Part shown: one piece after another, positions 1 to 64,000 of the stretch
Numbering within the stretch: the first letter of the stretch is position 1
Layout of the letters: every line of letters begins with the position of its first letter
Origin: Mizuhopecten yessoensis
Lineage: Eukaryota
Length of the DNA stretch: 64,000 bases
Direction: 5' to 3'
NCBI RefSeq assembly: GCF_002113885.1
Contig: NW_018408922.1
Location: 444,462-508,461, forward strand
The notes under the pieces: generated by a model
What the model was told of the DNA's origin: nothing
Seen by the model: the letters and a program-made list of their open reading frames with translations, nothing else
Databases searched by the model: none
Translations under genes and position numbers: made by a program

Positions 1-40
1 TGGGCAGTGCTAGAATTGTTGAATGCTACATGTAGCTGTG

Positions 41-205
41 AGCGCCGAAATGGCAGCACCGGCTGTATGCTCCCCAGGGAGTTGAAAAGATGTTGGCTGG
101 TTGCAAAGGCCCTATAACCACGGATAATAATTTGTGAACCGCTTTGAGACGACCTACGATTTATGTTGTGATAAAGCGGTATATAAGAACCTCGAATTAT
201 TATTA
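41..205 (+). mobile_element. SINE fragment (conserved central domain plus L2-type 3' tail), 5' part probably outside the window
   Basis: GCGCCGAAATGGCAGC...GGCTGTATGCTCCCCAGGGAGTTGA resembles the central domain of mollusc SINEs (from memory). It is followed by ...GTGAACCGCTTTGAG...AAAGCGGTATATAAGAA...TTATTATTA, a typical L2-derived tail. Confidence 0.5.
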
Positions 206-1200
206 AAGTTATCTGACTAATCGTCAGCAGTCGGTTCTGTATGGCGCCTCGTAAATATGTTACTACAGGCGTATCGCAGGGATCTAATTTTGGTCTTCTA
301 TTATTTTTATTTTACATTGGGCCGTTTTCGTTTAAACGGTCAAACCGATCGGACCACTGTTGTTCGTTTATTAAATAAAGTCGGACTTAGTAATCTGATG
401 CAGCTTTCCGGCGAGCCTTGAGAAAGCCTTTCAAGGCCTGCATACACATTTGCAGGTCCGCCAGGATTTATACCCGAAATTGTTACATTTATAAACGGTC
501 AAACCGGTTGTTCCACATAAACGAACAGGCCCCTGTTGTCGCTCCGATGGAAAACTTTCATCAGACTCGTTGCTGATGATTCGTCTTCTCAATAGTCTGA
601 TGTGGACTGGAATGTAACAACAACAACAACAAAACTCAATCATGATATTGATATTCAACGTATGCAGGATTTGTCTGATCAATGCAGGCTTATGAAGTTT
701 AATCCCGCAAAGACGAAAGTATAGTCCTTTCCTCTTCTGGACAACTTGACATCAAACCAACCTAACCTGTAACAATAACCTCTTTCTTTCGCTGATTCTC
801 AGTGTCGCTTTGAAGTATTTCTCATTAGCAACTGCAAATGGCATTATACAGTTCACCAAATTGTCAAATCAACCTAATCTAAAGTAACGACCTGAAATCA
901 ATTGTAATTTCAGTATGGAATAAAACATGGATTTTATATATACGTTCTTCATTAGACCAGAGACGTATAATATACGTATCTGATTAGACTAACTCTTGAA
1001 CATGCATCCTATGTTTTGGATGGTTATTCTGACAAACTGTTAAATGCCTCGGAAATGGTGCAGCTAGAATCCGGCCAATGGTATGTCTGGTCTTCCCACT
1101 GTAGCCTTTTTCGAGTCTCGTTACCTCGAAACTGTACGGGAACCCTTCCAATCTAGGAGAGAAAAGTATAAACTTCCAATCTGTAGATTAAATCATTGAT
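206..1200 (+). mobile_element. Degenerate CR1/L2-clade LINE reverse-transcriptase remnant
   Basis: Fragmentary translations occur in the expected order: YLTNRQQSV, TGVSQGSNFGLLLF (GVPQGS motif), RLVADDSS (YADD), LMKFNPAKTKV, FIR.TLEHAS, MVQLE. There are many frameshifts, and insertions interrupt it at 319-532 and 958-982. Confidence 0.75.
319..532. mobile_element. MITE with GGGCC termini nested in the LINE remnant
   Basis: The left end GGGCCGTTTTCGTTTA and the right end TAAACGAACAGGCCC are imperfect inverted repeats. The element separates the QGS and ADD motifs of the RT. A related end (ATAACGAACAGGCCC) occurs at ~47926-47940. Confidence 0.55.
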
Positions 1201-1574
1201 AGCGTATGCCGGGAATAGACTAATTCTGTAAAATGATAATTCCATCTACACACACATTTAACATGAAGGTGATACCTGATTCTTAACTCTCAAGATTCAA
1301 GGTAGCCACCCGTCGACAAACTTGGTAGTACTGATCAGTCCCAAAATTTGAGCTGCATTACTAGGGACATTGCAATGTGGAGCCTTCGTGTGAAATTTTA
1401 GAACAAATCCCTGTAGCCTGTAGGAAACTCAAAGTACATTCTGGAAAATACAGTAGCGCCAAAAAGAATTGTTTCAGGACGGACGGACGACGGATCAAGG
1501 ACGACTTGAATAGCCAATTATTTAATAACGATGATGCATGGGTTAAACAAATGCCACACCACCCAAAGTTGGAT

Positions 1575-1677
1575 GATAGATTCCGGAAATATAAACCGGA
1601 GTATGGGTCGAAATTTCCAAAGCAGTATTTACTTCCGGGTAGCTTCAACGTGAAGATTAAGGAGACTGACGTTATAG
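1575..1677 (+). promoter_or_regulatory. Putative CCDC97 promoter and non-coding first exon
   Basis: Clustered ETS-like cores (TTCCGGAA ~1581, CCGGAG ~1596, ACTTCCGG 1631) are followed by a donor AG|GTACGT at 1678. An acceptor (tttctatacag) ends at 2569, upstream of the ATG at 2622. Confidence 0.4.
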
Positions 1678-2621
1678 GTACGTATGATTCTTGTTTATTA
1701 ATGAATGTAAACTATGAAAATTGGAAAGCACATAACAGTTTGGATGTTTACCGAATCATTTGTACGTGTTATTGCTGCAAAATGTCTTGACAGTCCAATT
1801 TAAACAGACACCGTTAAAACTACACATGCGTTTGCCATCACAATTGCATTGACGTACAATAAATGTATCTCCACCCCAATATCGATCTCCACCAGGGAGC
1901 TAGGAACGTTAACTAATTATAACATACTAAATGGACGTTAGTTTTGAAGCATGTGTTTAAGTGAACTAAGCATAGCGTTGTCATACTGATCAGCTTTTAC
2001 TAGGACCTTAATCTAGACTGTATAAGTTGATATATTATTGATTATTAAAATTCACTGTTGACTAACTGCATTTCGATCATTTGAAAATGAAATAAACTGA
2101 GTTACATACAGATGATGGTTAACCTTCACTGGGGTAGTTCAAAATAACTGACTATCTCCTCTTCAAAAAGCAAAACAAAAAAGGTTTGGTGCACAGTTCC
2201 CTCAATGTTTCCTTATATAACCAGAGCAAATCTACATACTGGTACTTACATGTACACAAGGGAATAATATATAATTTATCTCTGCCTAAGAGCTGATTAA
2301 AAATGGCTTTATGTCGACAAAAACCATTTCAAACCTTTACATTATATTTATTTAAACCAATCAAAATTTACCAAAAAGAAGTAAATTAAATAACTGATTC
2401 AAATATGATTACCAATAAATTACAACTGCATGAAAAAAGATAATGAATTCCCCGAAACAGGTTCCTAATACTATTAAGTTTTCTTAACATTGCGGATATC
2501 ATACATTTGTATTTCCTGGCATTACACACATGTATATGAATTCACTATATTTTCTCCATTTCTATACAGGTCACCTTGGTCTTTCATCTTGATAATAAGA
2601 AACAGAAATTTCATTCAAAAA

Positions 2622-5600
2622 ATGGAAGAGGTTTGTATGGAGGACCCTGATTCCATTTCAGAAGTAGAAATTACAGACCTGAAAGGGTATACTAATCAGA
2701 GTAAAGAAAACATGTTGACAAGACTGTCTCAGACCGATGCTCATTTTAAACACCAACAGCGAGGCGAAGCTGACCTGACATGCGATGAAAAGAGAGAAAT
2801 TGCAAGAAATATTTTGGAAAAAAGTTCTTCAATATTCTTAGCACGGTTTGGTGCCTACCTTTCATCTGATGACCTTGAACATTTCGTAGACAAATCTGGT
2901 GATTATGAAATACAGTTCTATCTGCAACAACTAAAGAAAGAGAAAAGTAAAGATTACTCTGCAAACAGGGTTAAGAATCGTCGCTATCAAGCCATGAAGC
3001 AGCTGATTCAGGAGGGAGAATATTTCAGTGACGATTCCATTAAACATCGGGATCCCTACCTGTATGAACAGCTGATTGGTCAATACTTAACACAGGAGGA
3101 AATCCAAGGTCTGGTGGACAAGGCAGACCTCAGATTCTCAACCATCCTGCTCAAACACATGGACCAACTGGAGGAAAATCAGGTGTTTAAGTTTCAAAAA
3201 GACAAAGAGGTGAAGCTTGTGAAATTAAATTGTGTGTTTCAAATTCCAACTTCACCTTCTAAAAAAAGGGTTATTATTATGTCTACTTTTATGGCAATTA
3301 TACCATCACAGCTCTCGTCTCTAAAAAAAATAGTTTGTGTAATTAAGTAAACATTTTAGATGTTAACTATACTTGGGCAAGATAAGCCGCAAAAACAATG
3401 TAAGACACTAAAAGTCAGGAGAGTCGGGGAAAGCAGAAAGACTTGTTTTGGTCCTAGACAAGGAAAATTTATTTGATAAAGAACATTATGACAAGATTTA
3501 TATAGAACATTTTATATCGAACAGTTCTCATGTCTAAAATTTTCTTGCAAATTAAACATGACTGGGCCGACAAAAAAAAATGGTTGTTAAAAGATACCCA
3601 AAGGTTTTGAAAAGACTTTGCCCTAATGGGAGTGAATGCCAGTTGTCCATATTTTTCAATGAATATATATATATAATCATAGAGTACATAGTTTATAGGG
3701 GTCCTGCTCCAAGGATTACATATATTGAAATTGAAAACATCCAATAATTTTTAAATTTTGACAGATATCAAATCAGCTACAAATAATATGTTCATAAATC
3801 AAGATTTTTTTCAGAAAATAATTTGTTTTCCTTAACAGGACTGTCAGTTTGAAGAAGAAGATGAGGATAGTGAAGAAGAAGAAGGTATAACAGAACTATA
3901 GAAAAGTGAAGTCAAGTGATTGGTTTATTTGTATTTCATATTTCGGAAGATGTTTTCAAGTAAAAAAAACCCAGAAAAACCAAAAATCATAATTAGTAAG
4001 TGGGTAGATTTATTTATAATCTGACATTTTGCAATGTAAATGTCAACATAAGTGAATAAAAACTTGTCCAACATTTAAAAGATGAACTCTAGGGAAGCTC
4101 TCTGCTTACATTTAAAATTTGTTTCACATTCATTTTGAGTTGTTTTTGTAACGATCAAGATCAAAATGTTTACGTACAAAAATGTTACATTTCTGTTTTC
4201 TGTAGAGGTCTTTCATGCCTTTCTTCTGGTGTATGCTCAGCTCCAATTGTCGTCTTTTCATTTTTCTTATTCTGATTTTGTCCTCATGTGATAAAATAAT
4301 GCTTTTGTATTTTTTTTGTTTTCAGGTATGATTAAGATAGGTTTCTTGACATGATTTACTGGTTTTTAACTTTGAGTAAAAGCTGTAAGATTCCTGAATA
4401 TTACTTTAAGAATCTCAAATATCTCAACACATGACATATATCATTGATAGAAATGGAGAAAGATGAAGAAGAAATTTCAGATGAGAGGAAATCAGAAATG
4501 AGAGAGGAGCTTTACAGAATTATGCAGGAGAGATTTCTCTCTGGAAAAGAACAACAATTTGACTACAGGTACTAACATATTAAAAATTTTGATCACCAAC
4601 CCAAGTCATCATTAAGATTAAAAGCAATGTTTCATCTGAACAGAATCATTGCAGGCTCAAATGAAAACAAGCCTTCAAGAAGAAAATCTCATCTCTTATT
4701 AACAGCAAATTCTTCACTAATTCTTATGGAAGGGTTATGTCCCTTTGCCAGACAGTACTGATAGCTTGCTTTTGATCACTATAAATTATTATGACTTACC
4801 AGTACAAGCAAATTTATATAATCAGATGTTTTAAAAACACATTTTCCTGTAAATTTTCTGTTATGTTTTTAGCACTGGCTTGTATTCCGTCTTTGCGTAT
4901 TGCAGAGTTATCTCACTTATCTGCTCTTGTGAGCAGGTATTGATTGTTACGTCATTTGTTTGTGAGAGTAACGTCATCTAAGAAAACGACGTAGTTTTCT
5001 CACACAAACCAATGATGTAACAATCAATACCTGCTCACAAGAGCAGATAACTCTGCTATACGCAAAGATGGAATAGACCTGATCTGTCAGTAATGAATTT
5101 GTACATGTAATATATTAAAAGCTGCAAATAACTTACGGACGTTATCTTATGCTCTGGTATGTATCTCTATTCCAAAAGATTGTATGTTGAAATATCAGAG
5201 GTTGGATTAGACAGGTTTGAGAGTAAATCATAATACAAAGGGGCTGTATTAACTCATTCACCCCTGAAATTTCATAATGAACTATATTCCAACCTTTCAT
5301 TTGGAAGAGTTCAAATGTGTCTTCAGGGGTGAATGAGTTAAACACGATTATTAGCCAACACCTACTGTAATAACACGTGTAGGGGTTTCTTTCTTTGTAG
5401 TCAAGTGGATGACAATACAGCTTACGATGACCTCGATCTTTTGGACAAGGATGAAGAAGAGAAATATTTTGATTCGGAAGAACCAGTGGAAATGTCTGTT
5501 CCTAAACTCACAGATCTTGCCAACTCAATGTTAATAAACAATGACACCGCCCAAATAAACGGCAGTGAAAAACCAGATGTTGGTGGACAAGACACCAGCA

Positions 5601-5680
5601 TTACAAATACATGTGGTTCAGGAACAGAACCAATGAAAACAGACATTCAGGATAATTCCTCAGAGGGAAATGTAACTTAA
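2622..5680 (+). CDS. CCDC97: Coiled-coil domain-containing protein 97 (DUF2052 family), ~343 aa
   Basis: Coding exons are 2622-3209, 3839-3884, 4451-4568 and 5401-5680. All introns are GT-AG and the phases join into one ORF. Family motifs: FLARFG, VKNRRYQAM, GEYFSDDSIKHRDPYLYEQLIGQY, an acidic E/D tract, ERFLSGKEQQFDYSQVDDN...DEEEKYFD. Confidence 0.92.
4883..5075. mobile_element. Foldback MITE (family 1) with long TIRs, in CCDC97 intron
   Basis: TATTCCGTCTTTGCGTATTGCAGAGTTATCT...AGATAACTCTGCTATACGCAAAGATGGAATA, with inverted arms of ~70-80 bp. Further copies lie at 32122-32312 and 28747-28811. Confidence 0.8.
5249..5341. mobile_element. 85-bp non-autonomous DNA transposon with TTAA target duplication (piggyBac-type)
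   Basis: TTAA-CTCATTCACCCCTGAA...TTCAGGGGTGAATGAG-TTAA: a perfect 16-bp TIR flanked by TTAA on both sides. Confidence 0.7.
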
Positions 5681-6926
5681 ATGTGAATAAGGGTTCATAA
5701 TACATGTTTATTTTTTATATATACTGAATTTGTGTACTCTTTTATTTACTTTATATCAAATAATGAGATTTGGTATCAGAAACTAAATCAGCCATTGAGG
5801 CTGTTTTTAATTTTAACTGAAAAAGGAAATTATTTTAAATTTGTTCTAAACATTTAATCAGCCAATCAAAATATTAGATCAACGAAAATGGAAGCTTTGC
5901 AGTTAATCAACCTATCAAATTTTGTTGTGTTTACTAAACAAGTCAATCAGATTGTGCTTTAATTACCTAAATCAGTTAAAAGTAATTTTAATTATTGAAA
6001 CAGCTGATGAGGTTGTTTGTGCATTACCATTGTTTCATGAATTAAATCAGTTAATTATTTTTCGACTGCTGTGTTAAAATAAATCAGCTAATCAAATTGT
6101 GTGTTAATTACTAATTCATTTGATCAGATTGCATTCAACTCAAATGGTTAATACAGTTTTGTTTCATGACAATATTAGCCAATCAGATTACGTTTCCTGA
6201 ACATATCAGCCAATCAGATTGCGTTTGAGTAAATAAACCTACTATTTAGATTTTTACATGACTTAAACATATTTCATTCACAAAAAACCCGAGATTGTTA
6301 TGATATCCCTCTCCCAAAGAGGAGATATCTTTCCAATACCAGTACATATATTTAAACCTTTCACAATCGTGTGTCTAAAACACCATAACATATCTTTGCA
6401 CACATTTACAATGTAGGATTTGATGTTAAAAAAAGACAATGAAGAGAACAAGTGTTAGATAATTATTTCTAATACTTGTATTTAAGAAAGTTCAGTATCA
6501 AGACTAAATGTCGGCGTTGAACATGCATTTCTTTGTAAAACAATACATATTGAAGCATCCCATTTCAAAATGGGTTAGGTGAAAAAGTTCATTGAGATAA
6601 AATTTACAGTAAACAAAAACTGATAGGATGTTTAAGCATTGGTATTTATTTTGTAAGTAATATAATTAAAATGAGTTTGGGATATCCGGATTTTCCAATG
6701 GGCAATGTACCGAACTGACACGTTTCGCGTTGTCAATACATCTATTTGTGTTCATTGGTTCAAGAGTCTTTGGACATCTACAAACCTTGACCGTAAACAC
6801 TCTGCTCTAATGTTCATAGACCAACTTCACAACTAGTATATGATGCGAACAAAGAGCAAAATGAAGCCAGAAAGAACCATTACTTACAAGACACAAACCA
6901 ACAGAAGACAAACCTAAGGCAAACTT

Positions 6927-7176
6927 GGGCTCCTACGCATGAAACCGTTCTTATGATCGAGCATGGATTCTGTGCTCCAACCAGCTTTCTTGTAATCGGG
7001 TCAAAACGACCAAACAGTCAAATATTAACATTAAAAACAGTTTTCAGCTTTAAGTCTCCTCAATAATTTTCCAAATCATTGACATTTTTTATTTTACTTC
7101 ATAATGGGAAAACGAAATTCGGCTTGAGCACAAAGTCCATGCTTGAGCATGAGAAAAGTTTCATGAATACGGGCCC
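6927..7176. mobile_element. MITE (family 2, GGGCCC termini, PIF/Harbinger-like)
   Basis: TIR of ~50 bp: GGGC.C.TA..CATGAAACC.TTCT.ATG.TC.AGCATGGA / TCCATGCTTGAGCATGAGAAAAGTTTCATGAATACGGGCCC. A second copy in the opposite orientation lies at 34641-34895. Confidence 0.7.
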
Positions 7177-7593
7177 AGATGATTGGAATTCAAATCTGAG
7201 TAAAGACTTTGTCGTTAGGTTAAAACAATGGTAGTTAACGACTTACTGTGTTTGTGACTTTACATATTTAAAGATTGAATAATTTCCTGTTGAATTTTCT
7301 TACACTTTGAGGCGACAAGAAAGATGCTCCGATGGTCTTTGGCAAAAAATAATCTACTTGGTTGTAAAAAGAACACCAAGACTTTTTAATATAATAAGGT
7401 ATTTGTGAATGTATTTGATACATTTCAAAGTGAACTGAGATATATTCACTGTTTCTCTCCTTCGTGATACGTTGAATCTTGCTAGAGAAACTGATCGTAG
7501 TCAAAGACTTCCAATTACCCATTCTTGTCATCAAAAACAAAGGATTTAATCGTTATTTGTAGCCTTATTTCTAGTGATTATTTAACGTAACAA

Positions 7594-8147
7594 GGTGGTT
7601 GCCTCTTCTGGTGGATTACATGTATCAGTCATCTAGGTTGGCCATACTTTGGTGTTGGATTATCAGTCCCCGAGGTTGACCGTACTTTGCTGGTGGACTA
7701 TCCGTACCCGAGGCTGGCCGTACTTTGCCGGTGGACTATCAGTCCCCGAGGTTGGCCGTACTTTGCTGGAGGACTATCAGTCCCCAAGGTTGGCCGTACT
7801 TTACTGGTGGACTATCAGTCACCAAGGTTAGCCGTACTTTGCTGGTGGACTATCAGTCCGCAATGTTGGCCGTGCTTTGCTGGTGGACTATCAGTCCTCG
7901 AGGTTGGCCGTACTTTGCTGGTGGTGGACTATCAGTCCGCAATGTTGGCCGTACTTTGCTGGTGGACTATCAGTCCTCGAGGTTGGCCGTACTTTGCTGG
8001 TGGACTATCAGTCCTCGAGATTGGTCGTACTTTGCTGGTGGACTATCAGTCCAAGAGGTTGGCCGTATTTTGCTGGTGGACTATTAGTCCCCGAGGATGG
8101 CTGTACTTTGCTGGTGGACTATCAGTCCACGACGATGGCCGTAGCCT
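7594..8147. repeat. 38-bp minisatellite, ~14 copies
   Basis: The unit GGTTGGCCGTACTTTGCTGGTGGACTATCAGTCC(C/T)CGA repeats head to tail with degenerate end copies. It explains the repetitive ORFs at 7649-8199. Confidence 0.95.
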
Positions 8148-8925
8148 GGTAGCTTGTTTTTATTCAGGAACGAATTATATGGAAAACATTAAAGTTTGAG
8201 TATAGATTACCGTTGTAGTCTAAAGTGGTAATTATAACGTTATAAAGGGTTTTGTAGGCACATTATCCTTTTTGCTGTGTTCTGCATATGATTGATAACA
8301 TTTTAGACTTCGATTTTGCATTCCTTTGCCCTGAGTTACATGCACCAATAACAGTACTAAACGGTCTAAATGACCATGGAACAGTAGAATATCAAGTTTG
8401 TTTGATTTCATCTGTGCATCTTAAACAATATTGTAAATGGATGTTATTTTTCTTCGTAATTTTCGTAAATATTTTTCGGGTGTGTTACCCCCAAATGCTT
8501 TATCCAAACCTGGAGTGCTGGGAATTTAAGAGTGCCTTCTAAGGATATCGAAGGGACCCAAGTTTATCTGTTGTCCTAGTTTGCTCTGATAAAGTAAACG
8601 TGACCGACTGAGATGTTATATTACAATGCCCTATTTGGATCACTTTAGTGAGATGAGTTTTGGGTTGAGAGTGACGTCATTATAGAAGAACAAAGTCTAG
8701 CAACCACTATACGAAATTGATTAAACTATATGGGCCAATACGAGCTTTAAGCTCATTTCCCGGCCATCCGGATCAAGGTAAATCATATATCTGAATTACT
8801 CCTGCATCAGGCTTCTGTAGACCACAGAAACTTGCTTTGTCTGTCAAACGAAGTTCACGGACAGCGTTATGACCTGTGCATAGATAGGACTTCATCTTCT
8901 ATTGATAACAAAAACCTACAACAAG

Positions 8926-11900
8926 ATGGCGGCTACTTCACAACAACCGACGATAGTCCCTGGATTCACCGGGAAAGCTTACCCGGATGTGTTTAACGTG
9001 AATGCCATGCGTATTCAACCACAGGAATTGAAGCAAGGACAGCTTCCAGAAAGCATGATTCGGCAGTTCTTTGAAGACGTAAGAACAGATATTGAATGAA
9101 AACACACAACTTATGATAACAGATAAACAACAATAACATCCACATGTGGCAGGGTTCAGTTGTACATAGGATTAAGGTCGCCTTCTAGCTTCGAGCTAGA
9201 GGGAATTTCCCTTTAGCTCAGTCCGAGTAGGAACCTGGAGATCGAGGGTTTGATCCCAGATGGAAGCACACTATTCTCTTTTCTGTTACACATATATTAA
9301 AACTGTATGAATACACACAGCAGAGGCTGCTAATTAACGATTCCAATGCACGTTGGCTTAGGGGGTCAAACATTTTAAGAGGTCAGAGCAACTTATCAAA
9401 AGAAGAAAAAAACTGACGCATTTGACGGCGTAACGCCAACTGGTGCAAAGGGTTGTACTAATTCTTGAACCTTTTCAATTGTTGATGACTATACTAACTA
9501 CATGTATATATCAGAGACCTTGATTTCCGTATCAAAAATGTCCAAATGACGACACCTCATATTCTAAATAATCGAATGGTATGGAATAAGCAAACTAGGA
9601 ATCATGATTTAGCTATCTTTGAGCATAATTCAAGGCAATGGAATTGTTGACCCAAATATATCAGACGTTAATTTAGTACAACGAATGCAGATTATTTTAT
9701 ATTAGTTTTGTTGAAATATTCGTAAAATAAGATCAAAGTAATGTATTTATCAATCCACAGGGGTACGTCATAGTGAAAGACTTCTTTACTCGTGCAGAAC
9801 TGGACACGTGCAGGAACGCCGTCAACCAACAGGTAGAAAATCTGGCACAGAAACTCTACGGAGCCGGAAAAATCAAAAGTAAGATTAACATTCAATCAAG
9901 ACGTTTAGATATATAATGTGTGTCCACTTTTTAATGCCACAAATGTGTATGATTTTTCATATGAGTAAGATAAAAGAGAACGAGCTCCAGATTAGTGGTA
10001 TTAAATGATTAACATCTATGTACAATTATACATTTTGACGTCAGTATTAAAACAAAAAAACATAAAGCCAAACGCCGCCATTTTCGCATTTCACAGAATC
10101 TTAATATCGTCATGATATAATAACATTGCCCTAAAAATAGATAATTGCACATGTGTTACATGTAAAAGGAATTATTTGATGCCTTTTTTACACTTAATGC
10201 CAAAAAAGGTTATTAGAATCAAATATAGGCGTCAGGACAACAGAAATATTCATCATGTTCATGTAAAAATCCGTACACCGCTTCTTCTCCAAACAGATTT
10301 GTATAGCGAATATGGATTCTTTGACCGTTTGACAAAGTTAGAGGAGGAATTCCCGGGGACGAATATCATCCTCCACAAGGGCGACGGGCTACCAGAGGTT
10401 CGTTGATAGGTATCGCTCTGTTGATCCTCTGTCTCAGTTCATGTGTACACGTATAAGTGCTACTTTTCTGTGAAATTAATTTCCTTAACTAAAGAGTTCT
10501 ACACTGTAAACCTGTACTTTTTCTTTTGTAAATGGTAAGTGGCATTATGTTTGTTAGTTAGTTATAGACATATTTGCGAAAGTATGAAAACAAATCCGCG
10601 TGTTATATATAAACTTTATTTGTGTTTCAACATTATGAAACACGTTATTTCAACTTATATTAGTCACTCTTGTTGGCCCGAATGTTAGCGCGCGGGGGGT
10701 CTTAGTGTGGGAGGAAACCGGAGTACCCGGAGAAAACCCATGTAATAATAATAATATAATAATAATATACAACATTTATATAGCGCCCTATATAATTTGT
10801 AAAATTACTATAAAGCGCTTTACAACATATGGTTAATAGGAATGGTTGATATTGTAAAAAAAAGGCTTACAATCACTTGTATACATTTAAGCAAGCAATG
10901 TGCACATAATTGAACAAATACAAGGGTGGTATTTACGTCTTTGCAAGGATTCTAAAATGCAGACGTGAAGAGGTGAGTTTTGATGTCCCTCTTGAATTTG
11001 GCCAGGGTTGATGTCGGACAGGTGCCCCCATACCTTTTCACGTCCTCGTGCCATGTATTTTCTTTTCGTAATTTTGCTATGGTTCACATACTAATGTGAT
11101 GAAAACGGACCAGGAAGATTTTCTATGGAAAATGGAAAACAATTCTCGAACGTCTGCATTCCTTCGTGAAAAAAACCTCATACACAACTTTTTACCTCTG
11201 TAAACGGACTTTTCATAGGATTTTTTTTAAAAAAGAAACAAATATTGAATTTGGTGAATTTGATATTCGTTAGAGAAATAAAATACGCAAACAATGCATA
11301 AACTATGAAATTCGTATTGTGACATACATGTATCCAGCTTTTATGATCTTACAGAATAGCAAATGCATTTGTTTGTCTCGTATGTCGTTTTACATTGATG
11401 AGACATCTTTATCGACATCTAAGGCTTTCAGAAACCTGTGGACAAATGAACGTCTGTTAAATGTGGTGGAGCAGCTTATTGGTCCGGACATAGCGGGACA
11501 TCCGGTCTGGAACTTGCGCACGAAAACTCCTCAGAACGAGGCTACCACTGTACCCTGGCATCAAGGTATGTCTTTGATTGTTGATATTCCTGATGTTTTC
11601 GCTGGATACGATGGGGGAAACATGACAGGAATCTCGTTAGAATCGGAAAACGCTTACCCTTTCTGAACACCTGGTTTGTATGTGGATTCTGATGTCTTTC
11701 CAAACGCTTTGGTATATCCTTACCCTCTGTTATCCTTTGTATTAAAGTCATATTTTGACCTTGTGGATTAAAAGGATATGGTATATTTATCTATCCGATT
11801 TTAATCGTCATTTTCTAATGCATTAAGCTTAAGACGCACGGATGCATATTTTGTCATAATGTCCTTTCGTTAGAAACGTTATTGAACAAATCACTTAGCT

Positions 11901-14900
11901 TGCCCCCATGATATACATAGTATTATGTTCTCTAGTAGTTATACAGAGTCGTCTTTCTGTCGCCATTACTGCGTAGATTCTGCCTACCTTGATACTGAGT
12001 CGTACCATGTGCTCCAGCCGACTGCCTGGATCCCACTTCTGGATGCTCACGAACAAAATGGATGTATGCAGGTAATAAAAACGGCATATTGTTCACGACC
12101 TCTTCATTCTTGTTCTTGTGTCTTTTTTGTTCTTTCCTTCTTTTATATGTCCTCTTGGTTGCTCTTGCTGTCATCATGGTCTTTATTTTTTTAATAAATA
12201 GATAACTTATCTTTTGTATGATGTTTTTAATTGCGCTGGAATTAAGAATGAATCGAAATTTCCAGACCAAACGAACAACGTTTTTTTACATAAAGTATAT
12301 GTAGTATAATGTCCTTGCGAATAGGTGCGGCGATTTAAAGTATTGAAAAATACATCAATAGCGCGGACCAAATTGCAACCATACAATTATACAGTACTAG
12401 TATTGACAGTTAGAATTAAATTTGAGTCAAAAAGATATATAATGTATATAATATAGTTGAATTGATGAGCTGACTGGCACATGATTAACAATTTACTATC
12501 ACCATACGAGAAGAATTGTATAATTAAATGTTATATTCTATGTTTAAAAGGTTATCCATAAAGGTCACAAGAAAGGAATTGTGGGTAATCATCAGTGTTG
12601 TCATGGTGGCACGTGGTATGTCATGCTCGACGAAGAAGAAATGCAGAGAACGCTTGGTAAAAATCTCGCGTTATTTGTACCTCTATATGTGCTGTTATTT
12701 GCTAATTATTGTAACGACGTTTAAGGACAATTCATCTCTTATATCAAAATCATGATTCTGAAGATTTGTTTTGCCCAATGATCAATAAAGAGTGATAAAT
12801 GTTGTGGAGCGTGTACACTTTATTGTATAAACTTTCTCGGCTATTGCGCAGACGCAGACATTCCAAGCGACATACGAACCTGCCCTGTTCCATACGGTGG
12901 TATGCTGCTGCTGAATAACGTTATTCCACACAGAAGGTGAGACATTCGTCGGTGTGTTAATGATAGCATCGTGACGTCACAATTTCCGAGTTATATTATG
13001 ACGTCACATTTGAGTACATATATAAAAATATATATGGGGCAAAGAAGTAATTCCAACAGTGTGGACAAGTTGAGACTGTCAAATTTTCGGAGCGATCCGC
13101 TCCTTTTTCAAGAGAAAAAAGGAGCGGATCGCTCCGAAAATTTGACAACCTAAACATGTCCACACTGTTGGAACTACTTCTTTGCCCCATATTAAATTTT
13201 AAGTAACTCGTATCCTACGGACATACCACCATTAGGATCCAGTGTTATAAGGGGTCTTACCGTCTATATTACTTCTTTGACCCATAAACAAATATATAGA
13301 CAGAGCGAGAGCAAAGTTCGCGGAATTTAGACTTTCTTGAATAATCTTTTTTTCCAAAAGTAACAATGATTTTCGAGTAAAAGGTTATATCAAAGATTTT
13401 AAAATGATTTCCGTTTCAAGTGAAATTATAAACATCGTGACATCTTTTGTGGCCACATATACACTGTATCAGCAAAACATATTCCTTTATGCTTTAGTTT
13501 GTTTTGAACACGCACAGTCATTGACGCCACACAAAGTATTTGCTTGTTTTCGAAGGCGTGTGTTTCCTTTGTCAAACATAGATTTACTTTGATTGACAAC
13601 GGAAACAGACGTTTATAAAAGCTCCAAAATAAGTTTTCAATTACTGTTTGAGTTAAAAACAAACTTACATTTAGGAACATATTTTGGCTGTTTAGGAGGT
13701 ATCATCTTAATTTGAAATCATCAGAAAACTATTTAGATAAGTAATAAAGTATGCTTTATTTTTTTTTATAGCTTACCAAACATGACAAATCAAATTCGCT
13801 GGAGTTTGGATCTACGTTTTCAGAACCCAACGCTTCCTTATGGTTTTTACGGGATGAAAAAGGGGGTTATCTTTAGAAAATCGAACGACCCTGATTACCA
13901 GATCCCTTGGCAGGACTTCCTGAACGTTGACAGACGTGCTAAACAGCGTCAGGCTGTAAAGGACCTAATGGAAAATGTACGTTAACAAGTGTATGCTTAA
14001 GGAAGTTCTTATCTCCCTTGAGTTATGTTCCCTGTCATCGCCCTTATAATACTAACTGTTATGAAATAATATGAGTTATCTCCCTTCTGCGGCTATTATT
14101 TCCCTTGAAATTACCGTCTTTTGTAATTAACATGAATAGCGTTGTTTCGATATTTAATAATCTCCCCAAAGGCTTGGTTTTAGTTAAGGTATTTTTCGTT
14201 TATCTTTGTGTTTCATACTTTTTTATATTTATTGTTTAAAGAGTATAATATTACAAGATTTAAAATGTTTACCTTGTACTGAGGGTGAGTTCATATTTTT
14301 TAAATTGATGACTTATATTTGTTTATATGCAATTTTGAATTATTTAATTTATATGTATATTCATGTAGCTGTTATATGCATACTTAATGAGTAATTAACA
14401 TTTCATATTTAGGTGGGTACAATTTTCAATTAAGTGATACATAAATTAGTGATTAATATGTAAATTCAAATGCAGGGATCTATATTACATACTTGTATGT
14501 ATAACTTAAAGTTATATGTACATATACAGGTAGTTGTTACTGATCAAGTTATTTCTGTTCGGCTTTATTACAATCATCTAATTACTCTGTTTGCGATTTC
14601 GATTTCCGAACCCTTGCACATTACGATGACACCAGTCGGCCACAGGCGTTTGATAAATCATATCTCCTAGAAATGTAAGATGAAAACTAGAATTCAATAC
14701 ATTCACGACTTAGACGTTCTGATATGTTCTTCTCTTACTATTACATGACTATTATTTCGATATTTTTTACTCAGAGGAGAACTTCCCCTTAGGGTTGAAT
14801 GTTATCCTCATTGAAGAATGAAATGAAAAATTCTTCACTCATTCCAGGCGACAGATGAGGAATTTAGTACCACCCTGGAAGGCCCATGGATGAGGAAGTG

Positions 14901-14976
14901 GGAGATTGTTCATACAAACCAGCACACGAAACGTGCTGAAATGGAAGATAGCCTCTGGGACGAATGCAAGGCGTGA
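8926..14976 (+). CDS. PhyH-family (phytanoyl-CoA dioxygenase-like) Fe(II)/2OG dioxygenase, copy A, ~377 aa, intact
   Basis: Exons: 8926-9078, 9761-9878, 10297-10397, 11424-11565, 11977-12071, 12551-12656, 12852-12936, 13772-13976, 14848-14976. All introns are GT-AG and the ORF is continuous. Motifs: QFFEDGYVIVKDFF, VPWHQD (HxD), AWIPLLDA...NGCMQV, IPHRS (distal His), IRWSLDLR (RxS). Ends WDECKA*. Confidence 0.9.
9205..9290 (+). mobile_element. Short degenerate tRNA-derived SINE
   Basis: A-box-like TAGCTCAGTC and B-box-like GGTTTGATCCC, ending ...TCTGTTACA. No intact cloverleaf. Confidence 0.35.
10690..11050 (-). mobile_element. V-domain-like SINE interrupted by an L2-type 3' tail fragment
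   Basis: GGGAGGAAACCGGAGTACCCGGAGAAAACCCA is the reverse complement of the V-SINE core TGGGTTTTCTCCGGGTACTCCGGTTTCCTCCC. It abuts (TAA)n-ATTTATATAGCGCC...AAAGCGCTTTAC (L2 tail, minus strand). SINE-like sequence resumes at ~11012. Confidence 0.55.
13032..13286. mobile_element. Near-perfect ~160-bp foldback element with an extra downstream terminal repeat, in intron 7 of copy A
   Basis: ATATGGGGCAAAGAAGTA...GGAGCGATCCGCTCCTTTT / AAAAGGAGCGGATCGCTCC...TACTTCTTTGCCCCATAT spans 13032-13192. A third terminus, TTACTTCTTTGACCCATA, lies at 13269-13286. Confidence 0.75.
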
Positions 14977-17461
14977 TACGCTGTTTATTTCTATATGTGC
15001 ATATTGACACATTGTCGTGTCCCAAATGCACCAACATGGTTGATACACAAATGCAATACTTGGGTGTTTTGTAAGACATACATTGTATACATTTCTGTCT
15101 ACTTAATCCTATTTTGTAATTACAGCAATTAAAATTGTGATAATTGTTTACATTTCATTTTTGGGTACTAACAATGAATACTTTAAATGAATGTAATCAA
15201 TTATTTTTAGAATATATTATATCCTATGTAAATGACTTTTAACCTCTGTACAACCACTAAACTTACAAATTCAAACTGCATATGTTTGTGAATAAAACAC
15301 AACATACTGCGTGTTATGTTAGGCTGGCTTCTAGTCCCAAAGATTGTGTAAAGAGTTGTTCTGCTGCATTTCTACGTTTGTGTGTGTACTAATGCAATGT
15401 TTTCTGTGATGACTAAAAGATGATATTCGTTATTTCTTGATAAATAACAATTTTCACTAAATGAGATAAATCAATAACTATCACGGCTGTGAAACAGCAG
15501 TGAAAAGTATTGAAAGTATTCATCCCTCGTATTGACACATCACCAGGTTTCATCAAAAGACAAGAAATATTATGTTTATTACATTTCAAATTACAATGAG
15601 GACTTGCTCGAAGTTACGAGGATGTTTTCTTTCTGTAATTTTTCTTTCTTCATTTTTATAACTGTTTGCTGATTTGTCAGTTGACTGTACAAAATAAAAT
15701 AAAAGGGTATTGTGATTAACAATAAAACATATCGACTTTGGTTTTCTGTTACCCTGAACATCCTCCACCTACAAGTATCCATTGCTAGAAGTAGTTTTGA
15801 GTTGAAATTAATGTTAGCATGAAATGCAGTACAAAAGTGAAGCAGTTGTCCGAATTTCTGGATGATCCACTAGAAAATGTCGATCGATAAATAGAAATGT
15901 TTAAACACAAGTCTGTGTCGCTAAAACATTTGGGTGAATGTGTGTGACTACGTGCAGTTTTAAAGGAGTTGTGGGGTTGATATAGGTCACGCATATATAG
16001 CAATAATCAGCAGTAATTAAAACAACAACAGCTGTTGTAAACAACTTTGCCATCTATTGCATTATGTATAGGGTTATAACTTTGTTATATCTATATATCC
16101 TAGTTTAGTTAATATTTCTACGGCGCTTTTAAACGCAGAGAAAGATAAAAATAGACACATATGCTGAATTATGCATAGTCATACGTGCTGATGTGAAAAG
16201 TTCATATGACTCAATGTAACGTTTTGATCTGACACTTACATGGGAAACAAAACACTTTTCTTTCGATATCGACTCTGGTTTGAAATTGAACTTCATGTAC
16301 ATGTGAGCCAGTTTATCTCGCATTAATAATAAATATAATTATGATTTGAAAAAGGTTAAATGACGATCAGTGACACAACCGGCACATCGCCAATAACATC
16401 ACTTACAAACTTTACTTAAATAAAATTAGTTAACTGGATTGTGTTCATTTTGTTCCATACGATTATTTTACTTTTTCTTTATCCGCAGTTATTTTAAACG
16501 TTATCTTCTTTTCTTACCTGTCACTTTCAATTTCTTTTCAATGTTTTTTTATCGTTTTATTTTCAATTTGATTTAATAGGATTTAATCGTGGACTTATGC
16601 ATCATCGCTTCTTTATCCACATCGATGTAATGGTAAGTAATGGTAAGTAATTGTAAGTAAAATGTTAACATAAGATTTAGGCTGTTTAAAAGAAGCTGTG
16701 TGATCTATTTCAACTAAAGATCTTTCCAGACTTAATTGTTCTCAAATCAAAAAGTCTCATGCATAGAGCTTTGTCGAATGCCTACACAAAGTCTATGTAA
16801 ACTACATCTAATTCTTTGCCATTATCTGAACTCGTGGTCCATTAATTCACGACCTTACGTAAATGAAGCTCTGTTGATCTCCTAGATAAAAAGCCAAATT
16901 GTCAGTTGCCAAACAAATGGTTCCCCTCCAAATAAAACACAATTTAACTTCTTAGTGTTATGACTTTCTTCATAGTTGTACAAACAGCGCTTGTAAGACT
17001 AGCTGGTCTAGCTGTAGTTTCTAAGTTCCGAATTGCATAATCATTTCTTGAGATGCAGATTACATAATTTCATTTGAGCATTTAAAAAACAAAAATAAAA
17101 GTAAACAAAATATGTTATCTTTGTAATCTTTATTTACTTTCATGATCATTTTCTGTCACAAAACAAGTATACACTGGAAAAAGGTACAGGCGAAACACTG
17201 TTGATACCTGTACAGTGAAAACCGTACAGGTGTATATATTACTCGGTAACTCCCTTGTTATGTATTGGAACTGCAATGACTAAATATACGTACCATATGG
17301 TCAGAAACTAGTCATGGCCAAGCGGATGGTCAACAAAATAAAGGTTGCTTTTAGATAACAAGAATTAGGTCAAATACCGTAAGCTCGCAGGGGCCTCCAT
17401 TGTTTCCATACTTAGCTGGATGTCACAACCGAGCTAAACCAAGGTGGAAACAACTTGCATC

Positions 17462-17572
17462 ATGAGTGAGTGGAATCCAGAAATATTCAACATCGAAGCG
17501 ATGCCACCATCGGCACCGCAGCAGAAAATAGGCCAGCTACCAGATGATGTCATCAAGCAGTTTTTCATAGAC
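17462..17572 (+). CDS. Isolated paralogue of PhyH exon 1 (alternative first exon of copy B, or relic of a fifth gene)
   Basis: MSEWNPEIFNIEAMPPSAPQQKIGQLPDDVIKQFFID aligns with exon 1 of copies A-D. It ends at the same phase-0 position with a consensus donor GTAAGT. No exon-2 homologue was seen before 20685. Confidence 0.7.
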
Positions 17573-20500
17573 GTAAGTACACAGTTACGATCGACTTGCA
17601 TTAGAATGTGGGTCAATGTGTGTGTGTGAGATGATGCCATTACGTAAGAGGTATGGCAGCCTTCATGTGCAAAACACAGATCGTCAACATTAACGCCTGC
17701 TCTAGGTGCAATACATTCTGCGTATAAAGAACTATTGAGTGAGACATCGGTATGAATCTTTATAGACAGGGATATTGATAGGAGGTTTCATTACATTGTA
17801 AAGATCGTTTGGAGAAACGGTTTGATACTTAAACAAATACCACCAATGGCCATGATGGTGCATCACCTATCGCGAAAGAGAGAGAAAGAGAAAATACGAA
17901 ACTCGTCTAGAACGGAAACATCTTATTAAAGCTCGATAATACGTCTCCAAAACTAGATATATGTATATGATAATCCAACTTTAACACAAATTAATGACAT
18001 TGTTAATTAGAATAAGGACGTATTAGGACACCCCAAACATTGATATGGCAATTTTTACTTCTTTCTATGTATAACTCACCCAGGAACATATCAGGACCTC
18101 ACTCGACCCTATTATGTGTAGTTTTCTGACTAAGTACAATCTGGAAGATTGGACAGACTAACGTCCGGGATAGAACACATTAATGTTATACAAGTTGAAG
18201 TGTTATACATCGTTTTGACCCTCGACCCTTCATCTTCAGTTAGAGCTATTAATTGTCATGATGAACAGTTGTTTTGCGATACTACGACGCTTCAATATGA
18301 TAACCAATGTTTTCGTTTCTGGAAGAATTCCGTACCTTACAATATATGAAGAACATGGGTATTTTTCTTCTCCTTCACGACATATGACAGCCACACTGCA
18401 GGTTGTAGCTATAGAAACAAGTGGTTGAAACAGAGATAAATATTCAACGCTTTAAAATAAGTTGACTTTGATGTTTAATGCGATGAATTTTGCATTCATA
18501 AGCAGATTTATATGCCTGTAGTTCGCTAGATAACAATCTGTCCTTACGATTACATATATACGGTATATTAGCTATGCTACAAATAACAGGCTAAAATTGA
18601 GTTTCTAAGCGCTATAGTTCGTGTGAGAATTAATCTTTATTAGCGGAGTTTAAACGAGTAAATTGGTCACGACTGTGAGATTCTTTGTTATCGCTTGGGT
18701 CATTGAACATATTTTAATTACTTGGCTAGAAAAAGGAATATCATTGCCGCCCTTTATCCTTCCTGAATTCGTCACATCATTGCAATGTTCATGGTGATGG
18801 CATAATTGTTGATATGACACATTTTCATGACAATTATGTCATGCGTTCTTATGCTGCATAACAGATCAGTATTTAATTTATATACAAGTTATACTATTGA
18901 CATCATTTTGAATCACGTTTTTTGCAATACAACTGCTGATCCAGCAATGATAAAAGTGTCATCAAAATAAACGAAAATGTTATTATACAGGCCGACTTAA
19001 TATCTTATATTTATATAATGACTATGTTGTCAATTTATAGTTCTATATTGTAGTTATTTTATAGGAATTATGACTGGTTATCAGTCTTTTTACACAAAAT
19101 GAGACTAAGTTTTATTTGTTATTATGATCTTTTAGATAGTTTATGTTTGTGTACCTATCCTATGTTTTACATACTACAGTTAGTTCAATAGTATATAACG
19201 CAGAACGAGTGTACTCGGCGCAGGACATAGTACTATACACCATGTATGACACGTGTACTTTGTATGTCGTTGTCAGGTGCCTTGCATATCATATGATAAG
19301 GACATTGTTTACTTAGATTGGTGCACGGTGTGTAACATGACACTACGTTTTCCTATCGCACAGATTGTTTATGTGTGATATTACTGTGTTAACTTATTGC
19401 ATTAATACCGTTTAAAATAAGACGTTAACAGTTTGTTGTGCGTGTTAATCATTATCTGATTGGCTATGGATTTATTTTTTAAAATTTGCCTGCAAAGACT
19501 GATAATAAAAACTGGAACTACATTTTGTTGTTAAATAATTCGCGCTATGAAACAGGTGTATTGTAACATTTAAAAATAATGAAAATAATATTTCAAAAAA
19601 GAAACAAAATTATTATAACTAAAATGAAATGCTCAATATACCTCATAGAATCTCTTTCTTAGAATAATTAAATCTGAGGGTTAACAAGAATAATAACAAC
19701 TCCGAGCAAAATGCATTATATATATAACTCTCGTAACAAAACATGTGAAATGTCTAAAGAAAAGCAACCCAAAAAGCGAACTTGACGCGTGAATTTATGT
19801 TAAAATGTGTAACATTTGTAACAAGTGTTTTGTCTAATAGAAAAAAAGGTTTATTAAGACATATACACTGAGATAATGTGTTGATAAATGTGATTATGTA
19901 AAACCGAACTTGGATCATGACGTCTAATGTTTCTTATATAAGTTCACGGAACGTAATTTGCTTCCGTTTGCTATTTAGAACAATACGAATTGTTTAACCT
20001 ATTTTTTATATTAACATCACTAATAGTGCCCCGACGCGCTTCTAAACACTTTTTTTACATAACAAAATATCAAGATTAACGTTTTTGAATGTCTGTAAAA
20101 AGTAACTGTGCGCTCATATCTAGTCTGAAATAACGAATGTTTATTGTAGTTCATTCACATCTTGAAAATTAAAACAATTTATAAAAGCAAAGCTTGCTTT
20201 CCCTATTTCAACAAATGGTTACGTCTTCTGTAATTTTTGTATGGTTCATGTTGATTTTCCTTTTGATTTTGAGTTTATCTATTATATTTTCTTTTGTTTT
20301 TATATCAACATTGTTCTTTGATTTCGTCCATATATGTTCTACCTCACTCTTCTAAGTTAAAATCACCCAGGACACGACCCTTTTTTTACATTTGCAATTT
20401 GCAAGAGCGTTACATATTTCATAATGACGTGATGATTTAACTGTAATTTGAATAAAAAAATGTATTTTTTTTTTATACTTTCCGATATTTATTTCTCTCT

Positions 20501-20684
20501 TGAAAGTTTTGCTATAGTTATACTTGCCTGCTCCTCTTTCATGTCTGTCTATATGATGTATACTGTATCGCTGGTAATTTGAAGTACGACCCTGCCTACG
20601 TGACAAGGAGCACATACCAGCGTTGTAAAACCGGTCTGTCTCTACTATCAAATTGCCAAGTCAGCAAATAGATTTGGCTGCAGT

Positions 20685-23600
20685 ATGGCGGACAAAAGAA
20701 CGAACACTTCCATCCCGAATGGTTTTACAGGGGAAGCAAATCCGCATTTTTTTAATCTGAAAGCGAAACCTCCCACTTCTCTGGAACGGAAGCTTGGACA
20801 ACTCTCTGAAGAGATAATCAACAAATACTTTGAAAATGTATGGATTGTACTTTATATCAAGTGTGTTATCTGTTCCGTCGTTTATTACAAGTTGCAATTA
20901 AGGTGGTATTTTTTAATTCAATTTTCGCTTACAGGGAATAATAGGTGAACAAAATGTATGTTGTCCTTATCAAAGACAATAGATACGGTAATGAAAACTG
21001 CAAATACAATTATGCCATAATGTGGAATGTCTTTATTTAAATATTTGTATCTATTTATATGTGCATCTATTTATTTCACATTCATAATTAAATGGTATTC
21101 TTGAAATTATTAAGTACAACACTCTAGATAAAAATAGAATGTTGTTTGCGAGGAACTATATATTTAAATGCTTTAAAAAAAAATATTGTATTTTACATAT
21201 TTATAACTACATGATAGTACGATGCCTTTGTGAAAATAAAACGAATGGACGATATAACTTGTTAGAAAGGATCTTATTTTCATTCATATGACACAGCGAG
21301 GTTTGCTTGGACAAATATGCGTGTAGTGTATGAACACTGAAAAAGAAAATTTTATCAAAAGCAACAGTCATATTAATATAAGTGCTCAAAAGAGTGCGTT
21401 GTATTTTATTTACTACTAAGATTTCAACCTTGATTTATATGGCGGATGTCGTTAATAAAGCTTCCTTTTCCGGAACGCCTGGTCTTAGTCCTTTGTACAC
21501 ATTTAACGATCTCCATTTTTTGTTGATATTTTGCCCTAGTCTCGTCGATTTTTAGGTTCAAATTATGGTTTAATCTTAAGAGGCTACATTCTCAATGTTT
21601 GTCATGTGAGATTATGGACACAAGACTATTCTCAACGCGTCATAATTTGTGCATATAACTGAGATTAAGAATGTCAGTTCTTTTAATATTGAAACGTTTT
21701 AATTTCTACAGGGTTACGTCATTGTGGAAAACTTTTTCAAACCAGAGGAATTGGACCCCTGTAAAGAAGCAATCAATGATATGTTAGATGAAATGGCACT
21801 GCAGTTTTTACAGAAAGGAAAGATCAAAGGTACATTTGAATGCTTGTGTTACGAATCACTCTTAATGGTCAAATACTAGTATACTTTTGTCTATAACGCA
21901 ACATCTGTTTTATCTAAAATTCTTTTAAAGGAAAAAATGACATCTTTAAACCTGAACGTGTTTCAGATTTTGTTGCCCTATCATCTGCATTGACACATTG
22001 TACAAGAATATCGTATTCAACGAAACTTGCTCTGTGGTTTTACTTTATGGTCATATTCCTTTCGAATCAGTATTTGATTGTTCTGTTTGAGTTACATTGC
22101 ATTGTATAAATACGTGTAACACTTACTGAAAGACTTGTATTAAGTATTGTTGTGTTTTATTGGTGTCGTTAACAAACATGAATTAGACACAAAGCAATAT
22201 TTCTGTTGACAGAACTTTACAAAGAATATGGTTTTTACGAGAGGCTGTCCAAGATTGAGGATGACTTCCCAGGGGCAAACATCGTCCTACATAAGCTGGG
22301 AAAACTTCCACAGGTATAGCTCAGCTTCCATTGTCGTGTGTGTTATAAACCTTCCCAACATACCAAACTAGTAATACCATAGTGTCAGAAGTAAGGTTGA
22401 TATATAGTTCCATGCAAGGTAATAGTACTCGAGATTTATCATCCTGCTTTTATCTGAGGTACTCCTTCACACGAGTTACATTGTGTATATATAAACCAAT
22501 TTCAAATGATGATAGCAAAATATGGATACTTTGAAATTTAATTTTTACATTTACAAGTATAAAACACTAGAAAAAAATCCATAAACAAATTTGTATTCGA
22601 TACCACCATATCAGAATTGACGTGAGACGAAATCATCCGCGTTCAAAGTTAACAAATCCCTTTTAGACTGTGATAATTGTTAGGCTAGGACTGATGTAGA
22701 CACATCCATTGTCAACAAACAGTGAATGACAGGAATATGATACCATACCAAACTGACGCTGAATATACGGACTATAGTAGTATGATAATTACAGGAATCC
22801 TTGATTACAATAATGACAAATTTTCTTTGAAAATTAAACTTCTTGTTAGGACTACTGTTTTATCGCCCATTTTTTATTAGGCTTTCAAAGATGTATGGAC
22901 AAACGAACGCCTACTGAACGTCATTGAACAGCTTATCGGTCCAGAAATTGCTGGCCATCCGGTATGGAACCTTCGAACGAAGACACCCCAGAACGAGGCT
23001 ACTACTGTGCCGTGGCACCAAGGCAGGTTACCAAACAGTGATATTAATTACGACATAGTCTTAATAGAGATACGTGTATTTACATAATATAAAATATAAA
23101 TAAGCAGCATATCATATATTAAGGATAAAAGAAAACTGATATTTCTATAGTTACTATTATAGATGTATATTCTTCTATTTCTAGATAGCGCCTATCTGGA
23201 CAATGACTCTTACAGAGTGTTACAGCCGACAGCCTGGATACCTCTGATAGACGCTACAGCAAAAAACGGATGCATGCAGGTATTGTTAATGTCACAATGA
23301 TGGAATTTGTATTCGCTGGTGAATGATATGGCAAAAGATTATTTTCACCTGAATTTGTGAATCCTCTGAATGTTATATCGGGTCAAACTACCATCGGATG
23401 GACTAGACAAACGTTCTTTAGATTACCCAAAACTACGAAAGTTAGTATTTTATGTTCTTAAATAGTTTTAACGATAGTAATATTTCACATATGATATTGG
23501 TTCAAGAGTGCTTTTTTGGTTTCAGGGATAGGAATGGGATATTCCATAAANCATGAGACACCTTTTATGCCACTTCTCTTCTCAACATAAGTTTTGCTAG

Positions 23601-25587
23601 AATTTAATACAGCTGTATAATGTCACAAAATCGCTTACAAACTACAATTCTTTATTCATAATCATGTAAATTTGTTACAATAGATTGTTGTTGTATGGAA
23701 ATTAAAATAGGCTGACCATAGAGCATTCATTTTATTTCATAAACAGTGTACACGTTGTTCTTTTATCCACCAGGTGGCGCACCGTGGCCACAAAACCGGT
23801 AAGGTTGCTACTCACCAGTGTTGCTATGGAGGGACGTGGTATGTTATGCTGGAGGAAGATGAGATGGCAAAATCGTTAGGTAATTCTTTGTTTGTCATAT
23901 TTCTAGATTTTTTTTTATTTTTGTTAACTCATGTCATGTTTGCGACTGTATTACAAACCGATGGTCTTTTGTGTGTTTGTATGATTGCTTTGAAAACTAC
24001 AAAACTGACTTTATATTTCATAAATGTCAATGCTGTTCATACATATTTGATATTTTATCTATGTAATCGTTTTTAAAGATATCGTCATCTATGTCTTAGC
24101 TGTGAGTATAATTAAGATAGAAAGACAATATAGCATCACTAAAGAAAGACAAATGAAAAGACAATGTCGGCCAGAACAGACAACAACAGCATTTTAACTG
24201 GTTTGTGAAACTTATTAAATATCTGTTTGAAAACGGCTTTTGCAGATGTGAACCTGGAGTCAGATATCAAGACGTGCCCAATTCCATATGGTGGCATGCT
24301 GCTGCTGAATAACATGATACCTCATAGAAGGTAATGGGATCAGCTTAATATTTGTTTATTGCTTGAATAAGCAACTTTGTTTTACAATCTACCACGTTCC
24401 ATGGAACAGAATTTTAACCAATCAAACTGACTGAAAATGTTAAACCATCCCTTATTTCGTTTCAAGGACTACTAGTTGATCGGCAGTGTCAGGAATGTGG
24501 ACAAGTCACAATAATGTACTGTTCATGATAAATTTGATGCAGAAAGTATATGTAAAGCAATGAAATCAATATAACTGTAAACAGACTTATTTCAGTAGCT
24601 GTCATAAATCAGGAGTTGTCGACCTAATGAGAAAACAATTAATTAGGATCACCGCTATATCACAGCTAGATGAAGCTTTAAATCTTGACACGTGTTATTT
24701 AAAAGATGACACACCGACATACTTGTTTAAGGACGTTGACAGTTCATATTATCAATTATTAGTAATGTACTTGTAGCTTGCCAAACCTATCGAAACAAAT
24801 TCGTTGGAGTTTGGATTTGCGCTGGCAGAAGCCATCACTTCCTTTTGGATTTCACAACATGAAAAATGGGGTATTGATGCGAACATCAAAAGACCCTAAC
24901 TACAAAATCGACTGGAACGAATTCGAGGGTGTTGATCGCCATGATAAACAAAGAGAATATGTGAAGGAGATACTTGAAGTGAGTATTGAAACAACCAAAC
25001 CTGCATTCTGCAGTCATAATTTGTGAAGAATCAGAGTAGTCGAATTGTTGTCTGCGTTTTCCGTTGTGGGGGCAATGTCGCGACCAAAACATATCTGATG
25101 CATTTTGCGTGATTTTGGACTTCCGATTTTTTTCTCTGGTATTTTTTCTGTAACGTTTTACATATGTTTCCCTCCTCCTGAGATTATGGCATTGATGACT
25201 CGTTCAGATAACTAAATAAATTAACATTTTCTATAGGATAGGAGAGGGTTATTAAATATCACAAACCTGGACATTTTTGTCACCAGGATCTCATAGGTTA
25301 AAAAACAGTGGGTCGCAGTCATAATTCTTCGATCTCGAAAATCATTTCATGAGAATAGGTTACCACATTTAAGCATTTGTTATTGATATATGGCCATATC
25401 ATGATACTTATGAGATTGAGTTATCGTTCATCCCTTGTAAATATATTTTCAGCCATCGAGTGACCCAGATTTTGACATAACGATCCAAGGGCCCTGGATG
25501 AAGAAGTGGGAAATTGTTCACATGAATCAGCATACTGCAAAACTTACAGACGAAACAATGAGTTCCTGGCATGGCCACAAGGCATAG
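20685..25587 (+). CDS. PhyH-family Fe(II)/2OG dioxygenase, copy B, ~378 aa, intact (intron 4 is GC-AG)
   Basis: Exons: 20685-20837, 21712-21829, 22213-22313, 22881-23022, 23185-23279, 23774-23879, 24246-24330, 24777-24978, 25453-25587. Exon 2-7 lengths (118/101/142/95/106/85) are identical to copy A. WHQD, PHRS and IRWSLDLR are present. Ends WHGHKA*. Confidence 0.9.
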
Positions 25588-28500
25588 GAAATGTTAGAGA
25601 CGATTATAAATGTTTCAGGGAATGGTTCAGTACTTCATCAGCTTAACATCGAATGAAATGTTTTATTTAGAAAACGTCTCCAAACGAATGGATATGCTGG
25701 CATTTATGTAATCGTGGGTATTTGCAATCAGATCAGTTGTATTTTGATTTTGTTTGCACACTTGACATTTAACACATCTAATATATATTTGAATAATAAC
25801 TTAATGTGTTCATGAGTTTATGGTGTTATTTGGTTTGGTACAATACGAACAGTGTTAAATATTAATCTGTAACCATGTAGTCATGGTAACATGGATATAA
25901 TAACGCAAGCTCTGTAATGACAAGGCAAATAGTTATCAATAGATTCTTGTTATAGATTCCTTTCATATAAACGTATTGTATTTATTTTCACTTATCATTA
26001 TCGATAATTATAGCAGTATAAAATGTATACATATCATTATCTATTCATTCTAGCAACACAGATCACTCAAGTATAAATAGTGATTTTTACTTAAAATAAA
26101 TATGCAAAATTGTATAAACGATTTGAGTCCTCAAATTGAATCATAATTTGATACTTCTCTCGATGTTTGTCTTTATTTAATATTTAAACCCAAATACACA
26201 AAGATAAGCAAGACCATAGATTTTGTTACATAAGGAAACATGTTTACATAATTTATTAAATACATCCTGTCGACAAAGATCATTTAAGTAGAATCAGAAA
26301 AGTGGTATTTGCTTAAACAATTATACAACAGTGTATGGGTATTTTTTGTTTTTATGTTGTTTTATTCATAAATTGTTGTTACTTTGTTTTTGGTTAAGTT
26401 TGTTAATTCAATGAAGATAATGGAATCACAATTTGAATATTTTTTTCTGTGTTGTGTAGATTTAAGATAATCTTAACAGAAATGCATTAAGCTTGACCAC
26501 AAAATATATACATACAAAATATATCGATACATTGAAGAAGATATCCTCGTGGTATTTTCCCCGTCGGTTCTGAAAAGAAAATCGATGAAAAAACTTCGTA
26601 ACAAGTTGCTCTACAGATGTTTATTTCAGTTTATTCATCCTCTGCCAAAAAGACAACACACGACATGTAAATTTATATTCAATCCTAGTGAGAAACATCA
26701 TCGTCATCCATGACACCAGACGTCACACTGATGAATATTATCAAAAATCGTTGACAAGTTTTTGAAATTAAAATTAACCGTTACTCCTCTACTTTATTTA
26801 AGTTCATAAATTTAGGGGTTTTAGGCACATGCCCCTCTGTTTTAACAAACGTTTAGACAAATTTGATATTCACATTAATATTTGAGCTTCACCGATGATC
26901 CTTAGATGGAAGAAACAGCTGTATGATGCTATGTAACTTTATTTTGGCAAACTGTTTCTATTACCAGATTTTAAAGGGTTGCAATCACCTGTGTGTTATA
27001 CGTTCATGTCTGTATCTCTTATTATCGCTCAAGGAACTACTGGTTATCGGGAACAATTATAGGAATATCCCATTTCAGTTTGACTATTGTCGGTAATTGT
27101 TATATGTGTAGGTATAGTAATAAACAAAAACGAAAACGAACATTATTTTGTTATTTTGAAAACATAATGACCTGGCGGTATTATTTGGAAGGCACCCGTG
27201 GACGGTAATCTAGAACAATCATCGTCATATCATTAAACAAATAAGGAAGTTAGGTATTGACCCAGTAGATTAGACTGTCTTGTCCAAATATACGAACACG
27301 GGCTTCATCTTCACCTAGATGGGCAAGGGTTGTAGTGTGCGTTTGTGTGAGAGGCTACGTGAAATTGTTATCTTGTTACGAAGGTGAATAAACGGAACAA
27401 TATATAGCGGCTTGTGTGTGTTGAGGAAAATATGTGTTAGTGTCATGTTCAAACAATAAATATGTACAAAACTGTTGAATATGGAACATAAAATAACAAA
27501 TAATTTTCTGTCAAAACTTATCTTAGGGTAAAGGAGCCAAACAAACTAAAATACATTATCTCCACTTTCACTTGTGACGTACTTGTTTGTGTCCTTTTCA
27601 GGATAGGTATTCCATGGAAATCACCTATTGCGGTGCATTTTACAGAACTGTTCTTGTTTGAAATTTGAATGTTTGATAATAGAAATAAAGAATAAATTAG
27701 AAAAAATACAGGTACGAACTTAGGACATTAACACTGCCAAGCCTATACGTTTTCGCATTTAAAAAATTAACAACTTCAAAATGAGAGTCCAGTTAACGGT
27801 CCGCAATGTCTATAGAAACAAAACTGAACATTGACGATACACAAACGTTACACGGAGACTTACTCTTAGCGAGCAAAAAAAATGTGGTTGTTTATATATA
27901 AGGGAGACAATTCTGCATCTAACAATTTCTGAGAAGAGCTCCTTCCTTGAGATTTAAGCGGGTGCTGAGGTACTCTTAACTTGAACTGTTTTATGATTAT
28001 AAAATTAAAAACGATGAAGTCAATGGATACCTCACATAAATACAGACCTGGTCCGTTCAGGTACATATAACCAATGGTCGGTAGGTATGGTCATATCCTT
28101 CTCTTAAAGCCATTGATATGAGGTATGTGTACAAGATATACCTTATTGTGTGTTCAGTATTAAGATTTCTATTTTGGTCATGCAACGAGGAAAATGTAAA
28201 AGCAAAATTAACATGATTTCGAAAGATAAAACTTATTCGTTCTCGCGAAAAAAGTCCTCTCTGTTAGATACCACATCTACAAGCCAGAGTGAAAAAGGTA
28301 AATAGTGGATTCCATATGGACAATGATGTATAAAAGAAATGTATTGAGTATGAACGCATTTATGGTAGTATTTCACACACATTTAATGAGTATATTAATT
28401 ACTTCGGGTAACAGTGAAAGGAAAGCTCTAGGGCGTCGAAGGCGCCCGGGCGAAGCTCTGTAATTGTAACACATGAGCGCCTAAAGAGTTACTTCAATTG

Positions 28501-28746
28501 CTAAAAGTTGCCCTTATTATTATTCTTTTCGTCTGGAAGTAGCTGTCCTATGGAGAAACAGGAACCTAATAACCAACGACAAATATGTTTCAACACAAAC
28601 GCATGGACACTTACCTCTGCATGTACTAAAATTAATCTTTTACGGTTTTCAATAAAATAGAAATATTCTCCTTTGGCGTCTAATACTCGTGAGAATGAGA
28701 TGCACCATAATCATCTGTTTGTAGTGAAACTAAAGGAAACGGAACT

Positions 28747-28811
28747 AATGACGTAACAATCAATACTTGCTCACAAGAGAAGATAACTCTGCAATACGCA
28801 AAGACGGAATA
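28747..28811. mobile_element. Half copy (one arm) of MITE family 1
   Basis: AATGACGTAACAATCAATACTTGCTCACAAGAGAAGATAACTCTGCAATACGCAAAGACGGAATA matches the right arm of the elements at 4883 and 32122. Confidence 0.75.
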
Positions 28812-30476
28812 ACGACCATCTCAGTTACATTAATGTATTACAATGTTCTTTTTTTCCTTTTTGTTTTTTAACATTTTCATCGATACATCGTGTTTATCCT
28901 TTTGTTATTAATCTTAAAAAAGCATGAAATTTCTCTTCTAAATAGTGCATATACATATCATATTAAATTTCAGCAAATTGCAAACTGCTCAAAATGACTT
29001 TATCAAAAAATGGGTAGAACTTGTCCCGGTTTTCCCTTATGTTTATGTCGGTGTTAAAATATCATTAGAACTTGTGCTTTATTGTTATTCCTCGACTTGC
29101 CGACTCTAAATAAAGCTCAAACTGTGTACTCAGTCTAAGTAATCTTCATCATATTTATAATGATATTGTTCATGTTCTACCTGAATGCGACATAACAACA
29201 TATGCATGTCACAAACAAGATAGCGCTTCCCACGACACTAGAGCGAGACATTCTACTTTTTAAAGATGGCGGATTTATCTGTTGTCACACCTTCAATAGA
29301 ATACGGACTTGTGTCGGATGCACACCCGGAGTTGTTCGACACGCGTGCGATGCCGAAACCAAAGCAGGACCTGAAACCAGGGCAGCTTCCTAGTCCCATT
29401 AACCAGCAATTCTTTCATGATGTACGCATGTATTAATACTTATCTAACGATTAACTTTGTACGTCGGCAGGTTACTACTGTATTGGCACTCGTCAGCTTA
29501 ACACCTTCGTTAGCTTAAATTATGATACAGTTTGAGATATGTTTATTTGGTTTAAAAACAATCCTATATAAATGCATTTTGATATATTGTTTAGTTAATG
29601 ACACTATAGATGAGCACCTATTTTTTATATACAACTATGTATTATTTTTGTGTGGCTTTGCTGCAAAATATTCGATATCAAATTTAATAATATATTAAAA
29701 AGATATTTTGCGAGATTCTACTCCGTATCCCATTCATCATCACTGGTCAAATCGTCGTGTCATTTTTTCCAGCATCAGCATCTGTAAGTTTCAGTTTTCC
29801 CGGTATATTATAATATATTTGTCGTTGTTCGCACACACACTGGTCAACGATGCGGTCAATGTAAATCCTGGTTTCGGCTTACGCTAGCCGAGGGGGTTAG
29901 CGTTTTTATATATTAGTTATATCATATCATATTTCTATTTTGGTTTTATGTTATGTAAGTGTTCTGTGTCTTTCGGTGTCTCAGAGAAGGAGCAGATTGC
30001 TCCGAAAATTTGAAATGAATCCGAATCCTTCAAACAAAGGATCCAGTGTTACAACGGAATTTGCCTTTGATATTACTGATATATTTGTGATTTTTAATTC
30101 TCTGTATATAAAGATACATAAATTATATAATATCTATGATCTTTCCAATGTTTGTGTGAATTTTTAACAGGGTTATGTGATTGTGAAGGAGTTTTTTTAC
30201 CCGTTCGGAACTAGATCCTTGCAGACAAGCCATACAAGACCAGGTAGAAAGGCTCGCTCAAAAACTATTCAAAGCTGGTAAAATCAAAGGTTAGATTATA
30301 GCTGTATATCCCGTTCTGATGACTGTAGAAAGAGCTACTCTGTATATATGGAAATAGCCTCATAGGTTATATATAACCATAAAACGTCGCCTTACAGTAA
30401 GAACGTGTTTTGCAAAAAATTGAAATAAACACTGTTTACGTTATAAAACCAGTGAGACGCAGAATTGAAAAATAGT

Positions 30477-31778
30477 CAATCATGTGTTTGTTATATGTGT
30501 GTTATTATCCCAATCATGTGTTTGTTATATGTGTGTTATTATATCAATCATGTGTTTGTTGTATGTGTGTTTTTATCTCAATCATGTGTTTGTTATATGT
30601 ATGTTATTATCTCAATCATGTGTTTGTTGCATGTCTGTTTTTATCTCAATCATGTGTTTGTTATATGTGTGTTATTATCTCAATCATGTGTTTGTTGTAT
30701 GTGCGTTATTATCTCAATCATGTGTTTGTTATATGCGTGTTATTATCTCATTCATGTGTTTGTTATATGTGTGTTATTATCTCAATCATGTGTTTGTTGC
30801 ATGTCTGTTTTTATCTCAATCATGTGTTTGTTATATTTGTGTTATTATCTCAATCATGTGTTTGTTGTCTGTGTGTTATTATTCCAATCATGTGTTTGTT
30901 GTATGTGTGTTATTATCACAATCATGTGTTTGTTGTATGTGTGTTATTATTCCAATCATGTGTTTGTTATATGTGTGTTATTATCTCAATCATGGGTTTG
31001 TTGTATGTGCGTTATTATCTCAATCATGTGTTTGTTATATGCGTGTTATTATCTCAATCATGTGTTTGTTATAGGTGTGTTATTATCTCAATCATGTATT
31101 TGTTGTATGTGTGTTATTTTCTCAATCATGTGTTTGTTATATGTGTGTTATTATCTCAATCATATGTTTGTTGTATGTGTGTTATTATCTCAATCATATG
31201 TTTGTTATATGTGTGTTATTATCTCAATCCTGTGTTTGTTATATGTGTGTTATTATCTCAATCATATGTTTGTTATATGTGTGTTATTATCTCAATCATG
31301 TGTTTGTTGCATGTCTGTTTTTATCTCAATCATGTGTTTGTTATATGTGTGGTATTATCTCAATCATGTGTTTGTTGTATGTGTGTTATTATCTCAATTA
31401 TGTGTTTGTTATATGTGTGTTATTTTCTCAATCATGTGTTTGTTATATGTGTGTTATTATCTCAATCATATGTTTGTTATATGTGTGTTATTATCTCAAT
31501 CCTGTGTTTGTTATATGTGTGTTATTATCTCAATCCTGTGTTTGTTATATGTGTGTTATTATCTCAATCATGTGTTTGTTGTATGTGTGTTATTATCTCA
31601 ATCATGTGTTTGCTATATGTGTGTTATTTTCTCAATCATGTGTTTGTTATATGTGTGTTATTATCTCAATCATGTGTTTGTTGTATGTGTGTTATTATCT
31701 CAATCATGTGTTTGTTGTATGTGTGTTATTATTCCAATCATGTGTTTGTTGTATGTGTGTTATTATTTCAATCATGTG
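30477..31778. repeat. 34-bp minisatellite, ~38 copies, in intron 2 of copy C
   Basis: Unit TCAATCATGTGTTTGTT(A/G)TATGTGTGTTATTATC. It has almost no + strand stops, which explains the long Cys/Val/Tyr-rich ORFs. Confidence 0.97.
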
Positions 31779-32121
31779 GTGTTTTTTTAATGTGTATTTT
31801 TATTGAAATTCTACAGTCGGCTGTAGAGCTTTTGATAAAATCATAGCTCTTCATCGAAGTCGTATATATATCACATCTACATTTTAAATAGTTGCTTTCA
31901 TTGATTAGCAACGATTCAATTGATAACTGTTAATAACCATATTAAATCGTCCAGATAATAGCTTTGTCTTTGCAAAGTGTAATTTAGTTTTGGTAAACTG
32001 CAACTATTACCAAATTGTGAAGGTACAATCATCTGTATATGTCTTACGCTTATCTTTAGATATTTGGCACAAACTTTGCACTCTAAACCTTCAAGTGGTG
32101 AACTTGATTAAAAATGACTGA

Positions 32122-32312
32122 ATCCCGTCTTTGCGTATTGCAGAGTTATCTTCTCTTGTGAGCAGGTATTTATTGTTACTTCATTGATTTGTGTGAGAAA
32201 ATTACGTCGTTTTCTCACACAAACCAATGACATTACTCCCACAAACCAATGACGTAATAATCAATACCTGCTCACAAGAGAAGATAACTCTGCAGTACGC
32301 AAAGACGGAATA
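32122..32312. mobile_element. Foldback MITE family 1, second full copy
   Basis: CCGTCTTTGCGTATTGCAGAGTTATCTTCTCTTGTGAGCAGGTATT...AATACCTGCTCACAAGAGAAGATAACTCTGCAGTACGCAAAGACGGAATA. Confidence 0.8.
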
Positions 32313-33433
32313 CTGTAACTGACAAAACAACATGAACGTTCCTTACGAGACAGGTGTTAGGGGATGTATGAAGATACTGAGAATTCAACCATCAACACGG
32401 ATATAACTTTTCAGAAGAAAGCCAATTACTCAAATATGCATTAATGTATTTCCATTTTAAGTATAACTAGACAAACTTTTATTTATAATTTTATATGAAA
32501 CTTAAATAGTACGTTACATATTAAGAGTCACGGGTTTCATTTCTGTTGGTAATCTCTGGCTTTCAGCCCTACAATAATCTACTCTTTCTACAAATAACGA
32601 TCTATAAAATTCGTGTGACTCTCCAATGTTTACCAAATCATTGCAGATCTCTACAGTAAATATGGACTTTTTGAAAGATTAACCTACATTGAGAAAGATT
32701 TCCCTGGGGCGAACATCATGTTGCACAAATACCCAGAGCTATCTCAGGTATGTTTCATAGAAAACACCATCTTGTAGTTGTAGTTTATTTTTATTTTTAT
32801 CTAATATACTTGAACAAATCACATTAATCAGCGATACAATTTGGTAGAAAAAAAACAGTCAAAATTGTTAAAACTAAGGCAAAATATAAACATTTGAACT
32901 GATTTTCAAGGATTGGGGGGAAAAGACTAAAGAAAGTTTGGTCGGGGAACCTCGAGCACGAGAGGCCAACACGAAAACAATAACTGAAACAACACACATA
33001 GAGAAATAGAATAAATACCGAGTTCAAAATAAAATTCGATAACCGATATAAAAAACAATTTACATATGGGTTACGCATAACTATATAGTTTCTTTTTCAT
33101 AAAGAAATTTAGGTTAATGTGTTAATATATTAACATTCCATAAGCACATTTTACCATTGCATAGTTATAGATTTCATATTGAAATTATACAATGGTACAT
33201 GTAATGGTACATGTGTGTAACTGGCTTTCTTGTATAGGCATTTAAAAACCTGTGGACCAATGAGCGTCTTCTGAATGTGGTTGAACAACTCATTGGACCG
33301 GAAATAGCCGGGCATCCATTATGGAATCTGCGTACAAAAACACCCCAGAACGAGGCTACTACAGTTCCATGGCATCAAGGTAAATTAACATAGTATTTAT
33401 ATCAAAGGTCGTATAACAAAACGAAAAAGGGTT

Positions 33434-33578
33434 NNNNNNNNNNNNNNNNNNNNNNNNNNNNNNNNNNNNNNNNNNNNNNNNNNNNNNNNNNNNNNNNNNN
33501 NNNNNNNNNNNNNNNNNNNNNNNNNNNNNNNNNNNNNNNNNNNNNNNNNNNNNNNNNNNNNNNNNNNNNNNNNNNNNN
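33434..33578. other. Assembly gap (N run) in intron 4 of copy C
   Basis: Run of 145 N. Confidence 0.99.
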
Positions 33579-34640
33579 TTGTGTGATAACTAATGTACAA
33601 CAGCCTATTTACAGTACTAATGGTATTAATAATTTCGAATTTTAGACTCTGCCTATTTGGACAACAAGTCTTACAAAGTTCTACAGCCCATGGCCTGGAT
33701 ACCTTTACTGGATGTAACAGCTCACAATGGATGTATGCAGGTACGATAGTACCTCGTCCATCTTACCACTTTCAAGCTTTCGTTATGATTTATGGGACAA
33801 CAGCATTACTTGGAAAATCAAGTTTAACTAATTGATTTCCTGACGTATTTGGATAAGGCCCAAGTTTTAGCATCTTGTTAATAACCTCATATTCATATAC
33901 TGAATCACTAGCTTGAAAGTGAGAAAAAACAGATAGATGAATGTAACGTCATGGACTTGAACACCATTTTAAGCCACGTTTCAAAAAACATCGCCACAGT
34001 GTAAATAATCACTAAGTTCCTCATACTAATAAATTAATTTTATACAATAACCAATTACGAAAAGATATTCTGCTACACAAAAATAAATAAACATTTTTTG
34101 AATTACATAAAGTTTTAATATTTAAATGATGTTATTTCACTTTTGATATCTTCAGGTTGTTCATGGGGGGCCACCGAGCAGGAAAGGTTGCCACTCATCA
34201 GTGTTGTCATGGAGGCACGTGGTATGTTATGGTGGATGAAAATGAAATGCAGAAAAGTCTCGGTAAGATATTTTTGTATAACATATATTGTTCCTTTAAT
34301 TCAAATAACAGTACAATGTATGATGCTATGTTTACCTTGTTGTTGGGTTTTTTTCGTGAGAAAAAGAGTGCTTGTTGGCAAACCTTTTAGTTTAGCTGTT
34401 ACCTTAATTTGACGTGTATATCCGTTCCGAACAGTTCTATTCAGAAAGTTATACTTTTATAAAAGGTCATCATGTTGTTTAATGACAAATTTGAAAAGTA
34501 CAAAAAATATAAGAATCTGTAGCAAACGGGTGCTAATTAATTATAACAATCATAATTAAGACTTTTTCAAGGGAGAGAACTCCTATATAAACCCCATGTG
34601 TATTATATAAGGTTACATTATTTTTAACTATTTTATACCA

Positions 34641-34895
34641 GGGCCCGTATTCATGAAACCATTCTCATGCTCAAGCATGGATTTTGTGTTCAAGCCAAAT
34701 GTCTTGTTCTTGTTGTAACTTAATAAATAGATCTTGTTTTGTCAATGATTTGGAAACATTTTGAAGAAACTTGAAGCTAAATACTGTTTCAATACATTTG
34801 ACTTTTTGATCGTTTGACATTATTTAAGCTAGTTACAAGAAAGTTGGCTTGATCACAGAATCCCTGCTTGAGCACGAGAACATGAATACCGGCCC
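34641..34895. mobile_element. MITE family 2, second copy
   Basis: GGGCCCGTATTCATGAAACCATTCTCATGCTCAAGCATGG...GCTTGAGCACGAGAACATGAATACCGGCCC. The interior is the reverse complement of 6927-7176. Confidence 0.75.
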
Positions 34896-37126
34896 TGTGC
34901 AATCCTATGTGTGTCTAACGTTCATCTACAATAATTTCCATGCTTAAAGCATTCATTTGTGTTGGGAAAGTAGTTCTGTATTAGTTCACAAGAATTTTTA
35001 ATTCTTTTTCATTATACAGGTGTAAACCCTGCAACTGATATAGTCACGTGTGAGATTCCTTATGGTGGAATGTTACTGTTAAATAACATGATACCACACA
35101 GAAGGTAGGGAACACAAAAACATTATTTCACATCTTTGTTGTTCTTAAAGTATGTAGCACGAGAATAATATCATTTATTTCAGTGCGTTTCAATCAATGT
35201 TGTTCAAAGTTTATATTAAGCATGCGCAGTAACACCAGACATTAATGACAGAGAGGGAAACTGGATCATTAATTAGGGCATGACATTTTGTTTGAAACAG
35301 AAAAAAACACGTTCTGAAGATAATAATACCATTTCAAATATCACAAGACATTTTAAAATGCAGGTGTTTGTTCGTGTAAAATCAGATTGAGACGTTTTAG
35401 AACGTTTGTATGTAGCTATGTAAATTCATACAAAACTGCATAGTTATTATTTGTATTACATTGAGCCGGATTAATTTTTAAACATATTTGTTCAAATTGA
35501 CTTATAAAAATTTACCTCACATTAAAAAAGAAATACCATCACAATCACTAATTTGCTTCAATAGCTTTATATTTTCATCAGAAGTGCATTTCAAGTGCAT
35601 GATCCCTTAGTTGTATTTATTTTAAAAAAACACATGAGGAAGTAGAGTTCAAAATATTTAAATCTGCTTGGTAGATATACGCAAATAGTGGTCTCTGAAA
35701 AGACAGGATTGCTTACTATAGACAGTTTTCTCGAGGTGGGGATGCATATCAAAGTAGATAGCATTTATCCTTAAGTAAACGTGTGTTATTCTTGCAGTCT
35801 CCCAAATATGTCCGGGGATATTTGATGGAGTCTTGATCTTCGCTGGCAAAAACCAGATCTACCATATGGATTCTACGATTTGAAACAGGGCGTTCTTATG
35901 AGGACTTCCAAAGATCCAAACTTCAAAATGTCCTGGGAAGTCTTTGACAGTGCCATTCGACATAAACTTTTAAGAGAGGCAACCGTAGAGGTTCTTATTT
36001 TTGGCATCTTTTATTTGCCTCTTTCATGTTTAATTATTTCAGTTCGCAAAAGGGAACTTAAGGATATTGGCATGCAGAAACTGTAAATGTATAATATGAT
36101 AGTGTTTTGGAAGTATATCAATTATTCTAATATACATAAGTATATTCGATTTATATGTTATGTTAAAATGGTACTATAAACATAATTTACTATTAATTCC
36201 TCTGTAAAACGTATAACTTAACCTATGTTATATATTTATGCTGTGTTAACTGACTGCCAGAGAGCAATCAGCATAGTATAGTACAGAGATTTCACACAAA
36301 AAATGAAAATGATGAAACGAAATCAAAACTTGTTTGAAACTGTCAAACAATGTCACAATATGTAAAATATAAAGCTTGATTTCATCTGATGTTTAGATTA
36401 TTTGTTTCAAAACAAGAAATATGTAGCGCATCTATTATGGAGAGAAGACGAATACTTGTTTAACCGTTACTTAAGTCAAATCTTAACTCTATTATATTGC
36501 TATGTTTCATTTGCTGTGTTGTTAGAATGAAGACGAGGACGACTTTGACACAACTATTCAGGGGCCATGGATGAAGAAATGGGAAATTGTGCACGTGAAC
36601 CGCCATGTTGAAAGCTACAAGGAGGTCCGCCAAGCTGATAGGTCATAACTTTCTGTAACTGTATTGATGTTTAAAAAATATGAGTAATTGTATGGAATGC
36701 TTTTTATACTTCATCCTGTGTTGAGTTAATGAATTTGCAGAGGTTTGTGGAATCTGTTCATATTCAAAAATAGGAGGAACATGGCAGTTGGAACTGTAAA
36801 TCAATGTTTAGTGAATTAAAATAAAACACGGCTTAAGGAAACTAACAACTTACGATGAACACGAAAATTACGCGTCGACACCAAAGCAGCCATTTACTAC
36901 CTTTAAAATTACCTTTGTGTTGCATTTCAAAGAAATTACATATTGTTGTCAATTGTTATTGATAAGAAATCAAACAAACACACAGATGTGTGTGTTTTCT
37001 TCCATGTGTTTTTTTGTGTTATTTGTGTCTAACAGCTGAATATAATAAATTATTGGTAATTTATTATAACTCATTCTTCCAATGACAGAGACTGACTATT
37101 TTAGCAGTAAATTACATGATTTAAAA

Positions 37127-37428
37127 AATACTCAATAGATATATAATAACATTAATAATGTTTATTCTAAATACTCAATAGATATATAATAACATTTATA
37201 ATGTGTATTCTAAATACTCAATAGATATATAATAACATTAATAATGTGTATTCTAAATACTCAATAGATACATAATAACATTAATAATGTGTATTCTAAA
37301 TACTCAATAGATATATAATAACATTAATAATGTGTATTCTAAATACTCAAGAGATATTATAACATTAATAATGTTTATTCTAAATACTCAATAGTTATAT
37401 TATAACAATGATAATGTTTATTCTAATG
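37127..37428. repeat. 43-bp AT-rich minisatellite, ~7 copies
   Basis: Unit AATACTCAATAGATATATAATAACATTAATAATGTGTATTCTA. Confidence 0.92.
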
Positions 37429-37611
37429 TATCTGTTTCGGTTATGTTAATGATCTTGTGTTAAATTATTGGCCACTTTGCTTAAATCATGTTTTGGCTCG
37501 TACATGTATATACTTAAAACCTTGTAAATTCTTAGTCATATTGGACTTTTACTATAATGCAATTCGCTTTATTATGTAACACTTCCACATTAGGCAGTGT
37601 AATAATACCGT

Positions 37612-38166
37612 TATTTAGAGGATATTTAATGTTTTCCGTTGAATACCATACAGTATATTTTATGGGTATAACAGAGTATCGAAAATATCGTTTTATCACA
37701 TAATGTACTATGTTATCCAGTGAATATACCCATGTCATATTTTTTTGCGTATTTACCCATGTTATATGACCTATCAGCCCTGTGATTGGTTGTAAGTTTC
37801 AATTGTGACGTCATGCCAAGGACAAGTACATGACGTCACAAACTTACGAACTTGAGTCACAATGGCGGCTTTTTACATTTCATGGTTGCATAAAAATTGC
37901 CGTTTTACACGAATAAATGCCACAAATCTTGACTGTGTGATAAAAAGGATCTTACACTGGTTTTCAGTTCATATAGCCATTATGAAACTCGTTACGAAGT
38001 TTTCATTGCAGCTCGCCAGAGGTTCGCTAAATAGAAACATATTTGGACTAGTTTCATCAATCTCATATGAAATGGAAACTCATAAAAGGTCCTATACATG
38101 AATATATTATCTCATACGAGTGAAATATATATGATATTCAACGTAATACCATTAAAGATCCTTAAT
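37612..38166. mobile_element. Probable ~550-bp non-autonomous DNA transposon
   Basis: Imperfect terminal inverted repeats AGGATATTTAATGTTTTCCGTTGAATA / TATTCAACGTAATACCATTAAAGATCCT. The interior carries TGACGTCA motifs. Confidence 0.45.
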
Positions 38167-39719
38167 ATGGTATTAACGAGAAAAATCATTAAATATATTT
38201 AATATGGTATTTAACGAGAAAAACATTAATTTCTTTATTGATTACTTTTTTAAGAACATGACGCAGATATTGCTGCATCAAAAAGTATTATCTAAATCGA
38301 AGTAATGTTATCCTGATCTCAATATTTCCAATGCAATTGGACCAATAAATACAATGTATTAAAACTTTTTTGAACATGTGATATTATTTGTAATTAAAAT
38401 TTGACGTCAACAAAATTGGACACAAATTGTGCCCTTTGGTGAATTTCGATGCTAATATAATTGTTTTTTAATTATTACCATAACAAATCTTAATAACCAT
38501 TAATGTAGGCATCAAAAAAAAAACCTACATGGGAAGGTATTGATCAGCATGAATGATTTTTTGTTATTTATTGATTACATTTAGATTAATTAATAAAGAT
38601 TAATTAAGTACTTGTACTTATTTCAAGAGTGGCCAGGTGGTATTCAAACCATTTCCCCTTCTCCTCACCACGTACATCACTAAGGACAGCATTAGTGACT
38701 GAATATTGCTGCCTCTAATGGTTGTTTTTTAGTGTTTAACAAATCATCTTCCAGTCTCACTATGCCTGTATATACTTACGCACAAATGACTTTAGGACTC
38801 ACACAACTAAATCATTTACTATATGTTATTACCAAACATTTTAGCTAATAACTTTAATATTTGAAGTTCAAAACTAGTGACAACTGTCTAGATTCATAAA
38901 TACATACCTTGCAAAGGCTACAAAATGACTTTTTTGGTAGGTTTAGTGGCATATTGGAGTGTCACAGCGCCAAGAAGTTGACAACCGGAAGTATACAAGC
39001 AAAACCGGTGACCCAAAACATAAACGCCCCCAGACATTTTGCCCCTGTGCAAATCCGCACACAGACATGGAAATATATCAAAAGTATATATTTTTCAAAA
39101 GTTTAATACCTGAACATTTTATTTATCTAAAAATCTGTCATCAGTTCCTTATTAAACTCCTTCAGTGGCACAGTAATTAGCCGGAACCTATTTCAGATAG
39201 GAACTACAAACGTATGAAACACTTGCTGATTGGCTGATTTAGTTGTGTGAGTCCTTTAACACCTGAGTTAGGTATGTATGTACTGTACCTCAAAATGAAT
39301 CGGAACACCTCAGGTTTTCTAGATATATTCTTATTAGCATAGCATTTGGAGCACCTCTGTCTCTGTTTATGTATATGTGTATGGTTAGTGTGTATTACAG
39401 TGAAGGATCTAGTTCTATGCATAGAAGATCCCACCGTCCCATTCATATCATACCAAACCGACTGTCTGGGGCTCGCTTTTGATAAATTATTATATTGAGT
39501 GTAAGTTTTTAAGTAAGATAAATCAATCGTTTGGTGTTGAATCTGCCTGTGAAAGGCCCTTTCTAGATCCTTCGGCCCTCGACAGGTAGTGGTTTCACTG
39601 ACTGACCCAACACCAACTCGTGATTTGTCGATCACTCATAACGGTAGTTTCTTCAATAAGATTCATCAGTTTGGAAATATGTGATATCAACGTTTTACTT
39701 TCTACACAAACAATGTACG

Positions 39720-40437
39720 TATTAAACGTGTCCCAACGTTTAAGACCGACTCGTCCCTTTGTCAAGCTATGACTGAGTGAGCGATTTGTATTTTTACCTG
39801 TACAACGATGTGACGAACTTGTATATTGTTTATGTCACTCGACCCGGGACGTTTCGCCTATCGATAAAGAGCGTATATACACTGCATCATATAGGTTACA
39901 GTGTCATTATAATTGAAATTGCCCACCAGTAAACAAATGGCTACTGAATCAGCCTGTTTAAAACTCCCTTACCACGAAGCAGAGCAGACACGGTCGGATA
40001 CAATAGGCATTTTGAAGAATGCAAAAGCATCAACATCAAATTTGACAAGGGAAGAAAGCAAAGCTCTCAGAAAACGTGGGGAAGGAAATTCAATTGTGAC
40101 AGCAGACAAGGGCAGGGCTACAGTAGTTTTAGACAAAGATAATTACGAAGGGAACAAAAGGGGAATGCGACGAGAAAGTTAAGGCCTTACTTAGTGACAC
40201 CAAAAGTTCTCCGGAATGACCCTACCCCATAATGATACAACTTCTGGCTAAAATAAGAGATGATTCATGCATCACAGATCAGCAATACAAGTTCATATAC
40301 CCGATATCAGAATACATCCCTAAATTGTATTGCACACCCAAAATCCATAAACCGGGTTACCCGTTGTCTTCCTGTAGTGGACTACACTGGGACGATTGGT
40401 AACAATCTGTCACGATCCCTAGCAGATATCTTAAAGG
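39720..40437 (+). mobile_element. Penelope-like retroelement remnant (N-terminal RT region)
   Basis: Translations SNLTREESKALRK...IVTADKGRATVVLDKDNY and, across frameshifts, PKLYCTPKIHKPGYP / PVVDYTGTIGNNLSRSLADIL are characteristic of Penelope-like RTs. Confidence 0.75.
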
Positions 40438-41407
40438 TAAGAAGGTTTAGCCAGTCAAAATAATAATTTCCTGATGTCATGTTTCAAATTGGGATTAAGT
40501 CATACTTAATATATAAGACAATCATGAACTAATTAACGTCTTTGTTAAATGTATTTAATATACATCCTAGATTTGATATAGAGAAATGATACTGCGCATT
40601 ATAGAATAATTCTGTCAGCAAATGGATTTCATGTCATCACCTATGTTTAATATGCATTTCAATCCACGCTTAAATTCGACTATTTGTATTTATGCATAAT
40701 ATTATATGAGCAAGTTATAACGACAATTACTTCTTTGCTAATATATCTATTTGAGTAATAGTACGTATCCAATGGACGTTTGTTTGTTCGGATCCAGTAC
40801 TCATAGTGGAGCATACAGTCGTTATAACTTATAAGACATATATGTATTATAATGTATATATGTCTATAAATTATTGTTATAATTATTATGTTGATATTAT
40901 TTCCTGACAACATAATATTTGCATATATTTAATTTTAAGATCTTCTTTTTTAATCTACGTGTTATTGGTGTAATTTTGTAGTTGCGATTCTTTTGTTCAT
41001 TGTTTCACAGCACGTTTACAAGACATCATACGGTAACAACACAACGTGAGTCTATTTTTCTCGGCGCTTAGTACTGCCTAAGGCGACAGTTCACGCATAT
41101 CAGCAAACTGTGACTGGGTTTTATTCTGCGCTTAGTTAGTTTAGCATATCTTTCATAATGTAATGTTATTTTAAAATTTCAAAATCCAAAGCAAACTATA
41201 TCCGTCTAATGAATAAAATGATCATCTTCATAAAAAATTTAAAACAATAGGAATAGCGTTTTGAAGAGAATGGCATTTCCGAAATGAATTAAAGCTGATA
41301 GTGTCTCAAGGAGATTTTGCTTTGTATTGAATGATCGGTCTACCCTGAGATAGTGCAAACTAGTACATAATGTAACTGTTTGACGAGAGCGAGGCGTATC
41401 AGAAAAT

Positions 41408-44400
41408 ATGGCGAACGCTCATGTCGAACCAGATCTAGCAGGGTTCACTGGGGAGGAATATGCAGAAATATTTGATATACGGGCAATGCCTAAACCTACA
41501 ACAGAACGAGAAGTGGGCCAGTTACCAGAGAAGGACATTAGGAAGTTCTTCGAGGAGGTAAAACATTTATTTCATTTCTTATTAAAAAAAGGAAATATTC
41601 TAAAGCTTATTATTCTAAATAACTGAACATATACCTATACATATACATATCGTATATTCAACAGCAACGATGTAAGCAAAGCTCGGTATTTAAACTACAG
41701 AGCTTATAATGATACGCAAGAGCGGAGTTCATTCAATGTTTATTTACATACTAGTAAGATGTTATTTATGCAACACATATCTAATTTTGACAGGGATATG
41801 TAGTTGTAGAGAATGTCTTCCGGAAGGAAACTTTGGAAGCCTGTAAGACGGCCATAGACAAAATGGTTGATGAGCTTGCTCAAAAACTGTATAAAGCAGG
41901 AAAGATCACAGGTAGTAATCTCATTTCATTTTTAACTAAATTTATCTCCATTTAACGTTTCTGATTTTGTTTTAGTGGAATAAGTAATCTCAATAAAAGA
42001 CATTTTTTCGAGTCTTACCTTTGACAGGTTTTTGAGCTATATAGTGAAAAACATATTCCACTATACCCTGGAACATAACCAATTGATCAATTTATCCTAT
42101 TGTATATATATATATATATATTTAAGCAAAGTCGTCTGTTCAATTTTTCATTAAAAGTTAATTACTGAGAATCTGGTTTTGAAATAAAATTAAGAAATAT
42201 AATTTGTTTTAAATGTTTTGCAGATCTGTGTGAAAACTTCGGAACCTCTGATAGGTTGATCAGATTGGACAATCAGTTTCAAGGGACAAGTGTTCTCTTT
42301 ATAAAACATGCCCGATTGATGCAGGTAGGTAAACATTGTTAAAAACACATGGAGATGAATCTTTCCGATTAATGTTTAAATTAACCAAAATTATAGATAA
42401 TTATATAATGGTATGATGCATGTATTTTATCACTCTACCAGCCGTCTTAAACCATGTTAACGTAGTAAAAATTTCAAAATCAAAACGCCGGGTGACGTCC
42501 TGAATCGGAAATAGTACCCACACAAAGGTCTTCGTAATAGGAAAATAGTCCATCGTAAACAAAAGCAGTATAAAATGATGAAAAAAATATTGTGAGGAAA
42601 ACAACACCATTTAAAGCGTAAATAAGGTATATGGAGAATCCAGTGACGATAATATTGTTTGAACATATTTTCGTAAATAGTTTAAGGTTCATGAAATCTA
42701 TGAGCTTACATACATCTTTTAAGTAAGTGTAATATTATGTAGCATAATAGTATAATACAGAAAAAAAATAGATACAAACTTATGGATTTCGACTAAAAAA
42801 AACAAAAACAAAAAAAACCCAGATATCTTGACTTCATTTATTCTGAAAATTCGCATTTTCTGTATTTGGTATGCTCCAAACGTATTTTACTAGATGAAAA
42901 TAATCTGCAGATAGATTATTTAATGGCATGTTTTGAAGGAAGCATGAAGTGTTGATAAGTAACATTGTTCCTTTTTTAATTGTTTGACAATTTCTCGTGG
43001 GTTTTTTTGTTTTGTTTTTAATAAATTTATATCAATGATAATTCTATACGAAATATCAAGTCAAAATAAACATTGGCAGTAATATATATCTGTAATTTTG
43101 TTTGGGTACCACTGTCACCCTATTTAGTGTAATAAAAATAGGTTTAGGTCACCTGTCGGTAGTGATATTGCATAATTTCATCTTTGGGGTATTGTTCATA
43201 TATACAAATATAATATTTCGCTTTTATGCGATTTATGAATTAGCGAAAACCAGTCTACACGTGAAAATATATACACCGCGATCAGTTTATAGTGTCACAG
43301 GCAAGAATTTCAATTTTACAATGCAATAAATTTAACGAAAAAAGAAATAAAGAAATGCTTTGCAGCTATCTAGCGTTTTCATCTCATGATTTACTATGTG
43401 ATGCTTTAAATATCCCTCATAACAAATGTTATAATCAGGCGTTTAAGGACCTCTGGACAGACGAAGTGTTATTGAACATTGTCGAACAACTTATAGGCCC
43501 GGATATAGCTGGTCACCCAGTTTGGAATCTACGGGCAAAGCTACCACAAGATGAAGCAACAACAGTCCCATGGCACCAAGGTATCGTATAAACGTCTGCC
43601 CTAGTCACAATCCTCTTGGAATGCTTATTCTTTGTAATCAAGCCATGCATATTCGAGACATTTTTAATGTCATACTGCATCGCGGAAATTCTACATGAGG
43701 TAACAACTAGCTTAATGGTCTTGTGGCAAGTTTAACCATAAATTGTATCACACTTTTGACAAATGTCGATAAATAGTCAGGGTTTATCTGCATTTGGCTC
43801 CGTTTTCAGACAGTTATTCTGTAGCTGCTAAATCTATTGTTTTATATGATCTCGAGGTAACACTAAAACTGTTTAATTCATTTCCTAAAAAAACATTTCC
43901 AAAACGTATGCATATCTTTCGGTTCTTGATGTTCAAAATTCTCACTTTTAAACCTCTTGTCTTCAAAAGATTTAAACACATCGAGTCAGATACACCTGAT
44001 AACTTATAGTTGACCTGTTTGGGAACATCAAAGTACAATTAGTGCTACTTATCATCAAAATCAAATACATAGAATACGGGGTCGACAGTAACAAGGGAGA
44101 TATTTATTTATTTATTTATTTCCAATTCAACAGACCCAAGGGTCCACTAACAGAATGGATAACAACATCACAACACAAGTATAAAATATCACAGTCAGTT
44201 ATGCATGCAACACAGACTAAAAGATACTCATATGTAAAACAAAAGGAATTAGTGATAGCAAATATTCTTTAACCATTCTTTGAACTCGGCGAGAGAGGCA
44301 CAAAACATATCACAGTCTGGTGCAAAATCAAGATAGTTAAAATTACCTTGAATCCTGTTTAAAATACTATACTTTCTAACGTTTATTCTACTTCTCTGGC

Positions 44401-47400
44401 AGTAAAACTGGTTAAAACGAGTTGATCGTAGATTACGACCAGGGAATTAAAAAACACATTTGCTTGACTAAATATGGACAATCAAAAGCACTATTAACAC
44501 ATTTGTAAAGAAATACACAGTCTAAAAATGCCCGCCTATGTTCGAGGCTAGGGAGATTAAAATGCCTACAAGTGTCAGCGTGAGACATGGAATTGTAGTC
44601 AACGTGTGCCTTAAAACAATAGTTTACGCTGGACAACTTCGACCTGGTGAATTAAAGATGTTTGGTAAGGAGACCAGATCTGACAAAACTTTTACATGTA
44701 CGTTTTATAAAACCGAGCATTCGCATTGATTTGGAAACAGTACGTCTAATGTGGGTACTTAAACTCATTGAAGAGGTCAGCCAAACACCAAGATCTTTCA
44801 CACACCATTCATTCTTCAGGTTGTCACCGTTCATAGTGTAATTAAAATTCATACATTTCTTCTTGTTTGTAAAAATGACCTGGCAGCACTTCTTCACATT
44901 CACTTTCATTTTCCACACAGTGCACCAATCATACACTCTATCTATATCGCTATATATATCGAGATATGACACGTGGAGTTGGAACAACTTATCGTTAGGA
45001 AGATAAATAACCATCAAATCAGTAGTAATATTGACCTTAGATTATGACGGGACAACACATCCTGACCGTTGGTCAATTCCGTATAAGTTACGTAGTCGTA
45101 TTTTTATCTAATCTGACAATGATACACTTTCGACATCCTTGTACTAGTATAGTATCTCACTTAATGCATGTGATAATAAACTAACCAATATGTTATCTAC
45201 GACCTATGATATTACGTTATTGTTGAAATTATATGTTATTAGATATGTGTTGCACATTTATTCTTGCATCGTAATTTGTTTGACTTATGAATACAAAAAC
45301 AGGAGAAAACTGAATTCCAAATAAAACTTAGGCAAAGTATGATCAAATATAAAATCTGGATCGAGGATATCAAAAAGTATGATAGTAAGACCATGTGTTC
45401 CTGGAGGTTAAGCTTTAAGGTTTAATGGCTGCATACTAACCTTTCTCAATTCTAATGATGTTATGCTTCATAGTTGGAATTATTTTTATTACATTTTCCG
45501 GTTCCGAATATCTTCCTACTCAGGAGTATTCACTGAATGAGTGCTTGTGAACTGCTGTATCATAATTTCATTTGTGAATTTGATTAAATATCAATATACT
45601 TATTCTCATCATGAATTGACTTTTTACAGTGAAGTGTAAGGTTTAAAAACAATAAAATCAGATATGAAAACTGAAAGGGGCAACATTGTCCTACACATAC
45701 AGAACTATGCAATGTTACAACTGATGATAATCCTATCACTTAACATTTAACATTTAATGTGTACTTACAAGAACATTCTTGATGGATTTGGGTTTTACTT
45801 GATACAATGTTAGAGGGTTTTGTGCACTTGTCAAGATCATTTAACAATATCACCAAGAAAAATACCCAGTCTCAAGTGAGATTAAAACTCAATATCTCCT
45901 TGCGTTCATTTAAGTAATTCGTAAATGATCACGATATTGATGTTATCACGGTTTTATTATATTTCTGTCTTTTTAATATTAAACAAAGAATAAATTCGAT
46001 GTAATTCGCCACTATGATACATTTTAGCACATGCATACATTTAAGTAGTTGGTGGAAGTTGAAGTAGCCAATGAAATGATTTAGACTGATGTTTATGTGA
46101 CAAACAATCTTTATATGTAATTTAGATTCTGGTTACCTTGACACGAATAGTTACCGTGTATTACAACCCACCGCCTGGATACCGTTTGTGGACGCTACAG
46201 AGACCAACGGCTGCTTGCAGGTAATGTTATATCATATGCAAACTCAATAACATGTTTAAAAAATGTTTATGTCATAGATTTCTATCTTAAATTACATGAC
46301 TTTTTGTCGAAACTTATTTTTTCAACAAATAAGACATTACAACAAATGCCTCATATACTTGTACATAATATAAGTTGCTTTGCATATTCAATATTGCTTA
46401 CTATACATGGGCCATATACTGGACCAATTTCTATCCGCCCCGCATGCATCTCCTATTCCACTCAATTCAGAAAACAAAATCATGCTTTAATTACATTTGA
46501 TTTCAGTTACAGCTGATAATTGTGGCGTTAAATTAGAAAGTTCAAAAAGTTGAATAGGATATGGTAAAAGAAAAGCATAAGGCCGTTTTCATATCCCATG
46601 CCTATCAACCCGCGACGATCTCAGCCCTCGGGCGTCCGGGCCCTCTGATAATTATAATTTAGTAGTTTTCAAATACAATGATATCAGTGCTTCAATAGGT
46701 TGTGAAATAATTGGGGGTAAATCGAATAAAAAATGAAGCAAAAATTATGATAAACTACACAGAGGAATATACTGGGAAACAGATTGAACTCCCGGTTGTC
46801 GTGTCTTAGCTGTGTTCGATAGGACAATATGGCAGTAGACTGTTCGTTTACCAATCGGTACAATGGTGTTTCTCTCTTTGCGATTTTTTTATAACAATCT
46901 CTGGAACAGCTTCCCAGCTAAAAAACATTTTGCTAGGACCTTCAATTTCTTTTTCAGATATATCTTTCAGGTTTTTGTTTTATATAACAAAACATATTTA
47001 ACACGATTGCATCATGCTACCTTCAAGAATTGGAAATTACATCAGCTGCTTAACCCGATCCGCTCTTATATAAATGGATGTCATACTACAAAGCTATATG
47101 ATAGCCACGTCCCAGTTTCCGCCACTTTCGGTGTTGACAAGTTGATTCGATATTAACGGTTCCTTGCTCCGAATTTTACAATTTTCGTAATGTTCAACAC
47201 ATGGATTCAAAAGATGCAAGTTTGGGAATATTTTTTTAGAGTTATAAAACAACATCGTAAATTAATTTATGATTAACTCAAATGACTCAAAAGTGTCATC
47301 CTATTTGACTTTCTATTATAGCAATGGAAAGAAATTGGTAATAGTTTGAATAATTTCATTATATTTTATCCAAGATGATGCATGGTGGCCACAAAACTGG

Positions 47401-50079
47401 GAAAGTCGCCACTCACCAGTGCTGTCATGGTGGTACCTGGTATGTAATGCTGGAAGAAGACGAAATGGAGAAAACACTTGGTAAACCTTAATCTTAAACA
47501 TCAATATAAGTCGATACATTTTATCTTTTCCCGTTTTTGTTGGGGGTTTTTTGTGGTAGAAGGACATTATTGTTTAAATTAGTCTTTTTCCTCAAGTTGT
47601 ATCGGACGCGATATCGCAGGTAAAAACCATGATGGATCTGATTCAGACTGCGACAAAAGGATGCAAATTAAATGTTGGAAATGATATGTGAACTCACTGT
47701 TGTAAAGGTAATTGGTTTTCACAGAATGACTATTTTTGAACAGACAAATGATGGTTTCTTGATATTCTGGGAGAGGACCTGCAAAAATGGTTTTCTTTCG
47801 TTGAAATTGTTTTGATTGCGTTACCAATGGCCATTAAATACATACATGCTATATGCATGCATGTCCGTCAGATTTTATCTCTGAAACGAACAATTTTGAA
47901 GTTTATACGAACCGGTTTTTCCCTTATAACGAACAGGCCCCATGTCAAACATACGAATTGCTATATAATTGTTTTTTCTCATTCAGATATCAATGTGAAG
48001 AAGGACATTAGGACCTTCCCTATACCCTATGGAAGTATGATTTTGTTCAATAATTTGATTCCACATAGAAGGTATGTTACTGATTACTCCTCTCAGTTTT
48101 TACTATATTGCATTTCCTCTTTCTTCATATTTCCATGTGATGTTAATTAGTAAATAAGTATAATATTTCTCTCCAACATTTAATACAGAAATACAGGTAA
48201 TAAAATGCTTTTCTTTAATTTTCATGGTTCATTTGGTGTATATCTGCATATTTGTAATCAAAATCTTTATTTATGAATATTGAGCCATTGTCAGCTTCAA
48301 ATGCCTGCGAGAACAAGCGAGAAGATATTGTTTTTGTCTTAGATTCAAAAATGTTGATTCTTTTCTCACAGTATTTAAGCATTGTACCGTTTTCAGAGAA
48401 TGCGTGTGGCAAACATTTTTAAACGATGAATGAAGGAAAAATTTGGAAACGCTTTAATGAAAATATTCAAGAAATGAATCATTAGGTGCACGAAAATAAG
48501 ATCACGGCGCATGTACAGAAATGGCCGAGCGAGGTCCGATTGAGATAGCGAAATAAAATCATTGAGTTACATTTATCTGCCTTACATTATTAAGCCTATT
48601 TGATCGAGGTTAAACCTCATCTCAACAGTCAAGTCAACATGTAGACGGCTTCATCAGAACCATCCTTTGTTGAGTTAATCCGTTCAGACAATATGTTATT
48701 AATTAATTAATTAATGTATTTATTAGTCAATTAATTATCGTGATTGTTCATACTCTTTGGTGACATTCAATTTAATTAATTGCTTTATATATCTTCTAAT
48801 CTATTTTTTGGGGGAATTTTATGTCAGTCTAGATTTCTGATTCTGCCATTGTTTGTGAACACATTTGCATTTTTAAGCAATGGTTACCTTTTTCCCCTCA
48901 TCAAGTTTAAATAACGCGTCAGACCATATCCGTTGGAGTGTAGACCTACGCTGGCAGACTCCACACCTCCCATACGGATATTATGGCCTCAAACAGGGAG
49001 TCGTCTTCCGCACGAAGGAGGACCCTCACCCTGTAGTAGATTGGGACAAATTCGAAGGAGTGGATAGGTTCAAGATCACTGCTGATGCTGTTAAAGACAC
49101 GCCACAGGTAAACCGATCGATTCTGAAATTTTAAGGTTATATTTAGGTAAAGCGAAAGCATTATTAATAAAAATTATTTTAAAGTAAGTATTATAATTAC
49201 TGGAAATACGAAGGAAGGATGCCCATATTTTAAAATAGTTATTCTACATAGGTAGCTAGACAGACAAAGTATATGTTAACTGTACTATATGAACATTTCG
49301 TTCGTCAGTGCTACTATAAGTAAAATAAAAAGAACAAAAATCAAAGTCTAAAGTTTGGGATACAACATGTGTTATTAAACTAGCATTTCTTATATACAAG
49401 GTTACGGGACAGATACTTTCATTTCAACATTATTAAATGGTTTTAAAGTTCACACATCACAAAGATAAGATGTGTGATGTTTTATGCTATTACTTTAAAC
49501 GTTATTTGTCAACTAAGCAGCACTATTTTGCATTTGGAATACCCGTGATATACCTGTAGGTACACAGTGGAGTCTTCAAACAGTGTACCTCCCATGACCG
49601 ATAAAAAAAATCCTGTTTGTGCATTCAGATTAGCTTAAGTTACAATAGCTTGATATATGTTTAGCTTAAGAAGGGAATTACTTTGTTTAAAATAATGGTA
49701 GCAAGACGCCAAACAGTTATTTAGTTATGGGGGTTATGGTGAGCATTCTGCCGTGCTGTTTTTGAAAGTCAATTTAGGGGAGAAGCTTACTATAGAATCT
49801 GTAGAACGACATTTTATAACATTTTTGCCGAGTTTAACAAGACGGATGGCCTCCCCCTCCTGCGTAAGGCCGAAAGTTTATGGTCGCTTAAGTATTTTAA
49901 ACTTGCAAAATGATATCAATTTTTTTAAGAATATGTATTGTGCTTTTGTTTTATACCAACAGGAAACAAAGGAAGCTGATTTTGATACATCCATTCAGGG
50001 ACCTTGGATGAAGAAATGGGAAATCGTTCACGTCAATCGGCATGTGCAGAAAATGCAGAGCGAGGAGAAGTCCGCTTAA
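41408..50079 (+). CDS. PhyH-family Fe(II)/2OG dioxygenase, copy D, ~371 aa, intact, most divergent copy
   Basis: Exons: 41408-41557, 41794-41911, 42224-42324, 43439-43580, 46126-46220, 47375-47480, 47987-48071, 48906-49107, 49963-50079. All introns are GT-AG with the same phases as the other copies. WHQD, PHRS and IRWSVDLR are present. Ends QSEEKSA*. Confidence 0.9.
44100..44965 (-). mobile_element. 5'-truncated CR1/L2-clade LINE in intron 4 of copy D
   Basis: The minus-strand translation DIDRVYDWCTVWKMKVNVKKC...VKDLGVWLTSSMSLSTHI...MLGFIKR...LPSLEHRRAFLDCVFLYK matches the C-terminal RT region. A (TAAA)n 3' tail lies at 44100-44121. Confidence 0.85.
46800..47200 (+). mobile_element. Degenerate Penelope-like RT remnant in intron 5 of copy D
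   Basis: WQ*TVRLPIGT (QTVGIPMGT-like), FARTFNFFFRYI (FRYIDD-like), TTKLYD and LIRY occur in the expected order. Confidence 0.55.
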
Positions 50080-51867
50080 ATGGGTTGAATTAAATCTGGT
50101 TTTAAACCATAAAGTGACATGTCATTGATCTACAACGCTTAGACAATAACAAAGGTTTCAAGAGGTTCATTTTCAAGACAATTATTAAAGACTTAGGAAA
50201 CACAAAAGGAGATATGTAGATTAAGCCAAACCTAAAAGTAAGTTACAAGTTACAGTTCAATTTAAATCGATTATCATATCATACATTTAAAACTCCCATT
50301 AGGTCTAAGTAAGCTGGGGTGTGGCTGGTACATTTTCGGGCGGATTCATTTAAATGTGGATGCAGAGCAGGGCCTTGGTAAGGGGCACAAAGTTTTTTTT
50401 TGTGGATTCAACTTCGTAACTGTGTATTTTACTTCTCGCCAATTCAGGGGGACACAATCCGTGTTTTCTTTACGACTAACGTTTCATGGAATATACAGAT
50501 ATTACTAAGAATGTAACGTCTAACTTAAAGATTTCATGAAAGTTAAAAAGAAATCGTCTTTGGTATCAATTCTGTTATTACACTCTGGCTTGCTGTATAT
50601 TTGAATGCATTTTAAACAGGCAATAGAGAAAATAATTCGAAATATATATACATTTCAAGGAAACAGTCCTGTAAAGGATTCATTTCAGTTAAGCAAGTTT
50701 ATGACAAAGGTGTTCTATCTTATATAAATTCTTTCTATGAGAGGCGAGAAAAGTTGATCGCATATTTCCCTAGATAAATCGATTTTAAAGATTTACGTAC
50801 TATAAAATAGAATAACAAAATTAAAGCAGAGGAGATGCATCCAACTTACAAACAATGGAAATGAAGCCATACAACAATACAAATGCTAGTAACAAATTCT
50901 TTACACACATTGTTTTGATCCAGAAGTCGACTAGCATGTATATGCGAAAATCACATTTGCTAATACTGTTTTACGAGTCCCCGTACAGTGCTATCACCCA
51001 CTTTGGCTAGATTTTAACAAACAGAGTTTTTTATTCATCTACATCAATTCATACAGCTGGATAAATCTGTATCCTATACTGGTTCTAGTCAGTGAAGTGT
51101 GTATTTATGTATTCCATCATCATTAATTTCCATTTATTCAATAGTAACACATCAACTTTTACTGCGTATGAAGTATGCATATCACATTTGATTCCTTACT
51201 GCAGAACTTGTTATAGATGTCAGGTTTGTTTTGGATAGATGTATCGTGGAAAAAACAAGGAACATGAAAGTATTTAATTTCTTTTTATTTATTAAATTGT
51301 TTCTGAATCTTTTTAAAATAACACAATGTAAAATAAAATTCATGTGTTATATTTAACCAACAATTTGATACGTGACATATTATTATATATTCTTTCTCTG
51401 TCATACACTGTTTGTGAATTCCTCTTACATAATATTGTCAATATATTTACATACAATCTCAGATATTTCCTGTACAATGAGATAAGATAGACTGTAACAT
51501 TACAGCTAACGCACCGGTTAACAATGAGCAGCATATCTCTCTTATAAATATGTTAATGTATAAACCTCAGATTTTGATATTGTTGTTTGGTAAATGCGAT
51601 AAGATTACATGCTGCCGTGATTATTACACATGTGATTAAGATTTTCTATCATTGAATAGTCAGGATTATCTGACTGCATGAACAAATTTGTAAATGATTT
51701 GTACCTTTTCTTTACGTCATCAATTAACAAATGACGTCAAAATTACATTCATAAGCGATCTTTTGTTTCTAAATCGGACAGTCGATGAGAAAGAAGAAAT
51801 ATTTCGTAGAAAAATAGTTTCATATATACCCTTAAGAAAATTGCAAAAAGATAGATATCACCTTTTA

Positions 51868-51986
51868 AGTTTGTCTCAAAAAGGTAGCATAAACCCTTAA
51901 GCATGTCACAGAAAGGTGGCATGCACTCTTTAGTGTAACAGAAAGGAAACATAAACCCTTAAGTATGTCAAAAAAGGTAGCATGTT
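51868..51986. repeat. Short degenerate tandem repeat (~30-32 bp, ~4 copies)
   Basis: Recurring TGTC..AAAGGT(A/G)GCAT..ACCCTTAAG. Confidence 0.5.
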
Positions 51987-53511
51987 GCCTTAACTGAACG
52001 CGGTGGCTTGTATTGTAAAGTGACAAATTAAAAATACATTTGTTGCTTTAAAAGGAAACATGATAAAAACAACGCAAATGCTTAAAAATGTTTATGTAAG
52101 TAATGACATGTGTATTATCCTGTAATGTCTTCAGTGTTAAATACACTTCAAAAATAATGGCAAGATAAAATTACAAATTAAGTATTTACAATTATAATAT
52201 TCGTATAAAATTTAAAGACGATAAATATCAATACTGAAGTTTTCACACATTAAAAATTTAAGAATAGAAACAACGGGATAAATTCTTCCTTATATTTTCC
52301 TACAGATATTCCTATTATGAGATATTGTCTAAAAAAAAATAACAATAAGCGCAATAAACACAGGTTAAAAGCACTAAACTTACCCTGATATATGTTCTCC
52401 GCAAAAAATTACCATGATTCACAAGAACACAAAAGACACAAAAAATAAGGTTAGTAAAAACAAAAAATCTCATTTGTCTTTTAGTACAGTTGTGTCACAT
52501 TCCGATTTAAGATATTCTTAAAGATTTGCAAAATCAAAATGATACTTGGCTGAATGCATAATTTTTCACTTCGTCATGATGACGATTTATATCAAATATG
52601 TCAAATATATTCACGGATGTGTGCTTACTGAGATACTTGTTACTCATCAAGGATGATACCAATATTTACAAAGATACTGACTCATTCTAAGTATAGACTG
52701 GCTTGATATTTATATATAAAGATATCTCTACATTGCCCTCGGTTCTTGAGTCATTCCAGTGAGGTTTTGCAACACTCATCAATTAATAATAATAAAAAAA
52801 TACGCCCAGGTTAGCTACTTGATGTTACATAGCATTTGATGAAGTAACATTAGGCTAGCTATATATAACCACGAAAATCAACGTTTTTGCTAATGTCTTG
52901 TGCAATCACTGTGGAGTACATTTTGACGAAGTTCCTATTTAATGAACAAATTAAAAATGATCTTGCCCTGTACATTTCTTAGTGAAAAAATTCAATTGAA
53001 CATTTTATCGTCATTTTTCCAGACCGGATTTATGTCATTCACTTATAATTTGGAAAAGAATATATTTATTAAGATATCCTACATCTGCACTTAAGTAAAC
53101 AAATGGTACGTGTGTTTATATGTAAATCCATCCACGTTTATGCATTCTCTTCCACACAAATAAATAGCACCATAAGCTTTATAAACAATATCCGAATATT
53201 CATTTTCTCATATAATTGTTTTAGAGTACGTACTGCATGTCCGATTACTGGAAGTAGTGATGCACCATTATCATGACAGTCCGGGCAAAATATACAAGGA
53301 AATGGGACAAAGGGATAGTCCCGACCAGCTAACGCCGTCATACACATTATACAAGTGTCTATCTTATTACGTACAAATATATTTGTTTCCTCTTTCAAGG
53401 ATTTGAAAGATAAAAGATTTAACTAATATATCTTATACATATTAGAGTCTTTAAACGCTGATATGTATATATCGTTAGATTACCAGTTATTGTTTATATA
53501 TTTTCGATATA

Positions 53512-53697
53512 CAGTAAAACCTCGATAGAAGGCCCTTTGTTTCATTTGCCACCTCGTTTAACGCCTATTTATTGCAATGTCTTTTTTTCACCTTTTCTAA
53601 AGAATTTCTATATACCTTTCCATCAATTTATCGTCCACTCCCTTTATAATGTAAAAATAGCTCTTGATAAGTGCTAGCGTATAATGAGGTTTTACTG
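53512..53697. mobile_element. Tc1/mariner (pogo/Tigger-type) MITE
   Basis: TA-CAGTAAAACCTC...GAGGTTTTACTG-TA: a 12-bp perfect TIR with TA target duplication. Confidence 0.75.
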
Positions 53698-56600
53698 TAT
53701 ATCACATGTTACTGTTGCTAAATTGATGTTTTGATAGGCATAACAACATTGACTTTGTGACTTGTATGTCAAAATTTGACGTCATAATGCATATAGAAAT
53801 GGACTCTGAACGTTGAACTTAGATTTTCTCGACATTGTTGTCTTAATGTTGGTGTTAATTTTATAAAAATATCAAAAATTCAATGTTTTGTAAAAATGGA
53901 TAAAATGCCAGTGTTATGTTGCATTTAATATCTGTTTTGTACATTCCATGAGATGAACAGTTAAGAAAAAAATATCTATATATTTTGATAAAACAATTTC
54001 ATATTACATCGGAAAATTATTCAAATTTATGATTCAAATTGAATGCTTTTGTGTTTTAGCCTCAATAACACATACAGAAGAAATAAACTAAAATGAAATT
54101 GATTAGAAAGCGCTTGTTATTAATGAAATCAATAAAAACAAATGATGAAATTAAAAAAAAAACATAAATATGTATCTATACTGAAAAATCGTCATTACTT
54201 CATGTCATGTCACTAAAACAGTGTGCAAACAACGACAGAGTGGTATTAATCGTTTATATAAATTCAAAACAGACAGGTTTGCATAGAAACCAAGAATAGC
54301 TTATGAAACCGAGAGAACTTTCGCTCAGCTGCACTTTCGGCCTTCAATGATAAAATCTGAATCCGTCCCATGTTAATTGCGCCCTTCACATTTAATTATT
54401 ATGTACTAATATGTTGTTTATCAATATTTGCTCTTGTGATAAAAATAAAGGGCATTAAACGTTTATTTACAAACATTAAGCACGATGATTTTATTCAGAA
54501 TTTCAATATAAATATCATAATAATAGAGAGAATGAAAAAAAAGACCATCCGTGTAAAAAATCTGGAGACATTCGTCTTCACTGACTAGCGTATGATATAT
54601 TTTCTGCAGAAGACTTTCATTTTCCAAATACACTTGTAATTACATATAAATACTAGTAAGACATGCCGACATAAATTTTACAACAAAGTCATGTGGGTTT
54701 AGGTAGGATTCTGTTATTCTGACTAACATATAAACACCAAAATCAAAGTGGTTTCCTAGTAATTAAAGACAACTAAATCATACCGACGTAAATTCTCCGT
54801 ACTACAACGTAATATTGTTTTAGATACATTACACTGACTCTTATATAAAGGGTCATATATGGACATGTTGGCCGGTTTGGACGTTATATTGCGAAGATGG
54901 GAAAATGCAACAAACAAATAGAGGTTCGTTAATCAAGCCACCAACCACTACCACTAACTTGTTGTCCCGCCATTCAGCCGGTGTTAATTAGTACATAATG
55001 ACAGTTTGTAACGGCATTGACCCAGTAATCAAGCCATTATACAATTACCCTACTTTAGCTGAGAACAAATGTGAGAGGATTGTCAAAAAAAATATATCAG
55101 CACTTGTGTTTTCTACGCATACTTTCTGTTTAGTTTTCAACCTCATTGCGTGTTTACATATTTTTACAAACAAAATGAATTTCATCATCAGATGAATTTG
55201 CAATTTCGTGAGTTTACGGTAGTTGAGAAGAATTTATATAAGCCCCAAGCTTGTTTTCGAATCCCTCTGAAATTACATGTATATAATAACATTGCATGAT
55301 TATGAATACAATTCTGTTTGAACTAAGAGTTATTATTTGAAGACAGATCTTTCTCTGAACACAAGGTAAATATCACTGTAAAAAATATCCAAACATATAG
55401 CACCTTCGATTAAGACTGATGAGGAAACAACCCTAAATGAAATTTATACAAAATAAAAATGGTAAAGAATTACACACTATTTCAGGGTTCGTGTTGTAAT
55501 ACAGAAACACAATTGATCTCTTTCTACAGAATGATATTTCCGAATTGTCCTTTTAGGTTTGATAAAAGAAGTTTTAGTGCATAGTGCTTAAATTTCGGTC
55601 GTATTTTATCGCTATTCGCGGCCTGAAATAGTATAGCATTGTTGTAGGAAGAATTCTACTTTCGAGGAATAAAAATCGGGAAAGGTTGACTTGGCAACGT
55701 TAATCAGTGTACAGTATATACCATATTTGCTGAGTAACCGCGTTTACTAATATACGACAACTGTCCCATGTGACATGCTCTGTTATCAGTCACTGTGGTC
55801 ACCTCATAAATGAGCTGACATCACAATCGGTAAGACAAAAATCCAACTCGTTTTCCCCCATTTTGTTCCCACCAATCTCACTGTTGTTCCACAGAATACA
55901 GTTGTTCTGCCGTTCGCTATACAATTTTAATGCAATCTTCTGTGCAGACATAATCTTGTGTCGGAGACAAGTTTCTTGTTTCAACGTCGAGAAGGTTGAC
56001 CAGTGATATTGCCACTGATTGTAAGAATAGAAAACGAATTGGGTTTGGTTTAGCACCAGAGTAAGATGGACTCTTGAAATCAATACACACATATCGGCAT
56101 CACCTTAGCACCAAGGCGACCAGGACTGTTCACGAATAAAATGCAGGAATGATTTATATTAAAAGATGAAAGTACATATCGGCTTCAACACTCAATGCGA
56201 GATAAGAGCTAATAATTTGTGGATCGAAAATCACCCATATTATTAACGGCATTTGGATGTGTTACCAGATCAAACGCGAGATAAGCGTGGGCGGTTATTA
56301 CAACAATGCTGGATTATTTTCGAGTCACCATTCAGGTACTCAAGAAGTACATTACTTGAACAGAGTACAATCTGAAGTTTAATACTTTACAATTTGAAAC
56401 GAAATAAACATAAATCTATATAACTATGTATTATGCTTGCACCACATGTTCTTCGTGTTGGACAGTTAAACATCCTCTCTCTGCCGACGACAACACAATG
56501 TGCTTTACCCAGACATCTCTAACGGTCATCCTTCAGCCACCAGAATTTAACATTTTAAACGGTCAACGTCCGGCCACTAGAATTACTCACACGCTTAGCC

Positions 56601-56705
56601 CGTCGTGACCTCAAAGGGTTAGATAAATGTATATCCGGCTAACACTAATCAAGCGATCGACGGGTCAGACCATTATATTGTAACGACATAAGGCGCACGT
56701 GCAGT

Positions 56706-57914
56706 TCACAATATAACACATTGGAGACGCCGTTTCTTTGGCGGCCGTCTTCGTTTTTTCGGATCCAGCACAGCTATCATAGCCTCATCGAACACGTCCT
56801 TTAAGCCTTGTCTTGTTAAAGCAGAACACTCTACATAACAGTCTGCGTCCAGTCGCTTGGCAAATCGTTGTCCTTCCTCTATTGTTATCGGCTTTTGTCT
56901 CCGTTTTTGGAGTTTTTGTTTGATGTCTTCATCCTCTCTTAAATCTGCCTGCGTACCCACTATAAGGTACGCAGGCGGGGGTAGTGTTTGTAGTATTTCA
57001 GGAAGCCACTTAAGTTCTAGATTCCTTTGCGACTCCGGCATGACCACAGAAAATGCCAAAAGGAACACATGTGTCCCCGGGTATGCCAGCCGACGGAGAC
57101 CTTCATATTCCTCCTGTAAATGACCAAAACATTCAGAGTAAGCCTAATACGACACACTATGGTTATAAATTCGTTATCATTTCATCAGTTGTGGATCCCT
57201 GGCCCACTGCACTGTAGTATTTCCTGCAGTTACCTCCCCTGAACTTCTGTTTAGATACGGGTCTAGCCCAGCTTTTTTTACACTCATAACACTGTTGTTG
57301 ATCACATTTTGTTTATTTCATCTAGATCTTTATCATTTCTTATAAAAGTCCTGCAAACTAAGTTATAGTCATGCCGGGGTAAAACAGTCTCCAATACTTA
57401 ACTTCAGTTTTGACAGAGGTACGAGCCTACGGGGATCCTCAAATGACACTTTGAAAGTTTGTGTAGTATGCATGGCTACTCATATATCACAGAGTTGTCT
57501 GTTGAATATATTCATAATCGATACCTAAAACTGTCGGAGAACATGTAGGATTGTTAGTCATATCCAAGGACAAACGGCCCTGCGATTGGGATGACAGATA
57601 GTTCAATAAACTTTATTCTTTATTCATTATACTTTATTCAAATGTAATCATCGACCTTAATATTCACAAGAATCACACATACTAATGCACACAAATTAAG
57701 TTTGGAAGGAAACACGCAAGATTTGGTAATATCACGCAGATATGATTTTAATATGAAAAGTTTTGAATATTTTAAGGCGTTATCTTAATATTTTTTTAAA
57801 GTTCTAGCTCATCAATACTGTTTGATAATGACGAAGCAGTTGGAGGTATACTGACCTGTCCTGCCGTGTCGAAAAGGCCCAGCTGGAACTGCTGGTCTTT
57901 GATGGCCACCGTTA
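56706..57914 (-). CDS. Cdc42-like Rho-family GTPase, last two coding exons (5' exons not found in the window)
   Basis: Exon 57914-57856 encodes (V)TVAIKDQQFQLGLFDTAGQ. Exon 57113-56706 encodes EEYEGLRRLAYPGTHVFL...VGTQADLR...YVECSALTRQGLKDVFDEA...KKRRRPPKKRRLQCVIL*. G3, G4 and G5 boxes, a Rho insert, a polybasic tail and a CAAX box are present. Splice sites are canonical. Confidence 0.88.
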
Positions 57915-60229
57915 CTGAAACAATAGATTTAGATATATAATGCGCGTGTTTATTGAGCTTATCTCATGAACAAGAGCTCTGCCGTCAATTTCTTTTCCAA
58001 AACCTCGAGTTGAAAGTCATAATTCATTAACAAGATAGGATAAAATTTGCCGGATACACTCTATCAGGAAAGGGATAACCTGCTTTAACATAACAACAAT
58101 AACATATCACTTTTCCCATGGTCCTGACATCCATGTGCTCCAGGATGTTGTTGGTTCTTTTGGCGCTAAACACTGTGCTTAACCCCCAGTGTGGCCTTTT
58201 GGGAATACTATGTTAAAGATAACGACGTTTTAACTTCGACGATCTTCCTGACTTGGAAATAAGACTGATTTTCTCCTATTTAAAACAAGATACACAATGA
58301 GACAATTATGTTATATTCCTGATTCTGTAAGACTTCATGCTGGACGAGTTCGTAAATACTGAATACATAATAATTTTGAAGTGTTGTTTTATCAGATTCT
58401 CATTACGGCAGAATCAATGCGGTCGTTTCCGTTTGTCATTTCTTCGTTGAAGAATGTTTAGGCTTTCCAAAGAAAAGCTGGAAAAGTGATAAACAACAGC
58501 TGGGAATCGCTTTTTAGCTTTCTATTTGGTGGAACTAATGGATGCAGTGCGGTTTAATTATTATCAAACTGAAAGGTGGTTGACATGAGAAATACTGTTC
58601 AAAATCTACCTCACACATTAATGGTACACGCAAAGTATGTAAAAGGTCGCCTAACTTCACGGTGCCACGTCATTTGTGTAAAAAGTTTTGAAATTAACAT
58701 AATTTTATAATTACTTGTGCGTTATCAATTCATGGCAGTTGATGAACACAGTCAGACAACATAAACGACAACAATAGATGAACGCGAACATTAAAAACAT
58801 TTAGAGCACTTCAGGAAGTATTTTCCTTTAAATAAAGCTCGGCATGTTTGTTTTCTGGGCTACCGTAGTCTGGGTTATGAAACTATGCTGCAATCAAGTG
58901 TCCCATTGTTCTCGAGAAAAGAAACTTTCAAAAAAAAAATAACGCACGTAAAATAACTTTTACTTCACACACATACGACGTTTGTGATATGTAAATTTAG
59001 AAGTCGATAAAATCCGGGACGTTTAATAGTTGGTGACTATACACAGCGTTCCGGATTTCCTTGTGTATTGACGAATAATTGGAAACGACTTTCAGAGCTA
59101 CAAATTTCCTGTTAAAACTATAATCTAGTAAAGTATGATACCAGATTTTAAAGCAATATTTGGATTAAGCCCTAGGCCACAAAACCGTTCTTATAGAGCA
59201 CTTTCCTTTCCACAGCATTCCTATGCTTGTCGAGTAGCTGAGATCCAGACTGTCTTACAGCAAGACCTGTTATCAGTGTAAAGAACGTTACTCTTTTTAT
59301 CAGTCGACCTTACGGATGCTTGAGATATATGATGTAAAATATCGATATGAAATTCTCTAATGACGTACGTAACAAGTCTCAAAAAAAATATCACCGCTAG
59401 CTGCTTTAAATACAATATAAAAATATGTGATAGAATTCAGCTTCTCTGGTAAGCTACATGTTTCCAGCGGCAACATCAACTCACCTAACCAAAATACAAT
59501 TATTCATTTAAGAAGCTTATTCTAACCTACCCACCAGCTGTTGGCACGCGCCCTCCTTAATGGGGGAAAGGAAGGTGCTTCAGGTGGGCGTGTGTGTGGC
59601 ACGTGTAAGCGATGCGAAACACGTGACTACAATGTTGATGGAAAACCAAGCCCTGTAGGCAACAGTTGGTTTATGAGAGGATCTGTCTTGTCTAATACTC
59701 TATCATTGTGTCAAACACAAAAACATACTATAAACGCTTTTGATAGCGGTGTTTGCTTTTGTATTTATTAACGGATCGATTGGCCTTCCACGTAGAGGGC
59801 CGAGGTTCGATTCACCAGTATAAGACTGATTTTTAGATCCTTTGTCACAGCTGCTTCAATCGATTTGCAGTTCTCTTCCCCAACATATGTAAATAAAAAA
59901 CGAAGCAAGGCTGGTACTGCTAGTAGCCTTGCTCAGGCCCGACATTTGTTTCCCGTTCATTTGTTTTTGGCCGTTCATTTGTTTTTGGCATTGTTTTATT
60001 TTGTTCTTGTGTTTTAAGGAGGTGGAATTGTCAACTATTTGAAACACATAAAACCCGTCTGGCCTCGTCACTAAGGATATATAATGTGTAGGGTGTAAAG
60101 GATTTGTCTCACAATGCAGGTAAACAAGGGTAATTATGTATGCATCGATCAAGCATGACACCTAAAACAATGATAACTGCTGTTGTTGCCTGCCTTACAT
60201 TATATCAAATTGCATCTTTTATGGAGCTA

Positions 60230-60360
60230 CAAAGCGCAGTTGGTGGTGAGCCGGCCTATTGACTGTAATTTAAGGTCGTAGGTTCGGACCACGCAGATGT
60301 CAGAAAGTTGTGAGAACGTTGAGCATGACAATAAACCTTATTGCTCAACTTTACTTGCCT
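60230..60360 (+). mobile_element. Degenerate tRNA-derived SINE
   Basis: A-box-like AGCGCAGTTGG and B-box-like GGTTCGGACC, followed by TTGAGCATGACAATAAACC, which resembles a CORE-type domain. Confidence 0.35.
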
Positions 60361-60733
60361 ATAGCGTGAAATATCATATGGTGTGGGTGGTAGGTTGGGT
60401 ATTACGGCTTTTATGCTTAATTTTCAAGTGTTATAGTAACGAGCCGTTGTAAAAACGGTTCCATAACAAGTAGAACACGTATACATCCTCAAGCACCTTC
60501 ATACATATAGTGGTACAAAAAAAGAAACCACGTACGTCTTGAGATTAGATAAGGTGCTATAAAATAGTGTATCCTAATATGAATATTGTTGGGAGGATCT
60601 CACATCTGATTATGATTGTACAGCTAAAAGCCGACTGCTTCAGAGCATTGGAGCCGCACTTCGTAAAAAAGTCATCCTCAAAAATTTTACCTAGTGTTGA
60701 TCTAAACCCGTAACGTTTTTAATAAAACTCCCT

Positions 60734-60975
60734 ACACACCAAGAGAGGACAAAATATACATTTTGTGAATAACTCCCAGACCCTTGTGCTCTTAACATCC
60801 TTAACGTTTCATAAATACACCAAGAGAGGCCAAAATATACATTTTGTGAATAACTCACAGACCCCTGTGTTCTTAACACCTTAAACGTTTCATAAACCTC
60901 AGTACTTACACACCATGAGAAGTAAAAATATGCGTTTTGTAATTAACTCTCATGGCCCTGTGCTATAAACCACCA
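60734..60975. repeat. ~82-bp tandem repeat, ~3 copies
   Basis: ACACCAAGAGAGG(A/C)CAAAATATACATTTTGTGAATAACTC.CAGACCC.TGTG.TCTTAACA occurs twice, with a diverged third copy. Confidence 0.8.
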
Positions 60976-63900
60976 AACTAATGCTATCAGTAACACCTGG
61001 GTAATTTACAAATTACATGTAATTACATGCAGGGACACTGTTCAAAATCGATTTCAATTGTAGATATGTGCAGCCACAGACCACTATGTTACACTACACC
61101 GCGTCCATGGCAACCTGATAATCGGCCATTGTTTTCCTTAATTATATCACTTCGCTCCATGGCCCCGTGAACAGACCGACTGGCTAACGAGATAACTTCT
61201 AAGGAAATATCACCACAACCTGAAAGCCGGTATCCTCCACATCAGTTACCAATTTGGCTGCAACAGTAAACAGATGCAAGCGCGTGTGTGATGTTGGGTT
61301 ACTGCAGAGCGGCGAGGGGGAGGAAGCACAGTGCACAGGGGCGTATAGAACTCGTAAAAAAGTTTATATATAATTATAACAAGTTTTGCTGACAATTTAT
61401 CAAATACAAGTGGTTGCGTTCTACATGCTCCTGTGTATAGTCAACTGCAGTGTATTACGTCATCAGGATATTTTGTAATACCTAACGATATTTCAAGACC
61501 CTGTATTACACAAAGCAGATATGACGGTATATAGGTGTGTATTGTTCACGGTTTTATACCAATAAACATCCGTAATTCCCCGTATCGGAGTTACACATGT
61601 AATACACGCCCAATACAGTGTATTTACTCATTTGTTAGCTATGCACAGCTTGACCTTTGACCTGTAACATCATGGGAATATATAAACCACATTTATATAT
61701 TAAAAGGAATATAACAACAACATATCTTCAATAACCATTGACAAAAAAAAAAACTTCGCATTATTTTTTACATATCTGACCCATCCTTTTTTCAGATTTT
61801 CTTTGAAAACTTTGAGCAATGCATCTTGTTATCCAAAACATCGGAATGCATGCACACTTTTTAATGCCTTTCGCTATCAAACAGAAGCTTGATGGATTTG
61901 TCTTATACACTTAAAAGATTCCTGGGGTTTGTTCGTTCCAAGTTTTCTACCAAATCATCAGATTATTCTACAAAGGGTTCACGACATTTGCCTTGTGAAA
62001 ACGATAACATTTGAGCCAACTTGTACACTATACAGACAGTAGCTATCAGCAATTTTCCTCTGTATCTCTAACTTTCATCTGACAGAAACAGCCATTGTCT
62101 GGCGGGAGGTGGTGGGGAGGGGTGGCACTGCTTGAAACTTCGGTGTATAAGTATATCCTCTAGACTTCACGAGGCCTTTAATGAGGCTATAAGTCTACTA
62201 GACAGATAATATCCCATTTGTAAGTACGAAAACGTCTCAGACTAACAGGAAATAACAAATTTTGCAATAGACTCAAAACCTGATAATCGCAAATCAATAA
62301 CGTGTCAATTTCACTCTTAATTCCAGTTGGTATAACTGTCCCTGAACTGTTTATCATTCATCTTGACTTCAATAATGCTGTACAATTTCTGGCCAACCCT
62401 TTTTAATTATATGACAAAAAAAAAAATGTTTTACCTCAAATTGAACTTGTGTGACAGCGTGTTTTGGGAAATATGCAGTCGTTGTTAATCTCCTATGAAC
62501 TGAAATTGATTTGACAGGTTAACTACACTTAACGTCTCTATCAGGTCAGTATTGTCTTAATAGCCTTGAGCACAGGCACAGGGACATCATAATCAATAAC
62601 GGTATACATGTTTGAACATCTAATGTGAAACACCAATATCATTCCAGGTACATCGGAAGAGAGTCTATACATACATTTTGTAATTGATCCGCATGTCCCT
62701 GTGGGCACAGGGACACCACACAATGTATAGCAGGTTTGATGACAAAGAAATAGTAATTATAAAACCAACAACCATGAAATGCGCCTTGTCCCTGTGGCTT
62801 CAAGGCCAATTTTCTGTTGTAGGAATACCTAAATATATTCAAACGACTTAACCAATCATACACTGTGTTTCGTCCGATAAGGTCATAAATAGGCATTTCA
62901 GCCTTAGGTATTCAAAACTGTTTTTAATTCGCCAGACAAATACGCGGATCTTGAACAAGGACTAGAGCATTTAAACTTTTCAACTATCACAGCGAGTTGA
63001 AGAAAGGGGAAAAGGCACAGCAGCGATATTTACCTGTACATTCATACATGTAAATATTTTATTTATGTGAATCACGGGTCATTGACGTTTACGTAAACAA
63101 TATCGATGACGGTTTAAGGTCAATTGTCAAAAACACATATATTTGTTCTGAGTTTTACCCAAACATTGTGTATGCATTTAAACATTTTTTTTCTATTTCC
63201 TACTGGACACAGTTTTTTTATGTGACACTGGGTGACAAATATGGTGAATAATTGACTTATTTTAATACAATTGGACGATCATTGAAAATATATGTCATGT
63301 CGTATAAAAAATAGTTAACTTAGATACACTTATCATGCGTAAATATTTCCTATCAAATGGCCATATTTTAGTGTGAAATATTCTGCTTAATTGGACAAGC
63401 ACGTGCAATTGCTCGTCACTCTTGACCTCAATTGACCCTAAAATTCTCTGTCGTTCTTAAACAATTTAGTTGTCTAATATGCTCTGTCGACCTAAGGGCT
63501 ATGCTATATATATAAACATATAAACTTGATTGTTGCTTGTAATGGTCGTGTCACATTATAACCGAAGTGGCGACAGAACACGAGTTGAGGACAGCGCGAG
63601 GCCATTCACATGTCTCTATATATTCCCACGTTATATGTCACTGTCCTCTACTTCCGGTCTGACTCAGGCCCATCCACTCCTGTCAAAAGTTAAGTAGTGA
63701 CAGCTAACTATTAGCTAGCAGTGCACGAGAACAAGACAGTAATATTACAATACCAAAAAAAACATGTCAAACAACAACAAAAAGAAGCTCAAAAATCCTA
63801 AACGTAATCCGACACCGGTAAAGTAGACCCGGATCTACCAAGGCCAAAGTAAATATATATTTGTTATCAATTAATAAGGATAGTATAATTTCATACATAA

Positions 63901-64000
63901 ATAATCACACTGACTGTAGCTTTTACTTATATTTTGGCATGTATTAATATAATGATGATTTTGGTAATATTTGTTTACTTATTTTCAAAGTAAAACATTT

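Follow-up and report, generated by a model that had tools for sequence, protein, structure and literature searches.

A tandem cluster of PhyH-fold Fe(II)/2OG oxygenase genes in a scallop and a candidate role in O-methyl sugar demethylation

Organisation of the cluster

The window, i.e. the whole 64,000-nt stretch of Mizuhopecten yessoensis DNA that was analysed and to which all positions refer, contains the following features.

2625..5677, + strand: flanking gene resembling CCDC97, exons mapped in part (Pfam PF09747, E 1.6e-20 and 5e-5)
8926..14976, + strand: copy A, intact, 377 aa; once spliced, letter-for-letter P0002 (RefSeq LOC110440617)
Copy A exons (+): 8926-9078, 9761-9878, 10297-10397, 11424-11565, 11977-12071, 12551-12656, 12852-12936, 13772-13976, 14848-14976
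17462..17572, + strand: exon of 37 codons, phase 0 with a GT donor, which serves copy B as an alternative first coding exon and yields a 364-aa isoform
20685..25588, + strand: copy B, intact, 378 aa
Copy B exons (+): 20685-20837, 21712-21829, 22213-22313, 22881-23022, 23185-23279, 23774-23879, 24246-24330, 24777-24978, 25453-25588
29266..36648, + strand: copy C, broken as assembled (two frameshifts and a stop)
Copy C exons (+): 29266-29421, 30171-30289, 32647-32747, 33238-33379, 33646-33740, 34156-34262, 35020-35104, 35798-35990, 36526-36648
41408..50079, + strand: copy D, intact, 371 aa; once spliced, letter-for-letter P0133 (RefSeq LOC110440563)
Copy D exons (+): 41408-41557, 41794-41911, 42224-42324, 43439-43580, 46126-46220, 47375-47480, 47987-48071, 48906-49107, 49963-50079
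56709..57143, - strand: final exon of a neighbouring small GTPase of the Ras superfamily, presumably Rho-like, ending CVIL (Pfam Ras E 4e-18)

As the first-pass annotation had described, four co-oriented nine-exon paralogues lie between 8926 and 50079, with identical intron phases (0,1,0,1,0,1,2,0 in copies A, B and D) and matching internal exon lengths, the latter being equal in all four copies for E3 (101), E4 (142), E5 (95) and E7 (85) and differing slightly for E2 (118/118/119/118 in A/B/C/D), E6 (106/106/107/106) and E8 (205/202/193/202). The splice sites are all GT-AG, the sole exception being a GC donor in copy B intron 4 (at 23023). Coding identity between copies is 62-67% for nucleotides and 56-61% for amino acids, and a blastn comparison of all 32 introns revealed nothing in common between copies except one 27-nt repeat; together with the presence of orthologues of each copy in other scallops, this bears out the proposed old age of the duplications. 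Orthologues include P0001 (Pecten) and P0011 (Ylistrum) for copy A, Argopecten P0005 (87% identity) for copy B, and P0132 and P0136 for copy D; P0002 and P0133 are themselves M. yessoensis RefSeq proteins. A partial copy near-identical to copy B (P0018, on a 3.5-kb contig) is probably its other allele. With P0067, P0123 and P0153 added to the four cluster genes there are at least seven family loci in M. yessoensis, copy number and synteny being derived from the lengths of contigs and the accession order of protein records, not gene maps.

The exon at 17462-17572, previously considered to be exon 1 of a fifth paralogue, does exist, but there is no fifth or dead gene. Spliced to copy B exons 2-9 it gives RefSeq P0347 exactly, and it is a conserved alternative first exon of copy B, both N-terminal isoforms occurring in Argopecten and in Pecten and the 17462-type in Ylistrum. 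In copy C, the +1 frameshifts are in a T7 run at 30192 (E2) and a G6 run at 34165 (E6), and a TGA at 35823 replaces the 2OG-binding Arg of the RxS motif (RWS), which is thus missing from the copy as assembled; an N gap (33434-33578) is inside intron 4. Copy C is otherwise unchanged at 68 conserved columns, and its orthologues are intact elsewhere (P0021 in Ylistrum, 86%, and P0023 in Argopecten). A protein search with copy C exon 1 gave no match, a weak result since copy A too has only an NCBI record. Given that copy C is intact in two other scallop genera and that the additional exon 1 is an alternative one, there is at most one recent loss or assembly error, making birth-and-death turnover at this locus a weaker case than had been claimed. 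The tandem cluster itself is ordinary; its value lies in the family to which it belongs.

Fold, motifs and family membership

The encoded proteins match the Pfam PhyH profile (86.9 bits for copy D, 75.6 for a copy B isoform and 69.5 for the copy A orthologue P0001; cut-off 22), full-length proteins being required, in that single exons of the cluster gave no PhyH match in a Pfam search. An AlphaFold model of a family protein (pLDDT 90.6) has a predicted double-stranded beta-helix fold, with H11, PHYH, PtlH and ThoJ as structure matches (Z about 20, rmsd 2.6-3.5 A, 221-245 residues, 17-19% identity), in agreement with the PhyH fold assigned at first. The full HxD...H triad and RxS motif reported for three copies are present in A, B and D as H-Q-D, a distal H and R-W-S (H170-Q-D172, H265 and R276-W-S278 in copy A). 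No hydrophobic stretch was found in the encoded proteins. The PTS2 pattern used for the test is, as expected from the earlier annotation, unmatched in A, B, alternative B and D, its one match, in the broken copy C, probably being due to chance; a canonical PTS1 is absent from A, B and D. Judged from their sequences, the cluster genes encode soluble Fe(II)/2OG oxygenases that belong to an old PhyH-fold subfamily in its own right, with members in animals, protists and bacteria.

That subfamily had been described as an invertebrate one, a view that is too narrow. Its range is from sponge to amphioxus, with members close to the scallop proteins also in protists (Acrasis, Alexandrium, Ceratiomyxa) and with bacterial members at 30-46% identity, including a cluster of 63 proteins from SAR11-type marine bacteria; as a caveat, any transfer of a substrate from the bacteria to the scallop spans this 30-46% range. 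A scallop protein is 47% identical to a sponge member, and the bacterial groups of highest identity (41-46%) are the Planctomycetota, Acidobacteriota and Ignavibacteriota. Recent gene transfer into the scallop was rejected, because the animal members, including sponge, form one clade (support 95) inside a eukaryote-type clade (97), as judged by quick IQ-TREE runs with SH-aLRT support only, the bacteria-inclusive tree having one representative per 70% cluster and the orthologue tree being built from named proteins of at least 280 aa. Several lineage-level expansions are apparent in the protein tree. An Atlas search returned only PhyH clusters, one of them chordate, and a single family match among 251 genomes drawn from the class of genome G002 indicates that the family is sporadic in that class. 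A phage collection gave no family match and a plasmid collection only distant PhyH genes. The best plasmid matches are at 21-30% identity (the mah plasmids are perhaps not in the collection). The metaldehyde oxygenase MahX/MahS was set aside, as was SqoD, which is absent from the phmmer PDB matches and reported to be placed near At3g21360, with weak TauD similarity (PMC12951627).

Of the extra segments earlier regarded as special features, the helical insert and the GPW segment are also present in bacteria, and HxCC alone is confined to eukaryote-type rows, the bacterial members having HxLE, so the pocket may differ between eukaryotes and bacteria. Nine residues of the pocket region (R156, K158, W169, Y175, H217, W225, Y226, D280 and R282) are common to scallop and sugar-linked bacterial members. 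The subfamily does appear to be uncharacterised, as had been thought, in that a literature search, thin on subscription papers and without bioRxiv supplements, found no functional study of it.

Bacterial gene neighbourhoods

Among alphaproteobacteria, the group to which this comparison is limited, homologues are associated with genes for the import and breakdown of sugars. In one alphaproteobacterial order, 26/27 family loci have either a MocD-like gene or a component of a sugar-type ABC importer within about 1.5 kb, compared with 1/30 for PhyH genes outside the family in five of these genomes, a control whose sugar-ABC queries were taken from family loci and may favour detection near family genes. 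Counted by orthologous group, the proportions are 6/7 and 1/11, respectively (Fisher p about 0.0025, hand-computed). Of the 16 dereplicated clusters for which the tree's alphaproteobacterial clade includes loci, nine are accompanied by sugar ABC genes and a tenth by an FGGY kinase. The SAR11-type cluster, the loci of which count as one observation, has CUT2 importers as neighbours, together with a di-iron oxygenase that is MocD-like, with some loci adding a Rieske ferredoxin, a reductase, an aldose epimerase, an FGGY kinase and a xylose isomerase. The binding proteins of the importers scored under every NCBIfam cut-off, and CUT2 importers also transport nucleosides and polyols.

At individual loci, the order fucosidase-PhyH-fucose isomerase-fucosidase is present in L001, and a formaldehyde-activating enzyme is adjacent to, or two genes from, the family gene in L051 and L132. 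The Planctomycetota, Acidobacteriota and Ignavibacteriota members mostly have no conserved context, with scattered glycoside hydrolases in CAZyme-rich genomes, and some loci have unrelated neighbours, e.g. hydantoinase-like (L053) or amidase/racemase (L188). Neighbour scans, which covered chosen genes and in which the family gene itself was called in 181 of 188 loci, revealed no recurrence of phosphonate pathway genes, such as would point to PhnY/HtxA-type phosphonate or hypophosphite oxygenases, of ectoine or betaine pathway genes, or of nucleoside-catabolic or lipid-catabolic neighbours; at one L046 locus there are genes resembling DddP and carnitine dehydrogenase. As to the substrates suggested at the outset, the bacterial neighbourhoods favour sugars or cyclitols over osmolytes, phosphonates and pigments.

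Candidate reaction and its alternatives

What is new here is the substrate lead that the bacterial sugar-importer neighbourhoods suggest, no previous connection of the bacterial operon with animals having been found. The chances seem to us about even that the enzymes are soluble Fe(II)/2OG O-demethylases of methylated sugars or cyclitols. The substrate would be a free O-methylated monosaccharide or cyclitol (of methyl-xylose, -fucose, -rhamnose, -galactose or -mannose type), the O-methyl group of which would be hydroxylated by the ferryl species; the resulting hemiacetal would break down, releasing formaldehyde and leaving the unmethylated sugar for ordinary catabolism. In the scallop, the role may be salvage of methylated sugars from algal polysaccharides or from its own methylated glycans, and the paralogues may differ in sugar/position preference, or in tissue (copy B has two first exons). 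We infer demethylation, as opposed to other hydroxylation.

Precedents are available for both the chemistry and the sugars. PHYHD1 and FJS, of the same Pfam family (PF05721), are reported to remove the ribose 2'-O-methyl group as formaldehyde (PMC12709175), i.e. the sugar O-demethylation proposed here, and have in common with the scallop proteins the fold, the H-Q-D...H triad and 2OG dependence, the last predicted for the scallop. MocDEF is described as demethylating 3-O-methyl-scyllo-inosamine, with xylA downstream of mocDEF in P. syringae (PMC13434037), and O-methyl sugars are reported in microalgal polysaccharides (PMC4446615) and methylated hexoses as typical of mollusc glycans (PMC8699351). 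The demethylases of free methylated sugars or cyclitols described in such sources are bacterial P450s and MocDEF; MocDEF and the marine P450 6-O-methyl-galactose demethylases resemble the proposed role in that oxidative O-methyl removal enables sugar or cyclitol catabolism, but they are bacterial and, as a membrane di-iron enzyme with ferredoxin and heme enzymes, respectively, have folds and cofactors unrelated to those of the family.

A broader proposal, which we make only tentatively, is of an animal O-methyl-sugar demethylase family dating from early eukaryotes and shared with SAR11, through which filter feeders and grazers would gain access to methylated sugars of algae and reuse methylated glycans of their own, the scallop paralogues being specialised by sugar or methyl position. 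If true, the same enzyme would also give the ocean's carbon cycle an Fe/2OG-dependent way of processing methylated sugars. We know of no animal enzyme that strips methyl groups from methylated sugars.

Fe/2OG families readily switch substrate, and it is conceivable, though rather unlikely, that the animal branch left the bacterial substrate class and hydroxylates a non-sugar small molecule (an osmolyte, betaine, phosphonate, algal secondary metabolite or xenobiotic). The wide substrate range of the PhyH-fold structural matches, the number of M. yessoensis loci and the lineage-level expansions fit such a role; the phosphonate, ectoine and betaine genes not recurring among scanned neighbours (the L046 locus being exception-like) and the nine shared pocket-region residues argue against it. 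The PhyH Pfam (nine genes, mostly up, unnamed) is among those reported as enriched in the digestive gland of queen scallops exposed to toxic diatoms (PMC6410316), which would also fit; the supplement of that study gave no match.

The same sugar-importer neighbourhoods are compatible with a sugar or cyclitol substrate undergoing C-H hydroxylation, desaturation or oxidative cleavage of a deoxy, amino, sulfo or ether decoration, and the adjoining MocD-like proteins could themselves demethylate. Fe/2OG enzymes are reported to cleave sulfoquinovose (PMC12951627) and the cyclic ether metaldehyde (PMC9676059). Such a reaction is nonetheless improbable in view of the formaldehyde-handling genes near two members and of O-demethylation being, in the sources available, the nearest characterised sugar-directed PF05721 reaction.

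There is a slim chance that the enzymes duplicate PHYHD1 in function, demethylating nucleosides (2'-O-methylated or modified in some other way) that come from the diet or from the turnover of RNA. CUT2 importers do include nucleoside transporters, and 2'-O-methyl nucleoside activity is reported to be widespread in PF05721 (PMC12709175). By contrast, the match to human PHYHD1 is only at E 4.7e-4 (phmmer, 18% identity), the neighbour scans turned up no recurrent nucleoside-catabolic genes, and the family proteins are about 80 aa longer than PHYHD1/FJS, with the helical insert, HxCC loop and C-terminal GPW extension. The PHYHD1/FJS-type tested enzymes lack the family motifs and differ around HQD, the GHPV, RWS and GPW motifs being found in 0/16 HQD-bearing rows of the PMC12709175 supplement.

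That the enzymes are phytanoyl-CoA (acyl-CoA) 2-hydroxylases acting on phytanic acid from chlorophyll in the diet, as database names imply, is very improbable: algal diets are phytol-rich, the Pfam name fits, and human PHYH/PAHX has the iron triad and ties for top structural score (Z 20.6, rmsd 2.6 A, 221 residues), but by pairwise comparison it is 18% identical (E 6.1e-4), the PTS signals are absent from A, B and D, and lipid-catabolic neighbours were not recurrent in bacteria. With E about 5e-4 and 18% identity to the human proteins, the cluster genes are neither PHYH nor PHYHD1 orthologues, as was originally held.

The family is conserved in animals from sponge to amphioxus as well as in protists and SAR11-type marine bacteria, and is filed under misleading database names; RefSeq names such as 'deoxypentalenic acid hydroxylase-like' and 'hypophosphite dioxygenase' are unsupported. 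ThoJ, EvdO2, the proline hydroxylase H11, PtlH and EctD are the best PDB sequence/fold matches (E 6.6e-8 to 6e-3; Z 18-21), but at <=22% identity. The family is not EctD (TIGR02408, 15.6-24.4 bits in three members against a cut-off of 336.5) or PtlH, i.e. 1-deoxypentalenic acid hydroxylase (NF045813, 26-40 bits; cut-off 550). In SyrB2-type Fe/2OG halogenases Gly or Ala replaces the iron-binding Asp; this Asp is invariant in the family, which scores 13-19 bits with the halogenase model TIGR01762 (cut-off 226) and is of hydroxylase type, as its HxD motif had first indicated.

The tandem cluster and its copies

The tandem cluster is real but ordinary; the PhyH-fold subfamily to which it belongs is unstudied and widely conserved. 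Reading of window positions 8000-51999, with exons spliced by coordinates, gave four co-oriented nine-exon genes (copies A-D), which are listed with other features of the window.

Features of the window
1365-1787: low-scoring similarity (E 0.018, under the cut-off) to Piercer of microtubule wall
7623-8143: tandem repeat, 38 bp
8926-14976 (+): copy A
17462-17572 (+): alternative first exon of copy B
20685-25588 (+): copy B
29266-36648 (+): copy C
30476-31778: tandem repeat, 34 bp
37126-37426: tandem repeat, 43 bp
39913-40460 (+) and 44436-45041 (-): degraded reading frames
41408-50079 (+): copy D

Copies A, B and D encode 377, 378 and 371 amino acids, respectively, with no internal stops and with identical intron phases; each has the H-Q-D, distal His and R-W-S residues, and searches of the three found neither a PTS2 signal nor a hydrophobic stretch (19-residue hydropathy maximum < 1.0). 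Pairwise identity among the copies is 62-67% for coding DNA and 56-61% for protein, and among their 32 introns the sole sequence that recurs between copies is one 27-nt repeat. These results bear out the first-pass annotation in its proposal of four co-oriented nine-exon paralogues with identical phases, three of them retaining the HxD...H triad and RxS motif, without intron similarity or PTS2; copy D, a B isoform and an orthologue of A match Pfam PhyH above the cut-off. Copies A and D are identical to Mizuhopecten yessoensis database proteins (P0002 and P0133, respectively). The two degraded reading frames, for which a Pfam search gave no supporting match, presumably resemble retroelement reverse-transcriptase fragments.

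The fifth exon 1 noted at first pass joins copy B. Spliced to exons 2-9 of B, it yields a protein identical to RefSeq P0347, and two B isoforms differing only in this exon are present both in Argopecten and in Pecten; the Ylistrum B orthologue has the same alternative-exon N terminus. The exon is thus an alternative start of B that has been conserved among scallops, rather than what is left of a lost gene. Intron 4 of B is of the GC-AG type (donor at window 23023), a donor also used by P0347. A 203-residue partial protein from the same species (P0018, on a 3.5-kb contig), near-identical to B exons 1-5, probably represents an allele that the assembly left uncollapsed and that was then annotated as its own gene.

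Copy C, as assembled, has one additional base in a T run of exon 2, one in a G run of exon 6, and TGA in place of the 2OG-binding Arg; it shows no other change at the 68 columns that 95% or more of 133 full-length relatives conserve, two further X marks being placeholders at split codons and not substitutions. Either copy C was inactivated recently, as a null allele or a pseudogene, or it is partly an assembly error, the last being possible because both indels fall in homopolymers. Intact C orthologues are present in Ylistrum (86%) and Argopecten, so that, with the fifth exon 1 also conserved, the turnover previously described as visible in this locus is not substantiated. An extra C-like Argopecten paralogue (P0053) has lost both HxCC and the WY motif, which suggests that the family has genuinely diversified in a second scallop.

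Age, range and relation to other PhyH-fold enzymes

Each copy has its own scallop orthologue group (support 99-100) in a quickly built tree with 87 named proteins, and all these groups lie inside a 20-row bivalve clade (96). Within each species the orthologues are recorded on contigs of the same length, which, as distinct from a gene map, is consistent with a conserved cluster in other scallops. Three further M. yessoensis paralogues (P0067, P0123 and P0153) lie on other contigs.

At E<=1e-10, one sequence search gave 822 proteins and another gave 888 representatives of 50% clusters. Named animal members come from molluscs, a brachiopod, a nemertean, annelids, a flatworm, a starfish, Ciona, amphioxus and a sponge. 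With protist members (Acrasis, Ceratiomyxa and Alexandrium) and bacterial ones at 30-46% identity to copy A, the earlier description as an invertebrate subfamily does not stand. A quick tree with 64 rows unites the animals (95) within a eukaryote-type clade (97); the sister group of this larger clade is largely bacterial, includes Ceratiomyxa and has weak support (80).

The AlphaFold model (pLDDT 90.6) is roughly equally similar to its ten top-scoring PhyH-fold enzymes (Z 18-21, 13-21% identity), and the family scores far under the cut-offs of EctD, PtlH and halogenase models; it is a separate PhyH-fold subfamily, with no close member of solved structure. In the alignment, bacterial as well as scallop members have GHPVWNLR, VPWHQD and RWSxDLR, together with the helical insert and the GPW motif at the C terminus. 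Of the extra segments noted at first pass, the insert and GPW motif thus occur in bacteria too; HxCC, which stands where bacteria have HxLE, is confined to eukaryote-type rows (126 of 133 full-length relatives, and only four of 37 locus rows, all placed in the eukaryote clade). It lies in exon 6 of each copy (e.g. window 12551-12656), beside the invariant H217, and these vicinal cysteines may constitute a redox or metal site. Copies A and B end in KA, as do 49 of the 133 relatives (22 HKA, 15 TKA); this ending, which is not a canonical PTS1, is perhaps a targeting or packing motif.

Sugar-linked context and candidate substrates

The fold, cofactor-binding residues, gene structure and age of the family, and the sugar-linked context of its alphaproteobacterial homologues, are established. 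The interest of the subfamily lies in a testable substrate hypothesis, rather than in invertebrate specificity or visible turnover. By established Fe/2OG chemistry the enzymes would carry out ferryl hydroxylation; bacterial context and the PHYHD1 precedent suggest that this may strike the O-methyl group on a free sugar or cyclitol, which would release formaldehyde and leave the sugar unmethylated, and the role could then be use of algal sugars or recycling of the animal's own methylated glycans. We give this proposal an even chance of being correct.

Loci that were gene-called and clustered included the best 80 from each of two sets, one of 579 genome loci and one of 553 metagenome loci; chosen neighbor proteins were scanned in sets of 28, 15, 65 and 88. 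A MocD-like desaturase-fold gene is present in 62 of 188 such loci, a PanB-like gene in 17, xylose isomerase in 16, a Rieske ferredoxin in nine and a reductase in four, most of these counts coming from one SAR11-type cluster of 63 proteins. SAR11-type loci, including L020, L107, L113 and L118, have a conserved operon of CUT2 importer, family oxygenase and at least one MocD-like oxygenase, to which some add the PanB-like gene, Rieske ferredoxin, reductase, aldose epimerase, FGGY kinase or xylose isomerase, an arrangement that resembles a pathway for methylated pentoses. Several cases are independent of this cluster. A second alphaproteobacterial group (L014, L028 and L059) combines a CUT2 importer with MocD- or MocE-like genes, and other groups have just a CUT1 or a CUT2 importer. 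Among these independent cases, too, FGGY or PfkB kinases lie near the family gene in L015, L044 and L143, rhamnosidases in L008, and a formaldehyde-activating enzyme in L051 and L132. In L001 (5521-11209), likewise independent, alpha-L-fucosidase, PhyH, L-fucose isomerase and a second alpha-L-fucosidase run in one orientation, a candidate O-methyl-fucose pathway.

The control took one alphaproteobacterial order, in which 15 of 49 genomes gave 27 family loci in total; all of these were compared with 30 of 108 matches to other PhyH genes in five of those genomes. A sugar-type ABC or MocD-like neighbor lies within ~1.5 kb of 26/27 family loci versus 1/30 others (6/7 versus 1/11 by orthologous group), with queries derived from family loci. 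This derivation weakens the sugar context, as do the facts that the bacteria closest to the scallop protein mostly show no conserved surroundings at all, that some bacterial members adjoin unrelated genes, and that no neighboring binding protein reached any named cut-off. Non-sugar metabolites as substrates are a minor but appreciable possibility.

Precedents for sugar demethylation involve other enzyme types: MocDEF acts on 3-O-methyl-scyllo-inosamine, with xylA2 downstream of mocDEF in P. syringae (PMC13434037), and a P450 on 6-O-methyl-galactose (PMC8360166); Fe/2OG enzymes also cleave metaldehyde (MahX/MahS, PMC9676059) and sulfoquinovose (SqoD, PMC12951627), and PMC6410316 lists PhyH, at the level of the Pfam family, as enriched in queen scallop digestive gland after exposure to a toxic diatom. 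Microalgal polysaccharides contain O-methyl sugars (PMC4446615); in the portions of PMC8699351 used, methylated hexoses are typical of mollusc glycans, with exceptions, and scallop data are absent. Literature searches, at the level of listings, found no study of the subfamily. Sugar oxidation other than O-demethylation, which would also fit importers and kinases, is improbable.

PHYHD1 and FJS demethylate 2'-O-methyl nucleosides, releasing formaldehyde (PMC12709175). Human PHYHD1 gives only E 4.7e-4 to a scallop-family protein, and none of 16 HQD rows in that paper's supplement has the family motifs; nucleoside substrates appear less probable still. Phytanoyl-CoA is a very remote candidate, human PHYH giving only E 6.1e-4.

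Five alphaproteobacterial genomes (G301, G293, G003, G294 and G287) have 18-28 PhyH-family matches each, with up to six in the A-D subfamily.
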